Positions 1 through 64,000 of a stretch of DNA of 64,000 bases are shown piece by piece. The translations under genes were made by a program, and so were the position numbers. The stretch's first letter is position 1. Every line of letters starts with the position of its first letter. The stretch is from Macrostomum lignano (Eukaryota), in contig NIVC01001757.1 in assembly GCA_002269645.1 (NCBI GenBank), forward strand, positions 1 through 64,000. The letters run 5' to 3'. The notes beneath the pieces are model-generated. The model had not been told where the DNA came from. It saw nothing but the letters and a program-made list of their open reading frames with translations, and searched no databases.

Positions 1-3000
1 ATCACCACCACCATCATCATCATCATTCGTCTTCGTCGTCTCTAGCTGATCAGCCTAGCGAGCCTAAAAAGATGAAAGTGAAATCCGAGCGTCGGCCCTC
101 AATTGCCGACGTGTTGTTCAAGCCAGATAATCAGCAGCAGCAGCAACAGACTGCTGCCAGCGTCACCCAGTCATCATCAGCGTTGACAACCGCGCCGACT
201 ACCGGTCAAGAAGAAGCAGCATCCGCAGCAGCCTGAGCGAAGCCGTCAGGACAGCGGGCAGCAGAAGCCACTGTTGCTGGTAAAACGGCGGCAATAGCTA
301 AGCCTAGCGACACTGTCCACGTAAGGAGCAGCGGAAACAGCAGCAACAACAACAGCAGCAACAACAGCAGCTCGCGTCACACAGCGTCCATCAAGACTGA
401 GAAGGTGTCTTCTAGTGAGCCTCAGCAACAGCAGCGGCAGCGCGCGCTCATTGTCCTCATCGTCTGAAGAGTCCCGTCGAGCAGCCAAAGAGGCCGCACG
501 CGCTCAAAAAAAGGAGCGACGCCGATTGCGTCGGGAATCAGAAAAAGCCGCAGCCGCGGCCGCGGCCGCTTCCGCCGCTGCGTCGACGTCTTCGTCAACT
601 CCCCGGCCGGCCACTAAGACGCCTAGACTAAGCAGCGTTGACGAATCGTTGGGCGCCAGCGCTAAAAGAAGACTAAATTTGAGAAGTCAATCTCTGTCGA
701 CGCCGCAACCGACTCTGCTAGCAGCAGGCCGCAACAGCAGCAGCAGCAGCCGAAGCCTTCGACCGTGTCTAGCAAGCGTAAGAAGAATTCCATCGTGTCG
801 TCCTCGGATTCGGACTCGGCAGATTGGAAACCTGCCGCAACTGTGCGCCAGTCGTCTGTAGTTAGCAATAGCAACAGTTCCACTATTAATTGGGCAGCCG
901 AATTCGCCGCCATGTCGCCCTACGAGTCCATGTACGACAAGATCAAACGCCGACAAGCTGGTCGAGCCACCGATGTCCAACTAAGACCTGGCGGCGGCGG
1001 CGGCGGTGCTACTAACTCTGCATCGTCGAAGGAGCGCAGAAGAGACCGCGGCAGCGGCTCGGGTTCGCAGAGTTCAAAGCGGCGTCGAATGAAATCGTTG
1101 CAAGCGTCGGCCTCGGTGCCTAGCATGCGCGGCTCGTTGACTAAGCATTCGGATTCCGATTCAAACGAAGAGGGCGATTCTAGCCGCGATGACAACGAGG
1201 ACGCTATGGAAAATGATGATGATGAGGAGGAGGCTGCAACTCCGCCAGCGATCTCCTCGGCTGCTGTCTCAACGCCGGCTCGTAAGCATCAGCATCGGCA
1301 CACGCCGAAGAAATCAGCGGCACAGTCAGCACTGGCAGCCGGAGTAGCAAGAAGAGCATGTCCAGTGCTCGCAGCAGCCATAGCTGTTCCAGCAACAGCA
1401 GCAGCAATAGCGGCAGCAGCAGTAGCGGCAGCGATTCGGACAGCAACTCCGATCGAAGCGAACGATCGAAGCGACCGCAGCCTTCGACTGCAGCCAGTAA
1501 AATTAAGAACGATCCACCAGCAGCAGCAGTGACAGCGGCGCCGAGCGCAAGCATCCTAAGCCTGTTGCGCTTTAGCCACTCCTGCCAAGCCAATCTCCGC
1601 TATCAAGAAAGAACGCCAACAGCATCCGTCGTCATCGTCCGCCACGTCAGCGTCGGCCACCCGTCGGCAGGCGCACTTTGCCAGCGGCCGGCCATCGCCT
1701 GTAAAATCGGCTGTACCATCGGGCTCTTCGCTGGCCGCCGCCGCGCTGCTAGCGAAGCCGCGACGTCAGGCTCAGCATCGGCTCGTCGACAGTCCCGACA
1801 ACAACAGCAGAAGCATCGCCTATTCGCAGCCGGCAGCGGCGCCAAAGGCAAAATGTCGGTAGACAGCGTGTTCGGCCATCTGTCCTCAGGCGAGTCGGAT
1901 GTTGGCCATCAAGACGACGACGAAGACGATTTTCTGCCTACGCCGGAAGACGTACGAACTCCGTCAACTGTAGAGATGACGCACGAGAGTCTGGCCGACA
2001 CAATTAGCGAGCCGTCGAGTCCCCAGACTGGCCGGTCTGTCACCCGCCTGACCGACATCTTTGCCGAGGCCAAGGCCCAGCTCGACCCGTGCTCCGTCAC
2101 CGAGAAGCGAAAGCTATTGCCCGAAGCTGCCGTCGTCGATGTCGAAGACGACAACGACGAGGACGACGAAGCGTTCGTGCCGGCGCCCGACCTGCCGCCG
2201 ATTGAGCGGATCAGCACCAGCGAGATGGAGCAGCAGGCCGGCCGACCGTCTACCGACGAGGACGACGATGACGATGAGGGACCGCCGAATTTGGCTAGCG
2301 ACGCTGCCGCTGCCGCAGCCACCGATGCCAAACCTGCTGCCTCGGCTGCCGCCAAGCCGTCGGCTCAACGGATTCTATCTCCGAAGCTGCCGCAGCAGTC
2401 TGTACAGCAGCAGCAACAGCAGCCGGCATCCTCTTCCGCGTCGTCTTTGTCTTCTGCCGCAACAGCCGCCGCTGCCAGCGCGGCGTCCGATCTGGAAGCC
2501 ACGGCGGCCCACGCTCTGACCCAGCTGAGCCAGCAGCGAGCCCAACCGCATTCGGCGTCGTCAATACAGAAGCCGAACATCTCTCTGACCGGCTCTGGTT
2601 CCTCCTCTGCCGCCAGTGTGCAGCAGTCGCATCAGTTCCAGTTTCCATCTATCAGTGTGCTACCAACTGCGGCTGCCTCTGCGGCTAGGAGTGCTGAACT
2701 GCAGCAGCAGCAGCAGCACATTAATCTGAGGCCGCTCATTCCACTGCCGCCGCCTTCAACTGTATCGTCTGCCGCAGCGCCGATAACATCATCGACTACT
2801 CCTGCATCATCGGCGGCAGCTCCGGCAACACTTGTGACTGCCGGCAAGATTGCCCAGCCACCCGTGGTCACCTCGGAGGCCTTGCTTCATCTGCAGCAGC
2901 AACAGCAACAGCAGCAGCATGGCGCCGCCGCCCCGGCTGCTACCATCAAGCTGAGCTCGCATTCGCTCATTTCCGTTCGTCCGCCAACAACCACAACGCA

Positions 3001-3232
3001 GGCGCAGGCGCAGGCGCATGATCAGCATCAACAACAGCACCGGAGTACCGCTGCTACTCCATCAGCAACCGCAACTGCTAATAAGACCTGGGAAGAAGCA
3101 TCTCGAGAATACCTTCAACGACGTTCTGACACCGTCCAGCGCCGCTTCGATACAACAGCAGCAACAGCAGCAGCAGCAGCAGGTTCTGCAAGCGGCAACC
3201 GCTTCAATTGCCCAGACTCAGCTGCTCCCAGC

Positions 3233-3267
<35 letters not shown>

Positions 3268-3968
3268 CTACCATCTGTCTGACTGGCGCGGCCATGAACA
3301 GCAACAACTCAGCGGCAGTTACAGCTTCAACTGCGTCCTTAACAGTCACCGCAGCTTCCACGACGCCTTCAACAAGCACAGTCGCTCCATCAGCTAGCCA
3401 GCACAAGCAGAAACCTGCCCGCAAACAGCCGCCGCCAATGGAAGCTTTGGCATTGCTTCATATTGACGAAATTATTCAAGACGTCACCGAAGGCCGAGTA
3501 GATTTAGACAAATACATGGACAGAGAAAAGTATCGCCATTTGCACATTGACGAATCGTCCTCGTCTACTCCTGGGCCCGTGCAGCAGCAGCACCTGCCGC
3601 CGCCTCACATGCTGCCAACAACAGCTTTGCAGCATCAGCACTCGATGCCTGTGCCAATGCATCATCATCACCCAGCTGCTGTGTCTTCGGCCGCGCCTAC
3701 TTCTGTTGGCGGCGAGATCTTGCTGCAACCGCCGCCTCCGCCGCCGCCGCCTCCTCCTCCAGTGCCGTTGCCTCCGTCTAACCTGTCGGAGGTTGCCGCT
3801 TCAATGCACCAGCAGCTGCCGCATCCTCAGCCGCCGCCGCCGCCGCCTCAATCGATGGTCTCTCAACTTGGCGGCCCAGTTGGTGCCGCCGCTGATCCAA
3901 CCGCTGCTGCGGCCGCTGCCGCTTACAATCATCAGCTGATGCAACAGCAACAGCAGCAGCAGCAGCAG

Positions 3969-4006
<38 letters not shown>

Positions 4007-4842
4007 GCATCAGCAGCAGCATCAGCAGGTGCAGCAATTACAGGCAGCGCTGTACATGCAGTACTTCAATCAGTACAGGCAGGACCTGCTCTATCCGGCC
4101 TACGCCACGGCTGGCCGCCTATCCTCAGCTGCAGTTGTTGCCGCCCAACGGTGGCGCGGTAGGGCAACAGCCGCAGCAGCCGCCGCCGCCGCCCCAGCAG
4201 CAGCAGCAGCAACCGCCGCCCCAGCTGCCGAACCATCTGCATCATCACCAGCCGCCGCCAACGCCGCAGCAGCAGCAGCCGCAACCGCAGGCCGCTCCGC
4301 CGCCCCAATCGTCTCAATTAGAGGGCCTACTACGTCGCTATCCGGTCCGTTGGCAGGGCAAGATGGCGTTGAAGAACGACGAAGCCGGAGTCCAGATGCA
4401 CTTTGTGTTCGGCAGCGAGGCGCTGGTCAAATCCGCTATGGAATTAGCCGCACCGGATGAGGCTCGGGTGCTGAAAATTGTCCAGCGAATGCGCATGGAG
4501 CCAACTCAACTAGAAGGCGTCGAACGCAAGATGGCTGACGAATCCGAGTTCTGTATGCTGCTAGCTGTGGCCTGCGGCATCAACGCCCAGGATTATCGCA
4601 AACAGACGCACAGTCTCCGCGAATCCTTCATCAAATATCTGCAAGAGAAACAGGCGGCCGGCATTGTGAACGTGAATTATCTCGGCGACCAGGAGCAACC
4701 AGCTTACGTGGTGCACATCTTCCCGCCCGGCCCGTTCGCCACGGCCAAGCTGAAGCACTACGCTGACGATCTGTACTCGAATCTGTTTCCGCAGCCTAAT
4801 TCGGAGACTCCGCACCTGCTGGTTGTTGTCACCACCGTGTGA
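1..4842 (+). CDS. SPEN: SPEN/split-ends (SHARP/MINT-like) 3' giant exon, open at the window start, interrupted by multiple frameshifts
   Basis: Chain of overlapping + ORFs (415-861, 765-1532, 1358-3397, 3018-4460, 4135-4842) with S/Q/A/P-rich low-complexity sequence, ending in a SPOC domain. No convincing introns link the frames. Confidence 0.85.
4300..4842 (+). CDS. SPEN: SPOC domain (SPEN C-terminus), intact, stop TGA at 4840-4842
   Basis: LLRRYPVRWQGKMALKNDEAGVQMHFVFG...LKIVQRMRMEPTQLEGVERKM...FIKYLQEKQAAGIVNV...YVVHIFPP...PHLLVVVTTV matches the SPEN-type SPOC consensus. Confidence 0.93.
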   Translation, partial: PPQSSQLEGLLRRYPVRWQGKMALKNDEAGVQMHFVFGSEALVKSAMELAAPDEARVLKIVQRMRMEPTQLEGVERKMADESEFCMLLAVACGINAQDYRKQTHSLRESFIKYLQEKQAAGIVNVNYLGDQEQPAYVVHIFPPGPFATAKLKHYADDLYSNLFPQPNSETPHLLVVVTTV

Positions 4843-6014
4843 AGGGGGAACAATAATAATAATAATAGTTATCATTGCCATAGCAACGAAACTGGTTGTT
4901 TAATAATAGCTTTAAAAGATGGCCTATTCAAATTGTTAGAGCTTCGTTGCTATTGTTGTGATAATTTTTATGATATTTTCATTAATTTCTTATTTATTAT
5001 TCAACTTTTAATATTGTCGTTAGAATATTTTTCTATCCGATTCAAATACTAGCCTAGAAAGAGAGGGAGAGGGTGTAGGTGCACACACAGCCAACTTTCA
5101 TCTTGGTTTCTCCTGTCTCTTGTGCTTGTGTACTGTTTCTCTGTCTACTGAATTAACTGATTGTTCTGTTTTTTAAATTCCGAGTGTCCCCAATTTGTTT
5201 TTGTCTTGTTTATCTGTCTGTCCAGCCGTGTTCTGTAAATAGTCCAATCTATGAATTACCTGCCCTACATATTCTTCAGCTTACCTGTAATTGTTTGCTT
5301 GCTTGTTATTCTTTATTATTACTTATTATGATTATTGTGTTGCATCAATCTGTGCATGCACTGCGTCTTTTGTGTGTGCAACTGTCCTCTCTGTACGATG
5401 GCACCAACCTACTCATTAATATACATTAAACTGTGCGGCTAATGCATAACACATATTTTTGTATAGAATTATTTCAGTTTAACATATTACTATTTACACA
5501 GCCCATGTCAGACGCTTGAGAATTGTTTCATTATTATTAAGAATTTGAAGAGGTCAGCTAGAGAGTAACATGTAAAACCGGGGATGGGGGGGGGGGCTTT
5601 TTTACTTATTTGTTTACTGCCTGTCCATCATTTGTTGTTTTATCAATTGCCGTTGCATGTGCGTGTTTTTGTAAGCGGTTATTAAATCTAGCTTAAATTG
5701 TATGACCGATAGTTTTGTTTTAAATAGTATAGTAGCATTGTATGTATGATAAATATATTATATATGTGTTTATTAACTCAAATTGGAACACACTTGTATT
5801 CAACAACTGTTTATAGCAGCAGCAATTTGTCAGGATTGAAAAAGATATGGATTAATTATTATTGTCTTAATGTGCTTAACTTTATTTTATTATTAGCAAT
5901 CTTCGCCCCCCGATGGGGGACATCTGGATAGAATCTCTGTTCTCTACAAGTAACAAAAAGATAGCAAAATAAAGCCTTCACAAAGACAACAGACATTCCC
6001 TCTAAAAAGCCTCC

Positions 6015-6560
6015 CAAATATCAAGCATCCCCCGATAGCAAGCATCCCCAGATAGCAAGCATCCCCAGATAGCAAGCATCCCCCGATAGCAAGCATCCCC
6101 CGATAGCAAGCATCCCCAGATAGCAAGCATCCCCAGATAGCAAGCATCCCCAGATAGCAAGCATCCCCCGATAGCAAGCATCCCCAGATAGCAAGCATCC
6201 CCAGATAGCAAGCATCCCCCGATAGCAAGCATCCCCCAGATAGCAAGCATCCCCCAGATAGCAAGCATCCCCCAGATAGCAAGCATCCCCCAGATAGCAA
6301 GCATCCCCCGATAGCAAGCATCCCCCGATAGCAAGCATCCCCCATATAGCAAGCATCCCCCAGATAGCAAGCATCCCCCGATAGCAAGCATCCCCCAGAC
6401 AGCAAGCATCCCCCAGACAGCAAGTATCCCACAGATAGCAAGCATCCCCCAGATAGCAAGCATCCCCCAGATAGCAAGCATCCCTAAATAGCATGCATCC
6501 CCCAGATAGCAAGCATCCCTAAATAGCAAGCATCCCTCAGATTGCAAGCATCACCCTGAT
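6015..6560. repeat. 19-20 bp minisatellite (GATAGCAAGCATCCCC[C]A)
   Basis: Tandem copies visible directly. Confidence 0.95.
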
Positions 6561-6959
6561 AACAAGTAGCTAGTGCAACAATTTCCTTAGCTTTATAGTG
6601 GCTCCATTTTGTTTGGCATGACGCTTCTTTTTACATTTGAAATGATGTCTCTTATGTTTGACATGGTTGCTAGTTAACAGTTGCTTCTTTCATTAAGAAA
6701 TTTCGCCTCAGCTTGCACTCGTGTTTTAATAAGAGAGTTCAGCCTGTACACCGAAATGACCAAAATGACTGGCTGAGGGCACTTTAGGCCTCTCTGCACC
6801 CAGTCCCTGGCGTTTAGATAAAGATAAAATAGAGATATAGCTCTGCTCTGTACAGGTGTCATTGAATAATTGGTTTACATGTACATGGATCGGCTGCGAT
6901 TTCGGTTTATTACAATTGACTGGCTGCTAAACTTGACGTAAAAGCTAACTCCGATTCTT

Positions 6960-7235
6960 GACCTAAATTTATCTGCAACCCTAACCTAAACCCTAGCTCT
7001 AACCCTAAGCCTCAAACCCTAAAACTAAAACACTAAGCTCCAATCTTAACCTGACTGAAACGCTACTCAATATACTAACCTATACCCGAACCCTAATCTG
7101 AACACTAACTCGACCCTAACCTAAACTCTAACTCAAAGCCAAAAATCTTGACTCCAATCTTAACCTTACCTAAATCTAACTAACAACCCTACATCATACC
7201 AACCTCAACTCTAACCTAAACCCTAACCTAAATAA
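6960..7235. repeat. Degenerate (CCCTAA)-like interstitial telomere-type tract
   Basis: Repeated AACCCTAA/ACCTAA/CTCTAA variants. Confidence 0.6.
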
Positions 7236-8414
7236 ATCTTGGGTAGTCGACAGTCGAGTTCTCCTGCAATTGTTAAATATACATATATTCGTATGCACCT
7301 AACTATACTTCAAAATTTTGAATGTACATTTACAGTTTGCATTTATGCTAATCAGTAGTCAGTCATCTAATCTAATTAACTTCTGCAGGCGCACGTTTGA
7401 CCTCTAAATGGAAAATTTGCATTCAAGTTTCATTCGTATATGTATTCAGGGTACTGTTAATGTACATGTACTGTATGTATGCACACATTGTTTCTAACAT
7501 GGGTTGTACTTTTAATCCGCGGTTGTGCGTGTAGATTCTGCGGCAGATTTGCATGTTATTGCATGCAGAATTTCGACTCTTATCCCCTACTAAAATTCCT
7601 TGGGCAGGGGAGGGCGATCGTTGAACCGAAAAATTTGCCTGTTTCAGCTTTTCTGCTTTCAGCTTCGATCCTCTTCCTTGCACAGCCTTCTCTACCCAGC
7701 AGCTAAAGCCTGGCTGCATGTATGTATAGTATAAATATATATGAGAAGAATTCTTGGATAGGATCTGCAGTGGCTGCATTCAGAATGCCAAAAACATGGG
7801 GATCAGTTTAGAGTTAGGCAGCTTATATATAGGTAAAACTGTACAGAATGCTTTGGGATGAATCATTGCAGCGTCATAATTCCAAGTGTTGAACAACAGA
7901 ATATTAGTTAAAGTCAAATTACACTACTAACTATGCTTGATCTAGTAGACGCATGCGCATTTCGCTGGATTTTTTATGCTGTTTATACGATTTTTTCAAG
8001 TTCCTAATGAACTGCCATGCAGTTTCTTTCTCAGGAGATGATAGCGCCACTCACCACGCACTCAGAGCTTGTAGGGTGAAATTGTCTTACTCAAGTTTGT
8101 ATAGCTAAAGAAAATTCTAGAAAGCATATTTATCTTTCTCTGGCCCTGAATGCGAATAGAAAGAAGACAATGAAAGAGCATGCAGAATAAGGAGTTTGAG
8201 TGTATCATAATTATACCTACAATTCATTTTAGCGATGGCTAATTTTGGAGCATATGTTGCCTGTTAGACAAATTTGATGTTTCATTTTGTCGAGCCTGCA
8301 TGCATTATTGTTGCGTAGAACTTGGCGGTTTTGATTGCTTGTAGAAACCGTCAAGGCCTTGCATTCAGTGGCATTTTTGATCCGATTAGTTTAGTTGTAA
8401 TGTTCGAAATATTT

Positions 8415-8835
8415 CAGGTGAAAGAGGGAGGGTGAAAGAGGGAGGGTGAATGGGGGTGAAAGAAGGAAGGGTGAAAGAGGGGAGGGTGAAAGAGGGAGGG
8501 TGAAAAAGGGAGGGAGAAAGGAGGGTGAAAGAGAGAGGGTGAATGAGTGAGGGTGAATGAGTGAGGGTGAATGAGTGAGGGTGAATGAGTGAGGGTGAAT
8601 GAGTGAGGGTGAATGAGTGAGGGTGAATGAGTGAGGGTGAATGAGTGAGGGTGAATGAGTGAGGGTGAATGAGTGAGGGTGAATGAGTGAGGGTAAAAGA
8701 AGGAGGGAGAAAGAGGGATAGTAGGGAGGGTGAGAGAGGAAGGTGAGGGAAAAGGGTGAGAAAGGGTTGGAGGAGTGAGGATGAGGGTGAGAGAGGCCGA
8801 GAGAGTAAATAGAAAGAAAGAAAGAAAGAAAGAAA
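8415..8835. repeat. Purine-rich repeat with 14-bp core (GAGGGTGAATGAGT)n and a (GAAA)n tail
   Basis: Near-perfect 14-mers at about 8536-8692 with degenerate flanks. Confidence 0.9.
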
Positions 8836-9399
8836 GCAGATGACCCCAAAGTAAGAGAGAAGGAGAGAGAGAGACAACTGTTGCCATGGTCTGAGCCTCA
8901 CTCTAAGACGCACACCCCCAGCAGTCTTAAACTGCTCAAACCCGAGCACAAAAGCCCCAATTTGATATTTACGATCTAAAATTGTGTTCATAGCTAGTAG
9001 GTCTCTAGACTACATAATGCAGATTCTGCCAGTCAGCTCGAGGGGGGAGGGGGGTCCAAAATGGGCGCGGTTGGTTTTTCATATACTCGTAAATGGCAAG
9101 ATGAAAGCAGCCTTGCCTTAATGCGGCCAAAATACGGTGTTCTGTTTTCAAGTGCCTCACAATTCTGTCTGTAAACACATGCACACAATTCGTCACTTGC
9201 AACCCGGAAACAGAATTTCGAAGGTTCTGGAAGTTGAGAAGTGTTATTAAATTTTTGTGAGTATACTAATCATTTGATTTATTGATTACTTTCAAAGAAT
9301 CAGGTATGAGTCACTCGAGGGAAGCAATTGTATAATGAGATGTAGGCAGTAAAGGAGGATATTAGAATTATGATTTAGAGCTAGATAAGAAGCTCAAAG

Positions 9400-9862
9400 A
9401 TGCTCACGACCTCGAGCAATCTTTTATGACCTCAGTTTGAGAAAGACGCTCGATATCGCTCTTAATCTCACCCTCGATCTCACCCCTAATCTCACTCTCG
9501 ATTTTATCTTTAATCTCACCTTCAATCTCACCCTAATCCCTCCCTTTGTCCTTAATCATCCTTAATCTCATACTCGATCTCACCCTTAATCTCTCCCTTT
9601 ATCTCATCCTTAATCTCACCCTACATCTCACCCTAATCTCACCTTCGATCCCACCCTAAATCTCTCCCTTTATCTCATCCTTAATCTCACCCTTGATCAC
9701 ATCCTTAATCTCACCTTCGATCTCACCCTCGATTTCACCCTTAATCTCTTACCCAAAATCTCATCCCGAATCTGAAGTTCGATTTCACCTTTAATCTCAC
9801 CCTTAATCTCACCCTTAATGTCACCCTTAATCTCATCCTCGATCTCACCCTTAATCTCGTTA
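9400..9862. repeat. Degenerate 12-bp repeat (AATCTCACCCTT)
   Basis: Tandem variants visible directly. Confidence 0.85.
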
Positions 9863-9891
9863 AAGATTGTCTTCACCGCGTCGTCTAAAAA

Positions 9892-10649
9892 ATGTCCGAG
9901 TTCCACAACGCTACAGAGCTGACGGCAACAACAGCAGCAGCAGACTTGTATCCTCATCATGACAGTCCTCAGTCGATATTTCCGTTGAAACGAAACCAGC
10001 AGCCCTTCGGTTTGAATCGACTGGACTCGGAGACCAGCAGCAGCAGTGGTGGCAGCGGCGGCAGCGCTGGCTTCCAGGACATTCTCAGCCCCAGCAGCAG
10101 CGGCAGCGACGTGGTTCTGACAGATCTGGGTAGCGACCATATGGAAGACAACCTTGACTTTCTGTTCGCCGACATGCCGCCTCTCCCGCCGCCGTCGCAG
10201 CATCAGCAAGAGTCTCCCCGCCGTCATCGTCAGTTGCAGGACTCGCTGAGCATGCCAGCAGTGTACATGTCGAACCGCCAGTTGCTGTGCTCGACTGCTT
10301 CCAGGATGGCGAAAGTACATGTAACCGACAGCAAAAGAAATTATCGTCAAGATCGCCAACAGCACCGGTTGTTTCGAAGAAATCTACCTATAGACGTGGC
10401 TGTCAGAAGCGGAAAAGGCCGGTTTGTCATATTCGATCCCCTATGCCTGCAGCTACTGTTAGTAGTAAGCCGCGTTTGGAGCCTCAGGCAGCTCAAGCTG
10501 TGCTCTGCCAGGTCAACGGATTGCTGGAGTCAGCCAACAGGCTGGGCTCCGAGACCAGTCTGCTCAGACTGCACGCTGCCCGGCTTGTTGACGAAGTGCT
10601 GGCGTCCAGACGGCGCCTGCTGGTTGTTCATGAAAGCAAATCGAAATGA
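9892..10649 (+). CDS. Uncharacterised protein, probably one gene with a frameshift near 10260-10290
   Basis: AAAAATGTCC start. The frame of 9892 looks protein-like to about 10260; the 10287-10649 frame then continues (VHVEPPVAVLDCFQD...KRKR...LLRLHAARLVDEVL) with GC-rich codon-like composition against AT-rich flanks. Confidence 0.5.
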
Positions 10650-11369
10650 GTTGAAGCTTTAGAAATTTTACATGCGATCGCGATTCGATTATCGACGAAC
10701 ATGTGCCACTAAATCTGTCAATATTTGTATATTAATTGGTACTTTTGGCAGTGAAGTTTCCTTTGTTTTACTTTTACAAACGGACTTTTTAAATATATAC
10801 TGTACTTTTCTTCGTGCTTACTAAAATAACTCTGCGACCAATATTGTTCCAATATAATAATATATCAATATTTACACCATACTTACATGTAATATAATGC
10901 AGACTAATGCTAAGTCTCGTGTTAAGCATACATGTACATTGTTGTAGTTGCATTTTACTGAGCAAAAAAAGCAAAAAACATGTCAGAAAAGGATGCCTTG
11001 TTAATATACGAGCCTCCAATAAAAACCAGTATTTTAATGTTTAACTACATTATATTTATAATTGTTCTTTTCTTTCATAAGTTTTTTAGGCTCTGCCTTT
11101 ATGTAGACTTAATTAAGTACATGAAAACGCTGGCTTTTTGTATTAATTTTATAGTTTTATTGTATGACTCATGCTTATCATCCACCCCACTCCTCCGCAC
11201 ACCAACTTCACCTCCTTTCTATTGTTCGAAATCATTCACGCGTGTGACAGTTTTATGACCCCCAAGAGATCCCCAAGCGATTTCCCGCCTGTTGCGTAAT
11301 CCTCCATCATAAAGCATTTTCTCCCCTGCGCCCCACTCAAATTTCTCCTCCAATCCCAGTGCGGCTGGC

Positions 11370-11520
11370 GGGTGACGTCATTATAGGGTTGTTTGATAAC
11401 GGAGGTCATGAAGGACAGGTCACGGCCTTCACTACTATCATGCACCACGCTCACGTGATCACGTCATCTCAGGACTATAAATAGGAGCCCGTTTTGAGCC
11501 CAGCCATGCGTCATCAGTTC
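11370..11520 (+). promoter_or_regulatory. Pol II core-promoter-like module: TGACGTCA, CACGTG, CACGTCA and TATAAATAGG (11476-11485)
   Basis: Motifs are clustered in canonical order directly upstream of the TATA box. No downstream gene identified. Confidence 0.35.
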
Positions 11521-11723
11521 GTCGTTGATGTTCTACTTTTTCTCTTGGAGCTCCCCTGGACCCGGAAACTCGTTTTACTGCTTCCATCCCTTGGTTTTCC
11601 TTTGTTTTACCGCGAGATCGAACCTTCATCAGGAAACTCTTCAGTATCCCGTACCCGGAACCGGCGACCTCCGGCCCCGGCCTAGGACCAATTTAATTTT
11701 CCCTAAATCCTTTGATTACTCCT

Positions 11724-12071
11724 AGCCGGACGTTTGCCAGCCGGACGTTTGCCAGCCGACGTTTGCCAGCCGACGTTTGCCAGCCGACGTTTGCCAGCCG
11801 GACGTTTGCCAGCCGACGTTTGCCAGCCGGACATTTGCAGGCGGCAGTTGCATGGTTAAAGAATGTATGCCCTCTATAGGCTTACACATGTACTGCATTT
11901 GAAAACTGCGGACATTAGATTAGGTGGGATTAGATTGGTGCTATGTCCGCAGTTTTCAAATGCAGTACATGTGTAAGCATATAGAGGGCATACATTCTTT
12001 AACCAACTACCGCCTGCAAATGTCCGGCTGGCAAACGTCGGCTGGCAAGCGTCGGCTGGCAAACGTCGGCT
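11724..12071. mobile_element. Fold-back/MITE-like long inverted repeat with 14-15 bp tandem subrepeats in the arms
   Basis: About 85 bp of near-perfect unique inverted arms around a 27-nt spacer (11916-11942), extended outward by (GCCGGACGTTTGCCA)n and its reverse complement. Confidence 0.7.
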
Positions 12072-12326
12072 TTGTCCCCCACCATAAAATCCATAGCGAC
12101 GCCCTTGCATGAAATATAAGCTGCAGTGAATTAATCACCGAGTATGAGCCGAATCCAACTAAAAAATCGTAGCAGTAAACAGTATTTCTAAGTACGCGTC
12201 CCCGTAAGACGTGCACCACGAGAGAGCTCTGGGACCTGCACTTTCCACATCCCCTAATCTGCCGCATCGAACCCATCCACATGTACATGTAGGAGGAAAG
12301 ACATTAAAATGGCGTTATCTACTACA

Positions 12327-15300
12327 CAGGGGCATCGCCAACGGGGGGACAGCTGGGGGACATGTCCCCCCCCCCAGTAAAAGATCTGGGGGGGGGGGGA
12401 ATACCAATGCTTTGTCCCCCCCACCCCACCATGGCCATGTGACCCTATGGAAATCAATAATTTTGCTGCAGGGCGACAAAATATAGTGCCTGTGGCGCTA
12501 AAATGAGTGCCTGTGGCGCTAAAATGAGTGCCTGCGGCGCTAAAATGAGTGCCTGCGGCGCCAAAATGAGTGACTGCGGCGCCAAAATGAGTGACTGTGG
12601 TGCTAAAATGAGTGCCTGCGGCGCCAAAATGAGTGACTGCGGTGCTAAAATGAGTGCCTGCGGTGCTAAAATGAGTGCTTGCGGTGCTAAAATGAGTGCC
12701 TGCGGCGCCAAAATGCATGAGTGACTGCGGCGCCAAAATGAGTGACTGCGGTGCTAAAATGAGTGCCTGCGGTGCTAAAATGAGTGCCTGTGGTGCTAAA
12801 ATGAGTGTCTGCGGTGCTAAAATGAGTGACTGCGGCGCCAAAATGAGTGACTGCGGTGCTAAAATGAGTGTCTGCGGTGCTAAAATGAGTGCCTGTGGTG
12901 CTAAAATGAGTGCCTGCGGCGCCAAAATGAGTGCCTGCGGCGCCAAAATGAGTGACTGCGGTGCTAAAATAAGTGCATGCGGTGCTAAAATGAGTGCCTG
13001 CGGCGCCAAAATGAGTGCCTGTGGCGCCAAAATGAGTGACTGCGGTGCTAAAATGAGTGCTTGCGGTGCTAAAATGAGTGCCTGCGGCGCCAAAATGAGT
13101 GACTGCGGCGCCAAAATGAGTGACTGCGGTGCTAAAATGAGTGACTGCGGTGCTAAAATGAGTGCCTGCGGCGCCAAAATGAGTGACTGCGGTGCTAAAA
13201 TGAATGCCTGCGGCGCTAAAATGAGTGCCTGCGGCGCCAAAATGAGTGACTGCGGTGCTAAAATAAGTGCATGCGGTGATAAAATGAGTGCTTGCGGCGC
13301 CAAAATGAGTGCCTGTGGCGCCAAAATGAGTGACTGCGGTGCTAAAATGAGTGCTTGCGGTGCTAAAATGAGTGCCTGCGGCGCCAAAATGAGTGACTGC
13401 GGCGCCAAAATGAGTGACTGCGGTGCTAAAATGAGTGACTGCGGTGCTAAAATGAATGCCTGCGGCGCCAAAATGAGTTACTGCGGTGCTAAAATAAGTG
13501 CATGCGGTGCTAAAATGAGTGCCTGCGGCGCCAAAATGAGTGACTGCGGTGCTAAAATGAGTGTCTGCGGTGCTAAAATGAGTGCTTGCGGTGCTAAAAT
13601 GAGTGCCTGCGGCGCCAAAATGAGTGCCTGCGGCGCCAAAATGAGTGACTGCGGTGCTAAAATGAGTGACTGCGGTGCTAAAATGAGTGCCTGCGGCGCC
13701 AAAATGAGTGCCTGTGGCGCCAAAATGAGTGACTGCGGTGCTAAAATGAGTGCCTGCGGTGCTAAAATGAGTGCCTGCGGTGCTAAAATGAGTGCTTGCG
13801 GTGCTAAAATGAGTGCCTGCGGCGCCAAAATGCATGAGTGACTGCGGCGCCAAAATGAGTTCCTGCGGCGCCAAAATGAGTGACTGCGGTGCTAAAATAA
13901 GTGCATGCGGTGCTAAAATGAGTGCCTGCGGCGCCAAAATGAGTGCCTGTGGCGCCAAAATGAGTGACTGCGGTGCTAAAATGAGTGCTTGCGGTGCTAA
14001 AATGAGTGCCTGCGGCGCCAAAATGAGTGACTGCGGCGCCAAAATGAGTGACTGCGGTGCTAAAATGAGTGACTGCGGTGCTAAAATGAGTGCCTGCGGC
14101 GCCAAAATGAGTGACTGCGGTGCTAAAATGAATGCCTGCGGCGCTAAAATGAGTGCCTGCGGCGCCAAAATGAGTGACTGCGGTGCTAAAATAAGTGCAT
14201 GCGGTGCTAAAATGAGTGCTTGCGGCGCCAAAATGAGTGCCTGTGGCGCCAAAATGAGTGACTGCGGTGCTAAAATGAGTGCTTGCGGTGCTAAAATGAG
14301 TGCCTGCGGCGCCAAAATGAGTGACTGCGGCGCCAAAATGAGTGACTGCGGTGCTAAAATGAGTGACTGCGGTGCTAAAATGAATGCCTGCGGCGCCAAA
14401 ATGAGTTACTGCGGTGCTAAAATAAGTGCATGCGGTGCTAAAATGAGTGCCTGCGGCGCCAAAATGAGTGACTGCGGTGCTAAAATGAGTGTCTGCGGTG
14501 CTAAAATGAGTGCTTGCGGTGCTAAAATGAGTGCCTGCGGCGCCAAAATGAGTGCCTGCGGCGCCAAAATGAGTGACTGCGGTGCTAAAATGAGTGACTG
14601 CGGTGCTAAAATGAGTGCCTGCGGCGCCAAAATGAGTGCCTGTGGCGCCAAAATGAGTGACTGCGGTGCTAAAATGAGTGCCTGCGGTGCTAAAATGAGT
14701 GCCTGCGGTGCTAAAATGAGTGCTTGCGGTGCTAAAATGAGTGCCTGCGGCGCCAAAATGCATGAGTGACTGCGGCGCCAAAATGAGTGCCTGCGGCGCC
14801 AAAATGAGTGACTGCGGTGCTAAAATGAGTGCCTGCGGTGCTAAAATGAGTGCTTGCGGTGCTAAAATGAGTGCTTGCGGTGCTAAAATGAGTGCCTGCG
14901 GTGCTAAAATGAGTGCCTGCGGTGCTAAAATGAGTGCTTGCGGTGCTAAAATGAGTGCCTGCGGCACCAAAATGAGTGACTGCGGCGCCAAAATGAGTGA
15001 CTGCGGTGCTAAAATGAGTGCCTGCGGCGCCAAAATGAGTGACTGTGGTGCTAAAATGAGTGCCTGCGGCGCCAAAATGAGTGACTGCGGTGCTAAAATG
15101 AGTGCCTGCGGTGCTAAAATGAGTGCTTGCGGTGCTAAAATGAGTGCTTGCGGTGCTAAAATGAGTGCCTGCGGTGCTAAAATGAGTGCCTGCGGTGCTA
15201 AAATGAGTGCTTGCGGTGCTAAAATGAGTGCCTGCGGCGCCAAAATGAGTGCCTGCGGCGCCAAAATGAGTGACTGCGGTGCTAAAATGAGTGCCTGCGG

Positions 15301-17183
15301 TGCTAAAATGAGTGCTTGCGGTGCTAAAATGAGTGCCTGCGGCGCCAAAATAAGTGCCTGCGGCGCCAAAATGAGTGACTGCGGTGCTAAAATGAGTGTC
15401 TGCGGTGCTAAAATGAGTGCATGCGGTGCTAAAATGAGTGCCTGCGGCGCCAAAATGAGTGCCTGTGGCGCCAAAATGAGTGACTGCGGTGCTAAAATGA
15501 GTGCTTGCGGTGCTAAAATGAGTGCCTGCGGCGCCAAAATGAGTGACTGCGGCGCCAAAATGAGTGACTGCGGTGCTAAAATGAGTGACTGCGGTGCTAA
15601 AATGAGTGCCTGCGGCGCCAAAATGAGTGACTGCGGTGCTAAAATGAATGCCTGCGGCGCCAAAATGAGTGACTGCGGCGCCAAAATGAGTGACTGCGGT
15701 GCTAAAATGAGTGCCTGCGGCGCCAAAATGAGTGACTGCGGTGCTAAAATGAGTGCCTGCGGTGCTAAAATGAGTGCTTGCGGTGCTAAAATGAGTGCCT
15801 GCGGCGCCAAAATGCATGAGTGACTGCGGCGCCAAAATGAGTGACTGCGGTGCTAAAATGAGTGACTGCGGTGCTAAAATGAGTGCCTGCGGCGCCAAAA
15901 TGAGTGACTGCGGCGCCAAAATGAGTGACTGCGGTGCTAAAATGAGTGCCTGCGGCGCCAAAATGAGTGACTGTGGTGCTAAAATGAGTGCCTGCGGCGC
16001 CAAAATGAGTGACTGCGGTGCTAAAATGAGTGCCTGCGGTGCTAAAATGAGTGCTTGCGGTGCTAAAATGAGTGCTTGCGGTGCTAAAATGAGTGCCTGC
16101 GGTGCTAAAATGAGTGCCTGCGGTGCTAAAATGAGTGCTTGCGGTGCTAAAATGAGTGCCTGCGGCGCCAAAATGAGTGACTGCGGCGCCAAAATGAGTG
16201 ACTGCGGTGCTAAAATGAGTGCCTGCGGCGCCAAAATGAGTGACTGTGGTGCTAAAATGAGTGCCTGCGGCGCCAAAATGAGTGACTGCGGTGCTAAAAT
16301 GAGTGCCTGCGGTGCTAAAATGAGTGCTTGCGGTGCTAAAATGAGTGCCTGCGGCGCCAAAATGCATGAGTGACTGCGGCGCCAAAATGAGTGACTGCGG
16401 TGCTAAAATGAGTGTCTGCGGTGCTAAAATGAGTGCTTGCGGTGCTAAAATGAGTGCCTGCGGCGCCAAAATGAGTGCCTGCGGCGCCAAAATGAGTGAC
16501 TGCGGTGCTAAAATAAGTGCATGCGGTGCTAAAATGAGTGCCTGCGGCGCCAAAATGAGTGCCTGTGGCGCCAAAATGAGTGACTGCGGTGCTAAAATGA
16601 GTGCTTGCGGTGCTAAAATGAGTGCCTGCGGCGCCAAAATGAGTGACTGCGGCGCCAAAATGAGTGACTGCGGTGCTAAAATGAGTGACTGCGGTGCTAA
16701 AATGAGTGCCTGCGGCGCCAAAATGAGTGACTGCGGTGCTAAAATGAATGCCTGCGGCGCCAAAATGAGTGACTGCGGCGCCAAAATGAGTGACTGCGGT
16801 GCTAAAATGAGTGCCTGCGGCGCCAAAATGAGTGACTGTGGTGCTAAAATGAGTGCCTGCGGCGCCAAAATGAGTGACTGCGGTGCTAAAATGAGTGCCT
16901 GCGGCGCTAAAATGAGTGTCTGCGGTGCTAAAATGAGTGCCTGTGGTGCTAAAATGAGTGCCTGCGGCGCCAAAATGAGTGACTGCGGCGCCAAAATGAG
17001 TGCCTGCGGCGCCAAAATGAGTGCCTGCGGTGCTAAAATGAGTGCCTGCGGCGCCAAAATGAGTGCTGACAACACCGATTCTGAAAATAATATACAGGCC
17101 GGTAGGAATTTAGTCATGTACATGTTACATATAGAATTCTTGGCTTTGTCCCCTCCACCAAAAAATCCATGGCGACGCCCCTG
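12327..17183. mobile_element. Non-autonomous hAT-type DNA transposon carrying a 21-bp minisatellite
   Basis: TIRs CAGGGGCATCGCCA (12327-12340) and TGGCGACGCCCCTG (17170-17183), 13/14 match; exact 8-bp TSD CTACTACA at 12319-12326 and 17184-17191; no transposase ORF. Confidence 0.85.
12485..17066. repeat. 21-bp minisatellite (AAAATGAGTGCCTGCGGCGCC / AAAATGAGTGACTGCGGTGCT), about 4.6 kb, with higher-order blocks
   Basis: Tandem copies visible directly; source of the spurious MSACGAK and APQALIL ORFs. Confidence 0.98.
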
Positions 17184-18177
17184 CTACTACAGTATATATA
17201 TCCACCCTTTTGGATCCTGGTGGGGCTTGCCGATGGAGGGAATTAGTCTAGAATAGCTCGATCACCAGCTACACGTACAAACCCCGCGCCCTATGTATGC
17301 ATGAAGTCCTCTCGTTTCCAGCGCCCTTGTACAGTGTATATGCCTCGCATATATAGATCGAGTCTCTTAATCGGCCATTTCTAGTATACATGTAGTAGTA
17401 CAGTTGGGGTCAAGAACCTTAGTCAGTGGGAGTTAGTTTTTACCTGGTGTACGTAGCTTCTGCAGAGGTGACTGCTGTCGACCACGCCTTTAATTGATGG
17501 CGTGTATTCCCTTCAACCCGGGCCCGCTGTCTATAGTCTATGACTAATTAAAAGGAAGCGCATGTGCAAAATGCGACAGTGCAAGGCTGATGTTGTCGAA
17601 TATCATTCCCGGCGCTGGCTGTGACGGCAGTTATAGTAAACTAATTTTATATTATTTTTCGATCCACTATCTGAATCAAGTCTAACTGAAAAATTTTCGA
17701 TCTGAAAAATGAGCGGAAAGTTGCGAGTTCGCTAAAAGAAAAAAGCGGAATTCGCTAACGCTATCAAAAAAGTTACCGCATTTGAGCGGATTGTTGCGAT
17801 TCATGCGATTCGCGGAAATGGGCCTGAATTATGTCGTTCTTTGCACAAGTTGAAAGATGTTTAGTATGCATAGTTTAGGTATTATTTTTATTTTTTTAAA
17901 GCTTTTTTATAGCTAATATTAATTCTTCGGGCCTATCAAATTAACTTTGGTTTAACTGTTGCTATTTACATTAAAAAATTTGGATTTGCAACTTTGACCA
18001 TTTTAAATTGCATGATGATTTTGACTTTTTGAGAAGGCTTCGCGTGGAATATTTAACCTATAGTCTGTTATTTATTTTTTTAAATCCAATACAGGCTAGT
18101 GTCGTATCTAATCTATTATATTATTTTGTAAAATTTAGATTTGCTGTAGCTCCGTTGGAAATTTTCGTCGAGTTAAA

Positions 18178-18464
18178 ATGATCCACAGTGAGCTTTTGTT
18201 CTATCTGTCAATGACAATGATTGTATCTGGTATCGTAGCATTCTTCGTTTTGCTCTTTGTTCCTTCACCCTATGGCCGCAATGCTAATTCGGCGTTTGGA
18301 CCACCAGTTCCAGCCAAAATTGCTTGGCTAATTCAAGAAATTCCTGCCTTCTTAATTCCTGTATATTTTATAATTGAACTATTGTTTTTTAAGACAAGTG
18401 ACTCATCAAATGTCAGGGACGCAGTTCTCTTGCTTGCTCCTTTTATTCTGCACTACTTTCAAAG
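18178..18464 (+). CDS. SRD5A1: Steroid 5-alpha-reductase (SRD5A1/2 family) exon 1
   Basis: PYGR...AWLIQEIPAF...HYFQR motifs; donor AG|GTAGGC. The five exons sum to 765 nt (254 aa plus stop). Confidence 0.92.
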
Positions 18465-18562
18465 GTAGGCCTTAATATCAACTGGTAATACACTGATTTG
18501 TCTAGAGAGAAAATGTATGTGCAATAATTTTTTTAACTTATGTGTTGTACTATGAATTACAG

Positions 18563-18708
18563 GTCCTTGATATATCCCATGCTGATCAGAGGAGGCAAGC
18601 CAATGCCAGCAGTGCCATTTCTATTGGCATTTATTTTCTGCATCTATAATGGCTACCTGCAGTCATCATACATAATCAATTATGGTTATTTTCATTGGGA
18701 TTTCATAT
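18563..18708 (+). CDS. SRD5A1: Steroid 5-alpha-reductase exon 2
   Basis: TTACAG|G acceptor; RSLIYPMLIRGGKPMP...FCIYNGYLQS; donor T|GTAAGT. Confidence 0.92.
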
Positions 18709-18914
18709 GTAAGTATTACCATTTTATTATGATTTATTATCATGATTTATTGTAGAATATATGCAAATATGGCTTGTATATTTTTTAATGTTATAAAGTT
18801 TTTTCAATTGTGTTTGATAGCTGGAGTTTAGCTAGCTATATTATTTTATATATGCTTTTTATAGGATTTAAAAACGTTTTATAGGTGTTTTTTGCTTTTT
18901 TATTGGTGTGCTGC

Positions 18915-21900
18915 TTAAGGTTTAGGTGTGTTGCTTAGGGTTCAGGTGTGTTGCTTAGGGTTCAGGTGTGTTGCTTAGGGTTCAGGTGTGTTGCTTAGGG
19001 TTCAGGTGTGTTGCTTAGGGTTCAGGTGTGTTGCTTAGGGTTCCGGTGTGTTGCTTAGGGTTCAGGTGTGTTGCTTAGGGTTCAGGTGTGTTGCTTAGGG
19101 TTCAGGTGTGTTGCTTAGGGTTCAGGTGTGTTGCTTAGGGTTCAGGTGTGTTGCTTAGGGTTCAGGTGTGTTGCTTAGGGTTCAGGTGTGTTGCTTAGGG
19201 TTCAGGTGTGTTGCTTAGGGTTCAGGTATGTTGCTTAGGGTTCAGGTATGTTGCTTAGGGTTCAGGTGTGTTGCTTAGGGTTCAGGTGTGTTGCTTAGGG
19301 TTCAGGTGTGTTGCTTAGGGTTCAGGTGTGTTGCTTAGGGTTCAGGTGTGTTGCTTAAGGTTCAGGTGTGTTGCTTAGGGTTCAGGTATGTTGCTTAGGG
19401 TTCAGGTATGTTGCTTAGGGTTCAGGTGTGTTGCTTAAGGTTCAGGTGTGTTGCTTAGGGTTCAGGTGTGTTGCTTAGGGTTTAGGTGTGTTGCTTAGGG
19501 TTCCGGTGTGTTGCTTAAGGTTCAGGTGTGTTGCTTAGGGTTCAGGTGTGTTGCTTAGGGTTCAGGTGTGTTGCTTAGGGTTCAGGTGTGTTGCTTAGGG
19601 TTCAGGTGTGTTGCTTAGGGTTCCGGTGTGTTGCTTAAGGTTCAGGTGTGTTGCTTAGGGTTCAGGTGTGTTGCTTAGGGTTCAGGTGTGTTGCTTAGGG
19701 TTCAGGTGTGTTGCTTAGGGTTCAGGTGTGTTGCTTAGGGTTCAGGTGTGTTGCTTAGGGTTCAGGTGTGTTGCTTAGGGTTCAGGTGTGTTGCTTAGGG
19801 TTCCGGTGTGTTGCTTAAGGTTCAGGTGTGTTGCTTAGGGTTCAGGTGTGTTGCTTAGGGTTCAGGTGTGTTGCTTAGGGTTCAGGTGTGTTGCTTAGGG
19901 TTCAGGTGTGTTGCTTAGGGTTCCGGTGTGTTGCTTAAGGTTCAGGTGTGTTGCTTAGGGTTCAGGTGTGTTGCTTAGGGTTCAGGTGTGTTGCTTAGGG
20001 TTCCGGTGTGTTGCTTAGGGTTCAGGTGTGTTGCTTAGGGTTCAGGTGTGTTGCTTAGGGTTCAGGTGTGTTGCTTAGGGTTCAGGTGTGCTGCTTAGGG
20101 TTCAGGTGTGTTGCTTAGGGTTCAGGTGTGTTGCTTAGGGTTCAGGTGTGTTGCTTAGGGTTCCGGTGTGTTGCTTAAGGTTCAGGTGTGTTGCTTAGGG
20201 TTCAGGTGTGTTGCTTAGGGTTCAGGTGTGTTGCTTAGGGTTCCGGTGTGTTGCTTAAGGTTCAGGTGTGTTGCTTAGGGTTCAGGTGTGTTGCTTAGGG
20301 TTCAGGTATGTTGCTTAGGGTTCAGGTGTGCTGCTTAGGGTTCAGGTGTGTTGCTTAGGGTTCAGGTGTGTTGCTTAGGGTTCCGGTGTGTTGCTTAGGG
20401 TTCAGGTGTGTTGCTTAGGGTTCAGGTGTGTTGCTTAGGGTTCAGGTGTGTTGCTTAGGGTTCAGGTGTGTTGCTTAGGGTTCAGGTGTGTTGCTTAGGG
20501 TTCAGGTGTGTTGCTTAGGGTTCAGGTGTGTTGCTTAGGGTTCAGGTGTGTTGCTTAGGGTTCAGGTGTGTTGCTTAGGGTTCAGGTGTGTTGCTTAGGG
20601 TTCAGGTGTGTTGCTTAGGGTTCCGGTGTGTTGCTTAAGGTTCAGGTGTGTTGCTTAGGGTTCAGGTGTGTTGCTTAGGGTTCAGGTGTGTTGCTTAGGG
20701 TTCAGGTGTGTTGCTTAGGGTTCAGGTATGTTGCTTAGGGTTCAGGTGTGTTGCTTAGGGTTCAGGTGTGTTGCTTAGGGTTCAGGTGTGTTGCTTAGGG
20801 TTCAGGTGTGTTGCTTAGGGTTCAGGTGTGTTGCTTAGGGTTCAGGTGTGTTGCTTAGGGTTCAGGTGTGTTGCTTAGGGTTCAGGTGTGTTGCTTAGGG
20901 TTCCGGTGTGTTGCTTAAGGTTCAGGTGTGTTGCTTAGGGTTCAGGTGTGTTGCTTAGGGTTCAGGTGTGTTGCTTAGGGTTCAGGTGTGTTGCTTAGGG
21001 TTCAGGTGTGTTGCTTAGGGTTCCGGTGTGTTGCTTAAGGTTCAGGTGTGTTGCTTAGGGTTCAGGTGTGTTGCTTAGGGTTCAGGTGTGTTGCTTAGGG
21101 TTCCGGTGTGTTGCTTAAGGTTCAGGTGTGTTGCTTAGGGTTCAGGTGTGTTGCTTAGGGTTCAGGTGTGTTGCTTAGGGTTCAGGTGTGCTGCTTAGGG
21201 TTCAGGTGTGTTGCTTAGGGTTCAGGTGTGTTGCTTAAGGTTCAGGTGTGTTGCTTAGGGTTCCGGTGTGTTGCTTAAGGTTCAGGTGTGTTGCTTAGGG
21301 TTCAGGTGTGTTGCTTAGGGTTCAGGTGTGTTGCTTAGGGTTCCGGTGTGTTGCTTAGGGTTCAGGTGTGCTGCTTAGGGTTCAGGTGTGTTGCTTAGGG
21401 TTCAGGTGTGTTGCTTAGGGTTCCGGTGTGTTGCTTAAGGTTCAGGTGTGTTGCTTAGGGTTCAGGTGTGTTGCTTAGGGTTCAGGTGTGTTGCTTAGGG
21501 TTCAGGTGTGTTGCTTAGGGTTCAGGTATGTTGCTTAGGGTTCAGGTGTGTTGCTTAGGGTTCAGGTGTGTTGCTTAGGGTTCAGGTGTGTTGCTTAGGG
21601 TTCCGGTGTGTTGCTTAAGGTTCAGGTGTGTTGCTTAGGGTTCAGGTGTGTTGCTTAGGGTTCAGGTGTGTTGCTTAGGGTTCAGGTGTGTTGCTTAGGG
21701 TTCAGGTATGTTGCTTAGGGTTCAGGTGTGTTGCTTAGGGTTCAGGTGTGTTGCTTAGGGTTCAGGTATGTTGCTTAGGGTTCAGGTGTGTTGCTTAGGG
21801 TTCAGGTGTGTTGCTTAGGGTTCAGGTGTGTTGCTTAGGGTTCAGGTGTGCTGCTTAGGGTTCAGGTGTGTTGCTTAGGGTTCAGGTGTGTTGCTTAGGG

Positions 21901-23206
21901 TTCCGGTGTGTTGCTTAGGGTTCAGGTGTGTTGCTTAGGGTTCAGGTGTGTTGCTTAGGGTTCAGGTGTGTTGCTTAGGGTTCAGGTGTGTTGCTTAGGG
22001 TTCAGGTGTGTTGCTTAGGGTTCAGGTGTGTTGCTTAGGGTTCAGGTGTGTTGCTTAGGGTTCCGGTGTGTTGCTTAAGGTTCAGGTGTGTTGCTTAGGG
22101 TTCAGGTGTGTTGCTTAGGGTTCAGGTGTGCTTAGGGTTCAGGTGTGTTGCTTAGGGTTCAGGTGTGTTGCTTAGGGTTCAGGTGTGTTGCTTAGGGTTC
22201 CGGTGTGTTGCTTAAGGTTCAGGTGTGTTGCTTAGGGTTCAGGTGTGTTGCTTAGGGTTCAGGTGTGTTGCTTAGGGTTCCGGTGTGTTGCTTAGGGTTC
22301 AGGTGTGTTGCTTAGGGTTCAGGTGTGTTGCTTAGGGTTCAGGTATGTTGCTTAGGGTTCAGGTGTGCTGCTTAGGGTTCAGGTGTGTTGCTTAGGGTTC
22401 AGGTGTGTTGCTTAGGGTTCAGGTGTGTTGCTTAGGGTTCAGGTGTGCTGCTTAGGGTTCAGGTGTGTTGCTTAGGGTTCAGGTGTGTTGCTTAGGGTTC
22501 AGGTGTGTTGCTTAGGGTTCCGGTGTGTTGCTTAGGTTCAGGTGTGTTGCTTAGGGTTCAGGTGTGTTGCTTAGGGTTCAGGTGTGTTGCTTAGGGTTCC
22601 GGTGTGTTGCTTAAGGTTCAGGTGTGTTGCTTAGGGTTCAGGTGTGTTGCTTAGGGTTCAGGTGTGTTGCTTAGGGTTCAGGTGTGCTGCTTAGGGTTCA
22701 GGTGTGTTGCTTAGGGTTCAGGTGTGTTGCTTAGGGTTCAGGTGTGTTGCTTAGGGTTCAGGTGTGTTGCTTAGGGTTCAGGTGTGTTGCTTAGGGTTCA
22801 GGTGTGTTGCTTAGGGTTCAGGTGTGTTGCTTAGGGTTCAGGTGTGTTGCTTAGGGTTCAGGTGTGTTGCTTAGGGTTCAGGTGTGTTGCTTAGGGTTCA
22901 GGTGTGTTGCTTAGGGTTCAGGTGTGTTGCTTAGGGTTCAGGTGTGTTGCTTAGGGTTCAGGTGTGTTGCTTAGGGTTCAGGTATGTTGCTTAGGGTTCA
23001 GGTGTGTTGCTTAGGGTTCAGGTATGTTGCTTAGGGTTCAGGTATGTTGCTTAGGGTTCAGGTATGTTGCTTAGGGTTCAGGTATGTTGCTTAGGGTTCA
23101 GGTGTGTTGCTTAGGGTTCAGGTATGTTAGGGTTCAGGTGTAGGGTTCAGGTATGTTGCTTAGGGTTCAGGTATGTTGCTTAGGGTTCAGGTATGTTGCT
23201 TAGGGT
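18915..23206. repeat. 20-bp satellite (TTAGGGTTCAGGTGTGTTGC), about 4.3 kb, filling SRD5A intron 2
   Basis: More than 200 highly homogeneous tandem units. Confidence 0.98.
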
Positions 23207-23330
23207 TAATTTGTGTACTGTTTATCAAGAATAAAATAGAGATTCAACAATAATATATATTGTTCAATGAATTTAAGGTTTATATTTTATTATAATTTTG
23301 ATTTCTCTCAAATTTCTTTTGCCTACACAG

Positions 23331-23441
23331 CTGCAGCTGGCTATGCCCTCTTCGCAGCCGGTATGGCTGGCAATATCCATTCTGATCAGATTTTGCGTTC
23401 ACTTCGGAAACCTGGCGAGACAGGTTACAAAATCCCTCATG
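23331..23441 (+). CDS. SRD5A1: Steroid 5-alpha-reductase exon 3
   Basis: GMAGNIHSDQILRSLRKPGETGYKIPHG; ACACAG| acceptor and |GTAAGA donor, phases consistent. Confidence 0.93.
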
Positions 23442-23520
23442 GTAAGATTCTGATTGCAATTTATTTTGTGCCCCAGTATAAAGTCTAGAATTTTAGACAT
23501 TTTCATTTTATTCATTAAAG

Positions 23521-23671
23521 GCGGACTGTTCAGTCTCGTGTCTGGGGCGAATTTCCTTGCCGAAATTGTCGAATGGACTGGATTTGCTCTGTTGAACCAC
23601 AGCCTGCCTGCTGTGGCCTTCGCCCTGTTCACCGCCGCCAACACTGCACCGCGGGCCTGGCATCATCACCT
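23521..23671 (+). CDS. SRD5A1: Steroid 5-alpha-reductase exon 4
   Basis: GGLFSLVSGANFLAEIVEWTGFAL...RAWHHH; donor |GTGAGT. Confidence 0.93.
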
Positions 23672-23684
23672 GTGAGTGGCTGGG

Positions 23685-24245
23685 GCTGGCGTCTGTCCTG
23701 CTGTGTGTGTTGGTGTCTGCCCTGGTGTCTGTCCTGCTGTGTGTGTTGGTGTCTGCCCTGGCGTCTGTCCTGCTGTGTGTGTTGGTGTCTGCCCTGGCGT
23801 CTGTCCTGCTGTGTGTGTTGGTGTCTGCCCTGGTGTCTGTCCTGCTGTGTGTGTTGGTGTCTGCCCTGGTGTCTGTCCTGCTGTGTGTGTTGGTGTCTGC
23901 CCTGGCGTCTGTCCTGCTGTGTGTGTTGGTGTCTGCCCTGGCGTCTGTCCTGCTGTGTGTGTTGGTGTCTGCCCTCGTGTCTGTCCTGCTGTGTGTGTTG
24001 GTGTCTGCCCTGGTGTCTGTCCTGCTGTGTGTGTTGGTGTCTGCCCTGGCGTCTGTCCTGCTGTGTGTGTTGGTGTCTGCCCTGGTGTCTGTCCTGCTGT
24101 GTGTGTTGGTGTCTGCCCTGGTGTCTGTCCTGCTGTGTGTGTTGGTGTCTGCCCTGGTGTCTGTCCTGGTGTGCGTGTTGGTGTCTGCCCTGGTGTCTGT
24201 CCTGCTGTGTGTGTTGGTGTCTGCCCTGGTGTCTGTCCTGGTGTC
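23685..24245. repeat. 36-bp minisatellite in SRD5A intron 4
   Basis: CTGGTGTCTGTCCTGCTGTGTGTGTTGGTGTCTGCC tandem units. Confidence 0.95.
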
Positions 24246-24321
24246 TCAGTCTGTCTGTCTTACTGTTTGTCTTAGTGTGTCTGTCTGTCTGTGTCTGTCT
24301 GTCTGTTTGTCTGCCTTAGTG

Positions 24322-24371
<50 letters not shown>

Positions 24372-24415
24372 CCTTAGTGTGTCTGTCTGTCTGTGTCTGT
24401 TTGTCTGCCTTAGTG

Positions 24416-24460
<45 letters not shown>

Positions 24461-24491
24461 GCCTGTCTGTTTGTCTGTGCGTGTCTCTGTA

Positions 24492-24525
<34 letters not shown>

Positions 24526-24595
24526 CCTTAGTGTGTCTGTCTGTTTGTCTGCCTTAGTGTGTCTGTCTGTCTGTGTCTGTTTGTCTGCCTTAGTG

Positions 24596-24660
<65 letters not shown>

Positions 24661-24691
24661 GCCTGTCTGTTTGTCTGTGCGTGTCTCTGTA

Positions 24692-24729
<38 letters not shown>

Positions 24730-24773
24730 CCTTAGTGTGTCTGTCTGTCTGTGTCTGTTTGTCTGCCTTAGTG

Positions 24774-24830
<57 letters not shown>

Positions 24831-24861
24831 GCCTGTCTGTTTGTCTGTGCGTGTCTCTGTA

Positions 24862-24895
<34 letters not shown>

Positions 24896-24985
24896 CCTTA
24901 GTGTGTCTGTCTGTTTGTCTGCCTTAGTGTGTCTGTCTGTTTGTCTGCCTTAGTGTGTCTGTCTGTCTGTTTGTCTGCCTTAGTG

Positions 24986-25022
<37 letters not shown>

Positions 25023-25193
25023 GCCTTAGTGTGTCTGTCTGTCTGTCGGTCTGTCTGTTTGTCTGCCTTAGTGTGTCTGTCTGTCGGTCTGTCTGTTTGT
25101 CTGCCTTAGTGTGTCTGTCTGTCTGTCTGTCTGTCTGTGTCTGTTTGTCTGCCTTAGTGTGTCTGTCTGTCTGTCTGTCTGTCTGCCTTAGTG

Positions 25194-25234
<41 letters not shown>

Positions 25235-25319
25235 GCCTTAGTGTGTCTGTCTGTCTGTCTGTCTGTCTGTCTTTCTGTCTGCCTTAGTGTGTCTGTCTGT
25301 CTGTCTGTCTGCCTTAGTG

Positions 25320-25352
<33 letters not shown>

Positions 25353-25687
25353 GCCTTAGTGTGTCTGTCTGTCTGTCGGTCTGTCTGTTTGTCTGCCTTA
25401 GTGTGTCTGTCTGTCTGTCTGTCTGTCGGTCTGTCTGTTTGTCTGCCTTAGTGTGTCTGTCTGTCTGTCTGTCTGTCTGTGTCTGTTTGTCTGCCTTAGT
25501 GTGTCTGTCTGTCTGTCAGTCTGTCTGTCTGTCTGTCTGCCTTAGTGTGTCTGTCTGTCTGTCTGTCTGCCTTAGTGTGTCTGTCTGTCTGTCGGTCTGT
25601 CTGTCTGTCTGTCTGCCTTAGTGTGTCTGTCTGTCTGTCTGTCTGCCTTAGTGTGTCTGTCTGTCTGTCTGTCTGTCTGCCTTAGTG

Positions 25688-25782
<95 letters not shown>

Positions 25783-25791
25783 GTCTGTCTG
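24246..25791. repeat. Compound (TCTG)n microsatellite punctuated by CCTTAGTGTG, SRD5A intron 4
   Basis: Visible directly. Confidence 0.96.
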
Positions 25792-25829
25792 TATTCCAAT
25801 CATTAACCAGCCGCCACCCCCTCCCGCAG

Positions 25830-25899
25830 GTGGTACCTGAAGAAGTTCGGTGACGAGTACCCCAAGAATCGCAAGGCAATTCTCCCCTACCTGATCTGA
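25830..25899 (+). CDS. SRD5A1: Steroid 5-alpha-reductase exon 5 (last)
   Basis: CCCGCAG| acceptor; WYLKKFGDEYPKNRKAILPYLI followed by TGA. Confidence 0.93.
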
Positions 25900-26779
25900 T
25901 GCAGTGCGGGAAGAACTGATGGGTTCATTGTAGGCTCAGATTAACTTATAGGTTTTTAAATTCTTCATTCATAAGTGTCTGATAGTCAATTAGGATTTTG
26001 AAAGATTTTTTTTCTGGTGCTAGTTTTTTTGGTTTCAGTTTCAATTGCCATATTTTTCATATTATTATTCATGCTTAATTTTATTTAAGCCTATTTAATA
26101 AAACAAAAAAATTTGCCGTACTAATTTAAGTAGTTGAACTTAAATACTGCAATACCTAAAATATAATATACTAATTTTGTTGATATGATATTTAAAAAAT
26201 ATATATTTATATAAAATTGTCACAACACAGAAAAACCTGACAAAAAAGATTGAATTTATGTTTTCCGTTGTTGGTTAATCAATAAAGGAAAATATTTTAA
26301 CATTTCTACTGTTGCTATGAACTAAGTGGTGTAGTTAGGTAATCTAGATAAAATATGATTATCTTGTAAACTTTGTTGAGAGGTAAATCTAAATTGGATA
26401 CACAGGTCTTGTTAATACGAGCGTAACTTTGATTCTAAAAAAATATTATAGAATATATGGAAATTATCTATATGCTACTAACAATAATGGCTAGTTACTA
26501 ATACAAAGCAATAAAACGATTTCACATGCAAAATTGTTTCTTTGTTAATATCATTACCTGGGTTTCAGCTTGTTTGTTTATGATATGGGAAGTTCAGCGA
26601 AGTGTTGACGAGCCATCCATACGCTTCTTTTCTCAGCCCTGGACTATCAGCTGCTCTTGTAAAGAGAAGATAAGAATGCTTCTTTGCTGTCAACTGCACC
26701 TTTCTTCTCTTGCTTAGGTCGCAGCTATACATGTCGAGCCAATGCCATTATTTAAGTATTCTTGATTGTCTCGACTTGT

Positions 26780-27400
26780 TTCATAAAAATCTCGCCTCAA
26801 ATCGCAAGATTTATCTCATCAAAATCTAACTCCAAATTCTGCAGATAGTCTCATCAAAATATCACCTCAAATCTCGAGATATTTATCATCAAAATCTCAC
26901 CTTAACACTCAAGACTTGCCGCATCAAAATCTCACCTCGAATTCTCCAGATTGTCTCATCTAAATCTCACCTCAAATTCTCCAGATTGTCTCATCTAAAT
27001 CTCACCTCAAATTCTCCAGATTGTCTCATCAAAATCTCACCTCAAATTCTCCAGATTTGTCTCATCGAAATCTCACCTCAAATCTCAAGACTTGCCTCAT
27101 CAAAATCTCACCTCAAATTCTCCAGATTGTCTCATCGAAATCTCACCTCAAATCTCAAGACTTGCCTCATCTAAATCTCACCTCAAATTCTCCAGATTGT
27201 CTCATCAAAATCTCACCTCAAATTCTCCAGATTTGTTTCATCGAAATCTCACCTCAAATCTCAAGACTTGCCTCATCAAAATCTCACCTCAAATTCTCCA
27301 GATTGCCTCATCAAAATCTCACCTCAAATTCTCCAGATTGCCTCATCAAAATCTCAACTCAAATCTCAAGATTTCTCTCATTAAAATCTCAAGATTATCT
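26780..27400. repeat. About 35-bp minisatellite (ATCAAAATCTCACCTCAAATTCTCCAGATTGTCTC) between the SRD5A and PAPSS 3' ends
   Basis: Tandem units visible directly. Confidence 0.9.
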
Positions 27401-27562
27401 CATCCTACGTATGAAACTTCCAAACTGCTACATGTACACAATGTTATACTACTTACACTAAGTAGTTAATGAAAATACTCGTTTTCAACCTTACGAGCCC
27501 CCCCCCCCAATGAATATACTGTCGATAAGTGAGTGACCGAATTCCAATCGAAGGCTGATGAG

Positions 27563-27940
27563 TCATTTCTGCTGCTGTTGTTGCCGATAAAATTCGGACA
27601 GCACCGCCCAGGCGTCCGGCGCCATAAACCCGTCCGGAGGGTCTCGGCCGTCTCTGGCCAGGGCGCGCATTTTTGTGCCCGATATGAATTCGAACTCGTC
27701 GCGTCTTGACGGCTCGAAAAATGCCATCCGGCCGATCGAACGGTTGTAGGCGGCCACTCGGAATGGCACGATTTCGAGTTTGTCAAGACCAGGGGTCATG
27801 CCCAGCACCAGGGCCCCGTGCTGCGGGTTGTACAGGTCCGACTTCTCCGGGCTGTCCGGGTCGGGTAGGCCGGCCGGGTCGCGTCCGACAATGTAGAAAT
27901 TGGCGCCGGCGTTCATCCGAGCCTTGGCGTGCCACTGCAC
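27563..27940 (-). CDS. PAPSS1: Bifunctional PAPS synthase, last coding exon (ATP sulfurylase C-terminus)
   Basis: [24 protein letters not shown]...VAAYN...[14 protein letters not shown]...PDGFMAP; TGA at 27565-27563. Confidence 0.95.
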
Positions 27941-28009
27941 CTGCGGGTTGGGGAGGCGATTGGGACTCGCCTGTAGCAACTGGTTCTGCTGGGAATTTCT
28001 TAGGGACTT

Positions 28010-28215
28010 CTGCTGTGGGCAGGACAGCCTCCCAGATCCTCAGTTGCTGGGCCAGCCTCCCAGATCCTCAGTTACTGGGCCAGCCTCCCAGATTCTCAGT
28101 TACTGGGCCAGCCTCCCAGATCCTCAGTTACTGGGCCAGCCTCCCAGATCCTCAGTTGCTGGGCCAGCCTCCCAGATCCTCAGTTGCTGGGCCAGCCTCC
28201 CAGATCCCCAGTTGC
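28010..28215. repeat. 28-bp minisatellite in a PAPSS intron
   Basis: GGGCCAGCCTCCCAGATCCTCAGTTGCT units. Confidence 0.92.
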
Positions 28216-28226
28216 CGTGCCGGTAC

Positions 28227-28572
28227 CTCTGTGGGCCCAGCGTACAGCATCGGTGCCGGAAACACCGCGGTGACGGTGCTGCCGGGGTCCAGCACGCCAG
28301 CCTTCAGCACAGCCTCATGCTGGCGCAGCCGGACAGGCAGCGGCACATCGTCCGGTTTTGTCCAGCCTCCCAGCGGGTGCAGCAGCAGCACCGGGTTGCG
28401 GTAGCGCCGCTCCTCCAGCAGGCGCCGCCTGGTATCGGCCATCAGCAGGGCGTGCCCGTTGTGCACCGGGTTGCGCAGCTGGAAGGCGAAAACCGCGTCG
28501 GCGTTCATCTCGGCAAATCTGGCGCGTAACTGGCGCGGAGTCAGTCGGTAGTGATCCAGGCCGTCGTGCCAC
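28227..28572 (-). CDS. PAPSS1: PAPS synthase coding exon 4 (ATP sulfurylase active site)
   Basis: [18 protein letters not shown]...[17 protein letters not shown]...MLYAGPTE; AG/GT boundaries and phases consistent. Confidence 0.95.
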
Positions 28573-28789
28573 CTGCGGATGAGTTTATGATGCATGCACC
28601 GAATAGCACAGATTAAAAATGTCAAGCACTAATAAATCATGAGGGCAGTTTGATTATAGTTTCTCTTATGCAATTCTAAAAGTACACGAGCACTATTAAA
28701 GTATGCATGCACTTTGAAATTGATCGTGCACTAATCAAGTATGCGTGCACTAATAAAGTGCGCGTACACTAATAACGCACTAAATAACT

Positions 28790-28964
<175 letters not shown>

Positions 28965-29353
28965 TTTATGTGCTCCAGAAGTTTCAACTCTCCGCCAATG
29001 AGCCAGTCGCCGCTAGCGAGAATTCGAGCAACGCTCGGGTGTCCGGATGACACGGTGCCGAAGGTTCGAGCGCAGCGCTCGCGTTTCTGATGGGCGAACA
29101 CCTCGACGGAGTGGAGCAGCCCAATGACCTGACTGTCGCCGCTGCCGTCGCCAACCTGACGACGCAAAGCGACGCTGGACTGGCCAACGCATGCCTCGCG
29201 TTCTGCGTCGTTGATAGCCAAGACGATTGGCACGCTCTGACTGTGCCAGCCCGTGCTGCCTCGGGCTTGCACCGCGCCGAAGTGCAGGCACTGCAGGTAC
29301 TGCCGCTCGGTCATGAAGCCGGTCAGCGGGTGCGCCCAGCCTTCGGAGAGCAC
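28965..29353 (-). CDS. PAPSS1: PAPS synthase coding exon 3
   Basis: VLSEGWAHPLTGFMTERQYLQCLHFG...SVPIVLAI...HQKRERCARTFGT...GDWLIGGEL. Confidence 0.94.
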
Positions 29354-29361
29354 CTGAGGAA

Positions 29362-29835
29362 GAGGATTCTCTGGCAATCTTTGGGATTCTCTGACAATCT
29401 TTGGGATTCTCTGGCAATCTTTGGGATTTTCTGGCAGTCTTTGGGATTCTCTGGCAATCTTTGGGATTCTTTGGCAATCTTTGGGATTCTCTGGCAATCT
29501 TTGAGATTCTTTGGCAATCTTTGAGATTCTTTGGCAATCTTTGAGATTCTTTGGCAATCTTTGAGATTCTTTGGCAATCTTTGGGATTCTTTGGCAATCT
29601 TTGGGATTCTCTGGCAATCTTTGGGATTCTTGGGGAATATTTGGGATTCTTGGGGAGTATTTGGGATTCTTGGGGAGTATTTGGGATTCTTGGGGGGTAT
29701 TTGAGATTTTTGAGAAATCTTTGGGATTACTTTGGGAATCTTTGGGATTCTTGGGGAATCTTTGGGATACTTGGGGAATCTTTAGGATTCTTGAGGAATC
29801 TTTTGGATACTTGGGAAATCTTTGGGATTCTTGTG
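29362..29835. repeat. 20-bp minisatellite (TTGGGATTCTCTGGCAATCT) in a PAPSS intron
   Basis: Visible directly. Confidence 0.92.
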
Positions 29836-29875
29836 GATTACTGAGGCCTTTTAAAGAAAATTACAAAAGGCCAAC

Positions 29876-30241
29876 CTGCGCCCACTGCAGGTCGATCTCG
29901 TCCACTTTCAGGCTCGGAAGTCCCTCAGCCTCCTGCAGCATCGCCTGACGTTCAGCGGCATCAGCCGCCACCAGTTCGCAAATTTCTCCCTCAACTGCCC
30001 CGGAAGCCCCGCCGGCCACCCCAGCAGGCAGAAGGCCTTCCCGATCCAGAAGGTCAACAACGGCCAGGACACTCTGACGGACTCCGCAAGCTGCCGTCTG
30101 GACGGTGAGGTCCGGTCGCATCGGTGGCTCATAGGCGCTGTCAATGCCTGTAAAGCCCTTGATGAGGCCTTCGCGGGCCTTGCGGTAGAGGCCCTTCACA
30201 TCGCGAGTCTCGCACACCTCCAGCGGCGCGTCTACAAAAAT
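29876..30241 (-). CDS. PAPSS1: PAPS synthase coding exon 2 (APS kinase C-terminus and linker)
   Basis: [40 protein letters not shown]...IDLQWAQ. Confidence 0.95.
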
Positions 30242-30628
30242 CTGCGAGGGAATTTTTAAATTTAAAATTGGCTCCCAGTTTGACATCAAAACACATAAGA
30301 AAAAGTAAAACAAAGACTATTAGAAAGTCAAATGGCCGCTGTACACTGTGGGAGAGTTCGTTTAAGTGCTTGCCTGCGTACAGGTATTTGCGCAGTTGCA
30401 TGGCCAGGAGACGATAATGTCTCCGAAGTCGTTGCAACAGGTAACATCATCTGAAATCCAAGCCTCTGACTCAGAATATTTTTGAAATTTTTTCTAAGAA
30501 ATCAGATTTGAACTAGCGCGAAACCTGTGTACTAGCGTTTAGTTTTGAATGAATCTGTTTAAATATTTCTCTCGTAAAAAACGTAGAAAATCCGGAATTT
30601 TCCAGGAAACCAGTTTACGTTAACAAAC

Positions 30629-31021
30629 CTCGTAGAATTTCAAACCGGCCTCCTCGTGCAGCCGCCGTGCCTTGTCGCGGTCCTGCCTGAACGGGCTGAT
30701 GAACGCCGTGATGCAGACGATGCCGCCGTCAGCGAAGAGCTTCGCCACCTCGCTAATCCGTCGAATGTTCTCCTCGCGGTCGGCCTGGGAGAACCCGAGA
30801 TTTTTGTTTAAACCCGTGCGAATATTGTCGCCGTCGAGCGAGTAGGCCGGCACCCCGGCTGACACCAGATACTCCTCAAGGCCGAACGCGATAGTGGTCT
30901 TGCCCGCACCGGAGAACCCCGTCAGCCAGACGGTGCAGCCGCGGAAACCCCCGCCGCCAGTGACTTTGGCTCGGCGATCCCGGCTGACATAATGCTCCTG
31001 CTGAAACACGTTGCTGGCCAT
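30629..31021 (-). CDS. PAPSS1: PAPS synthase coding exon 1 (APS kinase N-terminus)
   Basis: [14 protein letters not shown]...[16 protein letters not shown] (P-loop)...[10 protein letters not shown]. Acceptor at 31048, with a probable non-coding upstream exon (donor GTAAGT at 32079-32074). Total CDS 1872 nt = 623 aa. Confidence 0.9.
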
Positions 31022-31082
31022 GCTGTGTCCGGTCTTCTGGCTGTCTGCTGCAGTTGGAGAGGGTGCTAAGCGCTTGGTCGGC

Positions 31083-31950
31083 AATTCCCCTGGCTCCACT
31101 GAATTCCCCTGTCTCCCCTGAATTCCCCTGCTTCCCCTGAATTCCCCTGGCTTCCCTTGAATTCCCCTGCTTCCCTTGAATTCCCCTGCTTCCCTTGAAT
31201 TCCCCTGCTTCCCTTGAATTCCCCTGCTTCCCTTGAATTCCCCTGACTCCCCTGAATTCCCCTGCTTCCCCTGAATTCCCCTGCTTCCCCTGAATTCCCC
31301 TGCTTCCCCTGAATTCCCCTGCTTCCCCTGAATTCCCCTGCTTCCCCTGAATTCCCCTGACTCCCCTGAATTCCCCTGCTTCCCTTGAATTCCCCTGACT
31401 CCCCTGAATTCCCCTGCTTCCCCTGAATTCCCCTGGCTCCCCTAAATTCCCCTGCTTCCCCTGAATTCCCCTGGCTCCCCTGAATTCCCCTGCTTCCCCT
31501 GAATTCCCCTGCTTCCCCTGAATTCCCCTGACTCCCCTGAATTCCCCTGCTTCCCTTGAATTCCCCTGACTCCCCTGAATTCCCCTGCTTCCCCTGAATT
31601 CCCCTGGCTCCCCTGAATTCCCCTGCTTCCCCTGAATTCCCCTGCTTCCCCTGAATTCCCCTGGCTCCCCTGAATTCCCCTGGCTCCCCTGAATTCCCCT
31701 GGCTCCCCTGAATTCCCCTGCTTCCTCTGAATTCCCCTGCTTCCCCTGAATTCCCCTGGCTCCCCTGAATTCCCCTGCTTCCCTTGAATTCCCCTGCTTC
31801 CTCTGAATTCCCCTGCTTCCCCTGAATTCCCCTGCTTCCCCTGAATTCCCCTGGCTCCCCTGAATTCCCCTGGTTTCTCTGAATCCTCTTGGTTCACCTG
31901 GGCTTATATTCCCCTGGTCCCATGAATTCCCCTAGTTCCCCTAATTCCCC
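31083..31950. repeat. 19-20 bp minisatellite (GAATTCCCCTGCTTCCCCT) in the PAPSS 5' intron
   Basis: Visible directly. Confidence 0.94.
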
Positions 31951-32511
31951 TGCAGCTCATTTCCTTTATTTCCCTGCCGCTTATTTTTCAAAGTTTTTGA
32001 GATGCAAAGCTTGAAATATAAAAAAGCGCTTCAATGGCTCTCTAGAGCTGATTTGAATAAAAGTACGCCAGGTACTTACAGAAAGAATTTCGATGCTACT
32101 GTCAACAACTGGCGAAAGATGTGAAATAATTATCAACCGTTTTGTTAGGAGACGGTTCCTGGCTGCTCAAACTGACGGGATCCAGTGAGCAGTCAGCTGC
32201 ATATATAGGGATATATGGACCGGCGGATGGGGGTGCGGACTTGTGTTGGGATTTGCTGAATTGAATGAGAAGAACTTCCCCAGCCTTCCCCAGAGGCCTC
32301 GCGACTGGTTGGGGATGGTGAAAGTGTCAAGGTGACGTTACAGGATGTCCCACCGCATTTTATTCCCAACAACAAAAAATCCAATCTAATATCGTCTTGT
32401 AGAATCGGTAGAAAAACCCGTGAGAAATCGATACCGCTGCATTCAAGACTGATGAAGGACTAAATGGAGTCTGGAGTTCTGCGCATCGCGAATTGTAAAT
32501 CACCTTCATCT

Positions 32512-32514
<3 letters not shown>

Positions 32515-32570
<56 letters not shown>
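32515..32570. repeat. (CT)n microsatellite
   Basis: Visible directly. Confidence 0.95.
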
Positions 32571-32577
<7 letters not shown>

Positions 32578-32904
32578 GGAGGGAAGCCCTGCGGAGGCAG
32601 GGGTCGGGCAGAAATAAAGGAAAAATTATTAATCTCCTGAGAGCAGATGATGGAGCCAGAGGTGACGCTGAGGAAGTCGAGAAGTCGAGGCTTGTGGACA
32701 CCATAAAAAACTGTCCGAGAATTCGGGATTTTCCTCTCCCGATCCCAATTTCTTTCCTTCTTGTTCGACAGAAACTGCTGTTTTCTCCAGAGCTGATGGC
32801 TTCAGGGCATTCAGGACTTCATGCAGTCCATGCAGTGCTGAGGTGAACTCCTAGCGCTAGCAATGTGACTGAAATGATTAAAGATCGCGATTTGGTGGAA
32901 ATAG

Positions 32905-34060
32905 GAGAGATTAGATTGTTTAGACTGAGAGATTGGAATGATGAGATTGATAGATTAGAAAAGTTAGATTGAGAGATTAGATTGATTAGACTGAGAGATA
33001 AGCATGATGAGATTGAGAGATTAGAATGATGAGATTGATAGATTAGAATGATGAGATTGAGAGATTAGAATGATGAGATTGAAAGATTAAAATGATGAGA
33101 TCGGGAGATTAGAATGATGAGATTGATAGATTAGAAAGGTTAGATTGAGAGATTAGATTGATTAGACTGAGAGATTAGCATGGTGAGATTGAGGGATTAG
33201 AATGATGAGATTGAGAGATTAGAATGATGAGATTGAGGGATTAGAATGATGATATTGATAGATTAGAATGATGAGATTGAGAGATTAGACTGATGAGATT
33301 GAGAGATTAAAATGATGAGATCGAGAGATTAGAATGATGAGATCGAGAGATTAGAATGATGAGATTGAGAGATTAGATTGATGAGATTGAGGGATTAGAA
33401 TGATGAGACTGAGGGATTAGAATGATGAGATTGAGGGATTAGAGTGATGAGATTGAGAGAGATTAGAATGATGAGATTGGTAGATTAGAATGATGAGATT
33501 GAGGCATTAGAATGATGAGACTAAGGGATTAGAATGATGAGACTGGGGGATTAGAATGATGAGACTGAGGGATTAGAATGATGAGATTGGTAGATTAGAA
33601 TGATGAGACTGAGGGATTAGAATGATGAGACTGAGGGATTAGAATGATGAGACTGAGGGATTAGAATGATGAGACTGAGGGATTAGAATGATGAGACTCA
33701 GGGATTAGAATGATGAGACTCAGGGATTAGAATGATGAGACTCAGGGATTAGAATGATGAGATTGAGGCATTAGAATGATGAGACTGAGGGATTAGAATG
33801 ATGAGACTCAGGGATTAGAATGATGAGACTCAGGGATTAGAATGATGAGACTCAGGGATTAGAATGATGAGACTCAGGGATTAGAATGATGAGACTCAGG
33901 GATTAGAATGATGAGACTGAGGGATTAGAATGATGAGACTGAGGGATTAGAATGATGAGACTCAGGGATTAGAATGATGAGACTGAGGGATTAGAATGAT
34001 TAGACTGAGGGATTAGAATGATGAGACTGAGGGATTAGAATGATTAGACTCAGGGATTAG
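32905..34060. repeat. 22-bp minisatellite (GAGGGATTAGAATGATGAGACT and variants)
   Basis: Diverged 5' part, homogeneous 3' part. Confidence 0.93.
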
Positions 34061-34669
34061 TGCTACATTGAGAACAGATGACATACATGAACTTAGGCAG
34101 CATTTCCAACCGGCGCATTGCAGAATTCCTTCTGGTTCGAATTTCTCCCAGAAACTTGGCCATCACATGTGGGGGAGACAGATTGAGTAGTTGGGAGATT
34201 CAGACCCAGGAAGGGTGAACCGGGGGGCTCTCAGAGCGCGCGCAGGAGACATTGAGAGAGCATTAAGATAAGAGGAAACAATGACTGATGGGGCAGCGGG
34301 GCTTCATTAGAATTACACGGCCCAAGAGGTCGGGGAACCGGGCCTGAATCGCAAATAGCTTTTCGGGCGCAGCTTATGGTCTCTGCTTTTACTTCGAGCC
34401 TCATCAGGAAATCTCTCTTTTTCTGGGCGAGAGTCCTTGCAGAGAGCTGATGGCAGATCGAGAGGATTTGGGTGTGTTTTATTTAGCCAGAAGAAAATTG
34501 AGAAGCTGCATGGCTCTTCATCAAAGCAGCTGTCACAATACGTAATTTGTGCGCTCCGTGCAGATTTTTTACTCTGAGAATTTCTCCTTAGAATACTTCC
34601 ATAATTTCCTCCATTATTATCTATGCATGACCTGTGACCTGATCGACGGGCTTCTGCTGGGTCTTTAAG

Positions 34670-35542
34670 TGTGATTTCACTGGGTCTATAAGCGCAAATT
34701 CATTGGGTCTATAAGCGCAAATTCACTGGATCTTTAAGCGCTAACTTACTGGGTCTTTAAGCGCCCATTTACAGAGTCTTTAAGCCCCAACTTACTGAGT
34801 CTTTAAGCGCAATTTCACTAAGTCATTAGGCGTGATTTCACTGGTCTCTAAGCGCAATTTCACTAAGTCATAAAGCGTAATTTCACTGTGTCTGTAAGCC
34901 TGATTTCACTGGGTCTTTAAGCCTGATTACACTGGGTCTTTAAGCCTGATTTCACTGGGTCTTTAAGCCTGATTACACTGGGTCTTTAAGCCTGACTTCA
35001 CTGGGTCTTTAAGCCTGATTTCACTGGGTCTTTAAGCCTGATTTCACTGGGTCTTTAAGCCTGATTTCACTGGGTCTTTAAGCCTGATCACACTGGGTCT
35101 TTAAGCCTGACTTCACTGGGTCTTTAAGCCTGATTACACTGGGTCTTTAAGCCTGATTACACTGGGTCTTTAAGCCTGATTACAATGGGTCTTTAAGCCT
35201 GACTTCACTGGGTCTTTAAGCCTGATACACTGGGTCTTTAAGCCTGATTACACTGGGTCTTTAAGCCTGATTTCACTGGGTCTTTAAGCCTGATTTCACT
35301 GGGTCTTTAAGCCTGATTTCACTGGGTCTTTAAGCCTGATTTCACTGGGTCTTTAAGCCTGATTTCATTGGGTCTTTAAGCATGATTACATTGGGTCTTT
35401 AAGCATGATTACACTGGGTCTTTAAGCCTGATTTCACTGGGTCTTTAAGCCTGATTACACTGGGTCTTTAAGCCTGATTATATTGGGTCTCTAAGCGTGA
35501 TTACCCCGGATCTTTAAGCCCGATTTCACTGGGTCTTTAAGC
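34670..35542. repeat. 23-bp minisatellite (CCTGATTTCACTGGGTCTTTAAG)
   Basis: Visible directly. Confidence 0.93.
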
Positions 35543-35924
35543 CAGGGCAAGATCACAAAAGAAGATTTACATTGTTCTTATGCTGCTGACCAATGCCGTA
35601 GCATATTATGGGTGACATCGGAATCTTATTGGAAATTCGTTACACTATTAGCTAAAAAACTGCGTAATTCTCATTAATAATTGCATTCCCAACTGCTTTC
35701 AATTCTGTCAATCAAGCAGGTTGCAGAACACCGATTTATCCACAAGCGTGCATGAATGCAATTCATTTTCCTGCTCCATCATTAACATTTGCAGAACACT
35801 GAGGAACTTCATCTAGCTGCCGAGCGATATGGAGATGAACTGAAGCGTGTATGAAAAACAAATGCCTGCGATTTTACGAGCATGGATTCTGTAAACGGAT
35901 TCTTTCTCGTTAGTTAATTCTCTC

Positions 35925-38452
35925 CCGAATTCCCCTTTAGCTCATTCCCCCGTAGCTCACTCCCTTAATTCACCCGTAGCTCATTCCCCCAATTCACCTG
36001 TAGCTCATTCCCCCAATTCCCCTGTAGCTCATTCCCCCAATTCCCCTGTAGCTCATTCCCCCAATTCACCTGTAGCTCATTCCCCCAATTCCCCTGTAGC
36101 TCATTCCCCCAATTCCCCTGTAGCTCATTCCCCCAATTCACCTGTAGCTCATTCCCCCAATTCCCCTGTAGCTCATTCCCCCAATTCACCTGTAGCTCAT
36201 TCCCCCAATTCACCTGTAGCTCATTCCCCCAATTCCCCTGTAGCTCATTCCCCCATTCACCTGTAGCTCATTCCCCCAATTCCCCTGTAGCTCATTCCCC
36301 CGATTCCCCTGTAGCTCATTCCCCCAATTCCCCTGTAGCTCATTCCCCCAATTCCCCCGTAGCTCACTCCCCCAATTCACCTGTAGCTCATTTCCCCAAT
36401 TCCCCTGTAGCTCATTCCCCCGTAGCTCATTCCCCCAATTCCCCCGTAGCTCAAACCCCCTATTTACCTGTAGCTCATTCCTCCTATTCACCTGTAGCTC
36501 ATTCCCCCAATTCCCCTGTAGCTCAAACCCCCAATTCACCTGTAGCTCATTCCCCCAATTCCCCTGTAGCTCATTCCCCCGTAGCTCATTCCCCAATTCC
36601 CCCGTAGCTCAAACCCCCAATTCACCTGTAGCTCATTCCCCCAATTCACCTGTAGCTCATTCCCCCAATTCCCCTGTAGCTCATTCCCCCTATTCACCTG
36701 TAGCTCATTCCCAATATTCACCTGTAGCTTATTCCCCCTATTCACCTGTAGCTCATTCCCCCAATTTCCCTGTAGCTCATTCCCCCTATTCACCTGTAGC
36801 TCATTCCCCCAATTCACCTGTAGCTCATTCCCCCTATTCACCTGTAGCTCATTCCCCCTATTCCCCTGTAGCTCATTCCCCCTATTCACCTGTAGCTCAT
36901 TCACCCAATTCACCTGTAGCTCATTCCCCCAATTCACCTGTAGCTCATTCCCCCAATTCACCTGTAGCTCATTCACCCAATTCACCTGTAGCTCATTCAC
37001 CCAATTCACCTGTAGCTCATTCCCCCTATTCACCTGTAGCTCATTCCCAATATTCACCTGTAGCTCATTCCCCCTATTCACCTGTAGCTCATTCCCCCTA
37101 TTCACCTGTAGCTCATTCCCCAAATTCGCCTGTAGCTCACTCCCCCAATTCCCCTGTAGCTCATTCCCCCTATTCACCTGTAGCTCATTCCCCCTATTCA
37201 CCTGTAGCTCATTCCCCCCTATTCACCTGTAGCTCATTCCCCCTATTCACCTGTAGCTCATTCCTCCAATTCTCCTGTAGCTCATTCACCCAATTCACTT
37301 GTAGCTCATTTCCCCAATTCACCTGTAGCTCATTCCCCCAATTCACCTGTAGCTCATTCCCCCTATTCACCTGTAGCTCATTCCCCCTATTCACCTGTAG
37401 CTCCCCTATTCACCTGTAGCTCATTCCCCCTATTCACCTGTAGCTCATTCCCCCAATTTCCCTGTAGCTCATTCCCCCTATTCACCTGTAGCTCATTCCC
37501 CCTATTCACCTGTAGCTCATTCCCCCTATTCACCTGTAGCTCCCCTATTCACCTGTAGCTCATTCCCCCTATTCACCTGTAGCTCATTCCCCCTATTCAC
37601 CTGTAGCTCATTCCCCCTATTCACCTGTAGCTCATTCCCCCTATTTACCTGTAGCTCATTCCCCCTATTCACCTGTAGCTCATTCCCAATATTCACCTGT
37701 AGCTCATTCCCCAAATTCACCTGTAGCTCATTCCCCCTATTCACCTGTAGCTCATTCCCCCTATTCACCTGTAGCTCATTCCCCCTATTCACCTGTAGCT
37801 TATTCCCCCAATTCCCCTGTAGCTCATTCCCAATATTCACCTGTAGCTCATTCCCCCAATTCACCTGTAGCTCATTCCCCCAATTCACCTGTAGCTCATT
37901 CCCCCAATTCACCTGTAGCTCATTCCCCCAATTCACCTGTAGCTCACTCCCCCAATTCCCCTGTAGCTCATTCCCCCTATTCACCTGTAGCTCATTCCCA
38001 ATATTCACCTGTAGCTCATTCCCCCAATTCCCCTGTAGCTCATTCCCCCTATTCACCTGTAGCTCATTCCCCGAATTCACCTGTAGCTCATTCCCCAAAT
38101 TCACCTGTAGCTCATTCCCCCTATTTACCTGTAGCTCATTCCTCCTATTCACCTGTAGCTCATTCCCCCTATTCACCTGTAGCTCATTCCCCCAATTCCC
38201 CTGTAGCTCATTCCCCCTATTCACTTGTAGCTCATTCCCCCAATTTCCCCGTAGCTCAAACCCCCAATTCACCTGTAGCTCATTCCCCCAATTCCCCTGT
38301 AGCTCATTCCCCCTATTCACCTGTAGCTTATTCCCCCAATTCCCTTGTAGCTCATTCCCCCAATTCCCCTGTAGCTCATTCCCCCAATTCCCCTGTAGCT
38401 TATTCCCCTTATTTCCCTGTAGCTCATTCCCCCAATTCCTCTGTAGCTCATT
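35925..38452. repeat. 24-bp minisatellite (ATTCCCCCAATTCACCTGTAGCTC), about 2.5 kb
   Basis: Visible directly; source of the GNELQVN ORFs. Confidence 0.96.
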
Positions 38453-38817
38453 GTGAAGAGAAGATAGGGGATATGAGCCAGATATAGGTAATGAGCATGG
38501 GCTCTGGCAGTGGTTCTAGTTTATAGCAATTTTTCTGAGGTGTAAGAGCCAAAATATACACGAGGTTGTGGAAAAGCAACTGCGGTTTTAAAATTTTGGT
38601 AGCCCAAAATCTATTAAAATCTGAATTATTTTATATATTTGTATTGCTGCAAAGGCCATCTGCATTTGAATCTGATTATGAATTATTCTAATTGCATTGC
38701 TATAAAATGTCCACGTGTGCAGCAGCAATACTTAAAGTGATATTAGAACTGGTGCTTCCTGCAAGCAGACTTAACCTTAGATTTACTAGTTTTGCTAACA
38801 GTGTGAGGCAATACAAG

Positions 38818-39682
38818 CACCCTACCACACTACCCGTAACCCTACCACACTACCCGTAACCCTACCACACTATCCAGTAACCCTACCACACTATCCAGTA
38901 ACCCTACCACATACCCAGCAACCCTACCACCCTATCCAGCAACCCTACCACACTATCCAGTAACCCTACCACACAACCCGTAACCCTACCACACTACCCG
39001 TATCCCTACCACACTATCCAGTAACCCTACCACACTAACCAGTAACCCTACCACACTAACCAGTAACCCTACCACATACCCAGCAACCCTACCACCCTAT
39101 CCAGTAACCCTACCACACTATCCAGTAACCCTACCACACTACCCGTAACCCTACCACACTATCCAGTAACCCTACCACACTACCCGTAACCCTACCACAC
39201 TACCCAGCAACCCTACCACACTACCCAGTAACCCTACCACACTATCCAGCAACCCTACCACACTATCCAGTAACCCTACCACACTACCCGTAACCCTACC
39301 ACACTACCCGTAACCCTACCACACTACCCAGTAACCCTACCACACTATCCAGTAACCCTACCACACTACCCAGTAACCCTATCTCACTATCCAGTAACCC
39401 TACCACACTACCCGTAACCCTACCACACTACCCAGTAACCCTACCACACTACCCAGTAACCCTACCACACTATCCAGTAACCCTACCACACTACCCGTAA
39501 CCCTACCACACTATCCAGTAACCCTACCACATGTGGTAGTAACCACACTACCCAGTAACCCTACCACACTACCCCTGTAACCCTACCACACTACCCAGTA
39601 ACCCTACCACACTACCCCTGTAACCCTACCACACTACCCAGTAACCCTACCACACTACCCCTGTAACCCGACCACACTATAG
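38818..39682. repeat. 20-21 bp minisatellite (GTAACCCTACCACACTATCCA)
   Basis: Visible directly. Confidence 0.94.
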
Positions 39683-40877
39683 CAGGTAGCTACATGTTGC
39701 AGCCCAAGAAATATGAAAATAAATGAATGAAACATTAGCTAACAAATTTGTTTATTTTACCATCTGCACTTCAGTTTCTGGGGCCTCGCATTATCGTACA
39801 CGGATGCGATGCATTTGTTTTAGTTGCATGCTGGTAGAAAGGACAACACCCGTGCCTGCAGACTGGCAGTTATGGACTCAACAACTGCTCATGCAGGCTT
39901 GTACGTATTCCAGTTGAAGCGTTCCTCTCTCTATAAGCCCAGGCTCACACACGACTTTACACAGGCACTCGAGCGCTCATTACCAACACTAAAAGTACAA
40001 ACTCCCTGGCCTCTTTCCTTTAATTTCAAACAATATTTTTATATTTCCGATATTCCGATATTTTAGGGGGTGAAATTGAAAATACTTCTCTATAAAGTTG
40101 TCTTATTGTCAAACCAAAGTTATAAAAAAGAATTTTTTGTCGCTATTAAACAAAAAACTGACTTTCAAAATCGCTATAGTAATTTTTACAATAAAATATC
40201 TTTAATCCTACTATAAGTAGAGAACTGCGAATATTAGTTTTCATCCGTATTATTTCAACGTTTTGGATTGTAATTTCGGATAAAGTTTCGATAGCGAAAT
40301 TCATCACAGACATGACACAAGCACAAATGCCACTGTCTGAGGCCTCATATTGGTACAGATTAAATAGACTTTATAAACAGTTTGCACACAAGATTATAAC
40401 TCGCAATAGAAGTACGTCAAAAATATTTATATTCACTAATTTCATGGTATTAATTACTTTAAATTGATCAAACAATATGATGTCTATACAATATAAAAAT
40501 AGACACGCTCCAATAGTTTAAATCTTAATTCCCGCCCTTATCGGCGCCATGGGAACGACACACGGGTTTAGCCTCCCGTCTAGCTATTGAAATTAATTTT
40601 TGGTTTAAAAAATCTATTTTTGTTTTAGATTTGTTTTAAAACAATCAAAAGGGTATAAATCTGACTTTTTGAACTCACTCCGGAAGATATTTTATATTAA
40701 TTGATTTAAAAGTAAATTGGTCAATAACAAACAAAACAGAACAAAAGGCAACATGTAGATAATTATTTCTAGCTCTCAAAAAGAACAGTAAGGAGCGATG
40801 CAGTCAAAAAGCAAGATTAAAATTAAGCTATAACACGACATCAAATCTGCGATTGGGAGTACGTTCAAGTCAATTCT

Positions 40878-41610
40878 TTTCCCTCCACTTCTACCACACC
40901 AGCTAAACTTCACACCCTTTTATGACTCCAATTATCTAAGCGGACTGTGTGGTGTACACATCTCTCCCCTCCACTTCTACCACACCAGCTAAACTTCACA
41001 CCCTTTTATGACTCCAATTATCTAAGCGGACTGTGTGGTGTACAACTCTTCCCTCCACTTCTACCACACCAGCTAAACTTCACACCCTCTTATGACTCCA
41101 ATTATCTAAGCGGACTGTGTGGTTGGTGTACACACATCTCCCCTCCACTTCTACCACACCAGCTAAACTTCGCACCCTTTTATGACTCCAATTATCTAAG
41201 TGGACTGTGTGGTTGGTGTACACACATCTCCCCTCCACTTCTACCACACCAGCTAAACTTCACACCCTCTTATGACTCCAATTATCTAAGCGGACTGTGT
41301 GGTTGGTGTACACACATCTCCCCTCCACTTCTACCACACCAGCTAAACTTCACACCCTTTTATGACTCCAATTATCTAAGCGGACTGTGCGGTGTACAAC
41401 TCTTCCCTCCACTTCTACCACACCAGCTAAACTTCACACCCTCTTATGACTCCAATTATCTAAGCGGACTGTGTGGTTGGTGTACACACATCTCCCCTCC
41501 ACTTCTACCACACCAGCTAAACTTCGCACCCTTTTGACTCCAGTTATCTAAGCGGACTGTGTGGTGTACAACTCTTCCCTCCACTTCTACCCCGCCAGCT
41601 AAACTTCAGT
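40878..41610. repeat. 85-90 bp minisatellite, about 8-9 copies, just past the 3-beta-HSD stop
   Basis: CCCTCCACTTCTACCACACCAGCTAAACTTC... recurs about every 85-90 bp. Confidence 0.93.
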
Positions 41611-41768
41611 GGCCTACATATTTGTGCGAATAGCCAGTGGCCTGTATCAAGTGCGACGCAATAATTGTTATAACATCAATTAAAACATTTTCCAGGTCCA
41701 GCAGGCCTCAAAGCCAGGATACAGTGGTATCACACTATTTAGATTATGTAAGTCAGGCCGTAATTCTA

Positions 41769-42577
41769 TCAGATCTCCATAGCCGAGTAGTAAGCCAAGC
41801 TTCTAGCAAAGCTATCCTCTGGCGAGTACACTGGCGCGTACTTTAGCCGCGACCGAATCTTACCGGCGTCGTAATAACATGTGGTACAGGCCAGGTACAA
41901 TTCGTTTTTAGTAAAAGCTAATGGAACGCGAACTATAGGCGAAATGGCCATCGCTAGCAGCTCCAGCAGCCACCAGAAGACAAAGACCAGCACTAGAGGC
42001 ACGGACACACCAAGCAGGCGGACACCGTGAGCTCGTAGAAACGGTCGGACAAACTGAAAATTCGAATTCAATGGAGTATCGTCCGTGACCAGATAGGCCT
42101 GACCGCTAATCTGCTGGCGCATTGACGGGTCCAGCAGGCAGCGCATTGCGCACACGTGCGCCCAAGCCACGTTGCCAACGTAGACCCGTTGAATCTGGGC
42201 GTCCGGACTGCCCAGATGCGGCATCAGGCCGAAGAAACGCTTCCCGGCTCGAATAAACGTTGGTATAAATTTCAGATCGCCTTCGCCGTAGATGCCAACG
42301 GGTCGGATTATTAAAGTGCACAATGGCCGGCTGTTGTTGTTGTCGCCGCCGATACTGGAACAATTGGCGTCTAGTACGGAGCGTTCGGCTAAACGTTTGC
42401 TAGTGGCGTAGCCATTTAACAGGTCCACCTCGCCTTTGCCGCTACCTTCGGTGGCGTCGATGTCGGCCTCGGTGAAGCCCTCGACAGGTTTGTAGCAGCG
42501 GCCGAGCTCCGATGTGCTGGTGAAGATTAGATTTGGCACACGACACTCGCGGCAGGCGTCTATGACGTTCTGCGTGC
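41769..42577 (-). CDS. HSD3B: 3-beta-hydroxysteroid dehydrogenase/isomerase-family SDR, exon 3 (last)
   Basis: GTQNVIDACRECRVPNLIFTST, catalytic YATSK, IRPVGIYGEGD, VYVGNVAWAH, GQAYLVTDDTP; TTACAG| acceptor. The three exons sum to 1155 nt (384 aa). Confidence 0.9.
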
Positions 42578-43846
42578 CTGTAAGGGGGGTTGAGTGCGCA
42601 GGCTAGAAACTTCCTCGATTTCTATTGGCTGGCAAGCGAGTGACCCAAACCCCCTCACTCCAAACCGTAGGCTTTGAAGACTTCCTCAATGCTCATTGGC
42701 TGACATTAGTTATGTACGTTGAGGCCCCCACCCCACTCCTTGCACGAGGCCTCTACCAAACCACCTCACTCCAAGCCCAAGCACTAAAGAGATCTGACTT
42801 CCGCGGGAAATACTATACGATTTTCATTTTTAACTCACCCCACGTTCCACCGACATTGACTAATCAAAGGTTTGCTTATTTCTTTACCTGAATTCTTCAA
42901 GTACAATTGGTTTGTAATGATGGCAAATTTTTTTAGCTATACTTGATTTATTTGGTTTATAGCAAAACTGAAATCGTATTTTTTCCTTCTCCCCTGTGGG
43001 GGGGGCGCAGATTGCTAGTCTAATTTACTAAATAGAAACCGATCTCTGACGCAAGTTCTAATGCATTGTACGCATTAAAATCTACCCCCAACAATGCTTA
43101 GTAGCATATAGTCGCTAATCATTTTTTTATTTTTTTATTTTGTGTACTGCATGGTTAAAAAACTTGCGGTCGGGAGCGGTAGAGGACAGACGTCAGGGGA
43201 GGAGAGCAGTGAGGCAGTGATAGTAGCTACGAGCAAAATTAGAAAAAGTAAAGCAGCTGTCATCTACTAGGGGAGGGGGGATCTATTACAGATGCGGGTT
43301 CGATCTGGTCCTGTTTTAGAGAGAACGAGAGCGAGAGCAAGTCCCACTGCACTTAATTGTGCGTCCACTCCATGTGGCGTCCAGAGAGAAAGAATGTTAA
43401 ACAGGGAGAGGTTTCTATTGAAGGCGTTGAGTAGGGGATACGCATCGATATCCTTATTTATTGATTTCGCTATCAGGCTACTCACATAGAAAACTGGAGG
43501 CGGAGGGTGGGGACTTTGAGATATTTCCGAATGAATTCAACAATAGATCTAAGATACTGTCTGTAGTGCCGAATATGTCTCCGTTGCTGAATGCACTAGC
43601 GCTAAAATACTCTGCAGCTAAATTCTAATGTAACAGTTTTACATAGCTCCACTCAGCTGTACTCAACTCAACTCTACTCTACCCTACCCAACTTAGTACA
43701 TACTCTACTCTCTAACCTACCATAATCTAACCTAATCTACCCTACCCTACATCCCCTACTCTACTCTATTCTAAACCTTCTCTCTCTCTCTCTTCTAATT
43801 CAGGTCAAAGACCAAGTCCAATTCAATGCTCTGATGACAAGCTCAC

Positions 43847-44005
43847 CCAAAATGTTAACGTCATTCATTCGGACCACATCCGGGTAGAGTCCCAACTCTA
43901 TCAGAGCGGCAGTGTGAATAACGCAGTCGACATTGCGAAAGGCCGGCACCAGTTGTGCCTTGTCAGTGACGTCAGCCGATACAAATCGAAGTGCGGTGGA
44001 ACCGT
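43847..44005 (-). CDS. HSD3B: 3-beta-HSD-family exon 2
   Basis: FVSADVTDKAQLVPAFRNVDCVIHTAALIELG...VNILG; TTGCAG| acceptor and |GTGAGC donor, phase 1/1. Confidence 0.88.
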
Positions 44006-44094
44006 CTGCAAACGTTTTTATGCGTAGCGTTTTAATCAGCTGTCGTTTACTAAACAATTGTAGTGGTGTTTAATTAAAAATGCCGGTTTTACAA

Positions 44095-44866
44095 GGGCAG
44101 TTAGCCCTTTTTAGACGCCTTTTACACACCTGTTAGATACCATTAGATACCTGTTAGATACCATTTAGACACCTCTTAGACACCTGTTAAATGCCGTTTA
44201 GACAAACCTGTTAAAAACCGGTAGGACACCTATTTTTTACCTGTTAGACGCCTGTTAAAAACACGTGCTGGGCATCAGCTAAAACATCTGTTAGGAAACC
44301 TGTTGAACATCATGTTAGACGCCTGTTAGACGCTTGTAATACACCTGCCAGAAACATTTTAGATATCTATTAGGAGCTTGTTAGATACCTGTTAGACAAT
44401 TATTAGATAACTGTTAGACACCTATTAAATAACTTTATTAGACTCGGATTATACACTTGCTAGACATTGATTAGATACCTGTTAGACACCTATTAGATAC
44501 CTGTTAGACACTTATTAGACACCTGTTAGATACCTGTTAGACACTTATTAGACACCTGTTAGACACCTGTTAGACACGTGTTAGACACCTGTCAGAGACT
44601 TGTTAGACACCTGTTAGAGACCTATTAGATAACTGTTTTAGACTCGGATTAGACACTTGTTAGACATTGATTAGATACCTGTTAGACACCTATTAGATAC
44701 CTGTTAGACACCTATTAGATACCTGTTAGACACATGTTAGACACCTGTTAGAAACCTGTTAGACACGTGTTAACACCTGTCAGACACCTGTTAGACACGT
44801 GTTAGACACCTGTTAGACACGTGTTAGACACGTGTCAGACACCTGTTAGACACCTGTTAGACACCG
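44095..44866. repeat. 11-bp degenerate repeat (ACACCTGTTAG) in 3-beta-HSD intron 1
   Basis: Visible directly. Confidence 0.88.
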
Positions 44867-44887
44867 GTCCTAATTAATCACACTAAC

Positions 44888-45074
44888 CGGTACCATCCAG
44901 ACAGAAGCCAGCGGGCAGGGGCCGAATATCCAGTGCAATAATAACAGCCACCTCCGAGCAGCTCGCCAGTTGTTTAATCAGCTTCTTTCCTAGAAAACCG
45001 CTGCCGCCGGTCACCAGAACTGTAGCCCGTGGCTGAACCGCAGACCGCCTATTGCTGCTACTAGCACTAATCAT
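44888..45074 (-). CDS. HSD3B: 3-beta-HSD-family exon 1 (Rossmann fold)
   Basis: VLVTGGSGFLG motif. Donor GTTAGT after 44888; an alternative in-phase donor lies after 44894. Confidence 0.85.
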
Positions 45075-45644
45075 GACTGCTCAAGCCTGTAAAGAACTGC
45101 GCGTACACTTCTTCAAATTTTGCTTTTCCACAGCGGTAAAAAAATGAATTGCGCTCGACCGAAGCTATAACTGGGATCACCAGTTGGCATGTTATATAAA
45201 CTAAGGGAAGTCTGCTTGGCTAGAGAGGGATGCCCAGGTAGGGGGGGGGGGCGGGGTGGCTGCACTGCTAGTCGGTTGGCTCTTTTTCTGCGAGCCACTC
45301 AAATAGCTTGAAACAATAGGGAATAGAGAAAAACGATTACTATACTTTATAGATTAATATTCCATATTTTGTTAAGCCAGCTCATTGGCTTAAGCATAAG
45401 ACCCAGCCAACCCCACACCTTACAGCGGCGATCAGGGACAGATTTCAGTCGGTCGGTTAAAACAAGATTAAATAATAAAATTTGATTTTCATACGTTATT
45501 TCGGAGCTTAGCGGGCTGAAATCAACTGATGTGAGTGCCATTCTGTAGTATGGTTCTAATACTATTTATAATACATACTCATTAGTATGAGTAACCGATT
45601 GGGTTTAAAATTTGATAGACGACAAACCTCTTGGTTTAGAGTGT

Positions 45645-45872
45645 CAGATGCGCCATTTTGAGAGTCAGATGCGCCAGTTTGAGTGTCAAATGTGCCAGTT
45701 TGAGTGTCAAATGTGCCAGTTTGAGTGTCAAATGTGCCAGTTTGAGTGTCAGATGTGCCAGTTTGAGTGTCAAATGTGCCAGTTTGAGTGTCAAATGTGC
45801 CAGTTTGAGTGTCAGATGTGCCAGTTTGAGTGTCAAATGTGCCAGTTTGAGTGTCAAATGTGCCAGTTTGAG
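45645..45872. repeat. 21-bp minisatellite (CCAGTTTGAGTGTCAAATGTG)
   Basis: About 10 near-perfect units. Confidence 0.93.
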
Positions 45873-46540
45873 TAGCAGCTGCACCAGTCAGTCGGCATGG
45901 GCCATAGACAGAAGCTAGAAGGCCTGTCTAACCTAAACCCGATCCCAAACCTTCTAGACAGAAGCTAGAAGGCCTGTCTAACCTAAACCTGATCCCAAAG
46001 ATCATGCTAGGCGAACTTTCTTCTCTCTCAACTCCCCTATTTGGGTCAGGTAGACAGGCCTAGCTAATATGGGTAATTTTACCTCACCAAATAAATCAAA
46101 GTCATGACCCAGTAGTGCAGATTAGTCGAAACACGATCAAGGTAACTAGGAAGTGGTTCCATCCCAAAAAATGGGATAGATGATTCTTGCACACCTGACT
46201 GACTGAGTGACATTGATGAGTGCTTTAACGAAGCCATGAAAATGGAGACAGGAATTCATGCAAAGATCCACACACACAAGAATAAAGCGCTTGCATTTGG
46301 TTCTTTTCACTCGTCTGTAAAAAACGTAGTTTAAAAATCCTAAACACAAATTGAAAAGAGCTTTGATCCCTTATAAGTACAGGTGAAGCATGTACTTTTT
46401 AGGATTACGGTATAAAGAACCTACAAGAGCCAATAAAGAACGCTTATGCATTTACTATGGTCTTGAGAAATAGATTCAGATTTTGCCACAGATACTATAT
46501 ATCTGTGGATTTTCCTTGTTCGAAGTTGTCTATGGCGAAA

Positions 46541-46987
46541 CCACAGATACTAAAATGACTAGATGGGCCACTCAGGCATATATACTTAGTAAAACAGTTT
46601 TCTACTTTCAGTTCAGTAGCAAAGAAGAATACGTAAGCTATTTTATAAAAATAAAGGCAGCTGAAATGACTTCTGATAAGTTTAGAAGCCCAAGCTTGCA
46701 GGCGTAAGCAACTTGCTAATTGGTTCAGCACTAATGTACATTAGCCAGTCCACTGAAATGTACATGGCAGCTTTAGGCTGGAATTCCGAGAAAGGCAATT
46801 AAAATTGGGGCGGGGGATAGTAGTGTTAAGTCGCGGTTTGAGGGAGGGTTTAAGTTGGGGGGGGGCAAGACCCAATAAATGAGCCTTGGCTTTAAAATAC
46901 ATTAAGATGCTTCTGTTTAACTTACTACTGAACTGAAAGTAGCTTACACGCAAATTTAGGCCTAATTAGTTATTATAGTATCTGTGG
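46541..46987. mobile_element. Degenerate MITE-like inverted-repeat element
   Basis: Imperfect inverted termini CCACAGATACTAAAATGACTAG / TAGTTATTATAGTATCTGTGG plus a perfect 18-bp inverted pair (46602-46619 and 46925-46942). Confidence 0.5.
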
Positions 46988-47566
46988 GCGAAGCCACCAA
47001 ATTCAGCGCAAGAGATACAACAGTTGCACGTTCTTTAACGACCTCCAGATCATTTCTAAGAAAGCTAATTCATCCGCAATTATTTTTTCTACTTCGAAGT
47101 TGCTAGAACTCTACTATTAGTAGACTGATCGGATTTTATTCGAAAAATAAGACAAAATTTACAGATTTAATTGTCTTTTATAAGTCCTGTCCTGTCCACC
47201 GTGGAGTTGCGGGCTTGAGGTGCGGCGTTATTTTAAAACTTCTCTTAAGCGTATCTTATTAGCCTCTATCCATAGCTACAATTATACTCTGGCTCATATT
47301 TAGACCGAATATGAGAATTTACACCATACAAGCTGCGGGAAAGCAGAGAGCTTTTGTTGTGCGGTTTTTGCGTTTCGCGCATTTCGTTTGACAGCTAACT
47401 TTAATTTATCTGAGCCTCCAAAGCTGCCTGCTGGATGAAAGCCAATTAAAGAGAGGCTGACAGAGAACACACGAGGGTGGTATCACACCTACTTTTAAAC
47501 TGTAGACTATGATTGTGCTCCGCTCAGATCTGAAAGCTAAAATCTTATCTTCTATAATTCTAAGAA

Positions 47567-47799
47567 ATGAAATTCATGCGTTTTCGCAAACGATTGATCT
47601 TAGCCGCTGTCTGCTTGGTTGTAACTTTAATCTGCTGTCTGCGAACAGGTCTCAGGCGCTATGCCTATTATGGAGAGCACTTCAAATGTCAGCCAGTGAT
47701 GACGTCATCATTGCGGAGACCTTGGCGAAGCTGGCCAAGGATTCGGCCAGCTGATCCGTGGATTTTGCCGCCGTTGGTGCCACCGAGTCAGCTGACTTG
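47567..47799 (+). pseudogene. GT31 beta-1,3-glycosyltransferase (B3GALT/B3GNT-like) exon 1, type II membrane anchor
   Basis: MKFMRFRKR basic tail plus hydrophobic LILAAVCLVVTLICCL; donor TG|GTGCGT, phase 2, fits exon 2. Confidence 0.65.
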
Positions 47800-47859
47800 G
47801 TGCGTTCTTTGTTGGCTTAAATTTATTGTTTTTGACACTGAGAGTGACAGCAGTCTGTG

Positions 47860-48812
47860 ACAGTCTAGATATGGAAGAAGTGACAGAATTGTCTAACACA
47901 GATTAAAGAGAGTGACAGTTCTGTAGCACACAGATTCACGGGAGTGACACAGTTCTGTAGCACACAGATTCATGGGAGTGACACAGTTCTGTAGCACACA
48001 GATTCGAGAGAGTGACAGTTCTGTAGCACACAGATTCAAGAGAGTGACACAGTTCTGTAGCACACAGTTTCAAGAGAGTGACACAGTTCTGTAGCACACA
48101 GATTCAAGAGAGTGACACAGTTCTGTAACACACAGATTCACGGGAGTGACACAGTTCTGTAGCACACAGATTCAGAAGAGTGACACAGTTCTGTAGCACA
48201 CAGATTCAAGAGAGTGACACAGTTCTGTAGCACACAGATTCAAGAGAGTGACACAGTTCTGTAGCACACAGATTCAAGAGAGTGACACAGTTCTGTAGCA
48301 CACAGATTCAAGAGAGTGACACAGTTCTGTAGCACACAGATTCAGAAGAGTGACACAGTTCTGTAGCACACAGATTCAAGAGAGTCACAAAGTTCTGTAG
48401 CTCACAGATTCACCCTCACGGAAGTGACACAGTTCTGTAGCACACAGATTCACGGGAGTGACACAGTTCTGTAGCTCACAGATTCACGGGAGTGACACAG
48501 TTCTGTAGCACACAGATTCACAGGAGTGACACAGTTCTGTAGCACACTGCAGATTCACAGGAGTGACACAGTTCTGTAGCACACAGATTCACAGGAGTGA
48601 CACAGTTCTGTAGCACACAGATTCAAGAGAGTGACACAGTTCTGTAGCACACAGATTTACCCTCACGGAAGTGACACAGTTCTGTAACACACAGATTCAC
48701 GGGAGTGACATAGTTCTGTAGCACACAGATTCACAGGAGTGACACAGTTCTGTAGCACACAGATTCACGGGAGTGACACAGTTCTGTAGCACACAGATTC
48801 ACGGGAGTGACA
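47860..48812. repeat. About 34-bp minisatellite in GT31 intron 1
   Basis: GTGACACAGTTCTGTAGCACACAGATTCAAGAGA units. Confidence 0.94.
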
Positions 48813-48861
48813 TTTCTGTAACACCAAAAAGCAAGTCATTAACACCACCGATTTCCAGCAG

Positions 48862-49309
48862 GTCCCAGCTAAAAGTTCGCAGAGGTTCCAGTCGGCATCA
48901 ATTAGTCCTCCAAGACTTATACACAGCCCAGTTCCCGGTTCCAGCTGTGCCACTGAGCACGGCAACTCCTTCAGACTCCATCGCTATCAGCCTAGTGATC
49001 ATAGTGAAATCTGCAATAGGCAACTTTGCCTCTAGAAGAGCGATTCGAACAACATGGGGCAATCCGCAGTTTTGGCCTGAAGGCACCCTATTGAGGTTCA
49101 CTGTCGGATCGCCAGATAAGGCCGAAGTCATGACGCAGCTGCTCGAATGCGATTCGAACAACATGGGGCAATCCGCAGTTTTGGCCTGAAGGCACCCTAT
49201 TGAGGTTCACTGTCGGATCGCCAGATAAGGCCGAAGTCATGACGCAGCTGCTGGAGGAGTGTCGGCAGTTTGGCGATGTCATCGTTCACGGTGGAGGCGA
49301 CGGGTACAG
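48862..49309 (+). pseudogene. GT31 exon 2, frameshifted by a 109-bp tandem duplication
   Basis: LVIIVKSAIGNFASRRAIRTTWG and LLEECRQFGDVIV...GY motifs. The duplication gives a premature TGA at 49187-49189; removing 109 nt restores a 339-nt phase 2/2 exon. Confidence 0.8.
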
Positions 49310-49334
49310 GTGAGTGATTTCGCTAAATCATATT

Positions 49335-49999
49335 CACAATAATCATGGCTAATGGTTCTCAAAAATCATCATGACTAAATGATTCTCAATAATCATCACT
49401 AAATGATTCTCAATAATCATCATCACTAAATGATTCTCAATAATCATCACTAAATGATTCTCAATAATCATTATCACTAAATGATTCTCAATAATCATTA
49501 TCACTAAATGATTCTCAATAATCATTATCACTAAATGATTCTCAATAATCATCATCACTAAATGATTCTCAATAATCATCATGACTAAATGATTCTCCAT
49601 AATCATCATGACTAAATGATTCTCAATAATCATCATCACTAAGTGATTCTCAATAATCATCTTGACTAAAATGATTCTCAATAATCATTATCACTAAATG
49701 ATTCTCAATAATCATTATCACTAAATGATTCTCAATAATCATTATCACTAAATGATTCTCAATAATCATTATCACTAGATGATTCTCAATAATCATTATC
49801 ACTAAATGATTCTCAATAATCATTATCACTAAATGATTCTCTATAATCATCATGACTAAAATGATTCTCAATAATCATCACTAAATGATTCTCAATAATC
49901 ATTATCACTAAATGATTCTCAAAAATCATTATCACTAAATGCTTCTCAATAATCATCATCACTAAATGATTCTCAATAATCATCATGACTAAATGATTC
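49335..49999. repeat. 24-27 bp minisatellite (CTCAATAATCATCATCACTAAATGATT), left part, GT31 intron 2
   Basis: Visible directly; continues at 63099. Confidence 0.95.
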
Positions 50000-51991
50000 T
50001 GATGGGTTTCGACCTTCGGGCTCCTTGTTAGGGAAGCCTTCGGGCCTCAGGCTCAGAAATAAATCAAGACCTGGCCCCCCACTCCTGTCAGATGGTCAGC
50101 CCCATGGTAGCTTGATCGTGTGGCGAGCAGTCTAGGTCCTATAGCTAAGAGAGGGACAGCGAGAGACGAGCAGGGAGAATTTTGAAAGTAGAAATTAGCT
50201 AATCCACAGATCAACTAACTTGCTGCCACCAGCCCGTGCGCCCTGGCTCACCACACCGGGACTCTCGAAATCGGGCTTCCGACTAGAAGGGGCTTTGCAC
50301 TTACCTGCCAACTAGTGTCTTTTTGCTGTCAATCTCGAAGTCATAGCCGATGATAAGGGACACTGCTGGGACTAGATCGCATTGGCCATGCAGGTACAGA
50401 GGGGACTTGTGCAGGGGATTCTTGCGGTGGCGAGTCTATGGGGTAGCTACATGTACTATTACATTGCTAAATACGAAGATATGTACTTTTAGCCTTCAAC
50501 GCGCCAACTAGCCTCTCATAGCGCTGATGATAGGCTAACTCGAACTTCAGAGACCGCATGATTCATTTACCCGAGCCGCTTGGCTACCCTAGAGTGCACA
50601 AAGTACATCTCTGGCGCCGATTCTGCACTTTTGGCAGTTTTGCTCACTGATTTGTTAGATTGGTCGACTGAGAACTGCCTTGCCATTGGTCCACTGTGAC
50701 CGGCGCCTACTAGCTTAGCTACTCATCTGAGCCATCGGCGAACAAAGAAATAAAGCCGACAAAGATAACTGTTAGATTTAACCTTCTCCTTAGTTCACTT
50801 CACACTTTAGATTGAATTGGAGTCTTAGACTACTAGCAGTATTATTGAATGATTCCTGCCTCAGCAGCAGCACTACTGAACAAAATGAGCAAAAGTGTGC
50901 GCCTAATTCAGCTACTGCAACAGGGGACAGAAAAGGGATCACCCAATCAAGCAAGTCTAGGTAGCCTCTCACCCAACCAATCAGAAACTCAACAGCCGGA
51001 GACCAGGTATTCCACAGTGACCGAATCGGCTCGATGCTCTGCAGCTGTAGACTCGGGATGATGCTGTCACAATCTTCGCTGTTAGCTAGCAGGTGATGCT
51101 CTTAACTGGATGTTCGCTGCTGTCGACCGGGGGACTCGTCCTTGATGATGATGGGGGAAGTTGCAATCCGGGGATCAAGAAACGACGGTCGTGCTCCGGG
51201 AACCAGAAGTTGCGCGCTGGGCCCGAGCCAAAGTAAGAAGAAGTTGCGTCCGAGCGGGCCAAAAACTCCGGTTTAAATAGCCGCCAACTGGACCGCAGTT
51301 TGTTATAACAGAACACGTCGATTCTGATTGGCTGAGCCGTTTTGTTAAAATGAGCGCCGAATTTTCTGATTGGCTAAGCTCGTTGCTACCCAGAATCACG
51401 TGACCGAGAGATCCTATCAGTTCCCACAGGGTCGTAAAAAGATGACAGGTGCGGCCATAAATCACTCAAAATCGCAACAAAATGATTTATGACTTTTCGC
51501 GTAGGATTGACAGAAATTAATGAAAAAATATACATTAGAAAGCTCTTATTAAATAGAAAGTGAAGATAATAAAGAGAAATCGCTAATCGCTAATCCCAAG
51601 GTACTTTTAGGGGTAAAACGCATAGCTGTCAAAGCTGTCACACGCTTGAGTGAATCCGAACAATAGGCTCTGACCTCATAAATCTTGATGGCCTGTCAAA
51701 ATGATGAGAAAAAAGCTACCGCCCGCATCCTCTCAGACCATCTGGCGCCCGCTTCAACACTGAGTGAGGCGCAGGTGGCTGTCAGATCAGCTTCGAAAGC
51801 GATGATTTATGACCCAAAAAGCTGCGCCTATGTTATTATGACTACTAGTATGGCCAGACATTATATCTAGTATAGATTCTATGGAAATTCGCAGAAAAAG
51901 GATAAAAATGCCCACTGCCCACTGTTAGTAGGCAAGTAAGTTTAGAGCCCGTGTGCTAGCGCGGGATTTGGGAAAAAGTGCGTCCTCATCA
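50000..51991 (-). mobile_element. 3' LTR (1992 bp)
   Basis: Differs from the 5' LTR by a 5-bp and a 1-bp indel and about 3 substitutions found by eye. Confidence 0.95.
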
Positions 51992-51995
51992 TATG

Positions 51996-52007
51996 CCCCC
52001 CCTATTT
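51996..52007 (-). other. Polypurine-tract-like sequence before the 3' LTR
   Basis: AAATAGGGGGGG, a few nt upstream of the 3' LTR on the element strand. Confidence 0.6.
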
Positions 52008-54057
52008 GTGAGTTGATCGCAGATTAACTCAAAAACAAAGAAGAAAAAATGAGCGCAGTTTTGTACAAAATCGCAGCTAGCGCATCAAAGAGTAGTAAAA
52101 AATAAAACTAGTTACTCACAAATAGGTACTAAAAATATTAGACTAATACGCATCCCAAGAATGGAAATCCCAAAAGAGAAAGAAATTGAGGAAAGGGAAG
52201 GATTGAAGAAAGAGAGGGATCAAGAAAAAGGTGCTTCAACTAAATATTGCATTGCAAATACAGTATCAAGGGGATAATAGACAGATAAATTATTGCCGCG
52301 CGAGAAGGTATAATTCAAAATGTGCGAGATGGAATAAACAGCGCATGTTCGATGAGACTAAGCTTCATTGTTCGCGTTCGAGTCAGTCTCGATTCTACCT
52401 GTTAAGCCTCTTGATGGCTTAATTCCTTTGCCGCGCGGCCGACCCGAGCCAGGATGGGCGAGGAGCTTGGGAAATGCGTTGCACATTCTCCCCTCCCGCC
52501 TGTGGAGTCCACGTGCCTGGGGTTGCCGTGCTCATCTGGCGGCAGCCGACGAATGGCGACCCTCAGAGGATTAAGGGACCCTCGAGTCATCCTTGCTGAC
52601 TGGCTGAGACGCTGCTGGGGGAGGATGACCTCAACCGCCTCGAGTTCGCAGGGAGATAAAAGCGACTGACCACTCAGGTCATCCACAAATTATGATTTTC
52701 GTCTTCGAATCCTGCGTCAGCCTCCGACTTGCCAGCCAGCGCTTCGCCACCGCCACCTTTGCTGATTTTGCACCAAGCCAGGCCAGCCGTTGCAGACCTC
52801 CGATCTTCGACTGGTAAGTCTCATCTCAGCTCCGTGATTCTCTACCATACACTCTACTCAATCGGATAATCCCAGACCCATCCCACAGTCTCAGCAGCCT
52901 TCAGGGTACACTCCCTCCTACTCATTTGCCCATTCAGTGCTGTGCAGATAGGTACTTTAAGATGTATTATTAACAAAGTCTCAGATAAGAGGCAGAATAA
53001 TTTTGAACACTAGTGTTAAATTTTAAAAGTTCTTTCAAAGATTTTTGTCTTCAAGACTCCGCTTCAATTGCATTCACTTCCCAATTTAATTCACACAATC
53101 CCATTTTGTTTTACACTCAGTATTACTACATATCAGTAGTATCGCACGGCCGCGAAATTCAGCTTAAATTTATCACTCCTAATTTGGTTTAGCAATTCGT
53201 ATTAATCCAGGTGGACCATTCGTACCTTATTTAAGACTTTTATTAGTTTAATTATGCCTAGTATTCTTCTATATTAATTACCTAATTCGCTCATCGTTGA
53301 TCTCTTTCTTCGCCTTGGCTCAGTGAGTTTAGTAACACGAGAAGTCCTAAATTTCAGTTTCAAACTTAACTCAAACCAAGGTTCAGTTTCACATTTAATT
53401 TCGAAAGCACTCACGACAAATTAAGCACAATAAGCAAGCAGTCACATTCACGCACACAACATATTGTTTCCGCCACCATTTGACGAACTTTTTACAAAAA
53501 AAAATGAGCAAAGAAGAAATTAGGCACGACAAAATAAGCAATGACACAACAGAGAGAGAAATACGCGGAGATAAATAATGGCACAACATTGAGTATAAAT
53601 ATACTGGTAGAAAAAAAAACGCATTTTTAAAGCACCGGGGGTATTCACAGGGGAATCGGGGGGTACAAAAGACAGTATGAGAAAGCAATGGTTCACGCAA
53701 TAAGAGGATATATTTACAAGGGGCATAGCAGCACAAAAAAGAAAAATAGGGAGTTCGAAATTTGCTCCGGCATGACAATAACTTGGTTAAAAGTTGAACA
53801 TATAAATATAGGTACTGTTCGCTAACTAATCACTTGAGCCGAACGACTTAATCGAAAGATTACGTAAAATTTTCCCTAATTAAAAGATTGTTCACATCAG
53901 TCCCTCCCTTGGTCTTCTCACTCTTGGTTGGCATTCTGGCTTCGCTGATGCCTCACCGCCAGGCTCAACTCCCAAATCTTCTGGGCGGCTTCAAGAGCAG
54001 CAGACCTCTTGAGGACCGAACGCAGGGGGTCACAGCCGGGACCGGTTGGCCTGGCAA

Positions 54058-57000
54058 TCAGAAAGAGTGGTTTCCTAAGAAAAACTGGATCTGTCGATCG
54101 AGCACCTCACGCCAATTCGGGATTAAGCGAGGGGTGTGCTCAACCCTACAGACATTCTCGTTGGTCCCACGAGGGCTCGCGCAGGAGAGCCGGTTGGCAA
54201 ACCTGACTTGCTTCGGTCTCGCAGCTCGTCCCGATTCTGAGAGGATCACCTGCCGAGGGAACCCCCAACGATCCGGTGGCGCCACAGCCTCTCTAGGCCT
54301 CAAACGCTGACCAGGGTTCACTGGGTCTGGTTGGCGATCCGGCGCCGCTTCGTCCGGCGACGGTGAGCGCTGAACTTCCACCGGCGCTGGCACTTCGGGT
54401 TCTTGATGTGCTCCATCCAGAGCGACCGGTGCCTCGACCTGCCGGTCTCGAGGGGGTTGAAAGACCCAGCGTCTTGGTACTAAAATATGTTCCTCCTCTT
54501 CGTCCTCTGACTCCGATTGGCAAGGGTGCCCTGCCGACGCTGGTGCGGGCCTTGTAGGCGGCCGCCCTCTCTCATTTCTAATTATCCCGGGCCTCTTTTC
54601 TTCTACCGGCCTGGGTTGAAAACCTGGAGGAGCCGGGCGCAGAGTGTCCCTATGAGTTCGGAAGGTCTCACTTCGTCCCGGGAGTGGGCACACTGGCGAG
54701 ATGTCATAGACCACAGGGGCCGGCTTCCCGACTATCCTCCAAGGCCCGGTATGTGTCTTGTGGAATTTGGGGATCTCCCAGTCTTCGATGACGGGATTCG
54801 CGAGGAAAACGATGTCACCGACCTCGAGATCTCGACACTTGTTGGGCCGCCTGGCTTGCGACTGCACTCTGCTCTTAGCTAGGTCTTCGAGATTTCGTCT
54901 GGCTTCCTGCAGACTCGACAGGAGTTGACTAGCATAGGCGTCATGACCTGGAGCTGGAGGAGCCGGTCCAACCGCGACGTCTAACGGAAGCCGTGCTTCT
55001 TGACCGTAGACTAGGAAGAACGGCGAGTACCCGGAGGTCCTTGTCACGCTCGACCGCATTGCCATTAGGCAGGAAGGCATTTCCTCATCCCAATCCTTGT
55101 GATCCTTTTCCAGCAAGGTCGTGAGCAACATTTTCAGCGTTCGATGCTGGACTTCAGCCATTCCGTTGCCTTGTGGGTGATAAGGCGTCGTTCGAGTCTT
55201 CCTGATTCCCATCGTGTCACAGAATCGTTTAAATTTCCGAGACTCAAAATGCTGCCCCTGATCGGAGTGTATCCAGTCAGGTACCCCGAACCTAGGAATG
55301 TACTCGCGCTGGAGCAACCTGATCACGGTCCGGGTTGTCTGGTCTTTCGTTGGGTACGCCTCCACCCACCCGGTGTAGCTGTCGGTGATTGTCAGGATGC
55401 TGGTGTTACCCTTACGCGTCTTCGTTCCTCGTCCAAGAGGCCCAACGAAGTCAAGGTGAATTCGGGTGAATTTCTCACTAAGCTCAAACTCCTGGACAGA
55501 TGCCTTAGGCCCGTGAAACGGCTTCGAACGCATGCAAACCTCACATGCAGCGCATAGCTCTTGAATGCGTTTCGTCAATCCTGGACGCCAAAACCGCAGC
55601 TTAAATCTTTCGGCGACTTTGTTGCGTCCGAAATGTCCTGCGAGTGGTTCGTCGTGAAGTGACCGAAATACTTTCTCATCCAAGGCCTCGGGGAGTACTA
55701 TCTTCTTCCCATGCATGCTGCCATCCGTGTTGATTTTCAGCACCCCTTCTTCGACCTCAAGGATGCCCCACACACTGGCTAACTTCCGGAACAGGAGACT
55801 CTGTGGCTGGTCTGGTAAGCGCTCCGGACATTTTGCGTCATCTTTTTTCAGTCGCCAGACCTCTCTCAAAATGGGGTCTTCCAGCTGTTTTTTCTCGATT
55901 TCGGCCACAGTCACCAATCTGCCAAACCTGGATTCTCGCGTCGGCGGTTCCGTGAACACGGCCCGAACTTCGGCAGTCAGTTGGATCGGCAACTCTTCTT
56001 CAGGCTGCACGGCGACGCCTTCTTCTGACGGACGACAGACTGGACAGTCGCCGTGTCGGTGAGCCGGACGCCTGCTAAGAGCGTCGGCGTTCGTGTGCAA
56101 CCTCCCCGGGCGGTATTCGACCGTGAAGTCGTACTCGGCTAGATGGTTAATCCACCGAGCAATCATACCAGCCGGATCCTTGAAATTCTTCAGCCACTTT
56201 AGCGAACGATGATCGGTTCGGACAAGAAACGGTCGCCCCAGGAGATAGTAGCGGAAGTGACCAGTGAAGAACACAAGGCTTTTCATTTCAAGCTTAGTGA
56301 CGCAATGATTCATCTCAGTCTTGCTAAGAGTCTTACTGCCAAAAGCGATGACTCTCTCGCTCCCATCTTCCTGTCTCTGACTGAGCACCGCCCCAATGGA
56401 GTTTAGACTTGCGTCACAGTCAAGGATGAACTCGCCAGCTCCTAGTTCGAAGTTTGGATGGGCAAGCACTGGTGCGCTCACTAGCCTCTTCTTGAGTTCT
56501 AGGAACGCAGCTTCATGCTCGGCTCCCCACTTTTGGGCAACATTCTTTGTCCCTTTCCTCGTAAGTTGGGTCAACTTGCTTGCTAGTTCACTAAAGTCGG
56601 GGACAAACTGGCGATAATAGTTCACAAACCCAAGGAATGACTGGATTTCCTTGACCGTCCTGGGTCTTGGCCAGTCTTGAACTGCACAAACCTTGTGCGG
56701 ATCGGTAGAGATTCCCGCCTCTGAGACGCGGAAACCCAGGAAGTCTAATTCTGGCTTTGCGAAGGAACATTTGCTAGGCTTGAGCTTGAGCTTCGCAGCC
56801 CTGAGCTTATTGAGCACCAATTGCAAGTGGTGAAGGTGCGACTCCCAATCTTTGGAGTACACCAGGACGTCGTCAATGTACGCCATGGCCACTGAGGGCT
56901 GCAGTTCAGCCAATACGATACTCATGAGCCTGGAGAAAGTCGATGGGGCTCCTTTGAGACCAAAAGGCATGACATTCCACTCAAATAGTCCCATATTAGG

Positions 57001-57609
57001 AACAGCAAAGGCAGTGAATGGTTTGCACTCGGGATCAATCGGAACCTGGTGATACCCAGACCGTAAGTCCAAAGAGGAGAAGAACTTATTGCCACCCAGT
57101 GACGAAAGAATTTCATCGATCCTCGGAAGTGGGGTCACCTCGGCGGTGCTTCGGTCATTGATTTCACGATAGTCGATGCAAATCCGAAGCTCTCCGCTTT
57201 TCTTGGGCACCAAGACTAGCGCGGCGGAGTATGGACTGGTGGAAACAGACACCTTCCCTGCATCAATCCATCCTTTCACCTGCTCACGGACCTCTCCTTG
57301 GTATGCCTGCGGGAGTCGCCGAGCCGCCATCTTGATTGGCTCTTTGTTCGTGAGCTTAATCTCGTGAGAGACCACGTCGGTCACTTCTAGTTCTGCCTCA
57401 TCTGCTGCAAAGCGGTCGCGATTTCTTCGAAACAAATCTAGCAGGTCTTCTTTCTGATCTTCAGACAATTGCGCGCCCACGTCCAACTCGTTCAACCAAG
57501 CTGGATCATCAGCTTCGGCTCGCAGCCGGTTGACGGTGGCCACTGGCATTGGGGGGGGCTTCGAATTCGGGTAGCCCTTCAATGTTCCTTGCCCTCCAGG
57601 CGCGCCCAA
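54058..57609 (-). CDS. pol: pol: reverse transcriptase, RNase H, integrase
   Basis: LRICIDYREIN, LDLRSGYHQV, MPFGL, YIDD; RNase H CDAS...TDHRSL; HHCC zinc finger; DDE core (IHLDF, HSDQG, GMAE); GPW (GPY/F-like) module. Confidence 0.96.
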   Translation of the reverse strand: MGAPGGQGTLKGYPNSKPPPMPVATVNRLRAEADDPAWLNELDVGAQLSEDQKEDLLDLFRRNRDRFAADEAELEVTDVVSHEIKLTNKEPIKMAARRLPQAYQGEVREQVKGWIDAGKVSVSTSPYSAALVLVPKKSGELRICIDYREINDRSTAEVTPLPRIDEILSSLGGNKFFSSLDLRSGYHQVPIDPECKPFTAFAVPNMGLFEWNVMPFGLKGAPSTFSRLMSIVLAELQPSVAMAYIDDVLVYSKDWESHLHHLQLVLNKLRAAKLKLKPSKCSFAKPELDFLGFRVSEAGISTDPHKVCAVQDWPRPRTVKEIQSFLGFVNYYRQFVPDFSELASKLTQLTRKGTKNVAQKWGAEHEAAFLELKKRLVSAPVLAHPNFELGAGEFILDCDASLNSIGAVLSQRQEDGSERVIAFGSKTLSKTEMNHCVTKLEMKSLVFFTGHFRYYLLGRPFLVRTDHRSLKWLKNFKDPAGMIARWINHLAEYDFTVEYRPGRLHTNADALSRRPAHRHGDCPVCRPSEEGVAVQPEEELPIQLTAEVRAVFTEPPTRESRFGRLVTVAEIEKKQLEDPILREVWRLKKDDAKCPERLPDQPQSLLFRKLASVWGILEVEEGVLKINTDGSMHGKKIVLPEALDEKVFRSLHDEPLAGHFGRNKVAERFKLRFWRPGLTKRIQELCAACEVCMRSKPFHGPKASVQEFELSEKFTRIHLDFVGPLGRGTKTRKGNTSILTITDSYTGWVEAYPTKDQTTRTVIRLLQREYIPRFGVPDWIHSDQGQHFESRKFKRFCDTMGIRKTRTTPYHPQGNGMAEVQHRTLKMLLTTLLEKDHKDWDEEMPSCLMAMRSSVTRTSGYSPFFLVYGQEARLPLDVAVGPAPPAPGHDAYASQLLSSLQEARRNLEDLAKSRVQSQARRPNKCRDLEVGDIVFLANPVIEDWEIPKFHKTHTGPWRIVGKPAPVVYDISPVCPLPGRSETFRTHRDTLRPAPPGFQPRPVEEKRPGIIRNERGRPPTRPAPASAGHPCQSESEDEEEEHILVPRRWVFQPPRDRQVEAPVALDGAHQEPEVPAPVEVQRSPSPDEAAPDRQPDPVNPGQRLRPREAVAPPDRWGFPRQVILSESGRAARPKQVRFANRLSCASPRGTNENVCRVEHTPRLIPNWREVLDRQIQFFLGNHSF

Positions 57610-58578
57610 GTCGGGCCCCCTTTCTCAACATGATATCTTCATCATCCAAATTCATAACATGGACCCTTAGAAATCCTTCGTGTGCGACTGAGACAGTACG
57701 AGCAACTTGAATCGGTTCCTCCTCAAGATCGGCGTCACCCTCCATGTACCAACTCTCGCCTTCACCAACCTGACCTTCACTAAGCTTGGCCTCAAAAGAC
57801 TTCTCACTCCACGCCGGAATGAGAGTGTCCTCATCGACTTCTACCCACATGCTACGATCGTCTACCACCTCAACCTCTGTTTCCTCGGGGATCTCCCTTT
57901 CTGCCCGCAGCTTCCGCTCTATCTGATCAGCAAGGCACTGCGCCTCTTCTAACTCCTCATGCCTTTGCAGAAGGGCTTCAACCTTTGAGAGGCCTGAAGT
58001 GATGAGTTGCGTCCTAATCTCCTTCGATGCTCTGGCCTGAGTGAGGTAAACCCTAAGCTTCTCCTTTTCTCGCAAGTTGGGTGGGAACTCCGCAGCTAAC
58101 CAATCGATCGTGCAAGACAAACGGGCGACGAAGACAGGGCGGCTCTCGTTTTCTCGTTGGCAAATTTCCTCAATCATGTTCCTTCGGGCGAGTTGGGTGT
58201 ACGCTTGAACTACCTGGCTGATGATTATGTCCTTGATTTCGTGATAACTTCGACCTCTGCACCGGTGGAAGATTGCCACATCTCGCCAGTCTCCTTCTAA
58301 GTGATTTATCAAGGTATTCGCTTTCTCAACCCCCTGTGAATGCACTCCGATTGGAACTTAAATTCTAAACGTTTAAACCATAAGAAGACATTCTCGTTGC
58401 GCCCGTTGAAAGGTGCGACGTGAAACGGGATTCTTTGGTTAGTCTCCATCCTAGTTGGCGGCAGGCTAGCCCCAGGAAAAGGTGGGGGCTCTCCTACCTC
58501 TGATTCTGATTCGGTATAAAAACTCTCGTTACTACCGAACCCTCCTACTCCACTAGTACTGTAATTACATGTTTCCAT
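57509..58578 (-). CDS. gag: gag (frameshift near 58345) running into a pol-linker-like segment
   Basis: PFNGRNENVFLWFKRLE then KANTLINHLEGD...QREN (capsid-like). No CCHC knuckle and no D[ST]G protease motif seen. Confidence 0.7.
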
Positions 58579-61082
58579 AGTTCGGGCACAACACCAGTTG
58601 CCGGGACAGAACTAAAGGATGAAAATCTGAACCGGGCGGAAAAAATGAATGCAATTGGCTACTAGCCGAAATTGGGTGTCTGCATCAAAGCAAGACAATG
58701 GCAATGAATCGAATCGAATGGGGGGAAGGGGGGGAGGAGATTGTGCAAAAAGCCTAACTGGGGTAGGGTTTTGACACAAGTAAGCAATGGGGGGTTGAGC
58801 GCCGCGAGTTGGGGAGCTCAAAGCTAAAACAATCAATTACAAGCAAAAATAAGCAAAAAGCATAAAACACGCAAATAAGCAAAAGATACGCGATCTATAT
58901 ACAAAAAGCGTACAATACGAGCGCGGGGCTTGCGATAATGATCGCAAACACAGCACAAAAATGGAAAAATATGCAAAAACCAACGAAGCGGAAACTTCAC
59001 TTATTCCACTCACACCGCAGTCACACTTGACTCAAATTTTTTCACACCTAAAATCCTTCTGTCTCTGTCTTGAATCCGATCTCGGATTTTCTCGAATTGC
59101 TGCTTTTAAACTCACTGGTTCTCAACTGGGCTAAGGCCACAGCTTTCCGCAGGCTACTACAGTCTCAGTCTCTCTTTCTCTCTGAGCGGCTCTTTTTTGC
59201 TTCCGAATAATTTTGATGGGCTAGTAAATCATGGAGGGTCTCATCAGCTCTCATTAGTCTAAATTGCAGGCGCCAATATGTGGGCACCTCATGTGTATCA
59301 GAGCTCTCCTGCGTGGTATCGCCACTAGGAAACCGTCCGGGTGCTGCTACGGCTAGACAGATTCACAATCCCCATCAAGGCTGATCTTTTAGCGGAACTT
59401 GGACGTCTGACCCAGCGCGCCCAGTGGCCCCTCTGTGTAGCTTTCGTCAGCATTGACCGGTGAGGGCGGATTACACCTAATATACGATACTCGCGAACAG
59501 ACAGATAATACACAAGGAGTTAAGCAGGTCCGTAGTGTAGTGTTCACTCCGCAACAAAACCTTATGGCACGGTCCCTAAGACTTTTGATCATAGAAAAAG
59601 CTATGGGCAGCAGGAAAGTTTGTCAAATATTATGACCCTACGTTATCGGGTCGGGTATTTTTATAGCGGCGAACCACAGAAGACATCTGTGTCTTGAGTC
59701 AGTAGAGTCTGTCCAGACAAAGCTGCGCTCCCCTCCTCTTGCTATCATAAAAATGAATAGCCACGGCGTTTTCTGCTCTCTGCAGAATCGTTAACCAGAG
59801 CGGTAGCTGGAATTCGCACATACTACCATGGCACCGTGTGGGTAATTCTCTCCGCTTTCCTTACTGTATTTACATTAGATACCCCTCCGATTCTAAGAAA
59901 GAACCAAAAGAGCAAAAGCAAACTTCCAAACCCTAAATTCCGCAACCAGGAAAAATTACATGTGCACTGGCAAACTGTACTACTGAAAGTAATACCTACA
60001 CACTTCCCAGACTCCTAGGCTAAGCAGATGGTAAATGTACGAACTTAAAGTAACTTCAGACCTCACAATTCTGTACCCAAACCCAAAGTAGCGTGGCTGT
60101 TCTCGCGTTCCGGTAGCCATCAACCCCAGACATATTTTTCAGGACATGGATGTCTGACCCAGCGCATCCAGAGGCCCAACGGCACAGCACTTGCCATTGT
60201 TAGCCGGAATACCGAGAATTGCGGTGGGAATTTGAGCTCTCCGTTGCCACTTAAGGCGATTTATACCACCAAAGCCCGAATAGCGGACAACAATTCGTGG
60301 AAGCACTCAGATAGAACACCCCGATTTAAATCGAAATGATACTATAATCACACAGTACGCTAATCCGACTGTCCCGTACTAATCTGCTCCAGAGTATAAC
60401 CTTTGAACCCAAAACCCGTGAGGCCCTGCGTATGAAACCAAGGCTTCGCACATCCAAAAAGCTGCCTGATTCTAAATTTTGCAAACAAGACAAAAACTAC
60501 GAGCGCTGTCAGCATTCTATAATGAACGTTTTGGCCGAGGAAGCATTATCATTCGGATAATGGCCTCTTGTCTACACGACAAAAATTAATAGCTTAATTT
60601 CGAGTGATCAGTTCGAAACTTTTCTGTTTAGCAAAAGTACAAGAACTATCCTAAGTCTCTATTTTCCGCATAATTAGCTGGCTGAAATCAAAACTGGAGA
60701 ACTAAGCAGAGAGCCTAGATAACTGATCAAGCTGAGAGAGTTATATGTGCGGGGTTGATTTTTTTTATATGCTCTGGCTTTTTGAATTTTATATTTTTTT
60801 TGGTTGATTTTTTGAATAGGCATGCATTTAATGGTAAGCAATTCATACTAGTAATTTTTTTGGTTCCAGTAGCATAAATTTTTTGTGCATTTTTGGACTC
60901 TCATAATTCAGACTTGAAAAGCTATCGCAACTGACTACTTACAGTAATTTGAAAGAAACCTAAATTCCCTATTTTGAAATCTAAACGGCGCAACTCGATT
61001 TTATTATTGTCATAATTTGCCATTTACCAGCCATCACTACCGGTGAGCACTTTACCACTTCTTACCGGCTAGTGTTTACCAT

Positions 61083-61100
61083 ATCCCACCGCTGCCACCA
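61083..61100 (-). other. Primer-binding site complementary to the tRNA-Leu 3' end
   Basis: TGGTGGCAGCGGTGGGAT lies 2 nt inside the 5' LTR and is complementary to ...ATCCCACCGCTGCCA-CCA, the metazoan tRNA-Leu(AAG/TAG) 3' end. Confidence 0.85.
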
Positions 61101-61102
61101 TT

Positions 61103-63098
61103 TGATGGGTTTCGACCTTCGGGCTCCTTGTTAGGGAAGCCTTCGGGCCTCAGGCTCAGAAATAAATCAATTAGAGACCTGGCCCCCCACTCCTGTCAGA
61201 TGGTCAGCCCCATGGTAGCTTGATCGTGTGGCGAGCAGTCTAGGTCCTATAGCTAAGAGAGGGACAGCGAGAGACGAGCAGGGAGAATTTTGAAAGTAGA
61301 AATTAGCTAATCCACAGATCAACTAACTTGCTGCCACCAGCCCGTGCGCCCTGGCTCACCACACCGGGACTCTCGAAATCGGGCTTCCGACTAGAAGGGG
61401 CTTTGCACTTACCTGCCAACTAGTGTCTTTTTGCTGTCAATCTCGAAGTCATAGCCGATGATAAGGGACACTGCTGGGACTAGATCGCATTGGCCATGCA
61501 GGTACAGAGGGGACTTGTGCAGGGGATTCTTGCGGTGGCGAGTCTATGGGGTAGCTACATGTACTATTACATTGCTAAATACGAAGATATGTACTTTTAG
61601 CCTTCAACGCGCCAACTAGCCTCTCATAGCGCTGATGATAGGCTAACTCGAACTTCAGAGACCGCATGATTCATTTACCCGAGCCGCTTGGCTACCCTAG
61701 AGTGCACAAAGTACATCTCTGGCGCCGATTCTGCACTTTTGGCAGTTTTGCTCACTGATTTGTTAGATTGGTCGACTGAGAACTGCCTTGCCATTGGTCC
61801 ACTGTGACCGGCGCCTACTAGCTTAGCTACTCACCTGAGCCATCGGCGAACAAAGAAATAAAGCCGACAAAGATAACTGTTAGATTTAACCTTCTCCTTA
61901 GTTCACTTCACACTTTAGATTGAATTGGAGTCTTAGACTACTAGCAGTATTATTGAATGATTCCTGCCTCAGCAGCAGCACTACTGAACAAAATGAGCAA
62001 AAGTGTGCGCCTAATTCAGCTACTGCAACAGGGGACAGAAAAGGGATCACCCAATCAAGCAAGTCTAGGTAGCCTCTCACCCAACCAATCAGAAACTCAA
62101 CAGCCGGAGACCAGGTATTCCACAGTGACCGAATCGGCTCGATGCTCTGCAGCTGTAGACTCGGGATGATGCTGTCACAATCTTCGCTGTTAGCTAGCAG
62201 GTGATGCTCTTAACTGGATGTTCGCTGCTGTCGACCGGGGGACTCGTCCTTGATGATGATGGGGGAAGTTGCAATCCGGGGATCAAGAAACGACGGTCGT
62301 GCTCCGGGAACCAGAAGTTGCGCGCTGGGCCCGAGCCAAAGTAAGAAGAAGTTGCGTCCGAGCGGGCCAAAAACTCCGGTTTAAATAGCCGCCAACTGGA
62401 CCGCAGTTTGTTATAACAGAACACGTCGATTCTGATTGGCTGAGCCGTTTTGTTAAAATGAGCGCCGAATTTTCTGATTGGCTAAGCTCGTTGCTACCCA
62501 GAATCACGTGACCGAGAGATCCTATCAGTTCCCACAGGGTCGTAAAAAGATGACAGGTGCGGCCATAAATCACTCAAAATCGCAACAAAATGATTTATGA
62601 CTTTTCGCGTAGGATTGACAAAATTAATGAAAAAATATACATTAGAAAGCTCTTATTAAATAGAAAGTGAAGATAATGAAGAGAAATCGCTAATCGCTAA
62701 TCCCAAGGTACTTTTAGGGGTAAAACGCATAGCTGTCAAAGCTGTCACACGCTTGAGTGAATCCGAACAATAGGCTCTGACCTCATAAATCTTGATGGCC
62801 TGTCAAAATGATGAGAAAAAAGCTACCGCCCGCATCCTCTCAGACCATCTGGCGCCCGCTTCAACACTGAGTGAGGCGCAGGTGGCTGTCAGATCAGCTT
62901 CGAAAGCGATGATTTATGACCCAAAAAGCTGCGCCTATGTTATTATGACTACTAGTATGGCCAGACATTATATCTAGTATAGATTCTATGGAAATTCGCA
63001 GAAAAAGGATAAAAATGCCCACTGCCCACTGTTAGTAGGCAAGTAAGTTTAGAACCCGTGTGCTAGCGCGGGATTTGGGAAAAAGTGCGTCCTCATCA
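61103..63098 (-). mobile_element. 5' LTR (1996 bp)
   Basis: Near-identical to 50000-51991; TGATG...CATCA termini. Confidence 0.95.
62380..62510 (-). promoter_or_regulatory. LTR promoter: E-box CACGTG, two CCAAT boxes, TATTTAAA
   Basis: On the minus strand: CACGTG 62505-62510, CCAAT 62477-62481 and 62435-62439, TATTTAAA 62387-62380; the same array is present in the 3' LTR. Confidence 0.6.
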
Positions 63099-63815
63099 AT
63101 TCTCCATAATCATCATGACTAAATGATTCTCAATAATCATCATCACTAAATGATTCTCAATAATCATTATCACTAAATGATTCTCAATAATCATCATGAC
63201 TAAATGATTCTCAATAATCATCATGAATAAATGATTTTCAATAATCATTATCACTAAATGATTCTCAGTAATCATCATGACTAAATGATTCTCAATAATC
63301 ATTATCACTAAATGATTCTCAATAATCATTATCACTAAATGATTCTCAATAATCATCATGACTAAATGATTCTCAATAATCATTATCACTAAATGATTCT
63401 CAGTAATCATCATGAATAAATGATTCTCCATAATCATCATGACTAAATGATTCTCCATAATCATCATGACTAAATGTCGATTCTCAATAATCATTATCAC
63501 TAAATGATTCTCCATAATCATCATGACTAAATGATTCTAAAAAATAATGACTAAATGATTCTCCATAATCATCATGACTAAATGATTCTCAATAATCATC
63601 ATCACTAAATGATTCTCACTAATCATCATGACTAAACGATTCTTTATAATAATCATGACTAAATGATTCTCAATAATCATTATCACTAAATGATTCTCAA
63701 TAATTATTATCACTAAATGATTCTCAATAATCATCATCACTAAATGATTCTCACTAATCATCATCACTAAATGATTCTCCATAATCATCATGACTAAATG
63801 ATTCTCACTAATCAG
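63099..63815. repeat. Same 27-bp minisatellite, right part
   Basis: Resumes in register after the LTR element. Confidence 0.95.
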
Positions 63816-63847
63816 CACATAAGCTCCAGCCTCATTCCCTCATACAG

Positions 63848-64000
63848 GAACAACACGGTCAAGACGCTCTCCAGTTTAGTCTGGGCCAGCCGCCACCTTC
63901 CCCAGGCAGGCTCATCCCACCGGCTCGTGCTTCTATCAGACGATGACCTTCTAATGAACCCATTCGCAGCCGGCCCCCTGTTAAGCAGCGTCGCTGCCGC
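63848..64000 (+). pseudogene. GT31 exon 3 (partial, runs off the window)
   Basis: CATACAG| acceptor; (Y)RNNTVKTLSSLVWASRH...VLLSDDDLLMNP contains the GT31 DDD motif, in phase with exon 2. Confidence 0.8.

What the first reader, a model, noticed from the sequence alone, without database searches (positions are those of the whole stretch)
18178..49309. Candidate metazoan steroid-modification gene cluster: SRD5A + PAPSS + 3-beta-HSD (+ GT31)
Seen: four consecutive recognisable genes, three intact, with SRD5A and HSD3B within 27 kb and PAPSS between them. Established: 3-beta-HSD/isomerases convert delta5-3-beta-hydroxysteroids to delta4-3-ketosteroids, the substrate of SRD5A-type 5-alpha-reductases; PAPSS makes the PAPS donor needed for steroid (and glycan) sulfation; these genes are unlinked in human. 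Inference: the adjacency may reflect a co-regulated pathway making 5-alpha-reduced, sulfated and perhaps glycosylated steroids (pheromone, defence or stanol metabolism) in an invertebrate. Caveats: no sulfotransferase in the window; GT31 enzymes usually act on Golgi glycans; this GT31 copy is disrupted.
Basis: partly seen in the sequence, partly recalled or inferred. Interest (0 to 1): 0.7.

Follow-up and report, generated by a model that had tools for sequence, protein, structure and literature searches.

The report
Flatworm steroid-enzyme genes sitting side by side
In the flatworm Macrostomum lignano the genes for two consecutive steroid-modifying enzymes (3-beta-HSD and 5-alpha-reductase) really do lie 27 kb apart with the cell's general sulfate-donor gene between them, but every test I could run suggests a lineage-specific coincidence of ordinary single-copy genes rather than a co-regulated gene cluster.

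Summary
The window is Macrostomum lignano contig NIVC01001757.1, positions 1-64000. It carries an intact SRD5A1-type 5-alpha-reductase (5 exons), an intact bifunctional PAPS synthase (5 exons), an intact HSD3B/HSD3B7-family 3-beta-HSD (3 exons) and a B3GALT-like GT31 gene. The GT31 gene is broken here by a perfect 109-bp exon duplication. Its intron also holds a 13-kb LTR retrotransposon, and the gene runs off the window.

The "cluster" interpretation is not supported by what could be tested:
- The same gene order occurs on two other contigs, but these are 97-99% identical homeologous copies of a neopolyploid genome, so they are not independent evidence.
- Nine loci from eight other animals show no linkage within 10 kb. 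These are an annelid, an oyster, a hemichordate, a sea urchin, a sea cucumber, amphioxus, a coral and one unidentified eukaryote.
- Owenia has HSD3B and PAPSS on different chromosomes.
- PAPSS is the only PAPSS family found in this species, so it is probably the housekeeping gene.
- GT31 resembles Golgi B3GALT5 and carries lesions in two of three copies.
- No two of the three enzyme genes share a promoter, and I found no shared 5' motifs.

The two steroid enzymes probably act one after the other on sterols whether or not they are linked. Expression data and congeneric genomes could not be reached, so a two-gene co-regulated module remains possible (about 0.2).

The parts
18178..25899 (+). SRD5A1-type steroid 5-alpha-reductase gene. 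5 exons: 18178-18464, 18563-18708, 23331-23441, 23521-23671, 25830-25899. 254 aa, intact.
   Evidence: Pfam PF02544 6.6e-49. Exact match to PAA64375.1, Mlig017916g3. 50-54% identity to vertebrate and invertebrate SRD5A1. 2.5e-55 to the human SRD5A2 structure 7BW1, with the QE, HYFxR, NIHSD, RKPGE, GANFxxEIxEW and HHH motifs kept.
27563..31021 (-). Bifunctional PAPS synthase gene (APS kinase + PUA + ATP sulfurylase). 5 exons: 31021-30629, 30241-29876, 29353-28965, 28572-28227, 27940-27563. 623 aa, intact.
   Evidence: Pfam. About 60% identity to PAPSS across Metazoa, and only one M. lignano cluster found. Collinear with Owenia PAPSS. The UniRef model A0A1I8JBK0 is 94% identical but has a 29-aa gap.
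41769..45074 (-). HSD3B/HSD3B7-family 3-beta-hydroxysteroid dehydrogenase gene. 3 exons: 45074-44888, 44005-43847, 42577-41769. 384 aa, intact. GGSGFLG at residue 23, YATSK at residue 172.
   Evidence: Pfam PF01073 6.6e-60. 100% identical to PAA83023.1. Nearest homologue is Owenia at 43% identity. NJ tree gives Mlig+Owenia 100% bootstrap, inside the animal HSD3B/HSD3B7 family. NSDHL scores only 59 bits.
47567..64000 (+). B3GALT-like GT31 glycosyltransferase gene, disrupted in this copy. Exon 1 starts at 47567 (its donor site is uncertain). Exon 2 is about 48859-49309. Exon 3 starts at 63848, contains the DDD motif and continues beyond the window.
   Evidence: Galactosyl_T profile positions 2-60 in exon 2. 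Exon 3 is 100% identical to the homeolog over 26 aa, and the frame is open through DDDLLMNPF. The intact homeologous copy scores Galactosyl_T 3.5e-28, and its nearest solved structure is B3GALT5.
49040..49252 (+). Perfect 109-bp tandem duplication inside GT31 exon 2. It shifts the frame and causes a premature stop.
   Evidence: TRF reports period 109, 2.0 copies, 100% match. The duplication is absent from both homeologous loci, where exon 2 reads through.
50001..63098 (-). Ty3/gypsy LTR retrotransposon inserted in the 27-bp minisatellite of GT31 intron 2. Not part of the enzyme set.
   Evidence: RVT_1, RNase H and integrase domains in the ORF 54058-57609. The 2.0-kb LTRs are 99.5% identical, with flanking ATTC on both sides. 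The homeolog has an uninterrupted minisatellite at this position.
18905..23207 (.). 20-bp minisatellite (216 copies) filling SRD5A intron 2. It is the largest of the arrays that make up 55% of the locus.
   Evidence: TRF. Repeat fraction. The homeologous SRD5A gene spans 2.9 kb against 7.7 kb here.

Best explanation
The locus holds ordinary, single-family M. lignano orthologues of four enzymes: SRD5A1 (steroid 5-alpha-reductase), PAPSS (PAPS synthase), an HSD3B/HSD3B7-family 3-beta-HSD/isomerase, and a B3GALT-like Golgi glycosyltransferase. They became neighbours in the flatworm lineage. The juxtaposition is most likely neutral, not a selected or co-regulated cluster.

Shown: the genes are real, three are intact with catalytic motifs kept, and the order recurs in the homeologous copies.

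Inferred: 3-beta-HSD oxidises and isomerises delta5-3-beta-hydroxysterols (dietary or endogenous) to delta4-3-ketosteroids, and SRD5A then reduces these to 5-alpha-3-ketosteroids using NADPH, as the orthologues do elsewhere. This two-step sequence would run whether or not the genes are linked. PAPSS supplies PAPS for all sulfation in the animal. GT31 acts on glycans and is decaying in this copy.
For: - Gene identity and integrity.
- The same order occurs on NIVC01000436.1 and NIVC01000173.1. Coding exons are 97-99% identical. [quoted passage not shown] The three copies therefore count as one observation.
- No SRD5A or PAPSS within 10 kb of HSD3B in Owenia, Ptychodera, Diadema or an unidentified eukaryote contig. 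No HSD3B or PAPSS within 10 kb of SRD5A1 in Saccostrea, Branchiostoma, Apostichopus or Desmophyllum.
- Owenia HSD lies on a 39.26-Mb chromosome and Owenia PAPSS on a 38.88-Mb one. Babylonia SRD5A (60.3 Mb) and PAPSS (102.9 Mb) also differ. Five vertebrates have HSD3B or HSD3B7 and SRD5A1 on records of different length.
- Only one PAPSS cluster was found in M. lignano, so it looks housekeeping.
- GT31's nearest structure is B3GALT5. It has lesions in two of three copies and is not called as a gene in the transcript-based annotation.
- Orientation: SRD5A and PAPSS are convergent, 1.7 kb apart. HSD lies 10.7 kb upstream of PAPSS on the same strand. HSD and GT31 are divergent. No two of the three enzyme genes share a promoter.
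- No shared 11-mers across all three 5' regions and no excess of nuclear-receptor half-sites.
- My own rough estimate, an inference: there are about 2,000-3,000 consecutive-enzyme pairs in metabolism, and any given pair has roughly a 4e-4 chance of lying within three genes. That predicts about one such coincidence per genome.
Against: - 3-beta-HSD and 5-alpha-reductase catalyse strictly consecutive reactions, so the pairing is more specific than a generic functional similarity.
- For a pre-specified pair, adjacency within two genes has a chance of only about 1e-4.
- M. lignano transcribes some neighbouring genes as polycistronic precursors: about 7% of assembled transcripts (PMC5730564). HSD3B and PAPSS share a strand.
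- The 10-kb flanks examined in other species are short.
- No close relative (another Macrostomum or another flatworm) could be examined.
- No expression data could be reached.
Confidence: 0.62

Rival explanations
1. Two-gene functional module. HSD3B and SRD5A1 lie in one chromatin or regulatory domain and are co-expressed in the same cells, for example gut or gonad-associated cells. There they convert delta5-sterols to 5-alpha-reduced 3-keto or 3-hydroxy steroids (stanols or a signalling steroid). PAPSS and GT31 are passengers.
For: The enzymes act consecutively (established biochemistry). Both are single-family genes kept intact in all three copies, while the neighbouring GT31 decays. M. lignano retains nuclear-receptor subfamilies that are lost in other flatworms (PMC8363021), so it could plausibly use lipid ligands.
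Against: No linkage in any other animal examined. The two genes are 16-27 kb apart on opposite strands with a housekeeping gene between them. No shared promoter motifs were found. Intactness of both genes is expected anyway for useful single-copy enzymes.
Confidence: 0.2
2. A three- or four-gene metabolic cluster (HSD3B, SRD5A, PAPSS, possibly GT31) dedicated to making sulfated, perhaps glycosylated, 5-alpha-steroids as pheromone or defence compounds.
For: The three activities could form part of such a pathway. By analogy (from my own knowledge), vertebrate 5-alpha bile-alcohol sulfates need HSD3B7, a 5-alpha-reductase and PAPS. HSD3B and PAPSS are co-oriented in a genome that uses polycistronic precursors.
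Against: No sulfotransferase, CYP or UGT lies in the window or in the fetched flanks of the homeologous loci. The flanking genes there are a SPOC-domain protein, a 256-aa unknown and Robl/LC7. PAPSS is the only PAPSS family found, about 60% identical to all animal PAPSS, so it is not a dedicated paralogue. GT31 is B3GALT5-like, damaged in two of three copies and not annotated as expressed.
Confidence: 0.05
3. Relic of an ancient bilaterian microsynteny block that happens to survive in M. lignano.
For: Apostichopus has a GT31 gene 8.5 kb downstream of its SRD5A1-like gene.
Against: HSD3B and PAPSS are absent from the flanks of SRD5A1 in five species, and SRD5A and PAPSS are absent from the flanks of HSD3B in four. 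Owenia has HSD and PAPSS on different chromosomes. GT31 is a large family, so a single co-occurrence carries little weight, and the sea-cucumber GT31 fragment gave no tblastn match to the flatworm protein.
Confidence: 0.03

Closest known systems
Vertebrate SRD5A1/SRD5A2 (steroid 5-alpha-reductases; human SRD5A2 structure 7BW1)
   Same: Same Pfam family. 50-54% identity to SRD5A1. Aligned over the full length to SRD5A2 at 2.5e-55, with the Q-E (53-54), HYFxR (Y93), NIHSD, RKPGE, GANFxxEIxEW and HHH motifs conserved. Five-exon structure with boundaries at the same residues as in amphioxus and sea cucumber.
   Different: The substrate in a flatworm is unknown. Molluscan homologues appear not to serve vertebrate-type androgen signalling (abstract of PMC6848481). 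No enzymatic data exist.
Vertebrate HSD3B1/2 and HSD3B7; from my own knowledge also C. elegans HSD-1 of the dafachronic-acid pathway
   Same: PF01073, an N-terminal GxxGxxG motif, a YxxxK catalytic pair and a hydrophobic C-terminal segment. About 32-34% identity to both vertebrate paralogue groups. Three-exon structure shared with the Owenia, Ptychodera and unidentified eukaryote loci.
   Different: Not a 1:1 orthologue of either vertebrate paralogue. It groups with Owenia (100% bootstrap), outside the vertebrate HSD3B clade and the HSD3B7+amphioxus clade. Whether it has isomerase activity, and which sterol it uses, is untested.
Metazoan bifunctional PAPSS1/2
   Same: APS kinase + PUA + ATP sulfurylase architecture. 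About 60% identity across the whole length, with the P-loop, HNGH and GRDPAG motifs present.
   Different: Nothing notable. It appears to be the only PAPSS family in the species, which argues for a housekeeping role.
B3GALT5/B3GNT2-type GT31 Golgi glycosyltransferases
   Same: PF01762 across 190 of 195 profile positions in the intact homeolog, a DDD motif and an N-terminal signal-anchor.
   Different: This window's copy is frameshifted by a 109-bp duplication. No link to steroid glycosylation is known for this family.
Animal biosynthetic gene clusters of non-homologous genes (for example the octocoral terpene clusters; from my own knowledge)
   Same: Physically adjacent non-homologous enzyme genes that could act in one pathway.
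   Different: Only two pathway-specific genes are present. Linkage in close relatives and co-expression are both untested here, and no linkage was seen in distant animals. There is no pathway-dedicated paralogue and no product.

Membership tests
SRD5A1/2 steroid 5-alpha-reductase | Steroid_dh (PF02544) domain, and closer to SRD5A1/2 than to SRD5A3 or TECR | tested here: met
   6.6e-49. 191 bits to SRD5A2 against 50 bits to an enoyl-CoA reductase. All named best hits are SRD5A1.
SRD5A1/2 steroid 5-alpha-reductase | Catalytic Glu/Tyr pair (human SRD5A2 E57 and Y91, residue roles from my own knowledge) and NADPH-binding motifs | tested here: met
   The alignment shows QE at 53-54, HYFQR at 92-96, NIHSD at 159, RKPGE at 170, GANFLAEIVEW at 190 and HHH at 229.
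SRD5A1/2 steroid 5-alpha-reductase | NADPH-dependent reduction of delta4-3-ketosteroids | not testable with these tools
   Needs an enzyme assay.
HSD3B/HSD3B7 3-beta-HSD/isomerase | 3Beta_HSD (PF01073) domain with GxxGxxG and YxxxK | tested here: met
   6.6e-60. GGSGFLG at residue 23 and YATSK at residue 172.
HSD3B/HSD3B7 3-beta-HSD/isomerase | Groups with animal HSD3B/HSD3B7 rather than with NSDHL, SDR42E or sugar epimerases | tested here: met
   Named hits are HSD3B or HSD3B7 only, at about 155-160 bits. NSDHL scores 59 bits. The NJ tree places it within the animal clade relative to bacterial relatives. SDR42E sequences were not included in the tree.
HSD3B/HSD3B7 3-beta-HSD/isomerase | Dehydrogenase plus delta5-to-delta4 isomerase activity on a sterol or steroid | not testable with these tools
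   Needs an enzyme assay.
PAPSS | Fused APS kinase and ATP sulfurylase domains, full length | tested here: met
GT31 (B3GALT-like) | Intact Galactosyl_T domain with a DxD motif | tested here: not met
   In this window exon 2 is frameshifted by the 109-bp duplication. The domain is intact only in the NIVC01000173.1 copy.
Metabolic (biosynthetic) gene cluster | Three or more adjacent non-homologous genes dedicated to one pathway | tested here: not met
   Only HSD3B and SRD5A are pathway-specific. PAPSS is the sole, general PAPS synthase found. GT31 is glycan-type and broken. No SULT, CYP or UGT lies in the window or the fetched flanks.
Metabolic (biosynthetic) gene cluster | Linkage conserved in related species | tested here: inconclusive
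   Linkage is absent in eight distant animals within 10-kb flanks, and the genes lie on different chromosomes in Owenia. Congeners and other flatworms could not be reached. The three M. lignano copies are homeologs.
Metabolic (biosynthetic) gene cluster | Co-expression of the member genes | not tested
   Gene identifiers were not found in the searchable literature or in the supplements of four M. lignano expression papers.

The most novel reading that the evidence does not exclude
M. lignano keeps HSD3B and SRD5A1 as a lineage-specific, co-regulated two-gene module, possibly drawing on the adjacent PAPSS. The module would turn dietary delta5-sterols into a 5-alpha-reduced, possibly sulfated, steroid signal or protective stanol. 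That would make it one of very few non-homologous metabolic gene clusters known in animals, in a flatworm where transgenesis and RNAi are available.
Probability: 0.15. Interest if true: 0.65.

Novelty: new member of a known kind. Interest (0 to 1): 0.3.

Why it matters
If the adjacency were functional, it would give a compact and genetically tractable entry point to a long-standing puzzle. Many invertebrates keep 3-beta-HSD and 5-alpha-reductase orthologues while lacking much of vertebrate steroidogenesis, and what those enzymes do there is unknown. It would also add a rare animal example of a metabolic gene cluster.

As the evidence stands, the value is more modest:
- M. lignano has intact, single-family SRD5A1 and HSD3B-family genes with catalytic motifs preserved, which makes them good RNAi and assay targets.
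- The PAPSS gene is missing from the GenBank protein set of this assembly, and its UniRef model lacks 29 residues. A corrected model is given here.
- The locus shows how minisatellite expansion, LTR insertion and small lesions differentiate the homeologous copies of a neopolyploid genome.

Tried and rejected
I reached the contigs through homologue ids instead.
- Expression evidence: a full-text search for the three Mlig gene ids found nothing. Supplement searches of four M. lignano papers (PMC5816591, PMC5946080, PMC12896417, PMC5730564) for the ids and for SRD5A1, HSD3B and PAPSS also found nothing.
- Literature on flatworm steroid enzymes or on this linkage: four searches returned nothing relevant beyond context papers.
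- Shared regulatory motifs: there was no excess of RGGTCA half-sites, SRD5A and the HSD/GT31 spacer shared one 11-mer, and no 11-mer was common to all three 5' regions.
- Non-coding RNAs: no Rfam family and no tRNA in the window.
- Contamination or misassembly as an explanation for the order: rejected, because three separate contigs show the same order.
- GT31 as truncated at 49309: rejected, because exon 3 resumes at 63848 after the retrotransposon.
- Long ORFs inside the minisatellites (for example 12254-17256, 23573-25621, 35965-38320): rejected as repeat translations.
- Horizontal transfer of the SDR from bacteria: considered, because bacterial hits reach about 31% identity. Rejected, because the nearest relatives are animal, the intron positions are shared with animal loci, and the tree places the gene with animals.

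Full report
**Source of the window.** My hand-built 3-beta-HSD model is 100% identical to Macrostomum lignano protein PAA83023.1. The SRD5A model is an exact match to PAA64375.1. That gene lies at 18178-25899 of contig NIVC01001757.1 in assembly GCA_002269645.1, which are exactly the window coordinates. The window is therefore positions 1-64000 of that contig, from a free-living marine flatworm.

**Check of the observation.** Stop-to-stop frames and splice sites give three complete genes with canonical GT-AG introns.
- SRD5A, + strand: 5 exons, 254 aa, Steroid_dh 6.6e-49.
- PAPSS, - strand: 5 exons, 623 aa, with APS_kinase, PUA_2 and ATP-sulfurylase domains.
- 3-beta-HSD, - strand: 3 exons, 384 aa, 3Beta_HSD 6.6e-60 (all Pfam results).
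- A fourth gene, GT31 on the + strand, has a signal-anchor exon at 47567 and a second exon of about 48859-49309 that matches the first 60 positions of Galactosyl_T.

A perfect 109-bp tandem duplication inside GT31 exon 2 shifts the frame. Tandem repeats occupy 55% of the span, and the coding sequence of the three intact genes occupies 12%.

**Corrections to the anatomy.** GT31 does not end at 49309. Its second intron is a 27-bp minisatellite that here contains a 13.1-kb Ty3/gypsy LTR retrotransposon (50001-63098). The element has 2.0-kb LTRs that are 99.5% identical, ATTC on both flanks, and an open 1183-aa pol frame. Exon 3 resumes at 63848 with the DDD motif in frame and leaves the window.

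**Identity of the enzymes.**
- SRD5A is of the SRD5A1/2 type. It is 50-54% identical to SRD5A1 of vertebrates, molluscs, echinoderms, amphioxus and corals. It aligns end to end with the human SRD5A2 structure at 2.5e-55, against 50 bits to an enoyl-CoA reductase. The substrate and NADPH motifs are conserved.
- The SDR belongs to the animal HSD3B/HSD3B7 family. Its named hits are all HSD3B or HSD3B7 at about 32-34% identity. NSDHL scores only 59 bits. In a bootstrapped NJ tree it pairs with the annelid Owenia (100%) and lies inside the animal clade, but outside both the vertebrate HSD3B clade and the HSD3B7+amphioxus clade.
- PAPSS is about 60% identical to PAPSS throughout Metazoa and collinear with Owenia PAPSS. 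Only one M. lignano cluster appeared in the search, so this is probably the animal's general PAPS synthase.
- GT31, read from the intact homeolog, is closest to B3GALT5 and B3GNT2, which are Golgi glycan enzymes.

**Evidence for linkage within the species.** The same order (SRD5A forward, then PAPSS, HSD3B reverse, then GT31 forward) occurs on NIVC01000436.1 and NIVC01000173.1. This is not independent support. Coding exons are 97-99% identical, the species is a neopolyploid, and the assembly contains 180 Mb of duplicated non-repetitive blocks at least 95% identical (PMC5730564; PMC10733133 abstract).

The copies do show how fast the non-coding parts diverge. The SRD5A gene spans 7.7 kb here and 2.9 kb in the homeolog. 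GT31 carries a different state in each copy: the 109-bp duplication here, a 1-bp deletion at the DDD motif in NIVC01000436.1, and no lesion in NIVC01000173.1.

**Linkage in other animals.** I fetched 10 kb on each side of HSD3B-family genes in Owenia, Ptychodera, Diadema and one unidentified eukaryote contig. I did the same for SRD5A1-type genes in Saccostrea, Branchiostoma floridae, Apostichopus and Desmophyllum. I checked both the called genes and tblastn with all four flatworm proteins. No partner gene appeared in any of them.

Record lengths add further evidence. Owenia HSD and PAPSS lie on different chromosomes, as do Babylonia SRD5A and PAPSS. In five vertebrates HSD3B or HSD3B7 and SRD5A1 sit on different records.

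The only echo of the arrangement is a GT31 gene 8.5 kb downstream of the sea-cucumber SRD5A1-like gene. GT31 is a large family, and the part of that gene within the locus gave no match to the flatworm protein.

The flanks examined are short, and no close relative of M. lignano could be reached. The result therefore says 'not ancient and not widespread' rather than 'not selected'.

**Regulatory layout.**
- SRD5A and PAPSS are convergent, with their stop codons 1.7 kb apart.
- HSD3B lies 10.7 kb upstream of PAPSS on the same strand. The interval is almost all minisatellite.
- HSD3B and GT31 are divergent across 2.5 kb.

No two of the three enzyme genes share a promoter. The three 5' regions have no 11-mer in common and no excess of nuclear-receptor half-sites. 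M. lignano does make polycistronic precursors, about 7% of assembled transcripts, so a joint HSD3B-PAPSS transcript cannot be excluded. The 9-11 kb spacing in all three copies makes it unlikely; this is an inference.

**Other genes in reach.** These are a Q/A-rich protein with a C-terminal SPOC domain (765-4842), a 256-aa protein with no known domain (9892-10662), and, beyond GT31 in the homeologs, a Roadblock/LC7 dynein light chain. There is no sulfotransferase, cytochrome P450 or UGT.

**Chance.** For a pre-specified pair, lying within two or three genes of each other has a probability of about 1e-4 to 4e-4. The pair was not pre-specified, however. With a few thousand consecutive-enzyme pairs in metabolism, roughly one such coincidence per genome is expected. 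This is my own rough estimate, not a computed test. The proper test is a gene-order permutation on the annotation, which I could not run.

**Conclusion.** The best-supported reading (0.62) is a neutral, flatworm-lineage juxtaposition of ordinary genes. Two of them probably act consecutively on sterols (delta5-3-beta-ol to delta4-3-one to 5-alpha-3-one), regardless of their linkage. PAPSS is housekeeping and GT31 is a decaying bystander. A co-regulated HSD3B-SRD5A module remains possible (0.2). The full sulfated or glycosylated steroid cluster is unlikely (0.05).

Context from the literature is consistent with real but non-vertebrate roles for these enzymes. M. lignano keeps nuclear-receptor subfamilies that other flatworms have lost (PMC8363021). 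Molluscan 5-alpha-reductase homologues act in development without vertebrate-type androgens (PMC6848481 abstract). No paper in the searchable library mentions this linkage.

Noticed in passing
window 50001-63098 (LTRs 49996-51991 and 61100-63098; pol ORF 54058-57609, - strand): A young Ty3/gypsy LTR retrotransposon with 99.5% identical 2-kb LTRs, ATTC on both flanks and an open 1183-aa RT-RNaseH-integrase frame. It sits inside a 27-bp minisatellite. The homeolog NIVC01000436.1 (L001) has an uninterrupted minisatellite at this position; the third copy was not aligned across this intron.
   Followed up: partly
window 18905-23207, 12485-17066, 35944-38452 and about 20 further arrays: Minisatellites with 11-36-bp units and up to 217 copies fill the introns and spacers, making up 55% of 18178-49309. 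They produce long spurious ORFs on both strands. Array lengths differ strongly between homeologs: the SRD5A gene spans 7.7 kb here and 2.9 kb on NIVC01000173.1.
   Followed up: partly
window 49040-49252; L001 about 4330; L008 2724-6556: The three homeologous GT31 copies are in three different states: a 109-bp exon duplication here, a 1-bp deletion at the DDD motif in NIVC01000436.1, and intact in NIVC01000173.1. This is either early pseudogenisation after polyploidy or long-read assembly error. None of the copies is called as a gene in the fetched loci.
   Followed up: partly
window 27563-31021: The PAPSS gene is intact, yet it is absent from the GenBank protein set of this assembly. My exact sequence is not in the collection, and the only M. 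lignano cluster comes from UniRef. The UniRef model A0A1I8JBK0 skips 29 residues at the end of exon 2 and the start of exon 3.
   Followed up: yes
window 765-4842 (+): A GC-rich (58-60%) stretch of overlapping long ORFs encodes a Ser/Gln/Ala-rich low-complexity protein that ends in a SPOC domain (4.1e-23). The exon structure was not resolved.
   Followed up: partly
window 9892-10662 (+): An annotated single-exon 256-aa hypothetical protein with no Pfam match lies immediately upstream of SRD5A. It is kept as a 255-aa gene at the same position in the homeolog.
   Followed up: no
L010 (Apostichopus japonicus CM075705.1) 10001-16663 and 25195-26663: The sea-cucumber SRD5A1-like gene has a GT31 (Galactosyl_T) gene 8.5 kb downstream. 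This faintly echoes the flatworm arrangement. It is probably chance, given the size of the GT31 family.
   Followed up: no
window exons of the three intact genes: Coding GC content differs markedly between neighbouring genes: SRD5A 45.8%, HSD3B 54.5%, PAPSS 63.5%, against a window mean of 47.2%. This could reflect different expression regimes. It was not analysed further.
   Followed up: no
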